Shown one piece after another: positions 1 to 64,000 of a stretch of 64,000 nt of DNA. A model generated the notes under the pieces. The model searched no databases. It was not told the origin of the DNA and was given only the letters and a program-made list of their open reading frames with translations. How positions within the stretch are numbered: position 1 is the first letter of the stretch; every line of letters begins with the position of its first letter. Source of the DNA: Anaerolineales bacterium (GTDB lineage: Bacteria; Chloroflexota; Anaerolineae; Anaerolineales; Villigracilaceae); contig JAEURF010000001.1 in NCBI GenBank assembly GCA_016789205.1, forward strand, positions 16,779 to 80,778, in the 5' to 3' direction. Position numbers and translations under genes: made by a program.

Positions 1-1809
1 CAATGTATCAGACATAGCAATTAAACCTATTGGAGTTTTGTTTTCAGCAACCCACATGAGGGTTTTGCCTTTTTGTTGTAGCGACTGTGCTTTTTGAAGC
101 ATATCCGCTGAAAGTGAAATCTCTGCTTCATCCATTAATTTTTGATTGCCAATCCAAATTATATTTTTGTTGAAAGTGGCTTTTAAACCGCGTCCTGTTA
201 ATGATTCGACTTCATTTATAACAGAAGCAAGTACACCCTGAGTTTGAGCCGCACGTACAACTGCTTGCGCAAGTGGATGTGCGGAACGTGATTCTGCTCC
301 AGCGGCAATAGACAATACTTCATTTTCTTTTTTACCAGATTCAGAAAATGCTATTACATCTGTTACTTCTGGATGACCATGTGTAATGGTTCCTGTTTTG
401 TCAAAAGCAATAGCTTTAAGTCGCCCAAGATTTTCAAGGTGTGTGCCACCTTTTACTAATACACCGTTTCGCGCGGCTTGTGCCACACCTGCAAGAATCG
501 AAGCAGGCGTGCCCAGTGCAAGCGCACAAGGTGATGCGGCGACTAATAAAGTCATAGCTCGAAGGAATGATTCGCGAAATGGAAAACCGAACAATGGTGG
601 AACGACGATTATTAACGCAGTGAGAATCAACACAGCAGGCACAAAGACGCGCTCAAATTTTTCAACAGTTTGTTGCGTGGGTGATTTTTGCGCCTGCGCT
701 TCTTCAACCATTTTCATCACACGCGCAAGGGTTGAGTCCTTTGCAAGACGAGTTACTTTTACTTCTAATGCACCTTCACCATTAACAGTACTAGCAAACA
801 CATTATCACTTGTGGTTTTATCCACAGGTAGTGATTCACCGGTTACTGATGATTGGTCAATACCGGATTGCCCGCTTAAGATAATTCCATCAACAGGAAT
901 ACGAACGCCTGGGCGAACAATTACAATATCATCTAGTTGAAGCGATTCAACAGGAAGTTCTTGTTCTTTGTTATCACGACGAACGAGTGCGACCTTAGGT
1001 GCGAGGTCTGCGAGGGCACGAACTGCACGACGAGCACGATCTAGTGCGCGTTCTTCCAACGAATGACCAAGACTGAAAAGGAAAAGCAACAATGCGCCTT
1101 CTGCAAATTCGCCGAGGAATGCTGCGCCAATTGCGGCGACAACCATTAATCCATCAGTATCAAAATGTTTTTCTCTCAAAGCGTGCCACGCATGGCGTGC
1201 AATATCCCAACCGCCGAAGAGATAAGCTGATATATAAAACCCGATACTTAAAAGATTTGGGAAGTTTAATAATAAACCACCTAGCCACCCAATCAGCAAC
1301 AATAAGCCTGATAGTAAACTAAATAGTAATTCACGATTTTCTTGCAACCGTGCTTGAAATCCATCCAGTGGAATTTGATACCCTAATGAACGGATTCTTT
1401 TTTCAATAGCGGCGCGGCTTATTTTTTGATTGTCATATTCAATCCACATTTTTTCAGCAGGGTAGTTGACATTGACAGATAGCACGCCATCCATCCGCCC
1501 GACGCTGTGTTCAATCACAAGACTACAATCAGAACAATCCATATTTTCGATAGGAATTGATTCGTGATGAAAGCGGTTGATGATTTCTACCCCTGCACGT
1601 TCTGCAAGGCGTTTTACATCGGATAAGGTTAAGAGATTCGGGTCATAGTGTAGACATAAATCTATGGGTGTTTTGTCACGCTTAATATGGGCGCGTAAGA
1701 TACCTTTATAGTTTTGAAGTGATGTTTCGAGACGAACAAGACATTCATCTTTTTCATTTTCAATGCCTGGTAAGAGTAGTGGGATTTCAAGATCAATTGT
1801 TTGTTCCAT
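1..1809 (-). CDS. Heavy-metal P1B-type ATPase (SPC motif, P1B-4-like, Zn/Co/Cd), 3' end outside window
   Basis: Reverse-strand frame from ATG at 1809 (MEQTIDLEIPLLLPGIE...) contains an N-terminal CSDC HMA motif, TGES, ASPCAL, FDKTGT and SAHPLA. It is missing from the ORF track because it runs off the window edge. Confidence 0.92.
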   Translation of the reverse strand, partial: MEQTIDLEIPLLLPGIENEKDECLVRLETSLQNYKGILRAHIKRDKTPIDLCLHYDPNLLTLSDVKRLAERAGVEIINRFHHESIPIENMDCSDCSLVIEHSVGRMDGVLSVNVNYPAEKMWIEYDNQKISRAAIEKRIRSLGYQIPLDGFQARLQENRELLFSLLSGLLLLIGWLGGLLLNFPNLLSIGFYISAYLFGGWDIARHAWHALREKHFDTDGLMVVAAIGAAFLGEFAEGALLLFLFSLGHSLEERALDRARRAVRALADLAPKVALVRRDNKEQELPVESLQLDDIVIVRPGVRIPVDGIILSGQSGIDQSSVTGESLPVDKTTSDNVFASTVNGEGALEVKVTRLAKDSTLARVMKMVEEAQAQKSPTQQTVEKFERVFVPAVLILTALIIVVPPLFGFPFRESFLRAMTLLVAASPCALALGTPASILAGVAQAARNGVLVKGGTHLENLGRLKAIAFDKTGTITHGHPEVTDVIAFSESGKKENEVLSIAAGAESRSAHPLAQAVVRAAQTQGVLASVINEVESLTGRGLKATFNKNIIWIGNQKLMDEAEISLSADMLQKAQSLQQKGKTLMWVAENKTPIGLIAMSDTL

Positions 1810-1916
1810 AATATAATTCCATTTCAAATTTTAATAAATACAAGTTATACAAAGTCCAAAAGATGATTTTGGTTTTTATATAGGATATGAAGAGAAAACC
1901 TGTCTCGTATGTAAAA

Positions 1917-2168
1917 TTAAAATGTCGGAGGGTGGGAAATTTTTGCGCTTAGATTAAAAGCACGGGTGCTATCCCGTATTTGCGTAATTGCAGTGGCGGG
2001 CGTTTGGGTGAATGTTTGTGCTTGTTCGTGTTGAGCGATGACACTATGGATTGAGCAGTTGGATTCCTGAGTAACATGAGATGTATTATCGGCAGATAAA
2101 AACCAGTGGTTTGATGCGCCCATAATCAGGAGAAAAAGCAGCAAAGTGAGAATAAGTCGTCGAGTCAA
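1917..2168 (-). CDS. Small exported protein with C-terminal HPP motif (DUF2946-like)
   Basis: Hydrophobic N-terminus, CxxH, ends ISHPPTF; lies between the ArsR gene and the ATPase; TTG start at 2168 assumed. Confidence 0.45.
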   Translation of the reverse strand: MTRRLILTLLLFLLIMGASNHWFLSADNTSHVTQESNCSIHSVIAQHEQAQTFTQTPATAITQIRDSTRAFNLSAKISHPPTF

Positions 2169-2178
2169 GGCAATCCTA

Positions 2179-2469
2179 TTAGCCGTGCTGTACGTGGTCA
2201 AGGCCACGATGGAAAAGTTCAATCACATGCTTATCATCAAGTGAGTAAAAGACCTGCCTGCCTGATTTTCGCGCACGGACAAGCCGCATTTGCCGTAATC
2301 CACGCAATTGATGGGATACTGCCGATTCAGTCATATTAAGTTCTTCGGCCAGTGAACTAACACGTGTCTCTCCTTCAATGAGTAAAGAGATGATGCGTAC
2401 ACGGCTGGCATCGCTTAAGGCGCTGAATAACTCAGCAAGTTGAATGGCATTGATATCCGTAAGTTTCAT
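2179..2469 (-). CDS. ArsR/SmtB family metalloregulator with alpha5 site
   Basis: SAVSHQLR helix-turn-helix, plus DKH-x10-H-x2-H alpha5 metal-binding motif at the C-terminus. Confidence 0.93.
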   Translation of the reverse strand: MKLTDINAIQLAELFSALSDASRVRIISLLIEGETRVSSLAEELNMTESAVSHQLRGLRQMRLVRARKSGRQVFYSLDDKHVIELFHRGLDHVQHG

Positions 2470-2472
2470 ACT

Positions 2473-2526
2473 ATTGAATAGTTGAGCAAGTATTCATATA
2501 TTACTCGACAAAAAAAAGACTGTCAA
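2473..2526 (-). promoter_or_regulatory. Sigma70 promoter with SmtB/CzrA-type operator
   Basis: TTGACA (2526-2521), 17 bp, TAATAT (2503-2498); imperfect palindrome ATATGAATACTTGCTCAACTATTCAAT over the start site. Confidence 0.7.
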
Positions 2527-2583
2527 GATCCCATTATTTCTGTGTTGTCGCGTGTGGATATCGAATTTCAATAACTTTCCATT

Positions 2584-3159
2584 CTAAGACTCAAATGCAT
2601 CACGAATCGCCGCACGTTGTAATAGATGTAAGGTTTCTGCGAGCTTCTCAGGAGTATAGGGGCGGCGTTTTTCAAGCCACCACTGTAGCAACGTAAGCTG
2701 TGCGCCAGCAAGGTAATTTGCTAACACATCAAATGGAATGAGGCTATCAGACTCTATAAAATCTGTACGTAACATCGTTTCGATGTACTGAGCATTCCAA
2801 TCACGCATTTTTCGCAGGCTTTCTCTGTTCTGAAAAATAGGATACAGGTGTGTCCGCCCATCTTGAAGGTGCTTATATGCGGCTGTCATTCCGTGTGGAG
2901 TTTCAGGGGAGAGTAGTTCTTTACGAGATAGTGAATAAAGTATTCTGGAATCAAACGCGTTGATCATGGCTTTGTGACAATTCGTAAACAAGTCATCTTT
3001 GCTGTTATAGTGCAAATAAAAGGTGGTCCTGCCAAGATTGGCACGGTCCACAATGTCTTGAATCGTAATTTCATCGTATTCATGTTCTTGAATCAATTCA
3101 ATTAGCGTTTTTTGTAAAAGTTCTTGTGTGCGTTGCACTCGTCGATCGGTCTTTCTCAT
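2584..3159 (-). CDS. TetR/AcrR family regulator
   Basis: DRRVQRT...ITIQDIVDRANLGRTTFYLHY N-terminal HTH. Confidence 0.95.
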   Translation of the reverse strand: MRKTDRRVQRTQELLQKTLIELIQEHEYDEITIQDIVDRANLGRTTFYLHYNSKDDLFTNCHKAMINAFDSRILYSLSRKELLSPETPHGMTAAYKHLQDGRTHLYPIFQNRESLRKMRDWNAQYIETMLRTDFIESDSLIPFDVLANYLAGAQLTLLQWWLEKRRPYTPEKLAETLHLLQRAAIRDAFES

Positions 3160-3181
3160 AAAATATCCTTATCTTGCAAGA

Positions 3182-3211
3182 TTATGAACAATATCATTGA
3201 ATTGTTCATAA
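3182..3211. promoter_or_regulatory. Probable TetR operator
   Basis: Perfect 11-bp inverted repeat TTATGAACAAT-N8-ATTGTTCATAA in the divergent intergenic region. Confidence 0.7.
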
Positions 3212-3305
3212 AACCACAGATTCTTTATGATGCTTATTGATTTCATTCGCAAAATACTGTACCATCCACAATTGAAATTCTAAAAATAAACTTGGAGAAA
3301 CTATC

Positions 3306-3476
3306 ATGTCAGAAAATCAAAACGACCCACACCGTGGAATCCCTCCCGGCACACCCCGCTGGGTGAAAGCAATGATCATTCTCTTCATTGTATTGATCAT
3401 AATAATAGTCATTATGCATTTAACTGGTAATAGTTTTGGTGGTCATAATATGTCATTTACAACAGATTGGCTTTAA
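3306..3476 (+). CDS. 56-aa single-TM small protein (GTPRWVK motif)
   Basis: GGAG RBS; MSENQNDPHRGIPPGTPRWVKAMIILFIVLIIIIVIMHLTGNSFGGH...; stop lies 4 nt before the next ATG; below the ORF-track cutoff. Confidence 0.7.
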   Translation: MSENQNDPHRGIPPGTPRWVKAMIILFIVLIIIIVIMHLTGNSFGGHNMSFTTDWL

Positions 3477-3480
3477 AAGA

Positions 3481-4011
3481 ATGTCTCGTGGTCTTCGTAA
3501 ATTTGTATTGACTGCACATGTGGTTTTCACAGTAAGTTGGCTGGGTGCAGTCCTTGTTTTTTTAGTTCTTGCAATCTCTGGCATAACTAGCAAAGATATT
3601 CTTTTAATAAGGTCAGATTATCTCGCGATGGAATTAATTGCTCGCTTTGTAATCGTTCCGTTAAGCTTTGCTCCACTCATTACAGGACCTATTTTGTCAC
3701 TAGGAACTCCATGGGGTTTGTTTCGGCATTATTGGATACTAGTAAAGCTCGTAATCACTATTCTTTGTACAGGGATCATGCAATTGCATATGCAACCGAT
3801 TAATCATTTAGCAGATATTGCAATACAGGTTGGCGTATTCAGTGATGATTTATATAAAATGCAAGTTCAAATGGTGATTGCATCCAGTGCAGCTCTAATC
3901 GCATTAATCATCACAACTGTGCTGGCAGTTTACAAACCACGAGGGATGACAACTTATGGTTGGCGTAAACAATATGAAGAGCGTATTACATCATCAGAAA
4001 TAGATACCTAA
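3481..4011 (+). CDS. DUF2269-like membrane protein
   Basis: LTAHVVFTVSWLG, GTPWGLFRHYWILVKL and AVYKP motifs; 4 TM; start moved to ATG 3481. Confidence 0.75.
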   Translation: MSRGLRKFVLTAHVVFTVSWLGAVLVFLVLAISGITSKDILLIRSDYLAMELIARFVIVPLSFAPLITGPILSLGTPWGLFRHYWILVKLVITILCTGIMQLHMQPINHLADIAIQVGVFSDDLYKMQVQMVIASSAALIALIITTVLAVYKPRGMTTYGWRKQYEERITSSEIDT

Positions 4012-4035
4012 TCTAAAATTCAAATCAAAGTTTAG

Positions 4036-6501
4036 TTATATTTTCACACTTCGTAATCGCAAACTATTTGTTACCACAAAGACACTGCTAAATGCCATAG
4101 CACCAGCCGCAAGCATCGGGTTTAAATATCCGAGTGCAGCGGCGGGAATTAACACTACGTTATAGAAAAATGCCCAGAACAGATTTTGTTTAATGGTTGA
4201 TAATGTTTTTCGTGATAAGTTAATTGCTTTTGCAACACCGCGCAAATCGCCACTCATTAAAGTAATCGGTGCCGCCGCCATCGCAACATCGGTTCCAGTA
4301 CCAATTGCTAAACCGACATCCGCTTGGGCAAGTGCCGGGGCATCGTTTACTCCATCACCGACCATGGCAACGATATTCGTAATTCGCGATTCGTGATTCG
4401 TAATTTGAAGTTTCTTAACTTCAGAAGATTTTCCTTCTGGTAAAACTTCCGCAAGCACAGTATCAACACCTACCTGTTTGGCAATTGCTTCGGCAGTTTT
4501 TTGGTTATCACCTGTCATCATCACCACTTGCAGATTCATTTTATGTAAATCTGCAATTGCATCTTTTGATGATTCCTTAATTGTGTCTGCTACAGCAATG
4601 ATTCCAGCAAATTGATTATCAATCGCAACTAACATGGCAGTCTTGGCTTCTGATTGCAAACGCGATATTTCAGATTCAAAATCCGCAATTTGGATTCCTT
4701 TATCTGCAAACATTTTTTTATTCCCAACCATCACGCTTTGTGACTCGACCTCAGCCTGCACGCCAAACCCAGGGGTTGATTTGAACCCCGATATTTCTGC
4801 CAAACTTAATCCGCGTGTAGTAGCTTCTGCCCAAATCGCTTCGCCGAGTGGATGTTCAGAGCCACGTTCAACAGATGCGGCGAGTCTTAATAATTCGTTA
4901 TCCGTAATGCGTAATTCGTAACTTGTATCTTGTAACTTGCTACTTCTCACTATATCTGTAACTGCTGGTTGACCTTTTGTAATCGTGCCAGTCTTATCTA
5001 ATACAACAACATTTACATTGCCTGCACGTTCTAGGGCTTCACTATTTTTGAACAAGACTCCAATTTCTGCGCCTTTGCCAGAACCGACCATAATTGCTGT
5101 TGGTGTAGCAAGTCCCATCGCGCAAGGACATGCAATTACTAAAACTGCAACCATATTAATCAAACCAATCGTGAATGGAGAATCGGTAAATTGGTAATTG
5201 GTAAGTGGAACAATGAAATACCAGGCTGCAAAAGTCAGTAAAGCAATCACAATTACGATTGGCACGAACACAGCCGATACTTGATCTGCTAGCTTTTGAA
5301 TCGGTGCTTTGCTTCCTTGTGCATCTTCAACTAATTTAATAATTCTTGCTAAAGCAGTTTCTCTGCCAACTTTCGTGGCTTCAAATTTAATCAAGCCAAG
5401 TTTGTTTAAGGTTGCGCCTATCACTGAATCGCCTTGATTCTTTTCCACAGGCAATGATTCACCCGTCAGCATTGATTCGTCTATCGAGCTTCGTCCTTCG
5501 ATGATGACACCATCTACTGGAATGGTTTCACCTGGTTTTACTAGCACAATGTCACCGACAAGAACAGAGTCAATTGAAACAGAAACCTCTGCCCCGTCGC
5601 GAATGAGGCGTGCGGTTTTGGGTCTGAGTCCAATTAATTTTTTAATAGCTTCGGAGGTTCGTCCTTTGGCACGGGCTTCTAAAAATTTTCCGAGCCGAAT
5701 CAAAACGATGATGACCGCGGCTGTTTCAAAATAAACATGCCCAGAAAGTGCGCCAAACGCAATAAAGATTGAATAAAAATAAGCAACTGATGTGCCCATA
5801 GCGATTAGCACATCCATATTTGCAGAGCCATTGCGAAGAGATTTATATGCGCCAACATAATATTGCCACCCGACATAAAATTGAACAGGCGCGGCAACTA
5901 ACATCATCGAAATATTTACCCAACTTTCATGCGCCCAATGACCTAAGATATTAAAATCGCGCAACATGGAAAAAACAAAAAGTGGAATTGTAAAAATTAA
6001 ACCAATGATGAACAATCGTTTTTGTTCATTGATTTCGTGTTCGCGGGCTTTGGCTTCGACATCTTCACTTTCGTTGCCGAGTTCTACCGCTTCAAAACCT
6101 GTGTTTGTAACAGTTCGTCGAATTTCGGCTTGGGTGATGATGGTGGGAATATATTTTATTTTTGCTTTTTCATTGGCAACATTGACGCTGGCTTCTAACA
6201 CGCCATCTAGTTTTGACAAAGCAGTTTCAAGAATGCGGGCATCGTTATCATCTGATAATCTTTTGATGATTAATTCAGCATCTCCAGTAGCAACGCCGTA
6301 GCCCGCACGGTCTACTCGTGCAATAAAATCTTTTATTTGGAGTTTTGAATCATCATAGTCTACTGTGGCACGTTCAGACGAAAGATTTACGACAGCAGAA
6401 TTCACGCCATCTAGCTTTTTTAGATTGCGTTCTACGGTGGCGACACAGTTGGCACAAGTCATGCCTGTGATAGGGAGGGTAAGTTGTTTAGAGGTAGACA
6501 T
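4036..6501 (-). CDS. copA: Cu(I)-translocating P1B-1 ATPase
   Basis: [33 protein letters not shown] and MAFSS motifs. Confidence 0.97.
4375..4409. repeat. Heptamer tandem repeat inside copA
   Basis: ATTCGTA ATTCGCG ATTCGTG ATTCGTA ATTTGAA; encodes [11 protein letters not shown]. Confidence 0.7.
4893..4948. repeat. Heptamer tandem repeat inside copA
   Basis: ATTCGTT ATCCGTA ATGCGTA ATTCGTA ACTTGTA TCTTGTA ACTTGCT ACTTCTC; encodes [18 protein letters not shown]. Confidence 0.65.
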
Positions 6502-7260
6502 TTATTTTTTACTTTCTGAAATATTTTTTTTAAATTCGATTTTATTAATAATGATTTGGTTTATGAAGTAAAGGCTTATTATCATGATGAGGAAGGCTAT
6601 AATTTGTGCTACTCGAAGTCCTGCGAACCAGTAATTGCTATCTCCTCGAAAGGCTTCGAGAAAAATACTAGCCAAAGAAGAAAGTACAACTAGAAATAAA
6701 AAGTTTATGCCTTTTCCATCATGGTGTAGGATTCTTTTTTGAATCATAAAGAATATTGCCACTGCAATGAGGGTTTCATAAAATTGAGAAGGATGGCGAT
6801 ATTCATTGGATAAATGAATACCCCAAGGCAAAGTTGTTGGTGCGCCATAGGCATTTCCACTAAAAATATGGGAGATACCTACAAAAACCATAAACATCGC
6901 TAGGCCAGGTGCTGTTGCATCAAGCGCCAATAGAAAGGGAATTTTTTTTCTTTGAATCCATGATAGAAAAAAAATTAAACCAGTAGTTACGCCGAAAATT
7001 GGAGATAGGGTAGTTGGGGATAAGGAAAACAAACTTAGAGGTTTGGAAATAAAAAGAGTTGGGAACTCTAAGGCATAACCTATTCGTCCGCCAACTGCAC
7101 CAGCCAATAAACTATAAAAAATGATGTCGTTAAGGCTAATTTTTAAATTTAACCGAGAGGCTTCTCGTTCAATAATCGAGATGCTCACCCATAATCCGAT
7201 AAGTAACGACAAACTTGCCAAAGGCAAAATGAACAGACCAAGGCGCAGATATGGAAACAT
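6502..7260 (-). CDS. Prolipoprotein diacylglyceryl transferase (Lgt)-like membrane protein
   Basis: GGRIGY, G..YG.PT.LPWG, RHPSQFYE and EAFRGD motifs; some canonical residues are altered. Confidence 0.8.
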   Translation of the reverse strand: MFPYLRLGLFILPLASLSLLIGLWVSISIIEREASRLNLKISLNDIIFYSLLAGAVGGRIGYALEFPTLFISKPLSLFSLSPTTLSPIFGVTTGLIFFLSWIQRKKIPFLLALDATAPGLAMFMVFVGISHIFSGNAYGAPTTLPWGIHLSNEYRHPSQFYETLIAVAIFFMIQKRILHHDGKGINFLFLVVLSSLASIFLEAFRGDSNYWFAGLRVAQIIAFLIMIISLYFINQIIINKIEFKKNISESKK

Positions 7261-7830
7261 TTACTGTTCTTCTTTCAATAGTGCTTCTATTTTAGATTTA
7301 ATAACCGTTTCACTCATCGGCCCACCAATAATTATGGTGCGGATAATTCCTTCGCGGTCAACAAAGTAAGTGGAAGGTAATGCATTGTTCTGATATAAAT
7401 TCGCGACTTTTCCTTCTATATCCAACAAAATAGGGTAGGTCAATGTAAAATCACGAACGAAATTTTTTACATTATCAATAGAATCTTGATTGGCGAGGTC
7501 TATACCAAGAATAACAATGTCTACATCTTTATATTGTTCAAAGGAATTTTGTAGAGCAGGGGTTTCAGCACGACAGGGCGGGCACCAAGTTGCCCAAAAA
7601 TTAATTACTACAATTTTCCCACGCAATGTGGAAAGTGTAATCTGGCTTCCATCTAAAGTATTTAGGGTAAAGTCGGGAGCGAGAAATCCTTCACGGGGAG
7701 CAGATACTACATCTATGATGTTTGAAGATAGATTGCGTGAGAAGTAAATCCAAAATATGCTAAATGCAATCAAAATGAATGCAGATAGCTTGAAATTTCT
7801 TACCCAATCAAAGGTGATAGTATCGGTCAC
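7261..7830 (-). CDS. TlpA/ResA-like thiol-disulfide oxidoreductase
   Basis: APDFTL and NFWATWCPPCRAE motifs; N-terminal TM anchor. Confidence 0.93.
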   Translation of the reverse strand: MTDTITFDWVRNFKLSAFILIAFSIFWIYFSRNLSSNIIDVVSAPREGFLAPDFTLNTLDGSQITLSTLRGKIVVINFWATWCPPCRAETPALQNSFEQYKDVDIVILGIDLANQDSIDNVKNFVRDFTLTYPILLDIEGKVANLYQNNALPSTYFVDREGIIRTIIIGGPMSETVIKSKIEALLKEEQ

Positions 7831-7844
7831 GAAATACGCTCTTC

Positions 7845-8576
7845 TTACTCAAAACTGAGTTGATCTAATTTTTTATTCAGTGTTTGTATTTCAAAGATAT
7901 TTGGCACAACCAGCCAAATAATTGCAAGCCCTGCTAATGTTCCTGTTATCCATCTAGCCCATGAATTGAAAGAACCTAATCCATCGCCGCTATAAAAATT
8001 TTGAGAAAAACTATTATTTGTTACTTGAACAAGCCAAAGGTTGCTATCGCGAAAGCCGTTACCAATGCCAGCAAGATCGCTGAGGGTATGTGTGCCGCCA
8101 TCTAAAATTATTGGCAGCAATAACAAAAGTGCAGTCCATAAAGAAATACCTTTTATCTTGTTTCTAAGCCAATAAAAGATGAGTGCAAAAACCCAAATGC
8201 TTGTATAAAATGAAATCATGCGGTCTGACCAAGCTACTTTCCAACCCATCGTCGAATTACCAATGAATTGGCGAAGAATCATTGGGTTAGTGGTATTTTG
8301 CCAAACTATTTGTATTTCGCTTAACGGGTACATGCTTTGCTCACCGAATATAAAAAAAGAGCGCTGTGGTAGTTGGTGGCAGAAAAAAGAATACATGAAA
8401 TAAATCGTATCGCCTGAAGATGTCCAGCCCAATTTCATCATTAAAGGTGCAAACCAAGGGATAATAACCCAAATGCCATAAACAACTAAAAATATTTTAA
8501 ATAAATGATTAGACATCCAAGTTGCAATTGAATGTAAGTTCAATGTTTTAGGCGAAGTTAAAGAAATGTTACTCAT
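7845..8576 (-). CDS. DUF2085 family membrane protein
   Basis: YSFFCHQLPQRSF and LDGGTH motifs; start placed at ATG 8576. Confidence 0.8.
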   Translation of the reverse strand: MSNISLTSPKTLNLHSIATWMSNHLFKIFLVVYGIWVIIPWFAPLMMKLGWTSSGDTIYFMYSFFCHQLPQRSFFIFGEQSMYPLSEIQIVWQNTTNPMILRQFIGNSTMGWKVAWSDRMISFYTSIWVFALIFYWLRNKIKGISLWTALLLLLPIILDGGTHTLSDLAGIGNGFRDSNLWLVQVTNNSFSQNFYSGDGLGSFNSWARWITGTLAGLAIIWLVVPNIFEIQTLNKKLDQLSFE

Positions 8577-8580
8577 CGAA

Positions 8581-8787
8581 TCATTCATCATCCAGTGGAT
8601 GTTCAATCTCTCCTGCAATGAAAGCATTTGGGTTTTCCTCAAACACACGCAAACAAGCACGGGTACAGAAATATATCTGCTCGCCTTCATAAATAGCGGA
8701 AGGAAAGCCTGCGGTGTCTTTTATTTTCCCGCCACAGACAGTTTTCGCAAGCGGTTTTTGTAGGTTATCGAGTGATGTTTCTAACAA
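8581..8787 (-). CDS. YHS/TRASH-like small metal-binding protein
   Basis: TVCG...YEGEQIYFCTRACLRVFEENP; TTG start inferred. Confidence 0.7.
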   Translation of the reverse strand: MLETSLDNLQKPLAKTVCGGKIKDTAGFPSAIYEGEQIYFCTRACLRVFEENPNAFIAGEIEHPLDDE

Positions 8788-8794
8788 TTCGTAT

Positions 8795-8986
8795 TTAGTC
8801 CATTGATGAAGAGTGGTTATGTGAATGTTCATCGTTACTGAGATATTTCTCAGGGTCTTTGTCGAACGATTTCTTGCAACCAAGCGAACAGAAATAATAG
8901 GTTTTTCCATTGTATTCGGATGTGCCCGCAGCTGTGGCGGGATCAATATCCATGTGGCAAACGGGGTCATGTACTGTAGTTATCAT
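8795..8986 (-). CDS. YHS domain protein
   Basis: DPVCHM...YNGKTYYFCSLGCKKSFDKDPEKY. Confidence 0.92.
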   Translation of the reverse strand: MITTVHDPVCHMDIDPATAAGTSEYNGKTYYFCSLGCKKSFDKDPEKYLSNDEHSHNHSSSMD

Positions 8987-9012
8987 CGCTATCTCCTTAT
9001 TTGATATGGTTA

Positions 9013-11139
9013 TTAATTTAAATTCATACGTCGTAATAATTGAGCATTAATTGCAACGACGATTGTACTGATTGACATTAATACGGCCCCAACTGCTGGT
9101 GAAAGCAAAATTCCTGCTGATGCCAACACACCTGCCGCTAGTGGTAAAGCAATAATGTTGTAACCCGAAGCCCAAATTAGGTTTTGAATCATTTTGTTAT
9201 AGCTAGCACGGCTTAATTTAAAAATCTTTACTACATCTAATGGGTTGCTCTTCACCAAAATAATTCCTGCGGACTCAACTGCCACATCTGTACCGCTTCC
9301 GATAGCAATGCCTACATCTGCACGCGTGAGCGCGGGAGCGTCATTGACGCCATCCCCAACCATGGCTACTTTTTTACCTTGCTTTTGTAGTTCAATTACT
9401 TTTTGGTCTTTGTGTTCAGGCAATACTTCTGCAAAATACAATTTAATTCCAAGTTCATCTGCAACGGCTTTGGCAACTTCTTTGCTATCGCCTGTGAGCA
9501 TGGCAACTTGAATATTCATTTCATTTAATTTTTTAATGGCTTCGTAACTTTCAGGGCGAATGACATCTGCTAAGGCAAATGCGGCAACAATCTTTCCGTC
9601 AACGATGAGATAAATAACGCTTTGACCCTTCTGACCTGCCAAAGAAGCAAAGTACAAAATTTCATTATCGGGTTTTAGATTCAGCATTTCAAGTAAGCGA
9701 GGCCCACCAACCCACAACTCTTTTCCATTATGTTTTGCATAAATGCCGCGTCCTTTAATGGCTTCAAAGTCAGAAACAACAGGTAAATGTAAGTTCTTAT
9801 CTTTTGCAGCTTGGCGAATCGCTCTTGCAATAATATGTTCGGAATCTGCTTCAACAGCCGCAGTCAGGGCAAGTGCATGATTTTCATCTACATCTTTTGA
9901 TTTAATAGAAACTACTCCTTGTTCGCCCTTCGTGAGTGTGCCAGTCTTATCAAAAATAATTACATTAATTTCACGCGCAGCTTCAAGGGACAAACGATTG
10001 CGAATCAAAATTCCGTTTTGTGCAGCAGAGGTTGTACTAATTGCAACAACAAGCGGAACTGCTAATCCTAAAGCATGTGGACAGGCAATTACTAAAACTG
10101 TTACCACTCGTTCCAATGTGAAAAGATCAAAGCCTATTGCAATCGTCCATAAAATAGCAGTTAATGCGGCAATGCCTATCGCAAGATAGAAAAGCCAGCC
10201 CGCCGCTTTATCCGCTAATATTTGAGTATTCGATTTACTTTGTTGTGCATCACGGACAAGACGCATAATGCCAGCCAATGCGGTTTGTTCGCCGACGGCT
10301 GAAACACTTACACGCAAACTTCCATCTTGATTAATACTACCGGCGATTACTTTTGCACCAACGATTTTTTTAACTGGAAGTGATTCACCTGTAATCATCG
10401 CCTCATTCACATCTGACTCGCCATCTGCTACGACACCATCAGCTGGGATACTCGCCCCAGGGCGGACAAGTACAAGGTCGTTTAATTTCAATGAAGAAAC
10501 TGGCATGGTATGAATACTACCATCCGGCATAATGTGTTCAGCAGTATCAGGCATTAATTTTGCTAAAGCATTTAATGCGCCCGAAGCCTGACGCACACTT
10601 CGCATTTCAATCCAATGCCCTAATAACATGATGTCAATTAATGTAACGAGTTCCCAAAAGAACCCTTCACCTAAATTGAAAACCAAAGCGGCAAGGCTAT
10701 ATATGAAAGACACTGAAATCGCAAGCGAGATTAACAACATCATACCGGGCTGACGATTGCGAATCTCTGGCATGGCCATTTGAATAAATGGCACACCGCC
10801 ATAGATGAAGACAATTACAGCAAATAACGGCATCACCCACTGACTGCCTACAAACTCTGGCATCATGAATCCAAACCACATTTGCAACATGGGGGTGTAA
10901 AGCAATACTGGAATACTTAATAATAAAGAGACCCAAAATCGCTTGCGAAACATATCTTCATGCCCGCTATGATCTGTATGTCCAGCATGAGCATTTGTCT
11001 GTGAAGGTGTTGCATTATGCATTGCATGAGCAGAATGATCTTGATGAGATGAATCCATCTTTTGCACATCGTTAACTACAGGTATACCTTGTTCTTCGTG
11101 TTTCATAGATTCATAATGATGTTCATGTGGGTCGTTCAT
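9013..11139 (-). CDS. copB: P1B-3 copper ATPase
   Basis: His-rich N-terminus, [22 protein letters not shown] and MSIST motifs. Confidence 0.95.
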
Positions 11140-11187
11140 AATGCCTCTTAATCAAAAGAAATAGGGGATTTTCACCCCCCTATCAAA

Positions 11188-11406
11188 TTACAAAGTAATT
11201 AAACCTTCTGCTGGATAATTAATTTCAGTCAACAAAGATTTAATATTATCTTCACTAGCAGGTGCATCAAAAGTAATTTCAACCTTTTTCGTGCTCAAAT
11301 CTGCCTTTACAGATTGAACCCCTTGTAATTCACCCACTTCAGTTTCAATTGTGTGTGTGCAGTGGCCGCAGTGCATAGCAGGGACGTTATACGTTACAGT
11401 AGTCAT
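11188..11406 (-). CDS. copZ: Copper chaperone (HMA domain)
   Basis: MHCGHC motif, 72 aa. Confidence 0.92.
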   Translation of the reverse strand: MTTVTYNVPAMHCGHCTHTIETEVGELQGVQSVKADLSTKKVEITFDAPASEDNIKSLLTEINYPAEGLITL

Positions 11407-11432
11407 TTTATTTTCTCCTAAAGTTTATATTT

Positions 11433-11861
11433 TTATTGTGATACGACAATCAATTCGCCAACCATACCAGCCACTTCATGCCCTTGAATGGAGCAAAAGA
11501 TCTTATACGTACCAGGTTCAGTTGCTGTAAAACTTAACTTACTTGTTGAACCAGATGCGGTAGAAATATGAAGGTCATATTCTGAGGTTTCTCCTCCCAT
11601 GTGGTGTTGCTGACCAGATGAAGCACCTTCCATTTCCATATCCGTGATACTAATCTTTTCAATTACAAAATCATGTTCTTGTGCGCCACTGTTTGTAAAA
11701 GTTAATATTACAGCTTGGTTGGCAGGGATTGTGATAGATGCAGGCAAGAATAAAAACTCATTCATATCCACCGTGATTTCAGTTGCAGGTGTTGAGTTCT
11801 TACTTCCACATGCTGAAAGGAAAAGGACTGACATTGCTATAACTATTTTTTTGTAAAACAT
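11433..11861 (-). CDS. Cupredoxin-domain lipoprotein
   Basis: LSAC lipobox; HDF and CSIQGHEVAGM type-1 copper ligands; GGAG RBS before ATG 11861. Confidence 0.9.
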   Translation of the reverse strand: MFYKKIVIAMSVLFLSACGSKNSTPATEITVDMNEFLFLPASITIPANQAVILTFTNSGAQEHDFVIEKISITDMEMEGASSGQQHHMGGETSEYDLHISTASGSTSKLSFTATEPGTYKIFCSIQGHEVAGMVGELIVVSQ

Positions 11862-11880
11862 ACTTTGAGCTCCTTGAAGA

Positions 11881-12150
11881 TTAAACTTTATTCGACATCT
11901 CAAAAACTTCAGTAATTTCTTTCAACACACGCTGGCGTTCTTTTTTGTCATTGCCTTGTACAGCTGTAATGACACACGAATTCAAATGATTCTCAAGAAT
12001 CTGCGTGCTAACCTTGTTCAACGCTGCATCGATAGCTTGAATTTGGCGAATCACGTCAATGCAATAAGCGTCTTCTTCCACCATACGAATTACGCCGCGT
12101 AAGTGGCCCTCTGCCGTTTTTAATCGTCTAAGTGTGTTTTCGTTATCCAT
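11881..12150 (-). CDS. csoR: CsoR/RcnR family copper-sensing repressor
   Basis: RLKTAEGHLRG, YCIDV and HLNSC motifs. Confidence 0.93.
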   Translation of the reverse strand: MDNENTLRRLKTAEGHLRGVIRMVEEDAYCIDVIRQIQAIDAALNKVSTQILENHLNSCVITAVQGNDKKERQRVLKEITEVFEMSNKV

Positions 12151-12190
12151 TTTTACCTCTGTTTTTTTGATGCAAACATTTTAGATATCT

Positions 12191-12251
12191 TATCCCCCCC
12201 TAGGGGGGTAGGGATGACCCAACTATAAATCCAAATCTGGTATCTTGTCAA
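12191..12251 (-). promoter_or_regulatory. CsoR operator and promoter
   Basis: C/G-tract palindrome TATCCCCCCCTAGGGGGGTA (12191-12210); TTGACA (12251-12246), 18 bp, TATAGT. Confidence 0.8.
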
Positions 12252-12283
12252 GGATTTAGACGATTAGGATGCCTTTATAAAAA

Positions 12284-13387
12284 TCAACTCTGCCGATTTA
12301 TCAGTCGATCTAATTGGTCCGCTGCCTCGTCCTGAAGGTCTGGGAGCACATGCGAATATGTGTCCATCGTCTGTACGATGCTTGCGTGCCCCAAACGCTC
12401 TTGAACGATTTTAGGATGTACCTTTGCCTTTAAAAGAAGAGTGGCAGATGTATGCCTTAGATCATGGAAGCGAATATCTGGCAAACCTGCACCTTCAATT
12501 GCTTCTTTGAACTTCCTAACAAGGAATCGCGGATTTATAGGATTGCCAGTATCAGTTGTAAAAATTAGCCCTTGAGATTTATTTAGCTTACCCAAATAAT
12601 CCCTTAAGATATTGTTAGCAAAAACAGGAAGTTTCACCGCTCGACGGGATTGTTTTGTTTTTGGCTGAGTTACAACAACACCTTTTCCTATCTGATATTG
12701 CACAGCATGTTTTAGGTTTATAGTTCTTTTACTAAGTTCACAATCTTCAACATGAATGCCCAACAACTCACCTTCTCGAAAAGAGCCAAAGATGGCTAAA
12801 ATGTATAGCGTATAAAAGCGATCTTCTTTTACAAACTCCAGAAATTTAATAACTTGTTCAAAGTCATATACACTCATCTCTCGTCGCGTAGGGTGGGGAG
12901 CATCGACGAAATCAGTTACTTTCCGAGAAATAACACCCCATCTAAGTCCATATTTTAATGCGCGACGTATTACAGAATGGATATATTGAACTGTCCGTTT
13001 TGATAAGCCGTGTTCCAGTTTTCGTGCATAAAACCATTGAAGATTCTCTGGCTGAAGGTCGGCAAGTTTCATCTTTCCAAAAGCCGGCAGAATATGAATT
13101 CTTATGAGCGATTCATAAGCTTGAACAGTTTTGGGACGTAAATTGTGTTTCACTACGTTTTCTAAATAACTGTTAAAGAATTCGCTTACAGTAACATTAT
13201 TATTACGAGGTAATAAACCTTTTCTAAGTTGGTTTTGCTGCTCAACAAGCCATTCACGAGCATCTTTTTGTTGTTTAGCATATTTCAGTTTGCTCTTACC
13301 ATTAGGTAAAGTCAATTTTGCAACCCAAAGGCCTTTGGGTTGCCGGTAATAAATAGAACCTTCACCGCGAGAACGTCTACGTGTCAC
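12284..13387 (-). CDS. int: Tyrosine integrase (phage/ICE type)
   Basis: RGEGSIY arm-binding N-terminus; intact catalytic set R (FREGE), K, HDLRH, LGH, Y (TMDTYSH). Confidence 0.96.
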   Translation of the reverse strand: MTRRRSRGEGSIYYRQPKGLWVAKLTLPNGKSKLKYAKQQKDAREWLVEQQNQLRKGLLPRNNNVTVSEFFNSYLENVVKHNLRPKTVQAYESLIRIHILPAFGKMKLADLQPENLQWFYARKLEHGLSKRTVQYIHSVIRRALKYGLRWGVISRKVTDFVDAPHPTRREMSVYDFEQVIKFLEFVKEDRFYTLYILAIFGSFREGELLGIHVEDCELSKRTINLKHAVQYQIGKGVVVTQPKTKQSRRAVKLPVFANNILRDYLGKLNKSQGLIFTTDTGNPINPRFLVRKFKEAIEGAGLPDIRFHDLRHTSATLLLKAKVHPKIVQERLGHASIVQTMDTYSHVLPDLQDEAADQLDRLINRQS

Positions 13388-13514
13388 TGCTTCCTTTTTT
13401 CAAACATAGTGGCGATAAATACCAATCAGCATTATATGATTTGAGATGAAAATATAAAGCTATCTTGTTAAGTGTTTGATATGAATTAATGGTTTTTAAA
13501 ATCTTCAAGTTATC

Positions 13515-13736
13515 TTAGCTAGATACTGAAAATGTTTTAGAGGACGAGTTAGTCTGTTGAGTTAGCCACTTCTGAAGGTCTAATTGTCTGATCCTCACGT
13601 TCCGTCCCAGTCTCAGGTGAGGGATTTGATTCATGGATACTAGATAATATATCTTCGACTTTGAAATCTTTAAATAAAGTGCGACTTCTGGGACTGTTAA
13701 GATTGTGTCTTCCATTATTAAGGTCTTTGTATTCAT
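13515..13736 (-). CDS. Excisionase-like HTH_17 protein
   Basis: LTVPEVALYLKISKSKIYYLV...IPHLRLGRNVRI; directly upstream of the integrase; start uncertain. Confidence 0.9.
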   Translation of the reverse strand: MNTKTLIMEDTILTVPEVALYLKISKSKIYYLVSMNQIPHLRLGRNVRIRQLDLQKWLTQQTNSSSKTFSVSS

Positions 13737-14007
13737 TTTCAACTCCTTGGAAATAATCAACTAGTTTTGCCAGATAAATTGCAACAACTGTAAATCGTTC
13801 TTCTTTCGTCATTTCGCTCGTGTCGTTGATAGGGAAGCGAGGCATATCCAAAAGAGATATATTAGGTTTTGGGTCAAAACCTGACATATTCTTTCCTATG
13901 GCACAGCTTTCAACACATATCTCATTCATGGCATTTCTGCATATCGCAGAACACCAAAGAGGAGGGAGCTGAAAATTCTGTTGTTGATTTTTATTGTTTT
14001 CTTTCAT
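13549..14007 (-). CDS. Hypothetical Cys-containing protein overlapping xis
   Basis: MKENNK...LWCSAICRNAMNEICVESC; the C-terminal ~60 codons overlap xis in another frame. Confidence 0.5.
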   Translation of the reverse strand: MKENNKNQQQNFQLPPLWCSAICRNAMNEICVESCAIGKNMSGFDPKPNISLLDMPRFPINDTSEMTKEERFTVVAIYLAKLVDYFQGVENEYKDLNNGRHNLNSPRSRTLFKDFKVEDILSSIHESNPSPETGTEREDQTIRPSEVANSTD

Positions 14008-14055
14008 ATTATTAATTCCGATGGCCAGCCGAAGGAGGCCGACCATCAACGCAAC

Positions 14056-14187
14056 TCACAAGGTCGCTTTTAAATGCCATTGACCACAATGTCTACATTG
14101 GCAAAAGGGCGGCCTTTTGTATTTAGGTCGTTGCAGACTGATAATGCTCCACAACTCACTAAATACATCACGGAGTATTTGCGCCAT
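14056..14187 (-). CDS. 43-aa zinc-finger-like protein
   Basis: Perfect RBS AAAGGAGGTGA; MAQILRDVFSELWSIISLQRPKYKRPPFCQCRHCGQWHLKATL; not in the ORF track. Confidence 0.7.
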   Translation of the reverse strand: MAQILRDVFSELWSIISLQRPKYKRPPFCQCRHCGQWHLKATL

Positions 14188-14244
14188 AGTCTCACCTCCT
14201 TTCGGCTAACCTGCTTACAACGGGTCAAGCCCGTAGAAGCCTTT

Positions 14245-15729
14245 TTAAAGTGCTGGTGGCTTGGATTGCGTTTCTGCCTTTACATTTCTTTTATTGATAA
14301 CTTCTAAAGCATCACGAATCCTTACACCACGTTCTTGCATCATTCTCTCTTTCAATTCATCAACGTTTGACTTTGAAGGTAAATTTGAAATTTCTTTTGT
14401 CTTTTTTACCCAAAGCACATTTTTGTCGAGTATCTTTTCCGATCTATATCTTCTGATAATGCATTCCCTATGCTGCATCCTTTGAAGGTCATTGGCAATT
14501 TTCAAATACTGACCTCTATCTGGTTCTGTGACAGGGTTTTGGTTCTCCGTTTTTGCAGATAACTTCACAGTTGCTGGATCGTAGGGAAATATCTGTTGTG
14601 CAAGTTCAAACGCTTCCTCAAAGTTGCTAACTGCAAACGAAACAATATTTCCAATAGACCAAATTTGTTGACGTAATGTCGGCGCAAGCTGAGATAAAGC
14701 TTGTAAAACAATATAGAGTTCCAATTTTCTTGAGCGATAAAGCGGGGAGAGCATACCTACCTCTTCAGCCATGCCAGGTATTGAAAGTAAAGAATAAACT
14801 TCATCCATTACCAGAGCTACAGGTTCATCGTTTGGATCGCCTGGCGTTCGTTTATTTATCTCGCTCATAATTAAGGAATAGACCTGTGTAAATAAGTAAT
14901 GTTGTGTATTCTTCTGATTGATGAGCCTTGCACCATTCACCAAAACTATCAGTCCCTTTTTGATAGCTTCCTTTGGAGTCCATGCTGGACGATAGAAGCC
15001 AACTCGGGCACGTGTTGCTGCTGGTTCAACTGCTCCTAAAAGAGCTGTAAGCGCATATGACCGAAGCTCTCTTTCCGCTGGTTTAATTGCCAAGAAAATT
15101 CTTTCCAAGAACCACTTTGCTTCAGGGACTTTGTACCCATAAAGGTCAACACATTTTCTTAAAAGAAGTGGGTCTGCAATGAGCTTCTTAGCTTCAGTGA
15201 CTTGCCATGTTTCTCCATATTCGTTAGTAATGGAAGTAAGCACTCGAAATATTTGAGGTGCGATCTCCCGAAGACCTAAGCCAGCAAGGAACGGTGCATC
15301 TCGAATAAGTTCAGGAGCAAGTTTGGTTAGGTTATTGGAAACCCTTTGGACTTGTTCCTCATATCCAAAGCCATACAGATGAGAAAACTCAGGCATAGGT
15401 ACAGTAAATTCTGGATGTCCCATTTCATCGTATACAAGTCGTTTGATAAATTTCTCGCTTTCCGATTCACTTGAAATGAGTGAAAGAATATTGTCTGTAA
15501 TTGACCCTGACCAATCAAGAACAAAGATAGCTCGGTTGGGATAGGCTTTGAAATAATCCACTAGATGCCGCGCAAGTGAGGAAGTTTTGCCAGTACCTTG
15601 CCTTCCAATATATAAAGTTCCCATGGTAAGACCATCAGGCAAGAGTTCATCATGCGAGATAGTCCTGCTATTCGGAAACGCAGGGTCATCGGGCCACATA
15701 ATTTTCTTAAAAAAGTCTAAATCAAACAT
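14245..15729 (-). CDS. VirD4/TraD-like coupling ATPase (HerA-FtsK superfamily), no TM anchor
   Basis: GRQGTGKT Walker A, FVLD, LVMDEV Walker B, RS...Q.LSQL. Confidence 0.8.
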   Translation of the reverse strand: MFDLDFFKKIMWPDDPAFPNSRTISHDELLPDGLTMGTLYIGRQGTGKTSSLARHLVDYFKAYPNRAIFVLDWSGSITDNILSLISSESESEKFIKRLVYDEMGHPEFTVPMPEFSHLYGFGYEEQVQRVSNNLTKLAPELIRDAPFLAGLGLREIAPQIFRVLTSITNEYGETWQVTEAKKLIADPLLLRKCVDLYGYKVPEAKWFLERIFLAIKPAERELRSYALTALLGAVEPAATRARVGFYRPAWTPKEAIKKGLIVLVNGARLINQKNTQHYLFTQVYSLIMSEINKRTPGDPNDEPVALVMDEVYSLLSIPGMAEEVGMLSPLYRSRKLELYIVLQALSQLAPTLRQQIWSIGNIVSFAVSNFEEAFELAQQIFPYDPATVKLSAKTENQNPVTEPDRGQYLKIANDLQRMQHRECIIRRYRSEKILDKNVLWVKKTKEISNLPSKSNVDELKERMMQERGVRIRDALEVINKRNVKAETQSKPPAL

Positions 15730-16441
15730 TTTGTCTCAACGGATATTGTTTTCCATCGCTCCAATAATAAATAGGCGCAGTCAATTGTTCTCCAATGCGG
15801 ACTTTCAGAAAGGTGGCGTGATCGACAAAAAATACATTTGGAGGAGCGCCAGCGACAGAGCCGGCATGGCGTTCCCCAAGTACAAAATTTTCTACCACTC
15901 CTTTCGGTACATCACAGGCAAAAACCACGAGTGCTTTCGCAGCGAACTTTTCTTCAATCTTTTCTAGATTTCTTGCATAGGCTTGCAACTTACCGCGGAT
16001 TTTTCCTGAAAAGAAGAAATTATTTTTTGTACAATATTCAAAAAGTAACATTCTTCGCTCAGGGTAAATAATTCCCCATTCAGGAACCGATCCACATCCA
16101 TAGAAGAACCTTTCAGCCACGACCACACCATCTGTCCTCGCTCTATAAAAACGAACCAATCCTTCCGTGCAGGCTAGACCATGCGCAACTTTTGAAAGCC
16201 CATATAATTCATCTGTTGTTTTACCTTTTACATGTTTTGGAGCAACATAAATTAATTTCTTACCGTAACGAATGCTTCGTAGTTTTCTTTGTTTTGAGAG
16301 CTTTTGCAAAACACTTTCGGTTCGTCGATGTCGATTACTTTCTTTGCCCGTAAACCATAGTTGAAAATGTCTTTTAGTCGCCCAATGAAATACCTGGGAG
16401 GCTTCGATATACTTCTCTACGGGAATAGAGTACATAGGCAT
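15722..16441 (-). CDS. Replication-relaxation (Replic_Relax)-like protein
   Basis: N-terminal wHTH (L.KL...RKL), AHGLACTE, PEW...LFEYC PD-(D/E)XK-like core and K...Y; overlaps the coupling-ATPase start. Confidence 0.6.
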   Translation of the reverse strand: MPMYSIPVEKYIEASQVFHWATKRHFQLWFTGKESNRHRRTESVLQKLSKQRKLRSIRYGKKLIYVAPKHVKGKTTDELYGLSKVAHGLACTEGLVRFYRARTDGVVVAERFFYGCGSVPEWGIIYPERRMLLFEYCTKNNFFFSGKIRGKLQAYARNLEKIEEKFAAKALVVFACDVPKGVVENFVLGERHAGSVAGAPPNVFFVDHATFLKVRIGEQLTAPIYYWSDGKQYPLRQNV

Positions 16442-16508
16442 TTTTGACCTTTCTGCGAGGAGTTTGGAAAACAAACTTCCGCCATATATCCACATTAGAC
16501 TTTCTACA

Positions 16509-16829
16509 TTAGAAAATCAAATTCACAATCCAAACAGTAATAAAAGACAGAATCACCCATCCCAACACAATCATTACGAAAGCCAAAAACTTAAAGGTGA
16601 AGAAAAGTTGCCGATCCCATTCGGAAGGAAATCTCGCTGCATCAGCTCGATCTAGCCACTCGTTGGCAATCCTTTCTATTATTATGGGAACTCCACTCCA
16701 AAAACTGATAACTGAAGTGAGGATGAAGCTGACCATAAATATAATGATCCTGCCAATCCAAGGAAGGAAGAATCTTAAGACTTGGCTTATCAACTGCATC
16801 AAAGTTAGGAAATTAATCATTCGTACCAT
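16509..16829 (-). CDS. Small membrane protein
   Basis: Two hydrophobic segments; GGAGG RBS; coupled to the upstream gene. Confidence 0.7.
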   Translation of the reverse strand: MVRMINFLTLMQLISQVLRFFLPWIGRIIIFMVSFILTSVISFWSGVPIIIERIANEWLDRADAARFPSEWDRQLFFTFKFLAFVMIVLGWVILSFITVWIVNLIF

Positions 16830-17260
16830 GTCATTACCTCCAGCCAAGTGCCATCTTCCAAAACTACAATCAATGCAGGGTCAAGGAGTGCTACCTGAAA
16901 GATGAACGTCAAGAAAAACAGCAATCCTTTTAGTAAATTGCCTAGTAATGCTTCTACATCTGGTAAAATACCGACAGTCTGATTGTTTTTAAAATCTTGT
17001 TTCTTCGGTGCTGGTGCGGGTAAAAGTCGAGGAGCTTCATGAGCAATCACAAACCCCTTGAAACTAAAACCGAACCTTTTCAATGTCTCAATCCTATCTT
17101 GAGCAACTTGAGGGACATTCACCGGCTCAAAAACCCATTCATCTTTATAGAAAGGTTGAACAGGTACTTCTCCTTGTCCAACAACGCGAAAACGCCAATG
17201 ATTTTTGTATCCGACTTGTATTGCTCTGCGTGCTTCATATGAAATAATTTTTGTGTTCAT
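16817..17260 (-). CDS. Hypothetical protein of the transfer operon
   Basis: AAGGAG RBS; C-terminal hydrophobic segment followed by DPALIVVLEDGTWLEV. Confidence 0.75.
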   Translation of the reverse strand: MNTKIISYEARRAIQVGYKNHWRFRVVGQGEVPVQPFYKDEWVFEPVNVPQVAQDRIETLKRFGFSFKGFVIAHEAPRLLPAPAPKKQDFKNNQTVGILPDVEALLGNLLKGLLFFLTFIFQVALLDPALIVVLEDGTWLEVMTWYE

Positions 17261-17345
17261 TCTTGTCTCCTTTTACGTCAATCATATTGATTTCAATTCC
17301 AAGCACAATCGCTAAACAGAACCTTAGCGCACTAAGGATTAACTT

Positions 17346-18467
17346 ATGAATAATATTGAATCAACGATTTGGCTATTAGCGCACAGCACTAATCCTGAAG
17401 ACAGGCGCGAGTGGGCGGTCCTTTATTGGAGATCCCAAGGACTAAAGCATGAAGAAATCGCTGAGAAGTGGGGATATAGTATTAAATGGGTACAGCGTTA
17501 CACGACGAGAGCAAATAAAAGATTTGAAGTTCCCCAACATCTCAATAATTTAGAGAAATTACAATATTTAGAACAAAATGTCTTTCCGCTAATGCGTAAA
17601 TTTATAGCGAATGAGCCTGACAGCATTAGAGAATTACCTCCTCCACCTACAGAACTTGAACAAGATATTCATATCAATGAAGATAGTGTAGAAGAACAAA
17701 AGGGTGATAAAGTGATTAGCGTAGATGAAAAAAATAATAATGAAAATCCAAAAGATCCACCAATAATTGAGATTCTTCCTCCTAAACAACTTCCTCCACC
17801 AACAGATAGATGGAGAACTTTTAGACGAGTATTCTTTACCATTGTGAGTTTAGTTATCATCTCTTTAGTGGGATATTTTGCTTACAATCTTGGTCGTGGC
17901 GCTACGCCTGTTCCTGAAATAATCGTTATCACTGCCACCTCCATTCCTGCAACTGATACTCCCGTTGATACTCCGACACCCATATTTACTCAAACTTCTT
18001 TACCTACATTTACCTTCACTGCTGAGCCATCTTTTACACCCGCTCCAACAGCAACACAAAAAGGTTACTATGATCAAGGTGAAGGTGTTTTACTCGCCGA
18101 TGGTGTTTATGCATATCTAAACGAAGAATTTCAAGGGCCTGGAAATATTTGTTGGAAGCCTAATAACGGCTTTGCGCTCATCATCATCGTCGAGAACAAC
18201 AGTGATAACGACTATGATGTTCGGTTTGACGCAACAGGATTTCACGCAAAAGATAATTTAGGAAATGAGTATAAACTCCGAGGTTCGGGAATATTTTATT
18301 GCGAAGATAAATTTGGAATTATTGAGGGACAGATTAGGGATGGTTCTTCAAATAATATTGGAATGCAATTTGAAGGGATAATTCCATTGGAAGCCGAGTA
18401 TGTCGATATCACTGTTGATTTTATTTCTGGAATAGGCCCCATAATCTTTAGAAAATATATATATTAA
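17346..18467 (+). CDS. HTH-TM-Pro/Thr linker-extracellular Ig-like protein
   Basis: QGLKHEEIAEKWGYSIKWV HTH; one TM; TATSIPATDTP linker; DUF4352-like C-terminus (VENNS...F.AKDNLGNEY). Confidence 0.65.
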   Translation: MNNIESTIWLLAHSTNPEDRREWAVLYWRSQGLKHEEIAEKWGYSIKWVQRYTTRANKRFEVPQHLNNLEKLQYLEQNVFPLMRKFIANEPDSIRELPPPPTELEQDIHINEDSVEEQKGDKVISVDEKNNNENPKDPPIIEILPPKQLPPPTDRWRTFRRVFFTIVSLVIISLVGYFAYNLGRGATPVPEIIVITATSIPATDTPVDTPTPIFTQTSLPTFTFTAEPSFTPAPTATQKGYYDQGEGVLLADGVYAYLNEEFQGPGNICWKPNNGFALIIIVENNSDNDYDVRFDATGFHAKDNLGNEYKLRGSGIFYCEDKFGIIEGQIRDGSSNNIGMQFEGIIPLEAEYVDITVDFISGIGPIIFRKYIY

Positions 18468-19228
18468 CTTTTTCTTGCTTCATAGATCACATGACTTAAA
18501 GGATCTACTTTCTTATATTCCGTCCTACATTCTTTACAGATTGCTCCTGGCCAATTATCTTTTCCTACCCTAATTTTTTGCCCACAAGAACATTCCCATT
18601 TTTTTAATGTTGATCTACCTTTCTCTTTTTCAGGCTTAAACCAATCCCTCTTTTTTTCTTTTTCTCTTGGAACGTCATCTGGACGGTCAATTCCCATTTC
18701 TCCCATTAGTTGTGCAAACACCCCATCTGCTACTGCAATATGACAACCAACATTTGGTAAGGGATGAAGGCCCAAACTTTCGCATTTTTCTACAAACTCT
18801 TTATTATGGTGAGAACGTCCAGGTCGAACGGGATTATTTCCAACCCTTTGTTGCCAAAGGTGAATCTGTTCATGAAGTAAAGTTTCTAGTTGTGCCCATC
18901 GTCCATATTGCCAAACCATTTTTTCATCTTGCTGAATGTAATGTGCAGTATTAAAAGTTATCTCGTCCAATAACCCTTGTGCATTTCTATTAATCGTGTA
19001 TGCCGCCAAAGTTTTACTGTTTCTCAAATCATCAAACGATATTACAGGATCGGGCATTTGAGTTCGTTCAATTCTAGCGATAGGGTCAATGAGTCTATCC
19101 CTAAATATGACTGCAATATCATATAAGTACTTTGCATCTTCTGAAAATTCCCAATCTCTGGCTGTTTCAGCATTCCTCTTAATTGCAGGTTTTGGATCGA
19201 AATCCTCAAGTAATATTTCTTTCCCCAT
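18464..19228 (-). CDS. SprT-like zinc metalloprotease
   Basis: TLLHEQIH, HHNKEF and a C-terminal CSC...CKEC zinc ribbon. Confidence 0.88.
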   Translation of the reverse strand: MGKEILLEDFDPKPAIKRNAETARDWEFSEDAKYLYDIAVIFRDRLIDPIARIERTQMPDPVISFDDLRNSKTLAAYTINRNAQGLLDEITFNTAHYIQQDEKMVWQYGRWAQLETLLHEQIHLWQQRVGNNPVRPGRSHHNKEFVEKCESLGLHPLPNVGCHIAVADGVFAQLMGEMGIDRPDDVPREKEKKRDWFKPEKEKGRSTLKKWECSCGQKIRVGKDNWPGAICKECRTEYKKVDPLSHVIYEARKS

Positions 19229-19415
19229 ATTCTTTTGTTGCCTCAGCGATTATTGTTATTTGTTCCTGTAAAAACTTTTCTATAGCCATATCTAACAATA
19301 CAGTAAGGGGGATTCCAGTAGCCAACTTTATTTGATAAAGACTTCTAATCCGCTCACTATGAATTTTTGGTTGATATAGTGATTCATCGTCTTTTCGACC
19401 TATCCTATTCTCCAT
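19206..19415 (-). CDS. Small RHH-like DNA-binding protein
   Basis: YQPKIHSERIRSLY...PLTVLLDMAIEKFL strand-helix-helix pattern. Confidence 0.55.
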   Translation of the reverse strand: MENRIGRKDDESLYQPKIHSERIRSLYQIKLATGIPLTVLLDMAIEKFLQEQITIIAEATKEYGERNIT

Positions 19416-19431
19416 AATTCTTTTATTAAAC

Positions 19432-19824
19432 TTAACTAAAAATTACTATGACACTTGGAAATGGTGCAGAATTTTTCTGATCATCAAACTTCAATCTTCC
19501 CTTTATAAATCTTATATCATCAGCCTTTAAAATAAAATTGTGCCACCATCTCGTATCAGTTCTACTAGGAATGAGAAAAACTACTGTCTTTCCTTTTAGA
19601 TGCTCGTCATATCCTTTCTCAATCCATTTTCCAATTTCAGAGCCGTAAGGAGGATTAACGAAATTTACCATTCCCCATTCACTTGCCAATCCATCAAAAG
19701 TCGGTTTAGGAGGGCAGGGATCATAGTCAAAAGAAAATTCTGCATCTAATCCTTGATACAGTGCTTTAGGTGTTTTCCAATTTCCTCTTAGACTTGAAAA
19801 AAGCCCTCGATTTATCCTTCCCAT
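19432..19824 (-). CDS. Phage-type DNA N6-adenine methyltransferase (short)
   Basis: W.TP, D.DPC, NPPY, PSRTDTRWW and GRLKF motifs. Confidence 0.88.
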   Translation of the reverse strand: MGRINRGLFSSLRGNWKTPKALYQGLDAEFSFDYDPCPPKPTFDGLASEWGMVNFVNPPYGSEIGKWIEKGYDEHLKGKTVVFLIPSRTDTRWWHNFILKADDIRFIKGRLKFDDQKNSAPFPSVIVIFS

Positions 19825-19962
19825 ATTACTGTTATTACTCGAATGCCAAAAGACACTTTCGACATTTATCCATGCAATTTCCAGATCACTTATTTACACT
19901 AACAAGTTAAAAGTTTGAGATCAAGTTATTATCCACACAGTAAAAGAAACAGATAGAAACAA

Positions 19963-20066
19963 TATGTTCGTCAAACCACACAAATTGCGCCCTACTTATG
20001 AGCCCGCGCGACGGCTGGACGGCGTGACTGGTAAGAGGGGAACAAAGTTGTGGTTTGACGAACATA
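19963..20066. repeat. 18-bp perfect inverted repeat around a 68-bp GC-rich spacer
   Basis: TATGTTCGTCAAACCACA (19963-19980) / TGTGGTTTGACGAACATA (20049-20066). Confidence 0.9.
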
Positions 20067-20092
20067 ATTAGAAAATGCTAGAATGATTTTGG

Positions 20093-20989
20093 ATGGGGGA
20101 AATAACACTTAGACAAGCTCTTGAAGAATACAGAACTATCTATCTTGCTTCCCGTAATTTTGCTGAGAGGACTAGGGTAGAGTACATTAATGATCTTCAA
20201 GACTTAATTAATTTTCTAGAGCAAAGCGGACTAAAAGAAGTAAAAAATGTTGGACTTCCACAACTTGAGCGATTCTTAGCAGAACTTGATAGAAGAGGAC
20301 TTGCAGGATCAACTCGTAAACGCAAAGTTGTTTCAATCCGTTCTTTCTTGTGGTATCTCTATCAAGACGGATATATCAGTGTAAATCTTTCAAAACGTCT
20401 TATTCCACCATTTTCGGAAGCCAATAATCTGCGATATCTATCAAAATCTGAATTTGAACGCTTGCTAAAAGCGTCTTCTGAAAACCCTCGAGATTTTGCA
20501 CTAGTTCAGCTCTTGCTTCAGACCGGTATTAAACTTTCTGAACTTACTCAATTGACTGTTCAAGATGTCGAGCTTCCCGCTGATATTTATCCTGAAATGA
20601 AAAATGTTGGATACCTCCATATATTAGGAAGTAAGACGAAAAAAGGAAGAGTAATACCCTTGAACTCTAAGGTCTGCGTTTCTTTAGCAAATTATTTCAA
20701 TAGAAGAAAAATAGTTTCAAACCAAGCACTATTTATTAATCGGGATGGAGAAACACTAAGCCCAAGAGGTGTAGAAAAAATTGTGCAGAAGTATATGCTC
20801 CAAGCGAGTATTGTTAATGCAAGTGTTCAAAGCCTGAGGCATACTTTTGGAGTCCACCACATCATTGGTGGTGCTACCTTAAAAATGATCAAGGAAGTCA
20901 TGGGGTATAGAGACCTGCGTGCAGTTACTATTTACAGAATAATCGTCAAATACGAGTTTAGTAAGCAGATACAGGAACATGCCTTGTAA
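20093..20989 (+). CDS. XerC/D-like tyrosine recombinase with degenerate active site
   Basis: SAM-like N-terminus (RTRVEYINDL); TGIKLSEL (R>K), VQSLRH (H>Q), MGYRDL (H>Y); Tyr retained in VTIY. Confidence 0.85.
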   Translation: MGEITLRQALEEYRTIYLASRNFAERTRVEYINDLQDLINFLEQSGLKEVKNVGLPQLERFLAELDRRGLAGSTRKRKVVSIRSFLWYLYQDGYISVNLSKRLIPPFSEANNLRYLSKSEFERLLKASSENPRDFALVQLLLQTGIKLSELTQLTVQDVELPADIYPEMKNVGYLHILGSKTKKGRVIPLNSKVCVSLANYFNRRKIVSNQALFINRDGETLSPRGVEKIVQKYMLQASIVNASVQSLRHTFGVHHIIGGATLKMIKEVMGYRDLRAVTIYRIIVKYEFSKQIQEHAL

Positions 20990-21164
20990 ATGACATCTCT
21001 CTTATATACTCGGGTACATTTGAGAAAATTGATTTAGCAATAAAGATATGGGAATAAATATGCTTTCAAACATATATGAAATCAAAGAACATCATTCTAC
21101 ATATCAAATGTTATGATGAAAATATGAATTTTCAAGAGTTAATTAGGATGATATCTAAGACAAA

Positions 21165-21896
21165 CTATATCCGAAATGGATTGAAATCTGTATCATAGTC
21201 ATAGTGATCTATCTGTTCATTTCTTTTGAGGCCGTTTACGATTGCATATGTCAACGGTGTAAAAGCGATCTCTATGGCCACTTTGAAAACATAATTCGTC
21301 AATGTTAGAGTAACAAAGAGAGACCAAGGGAAGACGCCAAACATTGAAGCTACTGCCACGAAAGCTAAAGTGTCCACCAACTCGCCAACTAAGGTACTTC
21401 CAATAGTTCTTGTCCATAGCCAGCGCCCTCGCGTCAAAATTTTCATTTTGGCCAGTATAACTGAATTACTAAATTCGCCCAGCAGGTAACCAGCCAAACT
21501 TGCTAAAACAATTCCACCAGAGCTCATACCTCCTAAAATGGCCGTGAATGCAGAATCACCTGCGTACTGCTGCCAGTTGACTTCCCCTGGTAGCTTGTTA
21601 ACTATCCAAAATGTTGTAGAAGCTATTACAAGACAAAAGAATCCTAGCCAAATTACCCGACGAGAGAGTTGAAAGCCATAAACTTCGACTAAAATATCGC
21701 CAAAAATATAAATAATCGGAAAAAGTAATGTACCAGCATCAAATGCAAGGGGAATACTAAAGATCTTTGTTCCTAAGTCTATGATTTTTGCAGAGGAAGC
21801 AATATTGCTAATAAGTAATACGGCAATAAAAATTGCCAATACAAAGTCAAAATAATAATAAGTCTTTTTCGAATTCAATTTATTTTCCTTTTCCAT
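21165..21896 (-). CDS. yhhQ: Queuosine precursor transporter (YhhQ/Vut_1)
   Basis: SNI..AK, FP..YIFGDILVEVYG, ASLAGYL.GEF.N, W.RTIGST.VGE.VDT and K...E...TP.TY motifs. Confidence 0.93.
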   Translation of the reverse strand: MEKENKLNSKKTYYYFDFVLAIFIAVLLISNIASSAKIIDLGTKIFSIPLAFDAGTLLFPIIYIFGDILVEVYGFQLSRRVIWLGFFCLVIASTTFWIVNKLPGEVNWQQYAGDSAFTAILGGMSSGGIVLASLAGYLLGEFSNSVILAKMKILTRGRWLWTRTIGSTLVGELVDTLAFVAVASMFGVFPWSLFVTLTLTNYVFKVAIEIAFTPLTYAIVNGLKRNEQIDHYDYDTDFNPFRI

Positions 21897-21966
21897 AAAG
21901 ATTTTTTCGAAATTTAGAAAAACAGGATTCGCTGGCGAAATCTATTAAGTCAAAAACCTGAAAACC

Positions 21967-24900
21967 CTAAATAATGTAATCGCTTGGTCGGCGTATGGCA
22001 CGAAATGGATTTAGTTGATTGACTTGATATCCAGGGTTCTGTTGTGCTGCTTCTTGAGTAGCAGTCAAAATATCAGCGTGATTAGCCGTCCATAAAGGGT
22101 GCGCTTCAATTAATATTTTTTGACGAGATGGTTGAACATATCCGTAAAGGGGGCCGAATTTCGTCCGATTCTCATAACCCAATTGTACAAGCATCTTTGG
22201 AAGGGTAATTTCTACCAGTTTTTTCCATGGGTTCACGCTACTTCCCCAATTGCTAACCAAGTCTATTTTCATATTGCCTAGCCCAATTCGAGCCATATCG
22301 AGTGCTAAGCGCCAATCGAGCAAAGGATGATAGCTCATATTTCCATAATCTCGCAAACATTGATTACACGAGACATCACATACATCGCCATGAGGGCTAT
22401 CTAGCCACTTGGCCGCAATGGAGTTAATCGTTGAAGAATCTGCCTGTTCAAGTAACTTTTCAAATTGAGCAGGCTGTCCTAAGAAGGTGCAATATCCAGC
22501 TCCATTTTCTAATTGATCACACAAAAATGCCTCACCGCCTGGTCGATCATTGGAAAGATAAGTTCGAAATCCGGCTTGTAATTCATTCGTGTCAATATCA
22601 AGCTGAACGCAGGCGATCGTCCTTAGCCAAAATGCAAAGGAATACCAGGCTGCTCTACCTTCAACAGTTTGAGGATCTGCATATATACCTTCGGGGAAAT
22701 TATCGATGCCAGCCAATAAAATGTCCGTTGGTCTCTTAGACAGTAAAGCGATTCTCCAGGACATGTTGTCATCGATTCGTACAGGTTTATAAATGGGATC
22801 AGTTGGATATTCTGGCCTGATGGAATATGCTCCACTTCCTTCGTTCTTTTTTCTTGAAACCGTTGCTGTATAAAAATCAAAACCACCTACACCCCCGTTG
22901 TCATTAATCGAAACAATCTGATTCTTGAACGACTTGATATTGGTATTTCGAACGATGGTAGGTGATTGATCTGCATCGAAGTACATAGATGGATGAGTCG
23001 ATCTTGCCATCCATTCAAACTGCCCTTCAAAATCTGTTGGAACCTGATCAGTAAAAAATCCTCGAGGTTCTCTGGCATCTATCGGACGCAAAGTGTTACT
23101 CTTACACACTGGACAAGTTTGTAGCGGAGGTATTACACCACCACTGAAAGGGATAGGAGACGGACCAACTTTAGTAACCGCAGAACAGGAGTTACAGATT
23201 CCAATAATTTCCGAGTTCCCTTCACTCAAGCTAGGTGTCAAGCCAGGCTTGACTGCCACAATTGGACCATTTGGTTGCAGCTCAACCACTCCTACTGCTG
23301 TGTGAACTGCTTTATCTTTAACCGTCTGTGAGCCAGGTGCAAATTGTGATATTGCGATATCCAAATCACGATCAACAACGCCCCATTCAGGTGGCCAAGG
23401 TTGGGATGAATAAGGCCATATTGTATAAAGAGGTCTTACTCGAGTTGGGAAACCAAACATTGGTAATAAGCCTGCGTTGGCAAGCCTTTCGCTTAAAGCC
23501 GTTTGAATATAGCTTGAACTAGTAGATGTCTCATCGATAATTTTTACAAGCTCTGTTCTTAAGTAAGTTACCATTTCGTCCCGGAAATTCTTGAAGTTTT
23601 GGTTTAATCCCCATTCAGTTTGTACGCTCAGGGCATCAATAATATTTTCAAGAATTCCTTCATTTGCCGAGTCGTTAAACCAGTTGAGTACTCTCTCTCG
23701 ATGAACAGGAATCCAATCAGTTGACAATCCAAATTCTCCGTGCACGCTATCTGCGCCATTGGCAGTTTGTGCGATCTGGCTAGCGATACCAGTAGACTTA
23801 AATGCCAACCGAAGCGTTTCTTTGACCAGAACTCGTCTGAAAATACTTTCACTTTTGTTGCTCACATCAATATAGGGGACAGGTGGGGCATCACCTGTGA
23901 TGCTTTCCAAGTGCTGAAAATAATAATCATCATGACTACGTCCACGACAAAACGTGATTGCGAAGGATACGCCCGTACCTCGTCGTCCAGCTCGTCCAAC
24001 ACGTTGCTGATAATTAAATCTTCGAGGCGGCATATTAGAAAGCATTACCGCTAATAGAGATCCGATATCCACACCGGCTTCCATTGTCGTCGTCACACTT
24101 AGTAAATCAACAGATTGAACAGCACTGATTTCACCGTGAACAAAAATATCCTGGAACCATCTCTGACGATCGGGGCGAGTATTCTTGTCTGTTTGCCCGG
24201 TCAACTCCTCACAATTCATACGAAAAGGTTTACCTGATTGCTCTGATAAATAAGTATAGTAATCAAAATTTAATGGAACGGGGGCTTTCTCAAGTTTTAT
24301 CTGACGTTTGCAATCTATGCATATGCCTGTAGCTTCATGTAAATAGAAGGCATGACATGATGGACATCTCCAGCCAGTTAATCTTTCCTCTATTATTTTC
24401 TTTGGTTCTAAAATGAATAATTGTGCTGGATTAATCACCATATTGCTTAATGATGGAATGCCTACGCCAGCTTTTATCAATTCTTGATGAACTTCTTTAT
24501 CAGAAATCCCGACATTGCTTAAATGTTTTAATAAATAGCTCGGCAATGTCGTATCGTTCCCTGGCCAGTACGATGATTTAGCATAAAGGTGTCGTCGTCG
24601 AATACCTAACATACGTATTGTCAGATCTGCTGCCTCAATAATTTTCTGAGTAGGAGTTTGGTTATCTCCTGAACGGAAGGTAACACGACCCTGTCCTAGA
24701 CCTTCAATTGTTCGCGCGGCATGAGGAAATAAGGCGTACATTAACTCCGCTCTCAAGGCAGAATGAATATCTTTGAGATGTTGATCTCTGCCAGCATCCG
24801 AAGGCTCACTAATTGGAAGAATAGTATCCTGATTGTTCCAGTCATAGCAGTCGTACCAAGGTTTTTTCTTCTTTTCCGATTCAAAAACAAGAATTTCCTG

Positions 24901-27753
24901 ACTCACGCCTCCCGGGTTAACGCCGAGTTTTAACAATTGGGTAGACAAAGAAATAGCTAAGCGATCCAGCGAAATTTTTCCTGGGTAGTCTTCAAGGAGT
25001 GCAAGCCATGACTTTCTTGCTGTTAAATTAACTCCTGAAACATTCAACCACCAAGTTAGCGCTTCTGTCAATAAATCGCTGTGACTTTCAGAAAATTTTT
25101 GCCGTGCTAAGCTATCCACCGCCGCGGTAGATTCACTTTGTAGAGCCTCAAAAATTTCAGGGTTTATCGCTTGTAGGGATGACGGTATGGGACCCATTGA
25201 TTTCAGCGTACGTAGAAAACCAATTAAATCACTCCAATAGGTCCTAAGTGACTGTATTAGGGCCATGCGAATTAGATCTCTGTAATGATCTCGTTGCATA
25301 CCTGCTGCTAGCTTTGCTGCATCTTGACGGCTATCCGAGAATATAACAAGTTTTCTGTTTGATCTAGCTCCCGTTTGATTGGCTTCAGGCATTTCGCGCA
25401 TTAACCCCCCGGCCAATACTTGTGCAGCTTTTTGAAATCCAGTGCGATGGTTCCTTAGGGGAGTAGGATTATTTTCATGTTTTGAAAAATCTGTCTCGCA
25501 ACGGGGACAACGAGTTGGGAATGCAGATTCCTCTTTAACTTTTTCAGTATTTGTGTTTCTTGTAATTTTAAGTGTGTAAGTCCAACCTTCTCTACCATCC
25601 TCTGGATTTTTACCTTTAGTATTTTTAACCAACAGACCTGACGTAGGATCTAGCTGGGCTTTAACCCAAGCTCGGTCAAAATCGCCTTGTTTATAAACAT
25701 GAATTGGAGCTGTCTGCCAGTCATTGGGCCAGAAAAGAGCATAATCTGTGTACTTTCGTCTAGTGCTTATTTTATCTGGTACACCTTCTAAATTAATTTC
25801 GTCTGCGGTTATGACGTCTGTAGATTGTCCAATATTTTGTCGATATCCACCAAGAAAAATATCTCCACATACTTCGCAAACAATTAAATCTAAAACTCTT
25901 GAGCCACAAGCATCACATGTTAGCCTATGTGATGCATAGACCGCTCCTACAGACGGTTTCGGATCCTGTCGATCTGCACATGAAGGATGAGAACAGTCGG
26001 GATTGCTGCAAACCCACAAATTCTGTAGATTATGGAAGAATAAATGTCCACGGACAGGTTGGGCCGAAGCTTTATTTTCCCTATTCTGTGAAAACGCCAA
26101 TGCTAACAAGAATCCACGCATAGCTGGCGAGACTAGTTCTGTGGAAACAGAATCGTTCGATGAATAATCAAATAATACCTTGTCTAGATCTGTAATCTTT
26201 GTTGGTCTTACCGTTTCATCTTTGTGAAGGCTCTGGCTCGCATCTCTTAAAATATCAGCAGCAGTGACAAATCCATCCGCCGTTGCACCTAGTTTATTTA
26301 GGGCTTCGGCAAGTTTTATTTTGGGCTCAACTCGATCATTGCTAGGATACTTTAGCTCCATGGCTAGATCCGATATGGCCAGAGGATTTTCGAAGGGAGG
26401 ACTCATTGGGTCTAGAGGATCTGGTTGAATTTTTGCGGCGAAATTTTCGAAGGCTCTTTGGTGTTGTCTTAGAACAAATCGGGCGTTTTTTCTGGGAGGC
26501 TCTTGTTCGCCTTTAATAAATTCAAAATTATCACGTCCAAAGAATTCTTGGAGGAATTTTTTGCCTTCATTTGAATTATCCAAGCTGGCTGAAGTAGCCA
26601 ATATGCGCAATTGCTTAGATTCAGGATCTAAGCCAAGACGGTTTAACAACAGACGAAGTATATAGGCAACTTCTGTTCCAGGGGTTCCACGATAAGAATG
26701 TAGTTCGTCGATAATCAGATGAAACAATCTTTCGGGCTTCCCGCTTTCTTTGCCAGGATCTTCCATAAGCCATTGCCGGGTAGAATCAAAGATTGAATCC
26801 TCTATGCTCCGCATAAGCATGATATTTAGCATTGAATAATTTGTAATTAGGATATCGGGGGGTGTCTGTTGAATATCCCAACGAGACCACATTTCCCCAC
26901 TCATGGGATCAGGGAAATACCATTGCATTTCGGATGTGGCCTCATCGTCAGGGTTTGCATCTACTACATCTATGATTTTCCTATAAGACTCATCGACCTT
27001 GTTAAGTTCCCGCCTCAACCGACTTAGTGTAGTAGAGTTTTCAGGGCCTGGAACCGATGTAAGCGATGTATATCTCCCATAGGTAATCCTGTTTCCACCA
27101 CGATCACGATCCAACCAATTAGTAATTTCTGTAGAGGAAAGGGTTTGGCGTAAACGCCTTAACTGGTCCTCGACCAGCGCGTTTAATGGATACAAGATTA
27201 GCCCGCGCACTGCGGCTGGACGGTTCATATGTTCCCATTGTTTGACTCGATTTGCACCGGCTTTGCGCCACCACTCTCTAGTTGATGATGGACGTGATGC
27301 GTTGGGCCAAATCATAGATTCATTTGCTATTTGGGCCAACAAAGGCAAAAGGAAAGCTTCTGTCTTTCCTGAGCCAGTTCCTGTAGTTACCACAACATCT
27401 TTGGAATCTATTACGCTCGCTTTTAAGGCGTCCCATTGATGCTGATATAAAGGACGCGAAGACGGGAATAGCGTTTTTGCAAGGTTTTTAAGATCGGAAT
27501 AACCCGCGGGAAGACCTGCCTCTATTAATTCGGCACTCGCTTGATCTATGTCTATATCCCCATTTGTACTTCTGGCAGCTGCATATACAGGTACCGTCTC
27601 CAGTAAAGGAACCTGGCTCAATGTTCCAAGCTTTCTCAAAAGTTCATCTCGCTCGTTTATAAGTGTTTCATCACGTAGCGGAAAAGCACTTTTGATATAC
27701 ATTCGGTAAATCTTTTCGAGGCGCAGATAAGTACCAACTACATCATGTAACAT
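21967..27753 (-). CDS. Giant SF2 DEAD/DEAH helicase with C-terminal DUF1998/MrfA Zn domain (DruE/DpdJ-like)
   Basis: LYQHQ, TGTGSGKTE, YPLNALVEDQ, TNYSML, DELH, SAS, FSDSRQDAA, TTTMEAGVDIG, QRVGRAGR, several CxxC and CDVSCNQCL; GGAG RBS before ATG 27753. Confidence 0.92.
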   Translation of the reverse strand: MLHDVVGTYLRLEKIYRMYIKSAFPLRDETLINERDELLRKLGTLSQVPLLETVPVYAAARSTNGDIDIDQASAELIEAGLPAGYSDLKNLAKTLFPSSRPLYQHQWDALKASVIDSKDVVVTTGTGSGKTEAFLLPLLAQIANESMIWPNASRPSSTREWWRKAGANRVKQWEHMNRPAAVRGLILYPLNALVEDQLRRLRQTLSSTEITNWLDRDRGGNRITYGRYTSLTSVPGPENSTTLSRLRRELNKVDESYRKIIDVVDANPDDEATSEMQWYFPDPMSGEMWSRWDIQQTPPDILITNYSMLNIMLMRSIEDSIFDSTRQWLMEDPGKESGKPERLFHLIIDELHSYRGTPGTEVAYILRLLLNRLGLDPESKQLRILATSASLDNSNEGKKFLQEFFGRDNFEFIKGEQEPPRKNARFVLRQHQRAFENFAAKIQPDPLDPMSPPFENPLAISDLAMELKYPSNDRVEPKIKLAEALNKLGATADGFVTAADILRDASQSLHKDETVRPTKITDLDKVLFDYSSNDSVSTELVSPAMRGFLLALAFSQNRENKASAQPVRGHLFFHNLQNLWVCSNPDCSHPSCADRQDPKPSVGAVYASHRLTCDACGSRVLDLIVCEVCGDIFLGGYRQNIGQSTDVITADEINLEGVPDKISTRRKYTDYALFWPNDWQTAPIHVYKQGDFDRAWVKAQLDPTSGLLVKNTKGKNPEDGREGWTYTLKITRNTNTEKVKEESAFPTRCPRCETDFSKHENNPTPLRNHRTGFQKAAQVLAGGLMREMPEANQTGARSNRKLVIFSDSRQDAAKLAAGMQRDHYRDLIRMALIQSLRTYWSDLIGFLRTLKSMGPIPSSLQAINPEIFEALQSESTAAVDSLARQKFSESHSDLLTEALTWWLNVSGVNLTARKSWLALLEDYPGKISLDRLAISLSTQLLKLGVNPGGVSQEILVFESEKKKKPWYDCYDWNNQDTILPISEPSDAGRDQHLKDIHSALRAELMYALFPHAARTIEGLGQGRVTFRSGDNQTPTQKIIEAADLTIRMLGIRRRHLYAKSSYWPGNDTTLPSYLLKHLSNVGISDKEVHQELIKAGVGIPSLSNMVINPAQLFILEPKKIIEERLTGWRCPSCHAFYLHEATGICIDCKRQIKLEKAPVPLNFDYYTYLSEQSGKPFRMNCEELTGQTDKNTRPDRQRWFQDIFVHGEISAVQSVDLLSVTTTMEAGVDIGSLLAVMLSNMPPRRFNYQQRVGRAGRRGTGVSFAITFCRGRSHDDYYFQHLESITGDAPPVPYIDVSNKSESIFRRVLVKETLRLAFKSTGIASQIAQTANGADSVHGEFGLSTDWIPVHRERVLNWFNDSANEGILENIIDALSVQTEWGLNQNFKNFRDEMVTYLRTELVKIIDETSTSSSYIQTALSERLANAGLLPMFGFPTRVRPLYTIWPYSSQPWPPEWGVVDRDLDIAISQFAPGSQTVKDKAVHTAVGVVELQPNGPIVAVKPGLTPSLSEGNSEIIGICNSCSAVTKVGPSPIPFSGGVIPPLQTCPVCKSNTLRPIDAREPRGFFTDQVPTDFEGQFEWMARSTHPSMYFDADQSPTIVRNTNIKSFKNQIVSINDNGGVGGFDFYTATVSRKKNEGSGAYSIRPEYPTDPIYKPVRIDDNMSWRIALLSKRPTDILLAGIDNFPEGIYADPQTVEGRAAWYSFAFWLRTIACVQLDIDTNELQAGFRTYLSNDRPGGEAFLCDQLENGAGYCTFLGQPAQFEKLLEQADSSTINSIAAKWLDSPHGDVCDVSCNQCLRDYGNMSYHPLLDWRLALDMARIGLGNMKIDLVSNWGSSVNPWKKLVEITLPKMLVQLGYENRTKFGPLYGYVQPSRQKILIEAHPLWTANHADILTATQEAAQQNPGYQVNQLNPFRAIRRPSDYII

Positions 27754-29086
27754 CGTTTCTCCGATCAATACGTGCACCTAATTTGGCAGCAATGAGTTCA
27801 GCTAGGGATAAAGATACATTCTTGTAAATTATCCCATCCTTATGAATTGTGGGCAATTCTCCAGATGCTAAAATTAATGATCTTTCGTATATATCTGGAA
27901 TACGATCGCCTATGGGTATATAGAAATAATTTTCGGGATAAGCATGAATGAAAATTGGAATGCGTTCCAAGTGTCGATTCGCTAAGTACCTGAGTCCGTA
28001 CCAGTCTCCCTGAAACCATTTGCCTTGACCTGGGTCAAAAAAGTAATAATAATCAACTGGGATACCGTCCACGTTATGATGGGTTAATTTATACATCCCA
28101 AATTCATCAGGAGACTTTACCCATTTCGAGAAATCTTTTCCCGTCCACTTTAGGATTTTATAGAGTTCTGGAAATATGGAGATTTCTCTCAGAAAACTCT
28201 GTTGCCAGCCTTGAATGTTAGGTAGCAAATCCGCTATTTTCTTAGACATATTTCCAAGCAACATGAGTTGCGTATTGAGCTGTCGCGAAATTTCAGGGAG
28301 TAGAGTCTGAACTTCAAGATTCGACTTGAAACTGATGAAGACACTATCTGGTGCTCCAAGGTTACTTTGAGCAGTTACCTCTTGATTTCGAAACGAATTT
28401 ATTAAATTTGGAGACTGCCCACCTGCGATAAAATATTTGTGATCCTGATCTTCACTTTCAATCTTAACAAGACAGGATGGGGCAATGGTCCAGTGTCCCT
28501 CGTCAATATACTCGCTATGTCCTAAAGACCGTAATCGGCGAAAAAGAAATCTTGGTTCGTTGGCTTTTTCCAATTTTAGTTCCTTACAAGCAGACCGATA
28601 ACCTTGCCAACTTCCGTTTCCGTGGGCTGATAACCAATATAATAGATGGTTGTAAGATTGCCTCGCTTTTTCGTCTGGAACAGGTTCTTCAGACAGATCA
28701 AAAGGGTTGTAATCGATAGAAGTTTCAATTGCCTGAGGCATCCATTCAGCAAGTTGACGTGTATAGGCAATTTCTCTAAATCTTTGAAGCCAATGCTTCT
28801 TGAAATCCTCTTGAAAAATACATTCACTAGCGGGGAATATATTAATATGTTGTAAGCGTAACCACTTTTCCAACTCGATAATTTCTGATGGAGGCTGTCC
28901 AATTACCTCACTATTTATCGCGATAAAAAAATATAATTCATCTGGCCGTTTTGTTTTTGTTGGTTCTGTACAGATTCTAGGAGCATATTGCCCGAGATTC
29001 CTCTTTTTAATCTCCTTAACAACCTTATCTGCTATAGCAGTTGGTGTCCCGCGCGTTCTGTAACCTCGATACCATAACTCATCCAT
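27743..29086 (-). CDS. Hypothetical defence protein (position and size like Druantia DruD)
   Basis: 447 aa, overlaps the helicase start; LLYWLSA.G.GSW, LRSLGHSE and WTIAP segments; the family match is an inference. Confidence 0.7.
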   Translation of the reverse strand: MDELWYRGYRTRGTPTAIADKVVKEIKKRNLGQYAPRICTEPTKTKRPDELYFFIAINSEVIGQPPSEIIELEKWLRLQHINIFPASECIFQEDFKKHWLQRFREIAYTRQLAEWMPQAIETSIDYNPFDLSEEPVPDEKARQSYNHLLYWLSAHGNGSWQGYRSACKELKLEKANEPRFLFRRLRSLGHSEYIDEGHWTIAPSCLVKIESEDQDHKYFIAGGQSPNLINSFRNQEVTAQSNLGAPDSVFISFKSNLEVQTLLPEISRQLNTQLMLLGNMSKKIADLLPNIQGWQQSFLREISIFPELYKILKWTGKDFSKWVKSPDEFGMYKLTHHNVDGIPVDYYYFFDPGQGKWFQGDWYGLRYLANRHLERIPIFIHAYPENYFYIPIGDRIPDIYERSLILASGELPTIHKDGIIYKNVSLSLAELIAAKLGARIDRRNDVT

Positions 29087-29092
29087 ACTCTT

Positions 29093-30796
29093 CTATCCCT
29101 CCTTAACCCATGCACCAAATATGGATTGATTCTCCATTTGTATTGATCCATGTTTTTCCGGCGTCGACAATGTAATAGCGTCCCAGTCTATAATGGCTAC
29201 TTGTCGTTCTCTGCCAGAATCAGAGTCGGATTCAGATCTTGCTCGAATTAGGTAGCGGCCAGGCACATCCCATTTGGGTTGCTTCTTATCATTAGAATTT
29301 ACAGTAAAACTTTCATAAACTTCGTCCTCACCAACTCTAATAATCTGTAGTTCAAGGTCTCTTTCGAATGTAAAAATTGTAATCTCAGGTCCGTGATTGA
29401 CGAGCCAGGCATTGGTATTGGGATCTTTCAGTCCACCATTTAAGGAAATAGTCGTCGAGTTTCGAGGTCGCAGTTGGTTTAATAAATTTTTTTGTGCGAT
29501 GGAGACACCGGTCCAAGCATCACTAACGACTACAAGATCGGAAAACTCCAACCAAGCACCTATTTCTTTCGGGGTTTTCGACCAAACCAGTAATCCTTCA
29601 TTTTTCAAGACTTTGAGGTCGGTTTCAAGCTCCTTTTTTGCAAGTAGCAGGAAAGGGATACCTAATTCGGGCCTTTCCTCCCATGAAGCAAATATTCCGG
29701 AATCACGGAATTCCGGGTCGGGCAATAAAATCCAAAAATCTCTTTTTGGCAAAATTAATTTATTGGCTACACGGCTACTATTTGTAATTAATTCCAATCC
29801 CTTCTCGATTTCATCAATCGCAATATTCCACTTCAAGGTCTCAAACCAACCAGGCCTATCTACAATTAGTGCTGCATTTTCGCTTTTAAATGTAACTGTT
29901 ATCTCTATATCTTGAATGGATCGCTTCGGCTGTTTAGGTAGCAGATAAAATTGTGATTCATTTGAACGAAAATTCTCAGTTCGATACAAACCCATCAGCA
30001 GAGGGTTACTAAAAGTGTCTCTAAACGCTTCAGTGCGTTCGGATTGCTTTCCACTTGCCACCCACATTCCAAAAACCTCGAATATCGCATCCGCCAGCGC
30101 TTCATATCTTTGAGAGCCAAGTTTTCCATCTACTTCTATCAGCTCTTGCAAATATTTAGTCAGATAATTGAAATCATGACGCAGTTTCAGGATGATTTCA
30201 TCTTTATCCAAAAAATCAGGATATTTGTTTTGATAGTTGCTAAAAAAGTTCCATAATGAATCTTTATCTGACTGTCTGAGCAGCGGTTGGGATCTGGCGT
30301 ATGTAAAATATCGCTCACCACGCATCGAAGCTGTGGGTTCATAACCATTAACTCTTAGCCAGTTATTCCAATTTTCCCATAAGCTTTTCTCTGCTCCACC
30401 TTCCATTGCTGATGGCCTGCCTTGATCAACCGGAAGGCCCAACATTGAATTAAAGTGATAGAAGTAATCCCCTCTAGCAACGCCTTGATCAACATTATCA
30501 CCCATACGATAAGCTGCAAGTACCATAAAGCAAAGAAACCCAAAGTATGGGGGAGTTTGGTGATGTTGTTCCTGAAAGATAATGGGCTCTACAGATAAAT
30601 GGTTTAAACGAACATTATTATTACGTATGCAGCGTTCCTGTATTACTTCGAGAAAATTGCCCGGTAAGGTGTTCAACGTGCCGGAAATGAAATTAATCGC
30701 TTCATCGTCAATTGCCAAGTAAATACGGGATCCTCGAGGCATCCCTGAAATTACATATTTTAACAATGCTTCATTCCACTCTTCATAACTAGCCAT
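29093..30796 (-). CDS. Hypothetical defence protein (position and size like Druantia DruC)
   Basis: 567 aa, 6 nt upstream of the next gene; YEEWNEAL and YARSQPLLR segments; the family match is an inference. Confidence 0.7.
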   Translation of the reverse strand: MASYEEWNEALLKYVISGMPRGSRIYLAIDDEAINFISGTLNTLPGNFLEVIQERCIRNNNVRLNHLSVEPIIFQEQHHQTPPYFGFLCFMVLAAYRMGDNVDQGVARGDYFYHFNSMLGLPVDQGRPSAMEGGAEKSLWENWNNWLRVNGYEPTASMRGERYFTYARSQPLLRQSDKDSLWNFFSNYQNKYPDFLDKDEIILKLRHDFNYLTKYLQELIEVDGKLGSQRYEALADAIFEVFGMWVASGKQSERTEAFRDTFSNPLLMGLYRTENFRSNESQFYLLPKQPKRSIQDIEITVTFKSENAALIVDRPGWFETLKWNIAIDEIEKGLELITNSSRVANKLILPKRDFWILLPDPEFRDSGIFASWEERPELGIPFLLLAKKELETDLKVLKNEGLLVWSKTPKEIGAWLEFSDLVVVSDAWTGVSIAQKNLLNQLRPRNSTTISLNGGLKDPNTNAWLVNHGPEITIFTFERDLELQIIRVGEDEVYESFTVNSNDKKQPKWDVPGRYLIRARSESDSDSGRERQVAIIDWDAITLSTPEKHGSIQMENQSIFGAWVKEG

Positions 30797-30814
30797 GTAG
30801 GTCCTTTTACAAAT

Positions 30815-32788
30815 CTAAGCCTGCCGCCAATCGATTAGCTCTTCGTGTTGGAGCGTAATTTTCTTTAATACATCTTTTATGATGGACTGCTTGCGACTCA
30901 CCTGTATTACCATCGTGTCCATTGCGCGAGTGAGAGGTATCATGAGCCATCTCGCAGCAAGCAATTTGGCTTCCGAGTCATTTGAGTTATTTGATCTGAT
31001 TTGATTTAGTTTAGTTAAATAAAACTCGTCCAGTCCATACAATATCGTAGACCAACCTTCCAGTCCACGACAAGACTCGTATTGAACAATTCTCAGTTGG
31101 TCGTTATCTGTTGGATAAGAATCTCTTCCTATGGAAAGAGTACCATCCCACGTCTTTATGTTCCAGCTTTGAAGCAGTCCTGGAACATAATTTGCATTGA
31201 CTAAGGAGGATATAGATAATTGTTGACTCATGGAAGAAGGTATACAAACCAAGAGATCTATAGGCTCATTTCCCGCTTGTTTCGCACTATTCATGATTTC
31301 ATGAATTAATTCTTCAGTGGATTCAAGTTTATCAGTCTCGAAAATTACTATTCTCCCGCCTGGGACCAGCTGATTTGGTTCCCACTCAGATTGTTGTAGA
31401 CCAAATTCTCCGGCAAAAGACGTGATACATGATGTAAGGCCTGCCTTCATCCGCAAGCATCGTCGCAACGGCAATATTCTATATTGTTCTTTCTTTAGAT
31501 CACCGCGCCAATCAGCTGGTATGTCTTCCCGAATTAGTTGATCTATCCCATCCGCAATTGTAAAAAAATTATAACCAAATAACTTAAAGAGTATATCTCG
31601 CTCGTCACTTGGCCAATCTTGACCTTCGTCGACAAAAATAAAATCCCAGTCAAATTTGTATGCTTCAGATTGCAGCATTGTTTGAATATCTTCGTATGTA
31701 ATTACGCCTGAAGACAATAGTCGCAGTATTTCTTTTTTGTGTTCGGAATATTTTTCTAGGAATTCACCTTCACCTGCCACGATAACTCCCAGCGTTTTCA
31801 TAATTTGATAGAAAAAACTATAACTTGTCTGAATTTGGATGCTCTTTTCCGCGGCAACATCACCAATTCCCATGATTGTCATTAATCGTCGTAAGTCTGC
31901 AACTAGTGCGCGATTATAGGTAAGTACTAATATTCTTGAAGCTCTTTCGTCATATAGGTGCTTAGCTAATTGCAAAAGACTAATTGTTTTCCCTGTACCG
32001 CCTCGACCACGCAATATCATTAGCTGTTTGCCAACCAATGAATCTAGGCCAAGCTCTAGGGAAAGTCTTTGATTTATTTGCTCCATTCGCCGTCGATCCA
32101 TGTTCGTTGGAGTAATTTCCTTGGTGAGCATCAACGCGATATTTTCCAACATTTCACGGGATTCGAGGTCAGAATTAAGTGTCCATTGTCCGGCATATCG
32201 TTGGGGTGCGTGAAGTTGTCCAGCAACATTGATGAATAACAACCAATTCGCTTCGCTTCCCAATATGTTATGTGGTCGGTTTGGGAGATCTACGGAAGGA
32301 ACGTTTCTCAGCCAAATTAACGGCACAATCCATGGGACTCGTCTAAAGCCTTGTAACCTCAAATAATTGATAATGGATTGCTTTTGTTCTTCATTTTGAT
32401 GTGTGGCATTGTGCCATTTCTTTGATGTAGGATATTTAACCTCTACGTTTGTGCCCGTAAAGCGAATGTTAGGGGAGGAGTGTTCTTTTACCTCAATTGC
32501 AAAACAAAAACTCTCGACAACAATTTCTTCCGGCAACTGAATCTCGCCATTAGGATTGATAAATTGTAAAAAGGGTTTATAAGTTATTCCGGACTTAAAT
32601 ACGCCTAATAGAAGTAAATCGACATCTCGCACACGTTGTCCATGGCATTTTATCCCCACTAATATGTAAATATGGTCTTCTGTACTATCTTTTAGACTTG
32701 GCCACGCTTCGATGATTAGCTGCTCAAGTTTGATGGCAGCCTGATATTCACTATTGTTTGGGTCAATGTGTCCGGAAACACGGATCAT
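30815..32788 (-). CDS. NERD nuclease fused to SF1-like helicase
   Basis: RDVDLLL...AIEVK PD-(D/E)XK motif; GRGGTGKT, LTYN, FVDEGQD, GLE and LTRA helicase motifs. Confidence 0.85.
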   Translation of the reverse strand: MIRVSGHIDPNNSEYQAAIKLEQLIIEAWPSLKDSTEDHIYILVGIKCHGQRVRDVDLLLLGVFKSGITYKPFLQFINPNGEIQLPEEIVVESFCFAIEVKEHSSPNIRFTGTNVEVKYPTSKKWHNATHQNEEQKQSIINYLRLQGFRRVPWIVPLIWLRNVPSVDLPNRPHNILGSEANWLLFINVAGQLHAPQRYAGQWTLNSDLESREMLENIALMLTKEITPTNMDRRRMEQINQRLSLELGLDSLVGKQLMILRGRGGTGKTISLLQLAKHLYDERASRILVLTYNRALVADLRRLMTIMGIGDVAAEKSIQIQTSYSFFYQIMKTLGVIVAGEGEFLEKYSEHKKEILRLLSSGVITYEDIQTMLQSEAYKFDWDFIFVDEGQDWPSDERDILFKLFGYNFFTIADGIDQLIREDIPADWRGDLKKEQYRILPLRRCLRMKAGLTSCITSFAGEFGLQQSEWEPNQLVPGGRIVIFETDKLESTEELIHEIMNSAKQAGNEPIDLLVCIPSSMSQQLSISSLVNANYVPGLLQSWNIKTWDGTLSIGRDSYPTDNDQLRIVQYESCRGLEGWSTILYGLDEFYLTKLNQIRSNNSNDSEAKLLAARWLMIPLTRAMDTMVIQVSRKQSIIKDVLKKITLQHEELIDWRQA

Positions 32789-32947
32789 ACAACACACCCT
32801 CCAGAAGTCAAAAAAACAATTACTGGGATTTTACACCATCCGGCGAGCAATCTGCAGTTTTAAGTGGCTTCTATCAATGCACAGGGTATAATAATTCTGG
32901 GCAACTGGTTGCCCAGAACTTGGTTGACGATCATTAAGGCTAAAAAG

Positions 32948-33385
32948 TTGATTATTAAAGCTAATATAGAATATGTTGACCTTATTAAAAAGATCGCTGA
33001 TGCCAATCGTCACGAGTTGGGTTTTACTTTGCGTATCCAAATTCAAGAGGCAGTGGAGCAAGACCGAGTTCTTGTCAGCCTAATTGAAGGCAAATTAGTC
33101 GGATTTCTAATATATCGCCATCGGAAGAAGGATACGCAGACGACATTAGCTGAAATATGCATTAGTAAGGAGTTTCGTGGAGAAGGTATAGGAAGAGAAC
33201 TTGTAAATGCATTGATAAATGAAAGTAAGAAAATGTCCCGGTCCTATATTCAACTTAAATGCCCTGTTGGTTTGTACGCCAATGAGTTTTATAAACAACT
33301 TGGTTTTCATTGCATAGCAACGCAGCCGGGAAAGACGAGAAGCCTAAATGTTTGGAGAATTCAAATAGATAAGGCAGAGGATTAA
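32948..33385 (+). CDS. GNAT acetyltransferase
   Basis: FRGEGIGREL acetyl-CoA-binding motif and ANEFYKQLGF; TTG start at 32948 inferred; stop overlaps the next ATG. Confidence 0.9.
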   Translation: MIIKANIEYVDLIKKIADANRHELGFTLRIQIQEAVEQDRVLVSLIEGKLVGFLIYRHRKKDTQTTLAEICISKEFRGEGIGRELVNALINESKKMSRSYIQLKCPVGLYANEFYKQLGFHCIATQPGKTRSLNVWRIQIDKAED

Positions 33386-34383
33386 TGGAATTCGTTGCAT
33401 CAATGACACATCGAGCAGATGAGTTAAGGAAAATTGCTCATCTTTGGGAGACATCCGGAGACAAACGTCAACCATTTTCCCGTACCATATTTACTCCCTT
33501 ATTCGCTCGCCCAAGTGTAAGCACTTTAATGAAAGAGATGTTTGAATTACCAGGCGGGGTTATTTTTGACTCTGGGGGATATTATGTTCAACAGGGAGTC
33601 GTTACTTACGAATCACTATATCAAAAATTAATGGAATTTTACATAAGTAATCAATGGGCTGACTGGTATGTATTACCCGACTACGTACCTACCTCCTCTC
33701 TATCAGTAGAGGAAGTAGATAGCAGGGTAAAAGCTACTGTGACCATTAGTAAATTATTTCAGACCGAGATGCCGGAAAACCTTCGGAAGAAATGTATACC
33801 CGTAGTACAGGGCCATACTTTGGAACAGATTTTATTGTGTGTAGAAACTTATGCTGAAATGGGAGTTTCGTATGTCGGATTTGGGAGCTTTGGGACTAGC
33901 GGAGATAATAATTCAATCAATACCATTACCCGACAATCGATCCAAATGATAGAGTTTCTAAAACGCCATACTGAGAAATACGGTTTGCGGGTTCATTTAT
34001 TTGGGATTGGGACGCCAACAGTATTGCCACTATTTCGCGAACTTGGGATTGATAGCTTTGATAGTTCCTGTTGGAGTCGAACAGCAGGATATGGAAATGT
34101 TTATTTGCCTTTTATGGGACGTCGTAATATTACGGGCAGAATGCTTCGTGAAATTGGAGGAGAGGCATATACTAAAGCAAAATTTTTAGAATTACGGGAT
34201 GCTTCAGGACATGATTGTCCATTTTGTAGCGATGTTGATAAATTAATTTCCAACCGTTTATATCAAATGATGCACAATTTATATGTTTTGCTTGACACTG
34301 TAGATTTGCTAAATGCAGGGAAGAACTTTGTACCTGAAATTGTTGGTGTGCAGAAATCTCGTTATTCAAATTTCCGGAAATAG
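33385..34383 (+). CDS. tRNA-guanine transglycosylase-family protein (DpdA-like, probably DNA-acting)
   Basis: FDSGGY, LPD, PVVQG, HLFGIG, DSFDSS (catalytic Asp) and Zn site HDCPFC...HN; lacks the TP.FMP start of housekeeping Tgt. Confidence 0.88.
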   Translation: MEFVASMTHRADELRKIAHLWETSGDKRQPFSRTIFTPLFARPSVSTLMKEMFELPGGVIFDSGGYYVQQGVVTYESLYQKLMEFYISNQWADWYVLPDYVPTSSLSVEEVDSRVKATVTISKLFQTEMPENLRKKCIPVVQGHTLEQILLCVETYAEMGVSYVGFGSFGTSGDNNSINTITRQSIQMIEFLKRHTEKYGLRVHLFGIGTPTVLPLFRELGIDSFDSSCWSRTAGYGNVYLPFMGRRNITGRMLREIGGEAYTKAKFLELRDASGHDCPFCSDVDKLISNRLYQMMHNLYVLLDTVDLLNAGKNFVPEIVGVQKSRYSNFRK

Positions 34384-34390
34384 ATATACA

Positions 34391-35212
34391 ATGTTGAAAC
34401 CCACAAGTTTTCATGTACGTCATGATCTGCAACCTGTATTAACGTATGAGCTCTTGAATTTGTTTTTGTCTAAGCCAGAGGGACAGACCCAAGAAGAGTT
34501 AGAACATTCCGCAAATATTTATGGATTTCGACTTAGAGAACGTAAAGATTATAGTAAATTAATAAAATCTCTCATGGAACTTGACGTTTTGCGTGAAGAA
34601 GATGACAGATTTCTGCTTACTGATAAAGGTGAAATAATATCTCGATTGATTATTTATCAACGCGATTTGCTTGCTGAATTTATTCATTTTCTATATTATT
34701 CCAGTTTTGATCTAGAGCCCAATAAACGCTTTTCATGGAGTTACAGAACAGTTTGCGATGCACTGTGGCTTTCTGCTCCAAGTGTTATCAATCGTGACAG
34801 TCTAGTGAATCATGTTACCAGAGAAGCAGTTACAATATTTGAAGAAAACGGAATTTCTTTTAGTGCTTCCAGTGTTTCTGGGGTGATTAATTGGTTGGTT
34901 GAGTTAATTCCTAATTGTGTTGTTGTTCATGGAACAGAGCAACAATTCGTTCGCCGAGAGTATTGTTCAATCGAACTTTTTACTCTAGCACTAAACCACG
35001 AATACAGAAGGAAAAGCGCAGTCGATCTTGCTTATGTAACAATCGATAGTTCGTTTCGTGAAGAGATTTGCAGATTATGCTTAATAAATCCGGATAAGTT
35101 TTCGGAAATGCTTTCACTTGCTGAAGCTAGCTTTAATTGTGTAGATGTACGCCGCGAGCGTGGCGATAAGATATCTATGTCAAAATTCGAGTGGAATTCT
35201 TTGGAGAATTGA
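34391..35212 (+). CDS. Hypothetical protein, possibly tandem winged-helix
   Basis: LIKSLMELDVL...FLLTDKG wHTH-like wing; 7 nt after the TGT gene and 7 nt before the ATPase. Confidence 0.7.
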   Translation: MLKPTSFHVRHDLQPVLTYELLNLFLSKPEGQTQEELEHSANIYGFRLRERKDYSKLIKSLMELDVLREEDDRFLLTDKGEIISRLIIYQRDLLAEFIHFLYYSSFDLEPNKRFSWSYRTVCDALWLSAPSVINRDSLVNHVTREAVTIFEENGISFSASSVSGVINWLVELIPNCVVVHGTEQQFVRREYCSIELFTLALNHEYRRKSAVDLAYVTIDSSFREEICRLCLINPDKFSEMLSLAEASFNCVDVRRERGDKISMSKFEWNSLEN

Positions 35213-35219
35213 GAAACTT

Positions 35220-38200
35220 ATGCCACATTCTATTGAAGGTTTATCAGTTATTGCGAATAAGGCTCCAGTGGTTGGAACACATGTTGGCGGCTTCAGTGCG
35301 ACAAGCGTAAAACAAACCCAGGAAAGGTATAGCAAGGAGGCACTGACATATGTGCGTCCCAAGGAGATTTCTTCATATCAACAACGTTTCTTGGATCGCT
35401 TACTCCGAAAAAAAACGTCGATAGGATGTATTGTTGCTCCATTTGGATACGGCAAGACCAGTGCGGCTATAGATACATGGCAAGTTTGCAATGAAAATAA
35501 AATTTTAACCGTTCTGCCGTTCAGCTGTAGTTCGATCGCAGAGATGGGAAAGGCAATTGCGACGGGTATAGAACATAGATTAGGGCATAGCTCTCGGGGG
35601 GCAAAGAAAGTCAGATCTGCCTACGAATCCTATCTGGTCTCATCGGCCAAACGGCTAGCTGAACAAGACACAATTAACTATAAAATAAATTATGACACGG
35701 CCTTGCGTAGCATAGAAGACAAAATCGAGCGGGGTTATCTTCACATTGATGCTACAGGCAATCATCTCTTGGGTTTCTTTGAGGAACTCACTCATATAGT
35801 CGTAGAATCTGGTTTTGATGGATTGCTGATCATTGTTGATGAATTTCAACAGTTTCTTGGAAATATCAATAAAACTGTAATTACTAATTTTCGTACCTTG
35901 GTCTGGGGGTTGAGAACCCGTGGCACTTTGCCCCTCGGCTTATTAATTACTATGGATCCAGATACCGAGAGGAATTTGTCAGAACGAGCGGGAGATATAT
36001 TGCATCGAATAAAAGAGGATAATTTATATCTTGATTTTACAGATGCTTACGAACGAGAATTTGCATCACTCTTATGGACGAAATATGCTCAAAATTTCCA
36101 GTTTACGGGAAAAAATTCAAAAATAGTTGATAAGGCAACTTTAGATTCTATTGGTCAAATCTGTGAACGCCATGATCTTAGTAATGGCCCACGTACCGTA
36201 ATAGACATCTTTCAAAGAATTGCTCATCTCTATTCAAAGCGTCAAAGATCTTATACTCCGGTTGATCTTATCGATGACTTTTTAAGTGGGGATATACGCT
36301 TTGATGGTGACCGGAGTAAGATAGCTTCACTCGTAACTGAACTCACTAGTTATGAATATATAAAAACCTCTTCCAAAAGACTCCAAGCCCTTAAGCTGAT
36401 ATCAGCCTTTCCACGAGGTTGCTCAAAAGAGGTCGCTGACGCCTATGGATTAGGCAATGTGTTGACGGAATTATCCGATGCACTTAGAGGGGAAGTACTT
36501 ACCGAATTACCTGAAGGTATCGCCCTAATAGATTTACAACGCGTGGGCAAACCGCAGAATAAATTAAACATTATCCTTAAGAAATATTGGATGCAGATCA
36601 CCGAGGGTGAAATTGTTACGGATCGCGCAGTCGCTCTGTTTGCCCAATATGCGATTTCTGCGATTTTCCCACCATTTCGAAATATATTATCTGGATGGAG
36701 TAGAGAAGAACCTAACTATCGTCTTACTCCATCTGGTAGCTATACACAAATATATGAGGGATCTTTCTTTGAGGACTTTCCTCGAAGACGTATCGCAATT
36801 GAAATATGTAGAAAAAAAGATCAAATTTCACGACCTGAAGACTCGTACGATTTTCGTTTTGTATTTGTTTTACAAAGATCTACGGAAAACAATACTGAAC
36901 CTATATTTGACAAAAAGAATAAGACCTTTATTCTGGGATTAAGAATCGACTTACCTTTCGGTATACCCATGCCACGTGACCTTCGTTGGATTGAGGATTA
37001 TCTTAGACCAGTTGAGATGTCACCAGCGGTGGTTTTATCTCTGATTGATTACATAAACTCTCAGGCGCCTAAAATTGATGATGTTACCGAGGGCGAACTT
37101 CAAAGGATTCAGGCATATTCGAAGAAGCTAAATGACTTCCTGATCTCTGTTATGTTTGGTCCGGAGTTGTTTGCAAGTCTTGGAATAAATTTTGTTTCTA
37201 GAGGAGAACAGGCATTAAAACAAGCCATTTTTTATGTACTAAAACAGATTTATCCAGATTACCAAACCCTTATTAGTTCTAATCAATGGGAAACGATATG
37301 CAAAACCTATATAGATGCACTAAAGAAATCGAATCTTGCTCAGACGCGTGGCTTGGAACGTCTCGAAGGTGAGAAGTCTGAGATAGCTGCGGTTTTTGGT
37401 TTTCGAAATCACGCTGGATTTGAAAGCCAAATTAGGCAATTTCATAGACTTGCAGTTCTTGAAGATTGGATAGGTAGTCAAGGGGCCATAAGATTTCAAA
37501 GTCATATTGGGGAAGGCGTTGTCCTGAAAATAATAACTGATAAAAAGAACCTCAAACAAGAAGCTTTATTTCAAGAAGCGAGGAAGTTTGGCTATCTTCC
37601 TGAAGAAACTCATTATTTATTGGAATATTTGTTACTCCGTGGATATATAGAAAAGGACAAATATGGACATTTCAAGGCTGCTCAGACTTTGTCGAAAGCT
37701 GAGCTGGTCAAAATAGCAAGAGACAGTGAAATCGAAGCATCAGAAATGGTCAGTCTTGTCAAATTCCCAGATTTAGAAGATCTGATTTCTCAAAAATTAT
37801 CCAAAGTAAAAGACATGTCCAGACTCACAAAAACACAAATTCGAATTTTAGAATTTCAGCGAAGGGTTCAGTCTTTACGGCCAGTCATCATCAAGGAAAT
37901 TCAAGGTTTACTTGGAAAATATCGCTCGGATCTATACGAGAAGAGTGACTTACTTAATCAGGAGATTCCAATTTCATCAACGGGCCTGTTTATTGATGCA
38001 CATATTAATGGAGTGCAACGAAAAATTATTCTAAAATCCAAAGTTATGCTCGATAAGTCAACCAAACTATCTACAACTATAAATGAGATGCTGAAGTTAT
38101 TATCAAAGCGGGATTTAACATCTACTATCGTTGAAGATATTCGTGAAAACAAAGCTTTGTTTGTTGAAGCGGACAAAAGTATTGCTGAACTTCAAGAGGT

Positions 38201-38675
38201 CATTGAGTTAATCAATCAGCATATACAGTGGGTTCAGTTAGCGGATTATTTGCTACTGATAAAAGAGTATATTGAAACATTAAAGCCCTACGTTAATGTA
38301 AATCCCTTTGTCACTCGGTATGAAGTAATTGTCCGAAAGCTGATGGAGGCGTTATCTGTGAAGGGCATTAACATATACTTTGATCTGTATCGTGAATATT
38401 CAGTGAAAGTATTGAAGCTTTACGATGAAATTGCGATCGCAATAAAGGCTGCAAAGATCAATGATCAGATGCTTGGAGGACGAATACTGAATAAAGCTTC
38501 CCATCTGGAATCTGGCCAAACCTTATTAAAGGCTTTGCGACGAAAAAATGTTTTGCTGAAAGACATTGTTCAAACTGGCAAATGGGATGCGGAGAGGTTA
38601 TTGGGTGCTTTGATTAGTCTCGAAGATGATGGGAAAGTGAAATTATCTATCATTTCAGGAAAGCCAGATAGATAA
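35220..38675 (+). CDS. Large P-loop ATPase with helical/coiled-coil C-terminus
   Basis: APFGYGKT Walker A, LIIVDEFQQ Walker B, GPR sensor; about 1150 aa. Confidence 0.85.
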   Translation: MPHSIEGLSVIANKAPVVGTHVGGFSATSVKQTQERYSKEALTYVRPKEISSYQQRFLDRLLRKKTSIGCIVAPFGYGKTSAAIDTWQVCNENKILTVLPFSCSSIAEMGKAIATGIEHRLGHSSRGAKKVRSAYESYLVSSAKRLAEQDTINYKINYDTALRSIEDKIERGYLHIDATGNHLLGFFEELTHIVVESGFDGLLIIVDEFQQFLGNINKTVITNFRTLVWGLRTRGTLPLGLLITMDPDTERNLSERAGDILHRIKEDNLYLDFTDAYEREFASLLWTKYAQNFQFTGKNSKIVDKATLDSIGQICERHDLSNGPRTVIDIFQRIAHLYSKRQRSYTPVDLIDDFLSGDIRFDGDRSKIASLVTELTSYEYIKTSSKRLQALKLISAFPRGCSKEVADAYGLGNVLTELSDALRGEVLTELPEGIALIDLQRVGKPQNKLNIILKKYWMQITEGEIVTDRAVALFAQYAISAIFPPFRNILSGWSREEPNYRLTPSGSYTQIYEGSFFEDFPRRRIAIEICRKKDQISRPEDSYDFRFVFVLQRSTENNTEPIFDKKNKTFILGLRIDLPFGIPMPRDLRWIEDYLRPVEMSPAVVLSLIDYINSQAPKIDDVTEGELQRIQAYSKKLNDFLISVMFGPELFASLGINFVSRGEQALKQAIFYVLKQIYPDYQTLISSNQWETICKTYIDALKKSNLAQTRGLERLEGEKSEIAAVFGFRNHAGFESQIRQFHRLAVLEDWIGSQGAIRFQSHIGEGVVLKIITDKKNLKQEALFQEARKFGYLPEETHYLLEYLLLRGYIEKDKYGHFKAAQTLSKAELVKIARDSEIEASEMVSLVKFPDLEDLISQKLSKVKDMSRLTKTQIRILEFQRRVQSLRPVIIKEIQGLLGKYRSDLYEKSDLLNQEIPISSTGLFIDAHINGVQRKIILKSKVMLDKSTKLSTTINEMLKLLSKRDLTSTIVEDIRENKALFVEADKSIAELQEVIELINQHIQWVQLADYLLLIKEYIETLKPYVNVNPFVTRYEVIVRKLMEALSVKGINIYFDLYREYSVKVLKLYDEIAIAIKAAKINDQMLGGRILNKASHLESGQTLLKALRRKNVLLKDIVQTGKWDAERLLGALISLEDDGKVKLSIISGKPDR

Positions 38676-38762
38676 CTAAAGCCTACACACAAAACTGCAA
38701 TCATTTCGCTAACAGCGTTTCGCTGATTTCGCTGAATAAAAACTTAAATCTTATTTTATGAA

Positions 38763-41123
38763 CTAAGTATGATGTAAACTGAGATAGGTTAAATCAGCAA
38801 ATAAAGGCATTTCCTGCTTTACTAATTGATGAGATGGATTTGTTAGATTAGCGGGTGTGACATAACCGGCTTGATTGAATATCCAGCCTCTTAAAACATT
38901 CTCGATTACGCCAAGAGGTTGCAGTACTTCAGATACCGCGCGAAAAACAAGTTCCTTATAATGAAGAACGTCAACTATTTGAGGATCAGGTTCAATAGGT
39001 AAGTCCCAAGCGTGAACGCTAGGCGCGCGACCAGTATAAATAAAACGAATTATTTGCCCTTTATTTCGGAGAATACCTTGGTTCTTTAGTTGTTGGACTG
39101 CAACCGCCATTGGAGACATCACACTATATGCATCTAGGTCACGGCTAAGTGTCTGACTAACAACTAATTCTTCCAGAGGTACTTCCTTTGCCTTTAGTAA
39201 CGTTAATTCGGATTGTACAGATGTAACTACTTCTGGCAATAAGTTGGGTAATTTAGTAATATCATTCTCTTTTGCTAATATATGAATAACTTGCCTTTGT
39301 ACATTTGCTACAAACCTGCATGTATCCCCTCGTCGTTCGGCCACACCACGAATTTTATGTTTTCCATTTGCCGCAACTCCATAGAAACGATTTGCAACAG
39401 ATATTTTTGGATTTTGCCGTGAGCAAGGAAAGGCAAACCATGAATATACATTTTCAACTTCAATGGGTAAATGAGTGGCTTCTTCAATTGCATCAGCTAG
39501 TGCTTCAAAATCTTCACGCATGGCATCATGCTTACAAAGGAAAAGGCTATCTACATATAGATGTAAGACTTCAAAGCCCATTGACTCAGCAAGTAGTTTA
39601 GCTTGTGTAATGACTTTTCTTGAAAGATATGAAACTACCTCATGTGAATTAAGGCGTCCAAATACAGAATTAGCGAAGCGCAATCGTCCGTAACAAACGA
39701 CTGTAAGCCACTTTATTGCATCTACAATCGCTTCGTCATTAAATGATTTCTCAATCACGTTATATAGTTGAAGAGTAGATTGATAACTAGCATCATTTTT
39801 ATCTAATGACTTTAACCGTTCCTTCAGAGCAAGTCGTTTATCTCGAATTGGTTTTAAAGTCTCAGGAACGAGACCTAATTTAGAAAGGATTTTTATGCCT
39901 AATTCAGGAATCTCAAAACCTTCTCGGGTGTCATCCATGCCAACCACTGTCTCAGGAGAAACATTAAACTCAATCATGATTGATGCCATTTTGGAACTAA
40001 AGTCCGCAACAGCAACATTTTGATAAATACCTGGAGTCGGTTGGAGAACTAATCCCCCACGAGCAGCTCGGTAATATTCATTTAGACTTTTGGCTATTTC
40101 ACCTTTTTGATGTTCGTAAGGAATCAGTACATTACGCTTCAACGCTGTAAGATTTTGCATTGAAGCAATTGAAGCGCCGGGAGAGCGTCTTGCGACATCT
40201 TGTAAAGGAAGACTACTAAGCCTTGCATGTTCAATTGCCCCAACTAATTGAAATTTGTTAGACGTCATACAATTTTCAATGTCTACATGCCATCTTCCAC
40301 GCAGGTGAACTTGGGGAGCACGATAATGAGCATGTCCATAATTAAAAAAACTAACTTCTTTACGACGTAATACGGATAGAGAAGAGTCGCGATTAGGGTT
40401 GAATGGAATTCCTGTTTTTTTTGATGACTCTTCCAAATATGGAAATATCCACGAGTCACCAAAATATGTATGAATAACATCGGGGTTATAGGAAGACAAA
40501 ATGCTATTCAATACATTTAGAAGTTCACGCGGTCTATCAAGCGATAACTGAAGGTAAGATTTGCCGAATCTAGCAATTAAATGTTTTGGAGACTTATGAG
40601 AAGGATCAGTATCTGGCTTTAACTTCAGCATTTTCAATTTTGGTAATTGAGGATCGAGGTCTTCAGGTTTATCTAGTGCTTTGACACTAACTAACCTGCC
40701 GTTTGGTTCTGCTTCAATCTCACAATGTGCCATCATAAAAACTTTATTAGCTGCTGCGTAACGCACAGTGAGCGGAATATCGACATCATAAAAAATCAAA
40801 TCGGAGAAGTTATCATGCACTTCGCGAAATATTTTTCTGAATTTAGTAGGGTGAGAAACTCTAATCCCCATGACAATTTGAAGACCGTCAAATAAGTCCT
40901 CTTTGTCCGTGACACGTACTAGTCTTACTTCTTCTTTGGTATGTTTTGCTCGTAAAAATACCCCCAAATCATGCAATCGCTCTACGGATCCGCGAGCGTA
41001 AAATACAGTCTCAAAATCCTGATGGAAAGAATATGGTTTTCTATCTTCTCCAATGAACCAGAGGACAACACCTTTCTCAGGATGAGCGTATAAATCAAAC
41101 AGCCATCCTTTAATTTTTCTCAT
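38763..41123 (-). CDS. Family B DNA polymerase, PolB2-like with altered motifs
   Basis: DFSSKMASIM (motif A), KWLTVVCYG (motif B), YVDSL (motif C), NRFYG and KIRG. Confidence 0.88.
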   Translation of the reverse strand: MRKIKGWLFDLYAHPEKGVVLWFIGEDRKPYSFHQDFETVFYARGSVERLHDLGVFLRAKHTKEEVRLVRVTDKEDLFDGLQIVMGIRVSHPTKFRKIFREVHDNFSDLIFYDVDIPLTVRYAAANKVFMMAHCEIEAEPNGRLVSVKALDKPEDLDPQLPKLKMLKLKPDTDPSHKSPKHLIARFGKSYLQLSLDRPRELLNVLNSILSSYNPDVIHTYFGDSWIFPYLEESSKKTGIPFNPNRDSSLSVLRRKEVSFFNYGHAHYRAPQVHLRGRWHVDIENCMTSNKFQLVGAIEHARLSSLPLQDVARRSPGASIASMQNLTALKRNVLIPYEHQKGEIAKSLNEYYRAARGGLVLQPTPGIYQNVAVADFSSKMASIMIEFNVSPETVVGMDDTREGFEIPELGIKILSKLGLVPETLKPIRDKRLALKERLKSLDKNDASYQSTLQLYNVIEKSFNDEAIVDAIKWLTVVCYGRLRFANSVFGRLNSHEVVSYLSRKVITQAKLLAESMGFEVLHLYVDSLFLCKHDAMREDFEALADAIEEATHLPIEVENVYSWFAFPCSRQNPKISVANRFYGVAANGKHKIRGVAERRGDTCRFVANVQRQVIHILAKENDITKLPNLLPEVVTSVQSELTLLKAKEVPLEELVVSQTLSRDLDAYSVMSPMAVAVQQLKNQGILRNKGQIIRFIYTGRAPSVHAWDLPIEPDPQIVDVLHYKELVFRAVSEVLQPLGVIENVLRGWIFNQAGYVTPANLTNPSHQLVKQEMPLFADLTYLSLHHT

Positions 41124-42009
41124 TCACAATACTTGTAAGTTCTTCAAGTCTTTTTTCTAATCCATCTATCCGTTTATGAAGTTCGACAACTTCATGGTTA
41201 TTGTTTATGTGTTCTTGTGCTTGGATAACTAGTAGGGCAGCTTCAAGAGGTAAAAGGTTAGTTGCACTAGCAATTGAGGCTCGAAACTGAAGGATGTAAT
41301 TGTAAAAATTCTCGAGGATTTTTTGCATTACGGGGGCAAGCAATTCAGCAAGAGGTTTAATCTCGGAAATCAACTTATTCGCTAATTCAGTATTAGTAAG
41401 ATTCCTAGAGCCTGTAACATATACTAAAGGTTTCTTTTTTGAAGTGCTATTATGATCAGCACTTTGCTCAATAGAAATGACCTCATCTGCGAAAGATGCA
41501 AGAATAGGGAAAAATTGATGATATGCATCTATGGATAGTGTTGGTACAAGTACAACAATGGGGTTGGAAAGTGAGATAATTTTCAGTTGTTCGCAACATT
41601 GTTTTATAACTCGGTTGCGTAGTGACAAGTCAACATCGCCGTTATAGAAATGATATAAGAAGTTAAGTATCAAAATTGGCTTATTTTGTTTGCTGACCTC
41701 TACAAGTAGATCCAAGAGTTGCAAACATGTCATAGGCCGCATCGTTTTTGGTCTATCAAGTATCTCGTCAACTTTGGTTGTATATCTGCGAACTGAACGA
41801 AAAAGGGTATCGCGATCAGGCAGCCATTCATCCCCAGCAATGATATTAAAAGAACCATGTAACGCTAATTGCGTAATTATCTCGGTAATAGATTCATGCT
41901 CTTCACCAATAGTTTTTACAACTTGTAAACAACTCCTAGTCCAATCAATAGGGTGAAGGATTTGATTACTATTATTTAAAAATTGAGATTGAGCAAATAA
42001 GTTATCCAT
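41110..42009 (-). CDS. Inactive RecA/RadA-like protein fused to small helical PolB2-associated domain
   Basis: RPMTCLQL (RAFT.YQ-like) with no Walker A; C-terminus ...LLPLEAALLVIQAQEH...IDGLEKRL resembles arCOG07300; overlaps the PolB start. Confidence 0.6.
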   Translation of the reverse strand: MDNLFAQSQFLNNSNQILHPIDWTRSCLQVVKTIGEEHESITEIITQLALHGSFNIIAGDEWLPDRDTLFRSVRRYTTKVDEILDRPKTMRPMTCLQLLDLLVEVSKQNKPILILNFLYHFYNGDVDLSLRNRVIKQCCEQLKIISLSNPIVVLVPTLSIDAYHQFFPILASFADEVISIEQSADHNSTSKKKPLVYVTGSRNLTNTELANKLISEIKPLAELLAPVMQKILENFYNYILQFRASIASATNLLPLEAALLVIQAQEHINNNHEVVELHKRIDGLEKRLEELTSIVNEKN

Positions 42010-42140
42010 ATTTACAAGATAACCCAATTTGTGTTTCTTGACTATTTAAATGAAGTATAGAAAGGGGATAGGGAATAGGCTAGTAAAAGGCTAGGTAGGT
42101 GAATAATTGCATCACCCAAAGGTGGTACCCATTAGGGATA

Positions 42141-42545
42141 TTACATCCAGCCACTAAAATCCCAACCTGCTAATATCTGGCGCAATTTGCTTCTATTTTT
42201 TACTCGAAACTTTGAATACACATTTCTAAGATGAAATTTAACAGCAGCTTCTGTAACTCCCATACGAACAGCTATTTCTTTGTTGCTATAACCCAAGCAA
42301 AGCAGTGCTGTAACTTCTTGCTCGCGCGGAGTTAAGGATTCCCATTTCTTCCAGAATCGATCATTAGTAGAGTATTGGGTAAGACCAGCGGCTAAGAGAT
42401 CAGGAAAAATTTCGTTTATAGTGCGACCCTCGTGCTGGGCAAGTGTGGTAACTGAAGTATGTAGAGATTCTGCAATCTCAAAGGTTCGGGGGCCAGGATT
42501 AGAACGCAGGCCTATCCAGTACAATAATTTGTGCCAGATAGACAT
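42141..42545 (-). CDS. LuxR-family HTH regulator without receiver domain
   Basis: LTPREQEV..L...GYSNKEIA..MG.....VKFHLRNVYSK. Confidence 0.92.
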   Translation of the reverse strand: MSIWHKLLYWIGLRSNPGPRTFEIAESLHTSVTTLAQHEGRTINEIFPDLLAAGLTQYSTNDRFWKKWESLTPREQEVTALLCLGYSNKEIAVRMGVTEAAVKFHLRNVYSKFRVKNRSKLRQILAGWDFSGWM

Positions 42546-42554
42546 AGGGTCAGG

Positions 42555-42584
42555 ATTATATTAGAACATCAGTTCTATTGTCAA
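42555..42584 (-). promoter_or_regulatory. Consensus sigma70 promoter with LexA (SOS) box in the spacer
   Basis: TTGACA (42584-42579), 18 bp, TATAAT (42560-42555); AGAACATCAGTTCT at 42563-42576 matches AGAAC-N4-GTTCT. Confidence 0.85.
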
Positions 42585-42634
42585 TGTTTTAAAAACCTAA
42601 CTCATCGGTGTATCTTCAAGCCAGTTTATGTATT

Positions 42635-42715
42635 CTACCCACGCAGAATAATATATGCACTCAATGCACCGATAATTACTACTCCGGCAGCAACCATAAT
42701 AATTACTTCTATCAT
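42635..42715 (-). CDS. 26-aa hydrophobic peptide
   Basis: MIEVIIMVAAGVVIIGALSAYIILRG; AAAGGTGG RBS; ATGA overlap with the upstream gene. Confidence 0.55.
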   Translation of the reverse strand: MIEVIIMVAAGVVIIGALSAYIILRG

Positions 42716-42927
42716 ATTTGGTCACCACCTTTCGTTTTCATTAACATTAAACCTGATATGTAACCCATTAACATTCCAACAATTCCCATCACTAAGAAAT
42801 GAAATCGAAAAGGACTAGCCCCAGGAACAAATTGAGCAATGACCAAACCAATAAACACATGATTACCCCAATCCATTAATTTTTCTGCAAGTACAGTCCG
42901 TTCTTCTCTAGTTAATTTTCTAATCAT
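42712..42927 (-). CDS. Small 2-TM membrane protein
   Basis: AEKLMDWGN followed by two hydrophobic helices. Confidence 0.7.
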   Translation of the reverse strand: MIRKLTREERTVLAEKLMDWGNHVFIGLVIAQFVPGASPFRFHFLVMGIVGMLMGYISGLMLMKTKGGDQI

Positions 42928-42996
42928 ATATAACTTAGAGTAACATTTTGCTTTATCGAAATCAAGTTTTGGAAAAAGCGCAGTATAATTTGTCTC

Positions 42997-43043
42997 GGCA
43001 ACATTAGGGTGCCCCCCTCACCCTAGTGTTGCCACTTTTGTTT
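42997..43043 (+). terminator. Strong hairpin with U-tract directly after a TATAAT box
   Basis: GGCAACATTAGGGTG / CACCCTAGTGTTGCC followed by ACTTTTGTTT; the G-U pair works only on the + strand. Confidence 0.65.
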
Positions 43044-43126
43044 CATTCAAGAAGTTGGGAACATTGTATAATTCAAGAAAATATATGCACCTAAACAATT
43101 TCATAGTACTAAAACTCTGACGCCAA

Positions 43127-43357
43127 ATGTCTGGTAAGCGCAAAGTTGTGGAGAAAGATCCAGCTAAATTAGTTGATCTAATCTCCCTCGAAGCTGCTGC
43201 CAAACTAAGCGGGATGTCCTCAGGTCATATTCGACTTCGAATTCGTGAAGGCGATATGTGGGGGACAAAAATTGGGAGAAATTGGGTCACTACTGAACAG
43301 GCAGTCAGAGAATATCAAGCCCGCGCCAGGCGACGTGGTCGTCCTAAAAAAACCTAG
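43127..43357 (+). CDS. HTH_17/excisionase-like DNA-binding protein
   Basis: LISLEAAAKLSGMSSGHIRLRIREG...GTKIGRNWVTT; AT-hook-like RRGRP tail. Confidence 0.85.
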   Translation: MSGKRKVVEKDPAKLVDLISLEAAAKLSGMSSGHIRLRIREGDMWGTKIGRNWVTTEQAVREYQARARRRGRPKKT

Positions 43358-43403
43358 TCGCAAATAATCAACCTAGAAAAATTAATCGATATCGAATATA
43401 ATA

Positions 43404-43560
43404 TTTTTGCTTCTGTGGGCTCCTCACACTTTTCTTAGACTACACCACAGCATCCCAACGGCCGTTATTACTCCAAGAAAGGAGCGGTAGCTATGGGCGG
43501 TGGAACTGATACCTAGAAGCAAGAGAGTGACAGGCACCGCGGGCTTGTCACTTTTGTTTA
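43404..43560 (+). ncRNA. Candidate structured small RNA carrying a 7-codon ORF
   Basis: TATAAT at 43397; long-range pairing TTGCTTCT/AGAAGCAA; AAAGGAG + ATG GGC GGT GGA ACT GAT ACC TAG (43493-43516); terminator AGTGACAGGC/GCTTGTCACT-TTTG. Confidence 0.45.
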
Positions 43561-44235
43561 TTACCATTCCCACTTAAGAACATAGTTTTCATGAAGTCGG
43601 GGATTGAGATTCTCCCAGACTATCATTATCCTGCCATCTAACAACAATCGCCGAGACTCGGGACCAAGAATTTGTGTTCTTTGTAAATTGCTCTCAGTAA
43701 TAGAAACATTTATTGGAGGTCTACCTTGTGGAAAAATAATTTTGAGGTTTATTTTCTGTGTGTTATATCTTATTCCAGTTCCCCAAAAGCCGATATTTTT
43801 TAGAAACCCATTTTGCATGTCCCACTCGATATTAAATTCATCTATGTCGCCTTTATTTCTAAATTCTCTTAATGAGATTAGTTTACATGTCTTATGCCCT
43901 AAACGAAATTGATCAACAGGAATGCCAGGGGAGCAACGATAGTTTAGAAACACATCTACATCACCCCAAGCCCAATCTTGATAAGATAAAACATAATCTT
44001 GGAGATATCGGATTTTTTCCCGCTTCTTAATCGTTGCATTTTCTCCATTTGTATCTTTTAGTTCAATTTGACATTCATAATCAAGGACTTCATATATACC
44101 TTCATCCGCAAACCCTCGAAAGATTTTCTTTCCAATTTTCCAAATTCGCGCCAACAATTCAAACCATGGCAGACCAAGTGCAAATGTAAGAGCACGCACT
44201 TTTAAATCAGTATTATTTATCAAATTCTCGTTCAT
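43561..44235 (-). CDS. Hypothetical beta-rich protein
   Basis: 224-aa ORF with IIFP..RPP, ending Y.LKWEW. Confidence 0.75.
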   Translation of the reverse strand: MNENLINNTDLKVRALTFALGLPWFELLARIWKIGKKIFRGFADEGIYEVLDYECQIELKDTNGENATIKKREKIRYLQDYVLSYQDWAWGDVDVFLNYRCSPGIPVDQFRLGHKTCKLISLREFRNKGDIDEFNIEWDMQNGFLKNIGFWGTGIRYNTQKINLKIIFPQGRPPINVSITESNLQRTQILGPESRRLLLDGRIMIVWENLNPRLHENYVLKWEW

Positions 44236-44950
44236 TTGGTTTTCGCCAGATAGTAATTCGATTTTCTGGTTTATCCATTATCTTTCCATTTAGATAATAT
44301 CTTCCCTCCATTTCATATCCAAAATCAATGTCGTTTGGGATTTGAAGTAATTCAGATAACCCCTCATGCCTTTCCCTTTCCGCAAGATTCACCATCAAAA
44401 AGAATCCATCACTGTCATCTTTAGGTTCGGGCGCATATACACAAATTAGTTCGATAGGGTCAGTCGGTTCAACAGTTTCTTTGGTTACACTTCCAACTCC
44501 TACAACTTCTATTATTCCATTGTCCCATGTAGAAATTTTTTCTGCGTAAGACTTCAGTTTCTCAAATATCACAGGTTTGTTTAGTTCAACATTGCTAACT
44601 TTTTTTCCTTCACTTTTATGGAATTCCATAATTTCACGGAGGCTTTGGGGAACATATTCATCATCAGTGTCAACAGGGAATCCATATACCTTTTCTGCGG
44701 TTTCAAGTTCTTGTAGTGAGAAGTAGCATAGTTCAATTTTGTCATCTACAATAAGTCCATAGAAAAGGTCTTCGCCATCAAATTCAACAGCATACCAAAT
44801 TGGATCATTTTCCGGAGAAACAAATTTAAGTAAGGCTTGCGCTTCCAATCCTTTGCCTTCCAGTTCATATAAATCTGGAAGATTTGCACGGTCTTCATCC
44901 GTGAGAAGATGCCGCCTTTCAGGATAATCTCCCTCCTTCATTTCCAACAT
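44213..44950 (-). CDS. DUF2958-like domain fused to a degenerate nucleotidyltransferase-like domain
   Basis: LPDLY...WYAVEFDGEDLFYGL..D..EL.YFSL.EL N-terminus; IIEVVGVGS...DPIEL in the C-terminal half. Confidence 0.65.
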   Translation of the reverse strand: MLEMKEGDYPERRHLLTDEDRANLPDLYELEGKGLEAQALLKFVSPENDPIWYAVEFDGEDLFYGLIVDDKIELCYFSLQELETAEKVYGFPVDTDDEYVPQSLREIMEFHKSEGKKVSNVELNKPVIFEKLKSYAEKISTWDNGIIEVVGVGSVTKETVEPTDPIELICVYAPEPKDDSDGFFLMVNLAERERHEGLSELLQIPNDIDFGYEMEGRYYLNGKIMDKPENRITIWRKPNEREFDK

Positions 44951-44982
44951 ATACTTAATGTAGCAAATACAGAAATAATTTG

Positions 44983-45516
44983 CTAGTTATATCGTGCACG
45001 AAAAGCATTCTGATATCCGTCGACTAAAGCATCCAAAAAGGGAGTTTCAATTGCTAGTTTGTTCTCCATAGCGACAACTTCATTAATTGCCTCAAGACTA
45101 ATTACCTTTTTATCAGTATCCCTTAGTATTTCAAGGATTTTCATGAATTTTTTATTTTCATTTACTGCAACTCCCACAATTATTAATACTTCTTTTCTAT
45201 TTGGGTCTTCGGATGGTCGCAGGTTTTCATCTGATTCATTATTAGGCATGCTATACCAAGCTTCTGATACCATAAATACCTGACGTAAGCGTTGAATCGT
45301 TCCGTGTTTGGCAAGCTTCAAGCCAATTGAGCGGAATAAATTTAGCTTATCTTCATCTGCATCTGGTAATTTTTTTATCTCTCCAACAATTATTTGAGGG
45401 TCTGCATCCATAATTAAGGCAGGGACATGCATTCCATCTCGAAGCATAATTTCTTTTGCTCTTAAAACTACCTCTTCAATATCAATTGAATCGGACTCTT
45501 GGTTTTCCGCTGACAT
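44983..45516 (-). CDS. Hypothetical protein
   Basis: SEAWY...RPSEDPNRKEVLI motif; 177 aa. Confidence 0.75.
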   Translation of the reverse strand: MSAENQESDSIDIEEVVLRAKEIMLRDGMHVPALIMDADPQIIVGEIKKLPDADEDKLNLFRSIGLKLAKHGTIQRLRQVFMVSEAWYSMPNNESDENLRPSEDPNRKEVLIIVGVAVNENKKFMKILEILRDTDKKVISLEAINEVVAMENKLAIETPFLDALVDGYQNAFRARYN

Positions 45517-45778
45517 TATTTTTAATCATTGTACATTTTCTTTAGCCCCGATAAAACATTCAATTTATTGAAATAGCGTTTTTTATCCCCTATAAGATCA
45601 TATCAATTAGCTTTTATTATAGGACTGGTCACGAAAGTATTTAGCCTTAACGACTTCATTTTTCCAGTTGATTATGGCGATTTGAGGCTAATTATTCGTC
45701 GCAAAATCAACATTGTGAGACGAAGAATGTTTACTCCCCACCAACTGTTCGCTACTTATTAATTAACAATAGATAGGT

Positions 45779-47077
45779 CTAAGTAAGTGGCACATAAATT
45801 TCTAATCTCTTATCTTCAGATCTGGAAATTCCCTGAGTAGAATCCCAACGTACTTTCCATCGAGTAGCAGTTCTGGGACCAATAAAGTTGAGAGGTATAA
45901 ATATTACATTTTCTTTCTTCCAATTTAATGGTTCTACAATTTGGACAATTACATAATCGGCATCTTCACCTAATTTTTTAGCAAGCCTTTGTTCAAATGA
46001 CTTCTTGGCAAACTTAAAATTCCTCTGACCAATGCTTCGAATCGGAAAAACTTCATTTGCCCAACGATATAATTCTGGATGTATATCGGAAAGACGAGCG
46101 AATAGCCTCTGGGAATTTATATCTCCCCAAAGCTTTGCGCTTTTCGAGTTAGGATCATCAGTGAACGCAGCAATCAAATCTTGATCAGTCAAATTTGAGA
46201 AACCTTTTCTATCGGAATAACTAATTCGACCCGCTCCGGGAAAAGCAAGCTCTATTGCCCGTACTAGCATTGCTTCCCCAGTTTCAAGTCTTTTTGTTTG
46301 AATTACATGTTTATAAAATTTCTCTTGAAGGGTAGCGAAATCATTCAACAGCCTTCTACCATAAACTCCATCTACGACTAGTACTTCATCGTAATCCGAA
46401 ATCGCGTTAATTAATGCCTCTGGATCGCACGGTGAAAGTTGCAGTTTCTCAATTTGTCCAAGCGACAAGAATGCCCTATTCTCCCCATCAATAACATCAG
46501 GAGATAATGGGCTATTGAACATTTCTATCACCTCATTGCTTATTGTGGTTCCTGATAAATTTTCTTCAGGTGGTTGTACTCCTTGGGTTATGTAATAGAT
46601 CACTTTGGCGAGTTTCTCTCTATCTGGAATTTTATTTCCCAATTTATCCTGTAATGTGGTTTCGCATTCCTCTAGCATCGCAGCAATTTTGTAAAAATGA
46701 TTTCCTCTTTGATGACTCCCTCTACCTCCGGACTTTAGTAGAAGATACCCTTCTGACGAGTGTGAAAGCGGACCATGTCCGAGATCATGACAAAGAGCTC
46801 CTAACATTGCTAGTTGAGTTTCAAACTTGGAGATTTTAAGTTTTTTACAGAGCTGAAGAGTAAGATGGGTTACTGCTAAGGTATGATCATATCTCGAAAA
46901 AACATACTGATTTGGTATTTTCCAGAAAATATAAACGAGCCCCATCATGCTTATTTTGCGCAATCGATCCATTACGTTAGTAGCGAGTATTTCGGCACCT
47001 AAGTGCTCTATTATTTCTCCCTCAAACTCAGGGTTGGCACTTTTTGTGTTGAAAAACTTAGTTATATTTTCTTGCAT
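45779..47077 (-). CDS. HD-domain phosphohydrolase (SAMHD1/COG1078-like)
   Basis: RLRKI, SRYDHTL, CHDLGHGPLSH and D.ID motifs. Confidence 0.88.
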   Translation of the reverse strand: MQENITKFFNTKSANPEFEGEIIEHLGAEILATNVMDRLRKISMMGLVYIFWKIPNQYVFSRYDHTLAVTHLTLQLCKKLKISKFETQLAMLGALCHDLGHGPLSHSSEGYLLLKSGGRGSHQRGNHFYKIAAMLEECETTLQDKLGNKIPDREKLAKVIYYITQGVQPPEENLSGTTISNEVIEMFNSPLSPDVIDGENRAFLSLGQIEKLQLSPCDPEALINAISDYDEVLVVDGVYGRRLLNDFATLQEKFYKHVIQTKRLETGEAMLVRAIELAFPGAGRISYSDRKGFSNLTDQDLIAAFTDDPNSKSAKLWGDINSQRLFARLSDIHPELYRWANEVFPIRSIGQRNFKFAKKSFEQRLAKKLGEDADYVIVQIVEPLNWKKENVIFIPLNFIGPRTATRWKVRWDSTQGISRSEDKRLEIYVPLT

Positions 47078-47191
47078 AATGTTTTGGTTAGGTAATATCG
47101 TTGATTGGGTAACTACAGAATGTAACAATCGAAATGAATATCAAGCTACTTTGGCCCTTTAGGTCTGATTTTTTGTAATTAATAATCATCC

Positions 47192-49075
47192 TTATTCACC
47201 CTTCGATTTTGATAATTTCGCCGCTTTATTTATGCTTTCCCAATCAGAAGTAGATTTTTTTACCCGCTTAAACCAATTTTCAAGAAGATTAATTTGTTTG
47301 TCTGATAGCGAGCTTTTTGAAGTCATAATTTGTTGTTCGCTTTCAGCAACTAATTTTGATGTTTTCATTGCTCTTTCCACGTTCGATTCTTGTGCAAACT
47401 GCATCAGGTCGTCAAGGAGGGCAACGACGACCTTTAGGAAATAAGGACCTTTGCGTAATCCGGCTTCAATTACTTTGATAATTTTAGGAGCAATTTCCTT
47501 AGGCTCAAATTCACGCTGTTGGGCAACAAGTAATCTTGATTCAATAATTTCTGCAAATATTTTTTTCTCTTCAAATCCATATTTCTCCGATAATTCTTTA
47601 CTTGTATTTATGTGTTTTTCTGCATCTGAAAACTTTCCTTCCAAGATATCTAATGTTGCATATTTGAGGTGCAACTCTGCTATAAAATAGGGATTCGATG
47701 TGGGATCTTGGTCTGTTTCTTGTATATTTGAAAATTGAAAAAGCGAAGTTGCGGCGTCAAATCTAATGCGCGCATTTTGTGTGTCCGAGTCTTTTAGGTC
47801 TATTTCCCCTAATAGTATTTGAGAACGGCCCATAATGAAATGATCAGTCAATTGACCTGCAATTTCCAAGCTCTTGTTTAAATAAATCCTTGAATTTTTA
47901 TGTCCATTAGCTTGTTTTATTTTGACACCGCCTAGCCCTAGGTCTATTGCACATCTGATAAATAGTTCCTGTGCTTCGGCTTCACCAGATTCCCGCATCT
48001 TATCCAATATCAGACTTATATTATCTTCTGCATATTGGTAAGCAAGTTCGGCCTCTTCAATTAATCCACATTCAAGCAGATATACGCCTAAATAGGTATG
48101 ACTCTTTGCGATTTCTTGAGGCTGCCCCGTTCTAACAGTAAGGTTATGGGCCTCTTTCTGGAGTGCTAAAGCCTGATCGGGATTTCCAAGAAGGGACATA
48201 ACCCAGGCCTTATACTCTAGAGCTTTCCGATGCAGGTAATCATTTCGCCGTATCTCTGCATACTTTAGTACTGCCTCACAAATTGGTCTGGCTTTTAGTG
48301 GCAAACCCGCTGTAAGATATATACTTGCAATCCGTAACTGCATTGTAGCTTTTCCATCTTCGTCTTTCCTTTTTGAAAATACGGCGAAAGCATCTTGATA
48401 GTCTTTTAGGGCTAAATTTAGGTTTTTTTGATTGTGTCTGCGATAAAAATCACCCCTGATTTTTAGTGTATAAGTCCATAGTTCATCATCCCCACTTTCA
48501 CTTGCTAATTCTACAGCCCGACGTAATTTCTCTGCTGCCGAAGGGATTTGTGCTAGGTAGCGGTGCATTTGGCTCATTAATAACTGAATTCTTGCTTGCA
48601 CCCTGTAGGTGGATTCCCGCTCCATTCTTTCGAGAATTTGCAGATTGTTGAGTGTATCAAGGAAAGATTGCTTATTAATTCCCTCATAAGCCAGATGAAC
48701 ACCATGCCAAATGTAAGCTCGGGTTTCAATTTCCTTTTTATAGTCGCCCGCCTCAGCAGTGTCCAATTCATTCAGTGTTTCGTGTGCCATTTGGATAATA
48801 TCAGATGCTTCATCTAAAGCTTGTCCCGCCGAAATACGACCTGTTTGGCCAGTGGTTTCTATTTCATTGATTAGGGTTTCCGGTACGCCTCGATCTCGAA
48901 ATAACTTTGCGATATTCGTTACTTCTTTCCTAGATAAATTAGCTGGCACAATTCCCCTTTCTAGTTTACTGAGGTAGCCGGTATCACGGTTACAAGCATC
49001 GGCCATCTCATCCAATGTAATTTTCTTTTTTGCTGCTTGTCGCCCGTCGCGGAGTAGGTTACCCATCGATTTCAT
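47192..49075 (-). CDS. XRE-HTH + TPR repeat protein
   Basis: TLDEMA...GYLSKLERG HTH followed by many TPR-like helices; GAGG RBS before ATG 49075. Confidence 0.85.
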   Translation of the reverse strand: MKSMGNLLRDGRQAAKKKITLDEMADACNRDTGYLSKLERGIVPANLSRKEVTNIAKLFRDRGVPETLINEIETTGQTGRISAGQALDEASDIIQMAHETLNELDTAEAGDYKKEIETRAYIWHGVHLAYEGINKQSFLDTLNNLQILERMERESTYRVQARIQLLMSQMHRYLAQIPSAAEKLRRAVELASESGDDELWTYTLKIRGDFYRRHNQKNLNLALKDYQDAFAVFSKRKDEDGKATMQLRIASIYLTAGLPLKARPICEAVLKYAEIRRNDYLHRKALEYKAWVMSLLGNPDQALALQKEAHNLTVRTGQPQEIAKSHTYLGVYLLECGLIEEAELAYQYAEDNISLILDKMRESGEAEAQELFIRCAIDLGLGGVKIKQANGHKNSRIYLNKSLEIAGQLTDHFIMGRSQILLGEIDLKDSDTQNARIRFDAATSLFQFSNIQETDQDPTSNPYFIAELHLKYATLDILEGKFSDAEKHINTSKELSEKYGFEEKKIFAEIIESRLLVAQQREFEPKEIAPKIIKVIEAGLRKGPYFLKVVVALLDDLMQFAQESNVERAMKTSKLVAESEQQIMTSKSSLSDKQINLLENWFKRVKKSTSDWESINKAAKLSKSKGE

Positions 49076-49110
49076 AGTTTCCTCGCAATTGTTTATATTT
49101 GATTTTATAT

Positions 49111-49152
49111 CAATTTTCAAAAATTGTATCATAGTTTTTTGAAAATTGTCAA
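49111..49152 (-). promoter_or_regulatory. Promoter overlapped by a 13-bp inverted repeat (probable XRE operator)
   Basis: CAATTTTCAAAAA-N12-TTTTTGAAAATTG; TTGACA (49152-49147) and extended TGaTACAAT -10. Confidence 0.6.
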
Positions 49153-49224
49153 AAAAAATACTTGATATTTGATTATTTTGCAAATAAAATGAGTACAGTT
49201 TAATCCCCAATTTCATGAGGTCTT

Positions 49225-49437
49225 ATGTTTACTAATCCTATCGTTCCATCACCAATATTGATTAAAGGAAGAAAATATTGCTTAACTTCCGTAAACACAA
49301 GCTCAAAAACGATACAGTCTTCAGAAATGATTACTTTTTTGAGCATGACAAATAACGTCGCCGTCGTAATGGTTCAAGACGAGAAAGGAAATGGGTTCCC
49401 TGCTTATAGGTCAAACCTAACTACATTGAATAAGTAA
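49225..49437 (+). CDS. Small hypothetical protein
   Basis: GAGG RBS; 70 aa; divergent from the XRE-TPR gene. Confidence 0.55.
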   Translation: MFTNPIVPSPILIKGRKYCLTSVNTSSKTIQSSEMITFLSMTNNVAVVMVQDEKGNGFPAYRSNLTTLNK

Positions 49438-49606
49438 ACTTTCGCAAAGTAATTAAAAATTGAAGGCGGCCAACTACGCTAATAGCCAACCGCCCGAGTT
49501 CAAGAACCGTCCGCCACATCTGTGAGAAGACTTAGACTTAGGATCTTTGAGCTTCTTGATTTTAGCATAAAGAAATGCGAGCGAATATTAAAAAAGGAGA
49601 AACGAA

Positions 49607-49795
49607 ATGAACACTCTCGCACCTTTTGTAATCATCTACTTATTGGGCATTGCAACACCAATTTTTTTGGTTTCCCTATTACCCACTGTCAGCAAAAATG
49701 ATGGCGACAGAAGTTTCTTAAATCTTCTTTTAGCCGGGGTCTTTGTATTGATAATTTTTGTTTTCTATTTATGGATACAGGCCGTAACTACTTAG
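49607..49795 (+). CDS. Small 2-TM protein
   Basis: AAGGAG RBS; two hydrophobic helices. Confidence 0.7.
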   Translation: MNTLAPFVIIYLLGIATPIFLVSLLPTVSKNDGDRSFLNLLLAGVFVLIIFVFYLWIQAVTT

Positions 49796-49804
49796 GAGCG
49801 AATT

Positions 49805-50053
49805 ATGCAGAAAAAATCAAAGATAATTTCCAAACCACCCAATACGAGGCATAGACGGCACCACAGCACTAAACAAGATGCAATGCAAATAGTACGCCAA
49901 TTAATTTTTACGACCTTGGCACTATGCCTAATTGCATTAGTTGCCGCCGTTTTGAAGATTGATTCGAGGGATTTTTGGCAAGTAATTCATGGTGCAATCG
50001 GGCTACAAGGAATCCTTCAAGGAGCACGAATTATTGTTGCGTTAAATAATTAG
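49805..50053 (+). CDS. Small membrane protein with basic N-terminus
   Basis: AGGAG RBS; RHRRHH followed by a hydrophobic helix. Confidence 0.65.
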   Translation: MQKKSKIISKPPNTRHRRHHSTKQDAMQIVRQLIFTTLALCLIALVAAVLKIDSRDFWQVIHGAIGLQGILQGARIIVALNN

Positions 50054-50148
50054 TCAATTTTCTGGGCTTTGGAATTGAGCCAACTCAACTTACTAAAAGT
50101 ATTGACTTGTGAATGTTAAGTCAAATTAATAACTAAAAGAGTTTTGAA

Positions 50149-50628
50149 CTAATCTTCAAACCAGATAACCTTTCTTCGCCTAAAGACAATTTTTCTCAAC
50201 AAAGTATTGAGCTTTCCAGAAATCTGAGTATTAATAAATTTTTCCAATGCTAAACGGGTGGGTTGATATAAAGGAGCGGGCAAATTGTTAATTTCAAACC
50301 AGTCCCAACTTTCAGTGCGGTCTTTTTCCTTCACGACAGGTTCACCCACTAATGATTCGGCGCAAAATATAAAATCAAAATAATAATCCTGTCCCTCACC
50401 CCATCGAACGGAAGAAACAGGATATAAATCAAAACCGTTTAATCCAGTTTCTTCATCTAGTTCTCTCCTTGCGCATCCTTCAAAAGTTTCCATTTTTTCC
50501 AAAAACCCTCCAGGTAAGCCAAACTCTCCAGGATTTCTCGGTCCCAGTCTTCGGCCCAACAAAACTTTATTATTTCTGAGCAATATTATGCCGACGCCTA
50601 AGACAGGATGTTTTGAGTCATGATTCAT
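50149..50628 (-). CDS. Nudix hydrolase (NUDT15-like)
   Basis: Nudix box GFLEKMETFEGCARRELDEETGL; LLGRR...LPGG. Confidence 0.93.
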   Translation of the reverse strand: MNHDSKHPVLGVGIILLRNNKVLLGRRLGPRNPGEFGLPGGFLEKMETFEGCARRELDEETGLNGFDLYPVSSVRWGEGQDYYFDFIFCAESLVGEPVVKEKDRTESWDWFEINNLPAPLYQPTRLALEKFINTQISGKLNTLLRKIVFRRRKVIWFED

Positions 50629-50642
50629 TTATTTCCTCCATG

Positions 50643-50678
50643 AACCAATGTTAATTGTATAAACAATTAACATTGGTT
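50643..50678. repeat. 16-bp perfect palindrome upstream of the Nudix RBS
   Basis: AACCAATGTTAATTGT-ATAA-ACAATTAACATTGGTT. Confidence 0.8.
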
Positions 50679-50791
50679 TTTTGGTGTTTTAGAATTTTAT
50701 CACCATAAAGAATTTAAAACATACTTTGTAATACTAACAACTGGCTTGTTAATTTCCTGCTTGACACACGCCTCACTCTAAATATACATTT

Positions 50792-50910
50792 AATTTTGCT
50801 TCGCAAAATTCGTATTTAAATTTTTCTGCTAGCAAATACAGGGTTAGTAGAAAACTTAATACCAATATATTCATAAACGACGCCTTGGATTTTTCCGAGG
50901 CGTTTTTATT
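50792..50910 (+). ncRNA. Candidate small RNA with its own promoter and terminator
   Basis: TTGACA (50761), 18 bp, TACATT; three hairpins, the last ACGCCTTGGA/TCCGAGGCGT + U-tract; no ORF. Confidence 0.5.
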
Positions 50911-51148
50911 GCCTCAGTCCTAACCATTCTTTTTTCTCTGGTGACATCGACCAGACAGCTATTCGGTTCGGTTTCAAATTCATTTATATCCTAGGTCGTA
51001 GTGGCTAATTTGCCACACATCTTTTTTAAAGGATGGATTTAGCAGACGACATCTCCTACTCACTGTCTGGATTTCTCCCTCAGTAGTCCCCTACTGATTG
51101 CCTCATCATGAACTATAAGAAAGCCCGTAGTCAAGGGCTAAATTGCAC

Positions 51149-51204
51149 CATGGTGTCATGGTTTCATGATACCGTGGTATCAAGGTATCATGGTTGCTTG
51201 ATTA
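51149..51204. repeat. Octamer tandem array (7 units), putative centromere
   Basis: CATGGTGT CATGGTTT CATGATAC CGTGGTAT CAAGGTAT CATGGTTG CTTGATTA. Confidence 0.85.
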
Positions 51205-51702
51205 CTCATTCAATGCTTTTAGCACTTTATCAAGAATACTATTTCGCCCATTTTGTTTGTAGTCTTCCAAAATATAGTTGATAGCAATTCTGGCAACCTC
51301 ATTCTCGCTCGTCTTTAGTCCCAATCCTTTGTATGAATAAATAAGATCTAATACTGCTCTTTTTTCGTCTACAGTAAATCGATGGGTAGCCGCCTCCTTC
51401 CCCATTTCTTTGACAGCCTTCCTGACAATTTCAATCGTGGTATCGTGGTTGCTTGATACCATGGTGTCATGGTGTCGTGATACCACGGTTGCATGGTTGC
51501 TTGGTATCACGGTATCACGCTGTTGAGGCTTCGTAGCTGTTTTAGGTTTACTTAGATGTAACGGATTACTTTTTTTCGATGGTTTTTCACTTAGATGTTC
51601 ATCAGCTACAATATCAATAGGAGTAAGAACAGGAGGCGGAGGAGCAACCTCATTTGTAGGTTTAGCGAAGAATGGGCTATCAGCAAGACCAGATTTACTC
51701 AT
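51202..51702 (-). CDS. ParA partner, putative centromere-binding protein
   Basis: ATGA-coupled to parA; disordered N-terminus and a C-terminal KEAATHRFT...SENEVARIAI strand-helix-helix. Confidence 0.75.
   Translation of the reverse strand: MSKSGLADSPFFAKPTNEVAPPPPVLTPIDIVADEHLSEKPSKKSNPLHLSKPKTATKPQQRDTVIPSNHATVVSRHHDTMVSSNHDTTIEIVRKAVKEMGKEAATHRFTVDEKRAVLDLIYSYKGLGLKTSENEVARIAINYILEDYKQNGRNSILDKVLKALNE
51436..51523. repeat. Octamer tandem array (11 units) inside the ParA-partner gene
   Basis: CGTGGTAT CGTGGTTG CTTGATAC CATGGTGT CATGGTGT CGTGATAC CACGGTTG CATGGTTG CTTGGTAT CACGGTAT CACGCTGT. Confidence 0.85.
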
Positions 51703-52460
51703 CGAGCCAATACCTCCTTTACTAATTCTCTATACGCCGTCGCTCCAGCGCTGGTAGGCGAGTGTCCAAAAATTGTTGTGTAATTTGAATGAGCCTCTTC
51801 AAGACTAACATTCTTCGGAATAGTTATTTTAAAAACTTGGTCTCCAAAATAATCTCGGAGTTGCTTTTCTACGTCTTTAGATACATTTGTATGATCTGAA
51901 AAAGTACAAAGAACTCCAATGATGTCCAACTCAGGATTGAGCTGTGTTTGCCTAATCATGTCAATCGTTTCTTTTAATTGGACTATGCCTGTCAGTGCAA
52001 AGAAACCCGTTGATACAGGTACAAGCAGTTTGTCACTAGCTACAAAAGCATTTATGGTAAGTATTCCAAGTGAAGGGGGAGTATCAATAATAATGTAATC
52101 GAATTGATCTTTAACTTTCTCCAAAGCACGCTTTAAGCGTTCACTGCGATTATCAAATGCCTGGGCTAGTTCTAAGTCAATGCTTGATAGGCGAATGTGT
52201 GCAGGCACAATTTGGAGATTGGGGAAATCTGTTTTTCTAATGACACTTGCTAGGGGAGTGAAGTTAACTATTACGTTATATAGTGATTTCTCTAATGAAA
52301 CTTCAACTTCAGGATGAATAAAGACTCGTGAGGAGTTTGCCTGTGGGTCTGTATCAATCAATAACACTTTGTATCCTTCTAGGGCAAGTCCAGCAGAAAG
52401 GTTAATCGCTGTTGTGCTTTTTGCAACTCCGCCCTTTTGATTTGCTACAGAAATTATCAT
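51699..52460 (-). CDS. parA: ParA/Soj family ATPase
   Basis: NQKGGVAKST, LIDTDPQAN and IIDTPPSLG motifs. Confidence 0.96.
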   Translation of the reverse strand: MIISVANQKGGVAKSTTAINLSAGLALEGYKVLLIDTDPQANSSRVFIHPEVEVSLEKSLYNVIVNFTPLASVIRKTDFPNLQIVPAHIRLSSIDLELAQAFDNRSERLKRALEKVKDQFDYIIIDTPPSLGILTINAFVASDKLLVPVSTGFFALTGIVQLKETIDMIRQTQLNPELDIIGVLCTFSDHTNVSKDVEKQLRDYFGDQVFKITIPKNVSLEEAHSNYTTIFGHSPTSAGATAYRELVKEVLAR

Positions 52461-52464
52461 GCTA

Positions 52465-52629
52465 TTATTTTGTACGCTTAACATACTCCGAACTGATAAG
52501 CCTCATGAGTGCAGAGACTGTAATATTTCTTTCGATTGCCCGCTCTTGCAAAGCAAGTTTCAGTCTTCTAGGCACAAGGAACTTTATCAGCACCTCGTTT
52601 TGATTTTCAATATTCTTATTTTGGGCCAT
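52465..52629 (-). CDS. 54-aa ribbon-helix-helix (CopG-like) protein
   Basis: MAQNKNIENQNEVLIKFLVPRRLKLALQERAIERNITVSALMRLISSEYVKRTK; ends 4 nt before parA; not in the ORF track. Confidence 0.75.
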   Translation of the reverse strand: MAQNKNIENQNEVLIKFLVPRRLKLALQERAIERNITVSALMRLISSEYVKRTK

Positions 52630-52914
52630 ATATGGTACATATTCAGGACAGTAAAACTAGTAAAGCACAGCTCACTACCGGCTGTCAATAATGAATTTTT
52701 TATAGAGGTAGCACTCAACATCTCCCTTCCAAGATTTTTTGCTATAATGAATTTACCTAATCCTAGGGACGAGAAACTCATCCGTTTGATTATCCTGTGC
52801 AATTTCAACCCCAACAACTTACTTTAGAACCACTAATAAAGTAACCGCAATCATTACACTAAATAACTCAATTACCCAGCGTTACCTTTTTTGTTTCAGC
52901 GAAGCGAGGATTGA

Positions 52915-54903
52915 ATGAACAAAACTAGTACTTTCTTGGTAATCCTAATATTTCTTACTAACCTAGCATTTGCTGAAGTGCGACCTCCTCAAGGCGCTCC
53001 GTATCCTCCAACACTAATAAGTCCGGGCAATGGAGCAGTTGGTGATTCTAATCCTCCATTACTTTGTGCCCAAACTTCTGACCCTGAAGGAAATCTTGCA
53101 GGCATAAAATTTGAAGTTAATGGTGGTGGAGAAGGTGATCACATTAGTCCATGGATTACGCCGGATGCAAGCGGTGTAGCTTGTTGGCGAGATCAATCAC
53201 CTTGGAGCGAACAAGATCATGCGTGGCAAGCTAGGGCAGTTGATAGCAACGGCGATCAATCAGGCGCGTCTGGTCAGTGGAACGTAAAAATTCCTGCTTC
53301 AGTTCCTGCAGCGGAAACTTGTGTAGTGAATGAATTAGATGCTGATAGAAGTGCCCCACAAACCATTGGTACAACCGTAAATTTTACGGTAAGTGCGACA
53401 TGTTCAAATGGCATCAACAGAATTGAAGGCTATGTTGATGGAAATAGCATTGGCACTATCTACAGTGACTCAGGTGTTTTCAGTTGGAATACAAATGGCT
53501 ATGGCGCAGGAAATCATGTATTCTCTGTTAAGGCGTTTGGTAACAACGGCGGTACGAAGGGAAGGTCTCATCCATATGACTTAGTAAGTGGCGCTCCGCC
53601 TACTGCAATCCCCGTTACCTGTTCTACAAACGACATTAGTGTATCGCCATCATCACCACAAACTAGTGGAACAAAAATAAGAGTAACAGCAAGGGGTGAC
53701 TGTAATACAGGTTTAAGAGCTATGAAACTGCTCGTAAATAACTCACAGGTTTGGGAAGACGCGGGCAACTTGAATGCTACATGGAACACAAATGGTTATT
53801 CCGATGGAACTTATAACCTAAAAATTTTAACGTGCGGAGTTCATGATAATAGTTGCGCTCAGGCAGATGTTGAGAGTTTTAATTTTGTCATTGCCAGTAG
53901 TTCTGGTTCTACTTCGTCTGACCCGAACCAAGCATTTGGTACTTGCGAAGCAATTAAAATTGGGAATGATGTTTATGTAACCGTTAAAGAAGGAAGCGCA
54001 ATTCAAAGAAGGCATGTTCCAAACCCTGAAACTCTTGATGCTTTGGGGTTTTCTCAACAAATGATTAATAATAAAGGTTTTAGTGATAATCAACTCCGCA
54101 CGATTGGACAAGGGAGTGATATACCTGATGTGGTTGTCGATGTAAATGGTCTTAATACTTTCAAAAATACTTTTTGCCCTAATAACGTCGCGATTAATCC
54201 TGGACAGCCAAGTCCCGATCAACTTCCTCCCGGTCAATTTGATCCACATGCCCCAGGAGTCTGTGCAGGTTGGGAAACAAGATTATGGATAGACGCACCT
54301 GGAAGAATTACTCGACAGGGAGACCAATTAAAGCTTAGATCGGGACCCTCAATGCAAGATGGAATAATAGCCAAAATGCCAAGTGGTTATAATTTTATTG
54401 TCATTGGTGGCCCTACTTGTGTGGACGGATATACGTGGTGGAACATCCAAGGTGAAATGGGGACGGGTTGGGCCGCAGAAGTAGGCGATAGATGGTGGAT
54501 GGCTCCGCTCATAGAGCCGCCTTTGTACAGTACAAACACTATCGAGACGCCTTTAGTGAATCAAGATTTACCTTCCGTGCCCGCACTACCCACCGATGTC
54601 CATGCAGATGAGACGTCGCCTGCAATTCCAGAAGACTCTACATTTAGCTCAGTGCCAAATGTAGAATCTTGGACAGATGTTGAGCTTCAAGATCGTTTTG
54701 TGATAGCAACAGAAGTTGTGTTTCATTCTGCTTACATAACAGCGGTAGCAAGTGGCCACGCCTCACAAATATGTTTTCCATATTTACAAATGAAAAATCT
54801 AGTCACCTTCGGACTATGTGTAGCTGGGTATACTGCTTCAGAGGCAATGGACTCCGTAGTTAGTCTGACGAGCATTTTATTGAATGAACTAGATGACAAT
54901 TGA
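52915..54903 (+). CDS. Secreted protein with Ig-like domains and an SH3-like domain
   Basis: Signal peptide (AFA); repeated WNTNGY..G.. Ig-like units; LKLRSGPS...GPTCVDGYTWW...GWAAE SH3-like unit. Confidence 0.8.
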   Translation: MNKTSTFLVILIFLTNLAFAEVRPPQGAPYPPTLISPGNGAVGDSNPPLLCAQTSDPEGNLAGIKFEVNGGGEGDHISPWITPDASGVACWRDQSPWSEQDHAWQARAVDSNGDQSGASGQWNVKIPASVPAAETCVVNELDADRSAPQTIGTTVNFTVSATCSNGINRIEGYVDGNSIGTIYSDSGVFSWNTNGYGAGNHVFSVKAFGNNGGTKGRSHPYDLVSGAPPTAIPVTCSTNDISVSPSSPQTSGTKIRVTARGDCNTGLRAMKLLVNNSQVWEDAGNLNATWNTNGYSDGTYNLKILTCGVHDNSCAQADVESFNFVIASSSGSTSSDPNQAFGTCEAIKIGNDVYVTVKEGSAIQRRHVPNPETLDALGFSQQMINNKGFSDNQLRTIGQGSDIPDVVVDVNGLNTFKNTFCPNNVAINPGQPSPDQLPPGQFDPHAPGVCAGWETRLWIDAPGRITRQGDQLKLRSGPSMQDGIIAKMPSGYNFIVIGGPTCVDGYTWWNIQGEMGTGWAAEVGDRWWMAPLIEPPLYSTNTIETPLVNQDLPSVPALPTDVHADETSPAIPEDSTFSSVPNVESWTDVELQDRFVIATEVVFHSAYITAVASGHASQICFPYLQMKNLVTFGLCVAGYTASEAMDSVVSLTSILLNELDDN

Positions 54904-54934
54904 CACATCTGACTAACTCGCTTAATCTTTAGAT

Positions 54935-55396
54935 ATGAAAAGTAATTTTGTGGCTATTGCCAGTTACCCATTAGGATTCTTCATTACTAGTCTTTTTGTA
55001 ATGTTAATATTTTCGAATATGAATATAGAGACCGAATCGAAAGTATTAGTTATGGTCTTGTTTGTCTTGCCTTTCTTTGTGTCATCGACAGTATCTGGAT
55101 TACTCGCAACAAACAAACCCGTAAGAATTGCGGTCTTCGCTGCATTACTAAATCAACTACTAATGATTACGATTTTGCCACTTATGATGAAGGCATTTCT
55201 GTTTTCCACGAATGCAGAAACACAAAGCATTCTGGCTTCACTGCCACCAATAGATATGAATCGCACGTTTGTCGCTCTTGTTTTGTTGTCTGTATTATTA
55301 CTACCCCTAGCCCTCATACTTGCGTTAATCGGAGGACTGACTGGTTCAAAAATAAGGAAATTATCAACATCACTGTATCCCCCAACGGAAAAATAA
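54935..55396 (+). CDS. 4-TM membrane protein
   Basis: Hydrophobicity pattern; GGLTG motif near the C-terminus. Confidence 0.75.
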   Translation: MKSNFVAIASYPLGFFITSLFVMLIFSNMNIETESKVLVMVLFVLPFFVSSTVSGLLATNKPVRIAVFAALLNQLLMITILPLMMKAFLFSTNAETQSILASLPPIDMNRTFVALVLLSVLLLPLALILALIGGLTGSKIRKLSTSLYPPTEK

Positions 55397-55605
55397 TGGC
55401 ATTCAGAAAAATCCTTCGGCGAATTTGGTACGGTCCACAATACTTCATATATCATCGAATATATATTCCCATTTGGGATATTTTAGATCGCCTCAATCCT
55501 GACACGAGACCAATCCCACCGCCGATCTGTCAAATATGTGGTGAAACAGGTCACAAGGAAAGATATTGCCCTAACGCCAGACGGCTTGGATATTTTGATG
55601 AGTAA
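55396..55605 (+). CDS. Small CCHC zinc-knuckle protein
   Basis: CQICGETGHKERYC matches CX2CX4HX4C; TAATG-coupled to the upstream gene. Confidence 0.7.
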   Translation: MAFRKILRRIWYGPQYFIYHRIYIPIWDILDRLNPDTRPIPPPICQICGETGHKERYCPNARRLGYFDE

Positions 55606-55739
55606 ATAAAATAGGGTCTATGGGCTTATGTAATGCGATTTGCGGGTCGGTTGATAGAAAAGTCGACTAGTGTATTATCGGCGCTTTAGTTTTGCTTTAG
55701 AGAAGCGTAAGTAGAGCAGGCGACTCTGTATGAAGTCAG

Positions 55740-56480
55740 CTATACGTTTCTTGTTTTCAGATAATCTCTTAGTTGCTCAACTGTTAGTATCGGACGTGTT
55801 CTATGAATCATTGCATGGCAATTAGGACAAACTGGAACTAAATCTTTGATTGGGTCTAGTAAATATTCTTTTTTAACTTGAGAAAAGGGGAATACGTGAT
55901 GAACATGGATAAAATTTTTGCCAAGAGCGCCATAAATTTCTTCAAAGTCGAAAGAGCAAACTGCACATTTGTATCCATGATGTGCAAGACATTTGGCTCT
56001 AGCGACGGGGTCACGCTCAAAAGAATTGACTGAAATAATTTTTGAGGCACCGACAGGAAATTTCTCAGGTTCATCAACTTCCTCTGCTATTTGTATGCTA
56101 ATTTCATTGTCAGATGCAAACCAATGGCGACCGAATCTTGTCAAATACTGTGTATCTAGTTTGGGTACGAAATCCTTAATTCTTGCTGGGCCGCTTTCAC
56201 CTTTGTTGGCATACGAGTGTTTCATAGCGAAGGTTTTTAGTTTATAGCCTTTTTCTTCAATCAACTGTATATGTTCTCGAGACTGAGAAAATCCCGGACG
56301 TTTTCGTCCCTTACTGTTTATGTTCCAGTCTTCGCTAAAGATGAGCGTCATATTGCCTTTGGTGAATCTATCCCAAGCGCCAAAAATTACAATCTTTTCT
56401 TTGTGATTCACGAATGACCAACTCCAAGCCCAGTTATTACAAGTGGCTCCGTGAGACTCAATGAAACTTCTTCGGTTCAT
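55740..56480 (-). CDS. HNH endonuclease (McrA-like C-terminus)
   Basis: ERD...R..C, CAVC, IHVHH and CPNCHAMIH motifs. Confidence 0.92.
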   Translation of the reverse strand: MNRRSFIESHGATCNNWAWSWSFVNHKEKIVIFGAWDRFTKGNMTLIFSEDWNINSKGRKRPGFSQSREHIQLIEEKGYKLKTFAMKHSYANKGESGPARIKDFVPKLDTQYLTRFGRHWFASDNEISIQIAEEVDEPEKFPVGASKIISVNSFERDPVARAKCLAHHGYKCAVCSFDFEEIYGALGKNFIHVHHVFPFSQVKKEYLLDPIKDLVPVCPNCHAMIHRTRPILTVEQLRDYLKTRNV

Positions 56481-56703
56481 AGCTCATATTTCCTTCGGAT
56501 GACATCAAAACGAGTTTTGATGTGAGGTTTCGCTTCATGCTCAAGTTGTTCAGATTTTCGACGTGTTGTAGCCATTAATTTCTCCATCACTATTTTGAAG
56601 GCTTTTCGTCCACTCAATATTACGTGAATTTTAGCTCAGCAATCTAATACGAACTAGCGGAGAAAGGGTCAAGTCCAATGGTAGGCATTTTTCGGAAAAT
56701 TTA

Positions 56704-58188
56704 CTAGGGCAAGGTTTTTAGAGCCTCTACTAATTGAATCAATTTTTGAATCGATTCTTTAAACTCTAACGGGGAATATTCTGAGTTGTGTTTATTTTCT
56801 GGATGGTGAAAGAAATTTCTAATATAACTTATTAGTGTCATATCTTTAGGTGGTTGAATAGTTCCATCCTTGTTTACTTTTATCCACTTTTTTGTTTTTC
56901 CGATACCGTTGTTAACGAAATGCTGTTCTAAATCATCAATGGTAAAAGATTTAGTTTCTTCTTGCAAATATCCATAAAGTTCATTATAAAATTCAACGGT
57001 AGGTAAATCATATGCTAGATAATTAATCTCGCCCCAAGAAGGACTCCATGGAAAGTAGTTAAATTTCCCACCAGTATTCTCAATCTGACTTTCATTGGAG
57101 GTTTTCTTTGTAATTAGCAATTCAATATTTGTATTGCTCAAACAATTTTTGAAAAAATACGGGGAGTGCGTACTAATAACGATTTGATTTTGGCTAGATA
57201 TTTGAATTAAGTATTGCACAAATTTTTCTTGTAGTTTCGGATGTAAATGCAATTCTGGTTCATCAATAAGGATAACAATGCTTGATTTAGTAAAAGATGC
57301 TAATGTTTCTAAGAATAGCAACGAAACTATCATCTCTATACCTGAACCTAGGTTTGAAACGGGGAGGTCAAACCTTTCTTGTAGTTTATGTGAAAGAAAG
57401 GCACTATCGAAAGGTGCATTACCATCTACAAAAGAGAAATTGATATTTTCTATATCGAAATTTTTTAACTTAAGATTTAATGCTTTCATTGACTTATCAA
57501 AAGCTGTTCTGTCTACTTTGTTGATAATTTCTTGTTCAAAATTATGTTTATTGAGAAAAAAATCTGATTGACTAGTTTGAGCTAATTCTTCTTGTATAGT
57601 CTTCGTAAATCGCCAGTTAAAGTCTTCTATGATCGAGGAAATTGAAGAGTTGTATCCTTTTTGAAGTTGTCTTTCCCTATTTTTTCCGAAATAAAAACTG
57701 CGTGGGAAGTCGTCTATTTCAGCTTGAGAAAACGTTAGTAGTCTTTCATCGAAATAAAACGGCTTACCGCTCTGTCTTATTATTTTCCAGCCTTTAGCTT
57801 CGTCTTTGGGTCTATCAGGTGTTACATAATGGGTGATAACTACTATATCGGAGAATGCTTTTCCAGCAGAAGCTTTTTCTCGCTTTTTAATTTCAAGGTG
57901 TACTCCATCACATTTTACTGTTTGAGTGGTATATCCGTCTGGAAGCTTTGCGGTAAATGTGGAATCAAATTTTATATCTATGATAATTGGTGCATCCAAA
58001 TTGGCACAAAAGTCTGTGTGTTTTATTCGACCAGATAAAAACTGCGGTGAAAGACAAAAATTTATCGCCTCAAGGATTGATGTTTTCCCAGTGCCGTTGT
58101 TCCCAATAAAAATTGAAAGCTCTTTAGAATTGAAGGACTGATTTTGGATTGAGCGAAAGTTCTGGATTGATAGTGATTTAATTTTCAT
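56704..58188 (-). CDS. OLD/AAA_15-type ABC ATPase with C-terminal HEPN-like motif
   Basis: IQNFRSI, GNNGTGKT, LGSG, IDEPELHLHP and STHSP motifs; C-terminal RNFFHH (Rx4H); GAGGGAG RBS before ATG 58188. Confidence 0.85.
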   Translation of the reverse strand: MKIKSLSIQNFRSIQNQSFNSKELSIFIGNNGTGKTSILEAINFCLSPQFLSGRIKHTDFCANLDAPIIIDIKFDSTFTAKLPDGYTTQTVKCDGVHLEIKKREKASAGKAFSDIVVITHYVTPDRPKDEAKGWKIIRQSGKPFYFDERLLTFSQAEIDDFPRSFYFGKNRERQLQKGYNSSISSIIEDFNWRFTKTIQEELAQTSQSDFFLNKHNFEQEIINKVDRTAFDKSMKALNLKLKNFDIENINFSFVDGNAPFDSAFLSHKLQERFDLPVSNLGSGIEMIVSLLFLETLASFTKSSIVILIDEPELHLHPKLQEKFVQYLIQISSQNQIVISTHSPYFFKNCLSNTNIELLITKKTSNESQIENTGGKFNYFPWSPSWGEINYLAYDLPTVEFYNELYGYLQEETKSFTIDDLEQHFVNNGIGKTKKWIKVNKDGTIQPPKDMTLISYIRNFFHHPENKHNSEYSPLEFKESIQKLIQLVEALKTLP

Positions 58189-58240
58189 GTCTACTCCCTC
58201 GATTTTTGCTTTTGATAATTTCAATATTATCGAAAGCTAT

Positions 58241-58375
58241 TCAGAATAGTAAGTAGTATAAGTATGATATGAAATTTGGGCCAATAGCAAAAGATATAAA
58301 AATTAAGCCAATTATCACTGACCCCATAAGGGAAAGCAAGAACGATAGGAAGATTTGAAAGAAGTCTTTTTCCAT
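58241..58375 (-). CDS. 44-aa hydrophobic peptide
   Basis: MEKDFFQIFLSFLLSLMGSVIIGLIFISFAIGPNFISYLYYLLF; weak RBS. Confidence 0.35.
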   Translation of the reverse strand: MEKDFFQIFLSFLLSLMGSVIIGLIFISFAIGPNFISYLYYLLF

Positions 58376-58788
58376 AATTATATTTATTAGAACCATGTGG
58401 CTCATGTGAACTTGACTCTATATTCGCTTGGTAGCCAGTTTTTTGAGAAGAAGCCTCTTGACTCTTGTGGGCTGTTAATTAACTACGAGTAAGCAATAGA
58501 ACGATTCGCAATGACAAAATATCAGAAACAATCAAAACGATATCCAGAGTCGTATAGTCTTGCAGCTTAATTATTCTCATAATAATACCAGAGTGATGCC
58601 GATTGTTACACTTTGTTGTCTTATTTTGCACTAGTCTGCAAAGTAGTTTATCGAAAATTGTGTTACAAAGTGCCATAATGAGGTTTAGAGAAGACCTAAA
58701 GCAGTTTCTCTTGACAAATAGAGAACGCAATTTTCTATAAAGAAGACGCAATACCCCCAGTAATAATAGGTTCAAGCGTTAATTTCTA

Positions 58789-58825
58789 TTGATATGCCGT
58801 GCTATTAATAAGCACGGCATATCAA
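58789..58825. terminator. 15-bp hairpin, probable terminator
   Basis: TTGATATGCCGTGCT-N7-AGCACGGCATATCAA, downstream of the HNH-like gene. Confidence 0.6.
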
Positions 58826-58948
58826 ATTACTTTAAGGGTGGTGTGGGTGGGGTCGTATACAAAATTAGCTCTTCAACTCAGTAGATCTATATCATGTTCA
58901 AAATTGACGGCCTTTCGTCTATAACTTGCTAATATTATGATTGACTGA

Positions 58949-59395
58949 TCATTTTTTTCCTCTAAACCAACCTCTATCTGTCATTGTCTTTTTTCGATGA
59001 CAGTTTGCACATAATACATCACACTTATTAATCTCTGCCTGAATGGTGCTTACTGAATAGCCATCACCAATCATTCTGCTAAGATCCATAGACTTACCCG
59101 TACGGTGGTGAAATTCTAGAACGCTTGGGTCACTTTCGCCACATTGACTGCAAGGATGAGTGAGTAAGTAATCCCAAACATAATCTCTTGCAACTTCACG
59201 GGCTGCAAGTTTTCTTTCTCGTACCTGCTCCAAATGCCTTTCCTTATTGTTTTCATACCAATTTTTTCTAAATGGTTTGTGGCAATCACGACAGGTAGGA
59301 TGGCGAATTCCAAGAGTTTTGAACCTCCAGTTGAAATCTTCCTCGTCTTTCCATTTTTTACAAGTTACGCATTGTTTTTGCATACTTTTCTCCAT
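58949..59395 (-). CDS. Phage-type HNH/zinc-finger endonuclease-like protein
   Basis: CVTC, CRDC, CSQCGE...LEFHH and LCANCHR motifs. Confidence 0.85.
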   Translation of the reverse strand: MEKSMQKQCVTCKKWKDEEDFNWRFKTLGIRHPTCRDCHKPFRKNWYENNKERHLEQVRERKLAAREVARDYVWDYLLTHPCSQCGESDPSVLEFHHRTGKSMDLSRMIGDGYSVSTIQAEINKCDVLCANCHRKKTMTDRGWFRGKK

Positions 59396-59416
59396 AAGGT
59401 GTACTTAAGGTGTACT
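59395..59416. repeat. Tandem 11-mer, probable integrase arm-binding sites
   Basis: TAAGGTGTACT x2, about 200 bp inside the att-like site. Confidence 0.55.
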
Positions 59417-59524
59417 AGGTCAGACATATTTTTGGATTTTAAAAACCAACTTATAATTTAAAAGCCAAATGCCTAACACTTAGACCAAAAATTGGTCAAA
59501 ATTAGTGTTAGACACTTGATTTTG

Positions 59525-59596
59525 TGAGTCCGCTCGGGGTCGAACCGAGAACCTAACGCTTAAGAGGCGCTTGCTCTGCCATTGAGCTACGGACCC
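59525..59596 (-). tRNA. tRNA-Lys(CTT), complete, CCA not encoded
   Basis: GGGTCCG-TA-GCTCAATGGCAGAGC-A-AGCGC-CTCTTAA-GCGTT-AGGTT-CTCGG-TTCGACC-CCGAG-CGGACTC-A cloverleaf. Confidence 0.96.
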
Positions 59597-59614
59597 GAGT
59601 CATATATTTTTGCG

Positions 59615-59643
59615 AGAGCAGTTGATTAAGAGGCAACTGCTCT
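59615..59643. other. att-like recombination site centred on a tRNA anticodon loop
   Basis: AGAGCAGTTG-ATTAAGAGG-CAACTGCTCT; the right arm is tRNA sequence and the left arm is its mirror. Confidence 0.7.
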
Positions 59644-59663
59644 GCCAATTGAGCTACGGAACC
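59621..59663 (-). pseudogene. 5' half of a second tRNA-Lys(CTT)
   Basis: GGTTCCGTAGCTCAATTGGCAGAGCAGTTGCCTCTTAATCAAC; no T arm or 3' acceptor strand follows. Confidence 0.85.
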
Positions 59664-59681
59664 AAAGAACTTGCGGACGAT

Positions 59682-59709
59682 ATTATACCGTAAAGGAAAA
59701 GAGTGTCAA
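59682..59709 (-). promoter_or_regulatory. Consensus stable-RNA promoter
   Basis: TTGACA (59709-59704), 16 bp, TATAAT (59687-59682). Confidence 0.88.
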
Positions 59710-59776
59710 TAAAAAACCTTTGAACCTTAAATTGATTATGCTACAATCAAATTAACTTTCATAAGGAGTGTAGAAG

Positions 59777-60211
59777 ATGAAAACAACCACAATGCAAAGA
59801 TTGGCTTGGGTGTATGCAATTATGTTCGGTTTGTTGGGGTCGTTGAGTTATATCCCCTTTATTAATGATGAAAACGGGGTTACGTTGGGGATTTTCAGCC
59901 TGCAATGGTACGATAATTTACTGCATTATGCTTCTGGTTTGTGGGCGGCAATTGCGGCGTGGAGGTCACATAAAGATTCGGTATTTTATTTCAAACTGTT
60001 TGGCATCATTTATGGTTTAGATGGGGTTTTGGGATTTTTAACAGGCTCAGGCTATTTAGATGGTGGTATCTTTTTGCAAGGCATCACAGATTACAGTTGG
60101 AGTTTGAAATTCTTTGCAAATATTCCACATATTGCGATTGGCGGAATTGCAGTATTTATCGGTTTTGTGTTGAGCAAACGGTTTGCAGAATATGAATCAA
60201 CAGCCAGTTAA
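59777..60211 (+). CDS. DUF4383-like membrane protein
   Basis: LGIF...DNLLH..SGLWA motif; 4 TM; AAGGAG RBS. Confidence 0.75.
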   Translation: MKTTTMQRLAWVYAIMFGLLGSLSYIPFINDENGVTLGIFSLQWYDNLLHYASGLWAAIAAWRSHKDSVFYFKLFGIIYGLDGVLGFLTGSGYLDGGIFLQGITDYSWSLKFFANIPHIAIGGIAVFIGFVLSKRFAEYESTAS

Positions 60212-61325
60212 GCGCCGCCGTTGGTTACGATATTTTTTTGTTTTTCTGCTCGCCGTAACGTTATTGCCGTCTATGGTCGGGTTGACGCGCGCGTTATGGC
60301 TTTGTCGGGTGTGGGGAAATGTTGACGAAATAGAATCAACTATCCCTGATGAAAAGACGCGGAGCGTTATTAGTCAAATTGAAGAATATGCGCGTCCTGA
60401 AAGTCAAACTTATTTAACGATTCCTGAATGGTATATCGTGTATAGTGCCGATGAATATGGGGCGTTTATCCAAAACAATTCTTCTTCGGATTTTCCATAT
60501 TTCAAAGCGGTTGGGCAATATTGGCAAAGTTATGATGAAGTCTGTGGGCAAGTGCGCGGAAAATATCCATACAATGGGAGTGCGCAATTTGTGTTGGGCT
60601 TTATTGGCGTGAGTTTTACCGCTGAGAATATGCTCAAGGGTTTGTATGAGTTTACGATTGGACGTGTGTTTGATTGGTTTGCCGCACAACCCACCGAAGA
60701 AGAAAAATTTGCGGCGGATGTGGCAGTTGAGTTTGGTGCATTTTTACATAACACGCCGTGGTATTTATTTCCGTTTGACGAAAAGATAAAAGAATTATGG
60801 ACAGAAACAAGTTGGTGGGGACCTGGTGTGTTAAGAAAATGGGAAAGAAAAATTGCGTTAACTGTTGAATATGGTGTGAAAGCCTTGTATGGTGGAATCA
60901 CAAGAGCAGGCTCGCAAGCCGCGTATGGTGGTGAAGATACTGCTAAGATTTATGCAATCACAATGAATGCAAGCGATGAAATGGTGAGTGAAGATTTTGA
61001 AATTGTGCAAGCCATTGATGATGCAAAACAATTAACTCGTATCACCCGCTTTGAAGTTTTTTCTACTATCGTGCCTGATTTTATGAAACAAGGTTTATCG
61101 TTTGTTGAAATTGCTGGCAACGATGAAATTGCAGTGACAACTTTAGGTAATCAAGATGCAAATTATGATTTTGCATACGGCGAGTATCTTTTTGATTTGC
61201 CAATTTTGACTCAAGCAGGCGAAACGCGCGCTGTCATCAAAGTGCGTGTGGATGAGTTGCATCTGTTCCTTGAAGAATTAGAAAATAAAACAGATATTCG
61301 TTTTGAACATATTTATGACTATTAA
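60192..61325 (+). CDS. Membrane-anchored hypothetical protein
   Basis: TYLTIPEWYIVYS and EIAGND segments, ending HIYDY; operonic. Confidence 0.8.
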   Translation: MNQQPVKRRRWLRYFFVFLLAVTLLPSMVGLTRALWLCRVWGNVDEIESTIPDEKTRSVISQIEEYARPESQTYLTIPEWYIVYSADEYGAFIQNNSSSDFPYFKAVGQYWQSYDEVCGQVRGKYPYNGSAQFVLGFIGVSFTAENMLKGLYEFTIGRVFDWFAAQPTEEEKFAADVAVEFGAFLHNTPWYLFPFDEKIKELWTETSWWGPGVLRKWERKIALTVEYGVKALYGGITRAGSQAAYGGEDTAKIYAITMNASDEMVSEDFEIVQAIDDAKQLTRITRFEVFSTIVPDFMKQGLSFVEIAGNDEIAVTTLGNQDANYDFAYGEYLFDLPILTQAGETRAVIKVRVDELHLFLEELENKTDIRFEHIYDY

Positions 61326-61336
61326 AGGTTAATAAT

Positions 61337-62326
61337 ATGAAAGCATTCATAAAAGGCATCTTCAAAACCCTTGGGTGGATTTTATTAATTTTTGTTTTGG
61401 TCATTTCCTTTTTTTATGTTCAATCTATTTTCCGTGAAACTAAAGAAAGACATCAAGCGGCTCCAACTACGGGGAAATTTGTTCAAGCAGGGGATGTTGA
61501 GATACACATCTTAGACATGGGTCCGACAGATGGACAAGTCATTTTATTCATTCACGGCACAGGCGCGTGGAGCGAATTTTGGCGCGAGACGATGACTCCG
61601 CTAGCAGAGGCAGGCTATCGTTGCATTGCTATTGATATTCCGCCCTTTGGATATTCAGAAAAACCAGCCACAGCGTCTTTTGGAAATGAAGCCCAAGCCA
61701 AACGCATCATCGCTTTGATGGATGCTTTAGACATTGATAGCGCGATTCTATTTGGTCACTCATTCGGTGGTGGAGCAACTCTCGAAACTGCGTTAATGAT
61801 TCCAGAAAGAATTGATGCTTTAATTTTGGAAGACGTGGGCGGTTTGAATCTAAACCTTGTGCCTGTAGAAAAAACAAGCCCAAGTGTTTTAGAAATATTT
61901 TTTGAAACCCGTTCTATTCGTAATCCAATTCTTTCGGCAACTGCCACCAACCCCTTGCTCACCAAAACTTTACTCTCTGCGATGCTCAAAGACCCAAATG
62001 ATGCCACTGATGAAAAAATTAAAATTTTGCAAGAGCCTTTGGTTTTAGAAGGCGCGACCGATACGCTAGGCGATTGGCTTGGATACGTGGTCAATGTGCA
62101 AGAAGTTTCGTTAACCACCAACCCTGATAATTATCAAAATTTAACCATGCCTACTCTAATCATTTGGGGAGATAGTGATACAGTCATTCCACTTGCAGAA
62201 GGTGAATATTTAGCGAGCATCATCTCTAATGCAGAATTGGTTGTGATGAAAGATGTGAATCATGTTCCGCATGTGGAAGATTTAGAAACATTGATGCCGA
62301 TTGTGTTTGAGTTTTTGAATAAATAA
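61337..62326 (+). CDS. Alpha/beta hydrolase
   Basis: FIHG, GHSFGG nucleophile elbow, WGDSD and HVPH motifs. Confidence 0.95.
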   Translation: MKAFIKGIFKTLGWILLIFVLVISFFYVQSIFRETKERHQAAPTTGKFVQAGDVEIHILDMGPTDGQVILFIHGTGAWSEFWRETMTPLAEAGYRCIAIDIPPFGYSEKPATASFGNEAQAKRIIALMDALDIDSAILFGHSFGGGATLETALMIPERIDALILEDVGGLNLNLVPVEKTSPSVLEIFFETRSIRNPILSATATNPLLTKTLLSAMLKDPNDATDEKIKILQEPLVLEGATDTLGDWLGYVVNVQEVSLTTNPDNYQNLTMPTLIIWGDSDTVIPLAEGEYLASIISNAELVVMKDVNHVPHVEDLETLMPIVFEFLNK

Positions 62327-62327
62327 A

Positions 62328-62354
62328 GTAGGTCACGCTTGAAGCGTGACCTAC
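62328..62354. terminator. GTAG-type REP-like palindrome or bidirectional terminator
   Basis: GTAGGTCACGCTT-G-AAGCGTGACCTAC between convergent genes. Confidence 0.7.
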
Positions 62355-62358
62355 AAAA

Positions 62359-63963
62359 TCATTTCCCATATTTTTCATACCAAGTATTCGTAAACAAACC
62401 TTCGGGGTCGTAGAATTTTTTCAATTCAAAAAATTCTTTAATTTCAGGGTAAGAGGCTTCGAGTTGTTCAGGGGTGTAATACAACTGATATGGCAAAAAG
62501 AATCTTCCATTGACTTGATGCGTCAAATCAATTAATTCACTGGTCACTTTTGCCATGTGCTCATTGCCTTCTATGCTCACAGGCTGATTGATATACAAAA
62601 CAATCGAATACATTTCAGCGGGGGCATAGGTCAAGAAATTATCTTCGGGGTGAATCACTCTCACCGAAGCATTGAGCAGGTTGACGTCATAGTCCTGAAC
62701 GATGCGGCGAAGCCCATCCACAAAAGGAATGAATTGTTCACGCGGGATAAAATATTCATGCAGAATATCTGTCTCTTTTTTGAGATTATTGCGGATGTAC
62801 GCAACTGAATCATGCATCGGTTCATTACGCGATACAAAACACGCCTCACCTTCAGACATGGCTTGCGTGCGTGGCACCACCGTACATGACTCTAACATCG
62901 GTTCGACATTTTTCTCCAAATACCATTTAATGTTCATTGGAATATTTCCAAGTTTTGAAAAGTTAAACACAAAACGGCGTAACTTAATGCTCGAAACTTC
63001 ACCTAAGGGCGGTATCTCGGCTTCGCCAATATCTACTTTTGTATATTTATAAAAAATCATTTCATCTAACAGCGAATTTTTTGCTGTAGACAAATGCCCG
63101 TAAAATAATCCTAAATTGGGGTCAGGTAAAATTTCGTTTTCAAAAATTTCGGGGAAATCTTTATAACTCACCATTTGACGTTCTGTTTCATAAATATCAT
63201 TATTCACAATTTGCAAATCAACATCTAAGATGATGCCGAATAAACCATACCCGCCAACCACCAACGAAAATAATTCAGGGTTTTCTTCACGGCTGACATT
63301 GACAACCGTGCCATCCGCCAGCATGACGCGCATAGCAACAATCGAACTTCCTACTGAACCCGCAAGATGGTCCATGCCATGCGCATTGACCGAAATTGAA
63401 CCACCCACTGTAAAAATATCGGTAGATTGCATGGCTTTGACTGCATAGTATGGATGCAAAAAGTTTTGAATATCATGCCAGGTTGCGCCGCTTTGCACTG
63501 TGAGAATCATATTCTCTTCATCCAAAGACATTTGATTAAATTGAGTCATATCTAATACGAGGTTATTTTTATAAAATGCTTGCCCACCCATACTATGGCG
63601 CACGCCAGCCATTGAGATTTTTAATTTTTCTTCTTTTGCTAAAGTGACTGCATTCTTAATATCATCAATGTTTCTAATTTGCACAATGCCATACACTGCC
63701 GTACGATTCAAACAACTGACATCGTTAATCGTGCCACCTTTTTGTTTCCAGTGCAATAATTGACTGACAGGCAACGGAGCAATTTCAACTTGAATATCAG
63801 TTGCCGCCAGCGCTTCACCTTCGGCAGAAACAGGCTCACAATCTTTTTCAACTGTAGGTTCAGCAGAAAGGCGATTGACTTCATACACACCGCCTGCCAA
63901 TAAGGAAACCGCTGTCACTGTGGCTATTACTTTTTTTGAATTATTTGCTTTGTTTTGAGTCAT
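62359..63963 (-). CDS. FAD-binding oxidoreductase (VAO/ALO family)
   Basis: GVRHSMGGQ, TVGGSISVNAHG, GGYGLFG and K..YDP..LF.N motifs. Confidence 0.93.
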   Translation of the reverse strand: MTQNKANNSKKVIATVTAVSLLAGGVYEVNRLSAEPTVEKDCEPVSAEGEALAATDIQVEIAPLPVSQLLHWKQKGGTINDVSCLNRTAVYGIVQIRNIDDIKNAVTLAKEEKLKISMAGVRHSMGGQAFYKNNLVLDMTQFNQMSLDEENMILTVQSGATWHDIQNFLHPYYAVKAMQSTDIFTVGGSISVNAHGMDHLAGSVGSSIVAMRVMLADGTVVNVSREENPELFSLVVGGYGLFGIILDVDLQIVNNDIYETERQMVSYKDFPEIFENEILPDPNLGLFYGHLSTAKNSLLDEMIFYKYTKVDIGEAEIPPLGEVSSIKLRRFVFNFSKLGNIPMNIKWYLEKNVEPMLESCTVVPRTQAMSEGEACFVSRNEPMHDSVAYIRNNLKKETDILHEYFIPREQFIPFVDGLRRIVQDYDVNLLNASVRVIHPEDNFLTYAPAEMYSIVLYINQPVSIEGNEHMAKVTSELIDLTHQVNGRFFLPYQLYYTPEQLEASYPEIKEFFELKKFYDPEGLFTNTWYEKYGK

Positions 63964-64000
63964 AGAATCCATCCTTTCGAGTACATTGATTGTAGAACGG

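What the first reader, a model, noticed from the sequence alone, without database searches (positions are those of the whole stretch)
21165..38675. Candidate new defence system: TGT/DpdA-like modification arm divergent from a Druantia-like nuclease-helicase arm and a YhhQ transporter
Seen: two tightly packed operons diverge from about 32.8 kb. The right arm is GNAT, TGT-family enzyme, a 273-aa unknown and a 1150-aa ATPase (gaps -1, 7 and 7 nt). The left arm is NERD-SF1 helicase, 567-aa and 447-aa unknowns, a 1.9-kaa DUF1998 helicase and YhhQ. Known: Dpd systems use the TGT paralogue DpdA, with DpdB/C, to insert 7-deazaguanines into DNA and include the DUF1998 helicase DpdJ. Druantia systems centre on a similar giant helicase (DruE) preceded by accessory genes. 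I recognise no DGQHR/DpdB, DpdC, SNF2, RecQ or PLD gene here. Inference: this is a hybrid self/non-self system in which a deazaguanine mark protects host DNA from a DruC-D-E-like effector. A TGT paralogue and a Q-precursor transporter on opposite arms argue that the two arms form one unit.
Basis: partly seen in the sequence, partly recalled or inferred. Interest (0 to 1): 0.92.

Follow-up and report, generated by a model that had tools for sequence, protein, structure and literature searches.

The report
Deazaguanine DNA-marking module joined to Druantia
A four-gene module that likely tags the cell's own DNA with a modified guanine sits beside a Druantia helicase arm in this and 16 other genomes, where Druantia replaces the module's usual partner genes, so it is predicted to be a new restriction-modification-like antiviral system.

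Summary
The left arm is Druantia type IV (DruF, DruL, DruE) plus a NERD-nuclease/SF1 helicase and YhhQ. The right arm is four of the seven parts of the computationally described BRC system: GNAT, TGT, a BrxA/DUF4007-like and a BrxC/DUF6079-like protein. BRC's PglZ, HerA and STAND were not found. Of 66 GTDB loci with this TGT, 33 carry PglZ+HerA and 16 carry DruF; none has both DruF and PglZ. The Druantia-linked TGTs and DruEs each form a supported subclade, in four gene orders, across Chloroflexota and three other phyla. Catalytic aspartates and the zinc site are invariant (63 of 63). A complex model supports TGT binding the BrxA-like protein. Related loci carry yhhQ, queCDEF or queF-like genes, and a hot-spring virus carries the GNAT+TGT pair alone. 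Best reading: the module writes a 7-deazaguanine self mark, possibly N-acetyl-preQ1, and Druantia attacks unmarked DNA. No modification or defence was measured. Type III Druantia needs no mark, and one relative lacks the TGT. Verdict: a new hybrid variant of two known kinds, not found in eight literature searches; not categorically new.

The parts
21165..21896 (-). YhhQ/Vut_1 queuosine-precursor transporter (accessory)
   Evidence: PF02592 155 bits, TIGR00697 100 bits over cut-off 51; about 50% identical copies abut the module in L009, L012, L013, L015
21967..27750 (-). DruE, YprA/DUF1998 SF2 helicase of the Druantia II/IV clade
   Evidence: PADLOC DruE4 1574 bits, DruE2 1518; DpdJ only 45 bits; Walker A, DELH and four-Cys motifs present
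27743..29086 (-). DruL (long form, 447 aa)
   Evidence: DruL4 E 1.4e-14; matches the C-terminal part of a fused 1026-aa DruF, hhalign 99.0%
29093..30796 (-). DruF: helical N-terminal domain followed by tandem beta-sandwiches, the last Ig-like
   Evidence: DruF2 E 1.7e-18, DruF4 E 1.5e-14; AF2 pLDDT 83.8; residues 445-543 Ig-like, Z 10.0, rmsd 2.5, 89 aligned
30815..32797 (-). NERD PD-(D/E)xK nuclease fused to an SF1 helicase; likely the cutting enzyme (accessory, variable)
   Evidence: NERD+UvrD model E 2.6e-5; DVD..EVK, Walker A and VDEGQD motifs; in 5 of 16 DruF loci plus L081 and L082
32864..33385 (+). GNAT acetyltransferase (probable start 32948)
   Evidence: PF00583/PF13508; found in 51 of 66 loci, fused to the TGT in many
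33385..34383 (+). TGT-family base-exchange enzyme of the BRC subfamily
   Evidence: PF01702 42.7 bits; fold Z 25.3 archaeal TGT, 21.2 DpdA, 21.2 bacterial TGT, 17.2 Cap10; D62, D99, D226 and H276/C278/C281/H297 in 63 of 63 homologues
34391..35212 (+). BrxA/DUF4007/DpdG-like winged-helix DNA-binding protein, predicted TGT partner
   Evidence: Atlas TM 0.71 to DUF4007 and 0.68 to BrxA clusters, both under the naming bar; features 0.91 to DpdG; in 64 of 66 loci; complex score 0.65 against best control 0.00
35220..38675 (+). BrxC/DUF6079/SspC-like AAA+ ATPase with coiled-coil tail
   Evidence: Atlas 0.91-0.93 to DUF6079/BrxC clusters; Walker A GYGKTS and Walker B IVDE intact; a homologue is annotated 'BREX system ATP-binding domain-containing protein'; in 59 of 66 loci

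Best explanation
This is likely one restriction-modification-like defence system in which the GNAT-TGT-BrxA-like-BrxC-like arm would write a 7-deazaguanine self mark into host DNA and the Druantia arm would destroy unmarked invading DNA. Steps: (1, inferred) YhhQ imports preQ0 or preQ1; other loci make it with queCDEF. (2, predicted) The BrxA-like protein binds the TGT and, with the BrxC-like ATPase, presents DNA to it, standing in for DpdB, as SspB/SspC partner the writer in Ssp systems (recalled). (3, inferred from invariant catalytic residues) The TGT swaps a site-specific guanine for the deazaguanine. (4, speculative) The GNAT acetylates the preQ1 amine to give N-acetyl-preQ1. (5, inferred) DruE, with DruF and DruL, unwinds unmarked DNA and the NERD-SF1 protein cuts it. 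Shown here: gene identities, intact motifs, linkage across genomes, mutual exclusion with PglZ. Not shown: any modification, the reader of the mark, defence.
For: Linkage: DruF lies within 10 kb of the TGT in 16 of 66 GTDB loci and PglZ+HerA in 33; 0 of the 16 have PglZ. A PglZ profile found a strong match in 1 of those 16 genomes, and that one is a separate BRC locus. DruE is on the TGT contig in 14 of 16; the other two TGT contigs end in the arm. Four gene orders: divergent (window), single co-directional run (L011/L083, L030, L082), Dru genes first (L022), convergent (Oscillatoria plasmid). TGT clade of 18 rows, 17 Druantia-linked, SH-aLRT 96; DruE subclade of 16 rows, 14 TGT-linked, SH-aLRT 100; Mantel rho 0.54, 0 of 5000 permutations, n=14. 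Further swaps: L062 inside a BRC clade, and 4 loci with a DruE3-like helicase. The sigma70-r4/alphaCTD protein upstream of BRC TGTs is fused to DruF in L008, L012 and L062. Precursor genes: queC-queD-queE-queF right after druE in Ktedonobacter, queD before GNAT-TGT in L082, queDEC and a QueF-like gene at a Haloplanus BRC locus. Active site matches DpdA D95/F99/D130/H181/D256. TGT with the wHTH protein: score 0.65, best control 0.00, runs agree in at least 91% of contacts, partner pLDDT at least 88; the mark is reached by 116 of 157 solved and 2 of 215 mismatched pairs. Thermocrinis GBS virus carries adjacent GNAT (40% identical) and TGT (39%) beside its replication genes. The host has a separate canonical tgt. 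Druantia I and II are reported to carry methyltransferase modules (passages).
Against: No modification, expression or defence data. Type III Druantia defends through ssDNA without marking the host, so a DruE does not need a mark. L081 has NERD-DruF-L-E of the same subclade with a Type III R-M pair and no TGT. Six canonical Druantia II/IV loci lack the module nearby. QueC passed its cut-off in only 14 of 49 genomes; G404, G410 and G414 gave no QueC, YhhQ or QueT, and the own genome no QueC (53.6% complete), so precursor supply is often unexplained. The TGT is no closer to DpdA than to tRNA TGTs by fold and scores 32 against a cut-off of 200 on NF041059. The BrxA and BrxC labels rest on Atlas look-alikes; PADLOC gave none for the window's copies. 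Mantel and tree tests do not control for host kinship. No mark-reading domain was identified. The viral TGT is frameshifted before its zinc site in the record. By the tool's own note, 7 of 44 blindly picked neighbours pass the complex test.
Confidence: 0.6

Rival explanations
1. Two self-sufficient defence modules travel together for synergy; Druantia IV senses ssDNA without reading any mark.
For: Druantia III acts without host marking and synergises with neighbours such as Zorya II and ARMADA. L081 and canonical type IV loci lack the TGT. The module also sits beside MADS-like (L041) and DinG/RecQ/SNF2 (L046) genes.
Against: Without PglZ/HerA the right arm has no effector of its own. Druantia and PglZ never share a locus (0 of 16). 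Linkage survives four gene orders, and a BRC-associated protein is fused to DruF.
Confidence: 0.18
2. The TGT acts on RNA or on a protein-bound deazaguanine, as Cap10 does in type IV CBASS, and regulates the system instead of marking DNA.
For: Best fold match is archaeal tRNA TGT. Cap10 shows that a defence TGT can be repurposed (passages). The modelled partner covers residues near the active-site face.
Against: Cap10 lacks the zinc site; this family keeps it in 63 of 63. No CD-NTase or QueC-like Cap9 in the locus. Partners are DNA-binding BrxA/BrxC types. A dsDNA virus carries the GNAT+TGT pair beside replication genes.
Confidence: 0.11
3. The right arm attacks instead of protecting: the TGT excises or tags guanines in invader DNA, or the GNAT is a toxin, and Druantia loads on the lesions.
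For: Many hosts show no precursor supply; DruE loads on ssDNA or damaged structures; TGT chemistry passes through a covalent intermediate.
Against: Recurrent yhhQ and queCDEF linkage points to base insertion. A virus would not gain from carrying an attack module, but would from a mimic mark.
Confidence: 0.1

Closest known systems
BRC (BREX-Related Capture) system, PMC12839542 (computational; section 36 read whole, supplement not readable)
   Same: GNAT, TGT, DUF4007/BrxA-like and DUF6079/BrxC-like genes; same proposed deazaguanine or acyl self mark; 33 of 66 homologous loci show PglZ-like plus HerA
   Different: PglZ, STAND and the 'universally retained' HerA are not found here; a Druantia arm stands in their place; the main text never mentions Druantia, YprA, DUF1998, QueC or YhhQ
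Druantia type IV (PMC8565338) / type II-like 'type IV CoCoNuT' (PMC12458937)
   Same: DruF, DruL, DruE in order, no DruM or DruG; the DruE on the Chloroflexus islandicus contig is listed as type II-like in the YprA supplement
   Different: Distinct subclade with shorter DruF (about 570 versus 660-690 aa) and longer DruL (about 445 versus 295 aa); linked to a TGT module instead of a methyltransferase; adds a NERD-SF1 or UvrD helicase
Dpd system (DpdA-K), PMC10164549
   Same: TGT paralogue with DpdA's catalytic residues; DpdG-like and DpdH/BrxC-like partners; a YprA-family helicase; precursor genes nearby
   Different: No DpdB, DpdC, DpdE, DpdF or DpdK; the TGT is far below the DpdA cut-off; the helicase is DruE, not DpdJ; has a GNAT
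BRIGADE (PMC12458937)
   Same: Hybrid of deazaguanine genes, DpdG, DpdHI/BrxC and a YprA helicase
   Different: Reported only in halophilic archaea, with ARMADA-like YprA and PLD nucleases; no DruF/DruL or GNAT described
Phage DpdA plus DpdM/DpdN (PMC10516641)
   Same: Precedent for tailoring the dPreQ1 amine (methyl, formyl) by an enzyme encoded beside the transglycosylase
   Different: No acetyl derivative in that paper (0 occurrences); those are counter-defence, not host systems

Membership tests
Druantia type IV | DruE | tested here: met
   DruE4 1574 bits over 1-1933
Druantia type IV | DruF and DruL adjacent to DruE | tested here: met
   DruF4 E 1.5e-14, DruL4 E 1.4e-14; hhalign 99% to a canonical fused DruF
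Druantia type IV | No DruM, no DruG | tested here: met
   No such hit among the nine proteins
Druantia type IV | Anti-phage activity | not testable with these tools
   needs phage assays
BRC | HerA/FtsK translocase (universal in BRC) | tested here: not met
   No tblastn hit with a BRC HerA in the window's genome, 53.6% complete; only a 47-aa remnant in 1 of 16 DruF loci
BRC | PglZ and STAND NTPase | tested here: not met
   Not found in the own genome; PglZ in 0 of 16 DruF loci, STAND in 1 of 16
BRC | GNAT and TGT | tested here: met
   35-46% identical to the TGTs of PglZ/HerA loci
BRC | DUF4007/BrxA-like and DUF6079/BrxC-like proteins | tested here: met
   Homologous to the proteins in PglZ/HerA loci; family names rest on Atlas matches, not on Pfam or PADLOC hits
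Dpd | DpdA by curated model | tested here: not met
   NF041059 32 bits against cut-off 200; PF23859 27.6 against 27, partial
Dpd | DpdB and DpdC | tested here: not met
   No hit among the 15 proteins scanned
Dpd | DpdJ | tested here: not met
   NF041067 44.6 bits against cut-off 800
Dpd | 7-deazaguanine in DNA | not testable with these tools
   needs LC-MS/MS
BRIGADE | ARMADA-like YprA plus PLD nuclease, in haloarchaea | tested here: not met
   Helicase scores as DruE2/4, no PLD hit; nearest homologues are Chloroflexota
Type IV CBASS (Cap10) | CD-NTase and QueC-like Cap9 in the operon; TGT without zinc site | tested here: not met
   Neither gene found; zinc ligands invariant
TALON | ARMADA-like YprA, NERD nuclease, TPR-CSD and TBP | tested here: not met
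   NERD present, but the helicase is DruE2/4 and no TBP or TPR-CSD hit among the nine proteins

The most novel reading that the evidence does not exclude
GNAT-TGT-BrxA-BrxC is a stand-alone, swappable DNA writer that installs N-acetyl-preQ1, a base not reported in DNA in the papers searched. It has plugged repeatedly into different restriction arms (PglZ/HerA, Druantia IV, Druantia III-like, possibly MADS-like and RecQ/SNF2), and a hot-spring virus has taken the GNAT+TGT pair to mimic the mark.
Probability: 0.3. Interest if true: 0.85.

Novelty: new variant of a known kind. Interest (0 to 1): 0.66.

Why it matters
It would give Druantia IV, whose self/non-self rule is unknown, a non-methyl mark, and it would show that DNA deazaguanine insertion can run on a BrxA/BrxC scaffold without DpdB. 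It makes the untested BRC GNAT/TGT proposal testable in named strains (Chloroflexus islandicus isl-2; Oscillatoria PCC 7112, on a conjugative plasmid) with one predicted mass. A site-specific DNA base-exchange enzyme with an acylation step could also be a labelling tool.

Tried and rejected
Rejected: canonical Dpd, BRIGADE, TALON, type IV CBASS (see membership test); assembly chimera; the HerA-like or coupling-type ORF at 14245-15729 as BRC's HerA (no tblastn hit). No result: IMG/VR scan with the TGT alignment; DruF versus the 1100-aa partner of the DruE3-like loci (hhalign 2.6%), so a DruH homology is only an architectural resemblance to the published description; Foldseek with the DruF model; PDB sequence searches with the wHTH and ATPase profiles; PADLOC on those alignments gave only scattered weak hits (SspC 1 of 25, BrxD 3 of 25). 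No RNA holder listed; run X10 is probably DNA. Promoter scan at the divergence was at chance level. No att-like repeat pair stood out among the 20 largest repeat families shown. The metagenome scan used a single DruF and gave only 2 loci. In an even sample of 400 class genomes the DruF profile hit 1 (canonical, no TGT in that genome) and the TGT profile hit 7 strongly, so the hybrid is rare. The careful TGT tree did not finish; both trees are quick trees. Three look-ups of earlier scan findings returned nothing.
Full report
Observation. Contigs from two other studies span the divergence point. The genome is 53.6% complete and has a separate canonical tgt. DruF was not found in 6 of 6 same-genus genomes. 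The locus lies among mobile-element genes: two tyrosine recombinases, an orphan N6-methyltransferase, PolB and ParA.

Left arm. PADLOC assigns DruE4 (1574 bits), DruF and DruL4, which is the type IV definition: DruE, DruF, DruL without DruM and DruG (PMC8565338, passages). DruF and DruL match the two ends of a fused 1026-aa DruF. The DruF model has a helical head and tandem beta-sandwiches, like the published outline of the ssDNA-binding DruH, but a profile test against a DruH-sized partner failed. Type I and II DruE are predicted to end in an inactive Vsr domain (PMC12458937), so the NERD-SF1 protein, with intact motifs, is the likely nuclease. Four loci without it have a UvrD-type helicase after druE, and one of them also an Mrr-type nuclease.

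Right arm. The TGT has the family fold (Z 25.3 archaeal TGT, rmsd 2.8, 282 aligned; 21.2 DpdA; 21.2 bacterial TGT; 17.2 Cap10). D62, D99, D226 and the zinc ligands are invariant in 63 of 63 near-full-length homologues; D226 and Q142-G143 align to DpdA D256 and H181-G182. The 273-aa protein resembles DUF4007/BrxA/DpdG and the ATPase DUF6079/BrxC by Atlas search; sequence models did not confirm these names. A complex model supports TGT binding the 273-aa protein: 0.65 against best control 0.00, contacts agreeing at least 91%, partner pLDDT at least 88; 116 of 157 solved and 2 of 215 mismatched pairs reach the mark, roughly, as my own alignments were used.

What is known. PMC12839542 (section 36 whole; passages) describes BRC: PglZ, DUF6079, STAND, DUF4007, HerA, GNAT and TGT in 45 taxa, with HerA universal and a proposed GNAT/TGT self mark. 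Half of my loci have that composition, and I equate them with BRC on composition, since the supplement could not be read.

Do the arms belong together? A GTDB scan with a 36-row TGT alignment gave 66 loci. The wHTH gene is in 64, the ATPase in 59, the GNAT in 51, with most gaps on short contigs. PglZ+HerA are in 33, DruF in 16, and PglZ never shares a locus with DruF. For 50 of the 66 loci (49 genomes) I searched whole genomes: a strong PglZ match occurs in 1 of the 16 Druantia-linked genomes, at a second locus, and DruE is on the TGT contig in 14 of 16, one of them broken. Searching from the other side, DruF found 5 of 400 phylum genomes: the 3 close hits all carry the module, though they are probably loci already counted, and the 2 distant ones do not. 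The metagenome scan gave 2 loci, one with the module in a single run of genes and one with Type III R-M instead. A plasmid search added the Oscillatoria PCC 7112 conjugative plasmid with convergent arms. In quick trees the Druantia-linked TGTs form a clade of 18 (17 linked, 1 truncated; SH-aLRT 96) and the TGT-linked DruEs a subclade of 16 (14 linked, L081 unlinked, L118 on a 6-kb contig; 100). Identities correlate (rho 0.54, n=14, 0 of 5000), without control for host kinship. L062 and four DruE3-like loci sit among BRC TGTs, which suggests further swaps. The sigma70-r4/alphaCTD protein that precedes many BRC TGTs is fused to DruF in several loci, and L012 keeps a 47-aa HerA remnant beside yhhQ.

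Substrate. Precursor genes recur: yhhQ (window and 4 of 66 loci), queC-queD-queE-queF directly after druE in Ktedonobacter, with an intact QueF motif, queD in L082, diverged QueF-like genes in L010, L012 and L014, and queDEC plus a QueF-like gene beside the GNAT in a Haloplanus BRC locus. QueF points to preQ1, whose amine phages methylate or formylate (PMC10516641, passages); a linked GNAT therefore predicts N-acetyl-preQ1. That step is speculative. Against: QueC passes its cut-off in 14 of 49 genomes, YhhQ in 30 of 49, mostly elsewhere, and three genomes show no QueC, YhhQ or QueT. Thermocrinis GBS virus carries the GNAT and TGT alone beside its sliding clamp and polymerase, as expected for a DNA mark worth mimicking; its TGT is frameshifted in the record, and word searches of its paper found no discussion of the pair.

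Limits. Type III Druantia works without marking the host (two preprints, passages). L081 and six canonical loci lack the module. Nothing here measures modification, expression or defence, and the reader of the mark is unidentified.

Novelty. Eight full-text searches found no paper joining this TGT module to Druantia; most hits were seen only as listings. The YprA preprint (passages, section 4 part 2, supplement search and PDF) lists one such DruE as type II-like with no TGT mention, and describes BRIGADE as a separate haloarchaeal hybrid. The CoCoNuT paper (passages) and the Cap10 preprint (passages) add no such link. Subscription journals are not covered, and the unread BRC supplement could list these loci. 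Verdict: new variant of known kinds; works like a Dpd- or BREX-type marking system, member of Druantia IV by its left arm, not a member of BRC or Dpd.

Noticed in passing
window 19963-20066: A 104-bp segment between perfect 18-bp inverted repeats, just upstream of the tyrosine recombinase (20093) and of the Dam-like methyltransferase (19824, minus strand). Contigs from three runs of three studies show the inverted junction: likely an invertible switch.
   Followed up: partly
window 12284-20989 and 38763-52484: Mobile-element-like context: two integrases, P-loop protein 14245-15729, SprT-like, orphan N6-MTase, PolB, HD-domain and TPR-HTH proteins, ParA; 8-bp-period repeats at 51139-51529; tRNA-Lys at 59524-59596.
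   Followed up: no
window 55740-58224: AAA ATPase plus HNH nuclease, Septu- or PARIS-like (AriA E 3e-38, PtuA E 2e-24).
   Followed up: no
L002-L007, L010, L012, L014 downstream of the ATPase: A second BrxA-like/BrxC-like gene pair (about 270 and 1330 aa, BRC-sized), absent from the window; Walker A intact.
   Followed up: partly
L041 with L105-L106; L046 with L103: The same TGT module beside MADS-like mad6-7-8 with Mre11/Rad50-like genes, and beside DinG-RecQ, SNF2 and Type I R-M genes: possible further effector arms.
   Followed up: partly
L025, L026, L034, L045: Module linked to a DruE3-like helicase and an unannotated 1100-aa partner (Druantia III-like).
   Followed up: partly
L015, L017, L019, L020, L038, L040, L051 and others, upstream of TGT: A variable 590-1140-aa protein of sigma70 r2/r4, RNAP alphaCTD and HARE-HTH domains, apparently an undescribed eighth BRC-associated gene (hit in 36 of 66 loci, some weak).
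   Followed up: partly
L130:3953-5243 (Thermocrinis Great Boiling Spring virus): Viral GNAT+TGT pair of this family; the zinc-site region lies in another frame after the annotated stop.
   Followed up: partly
L047, L048: BRC-type loci in Methanocaldococcus with a different GNAT upstream of the TGT.
   Followed up: no
L082:10001-16238: Tandem duplication of DruF-DruL before DruE, with queD upstream of a GNAT-TGT fusion.
   Followed up: no
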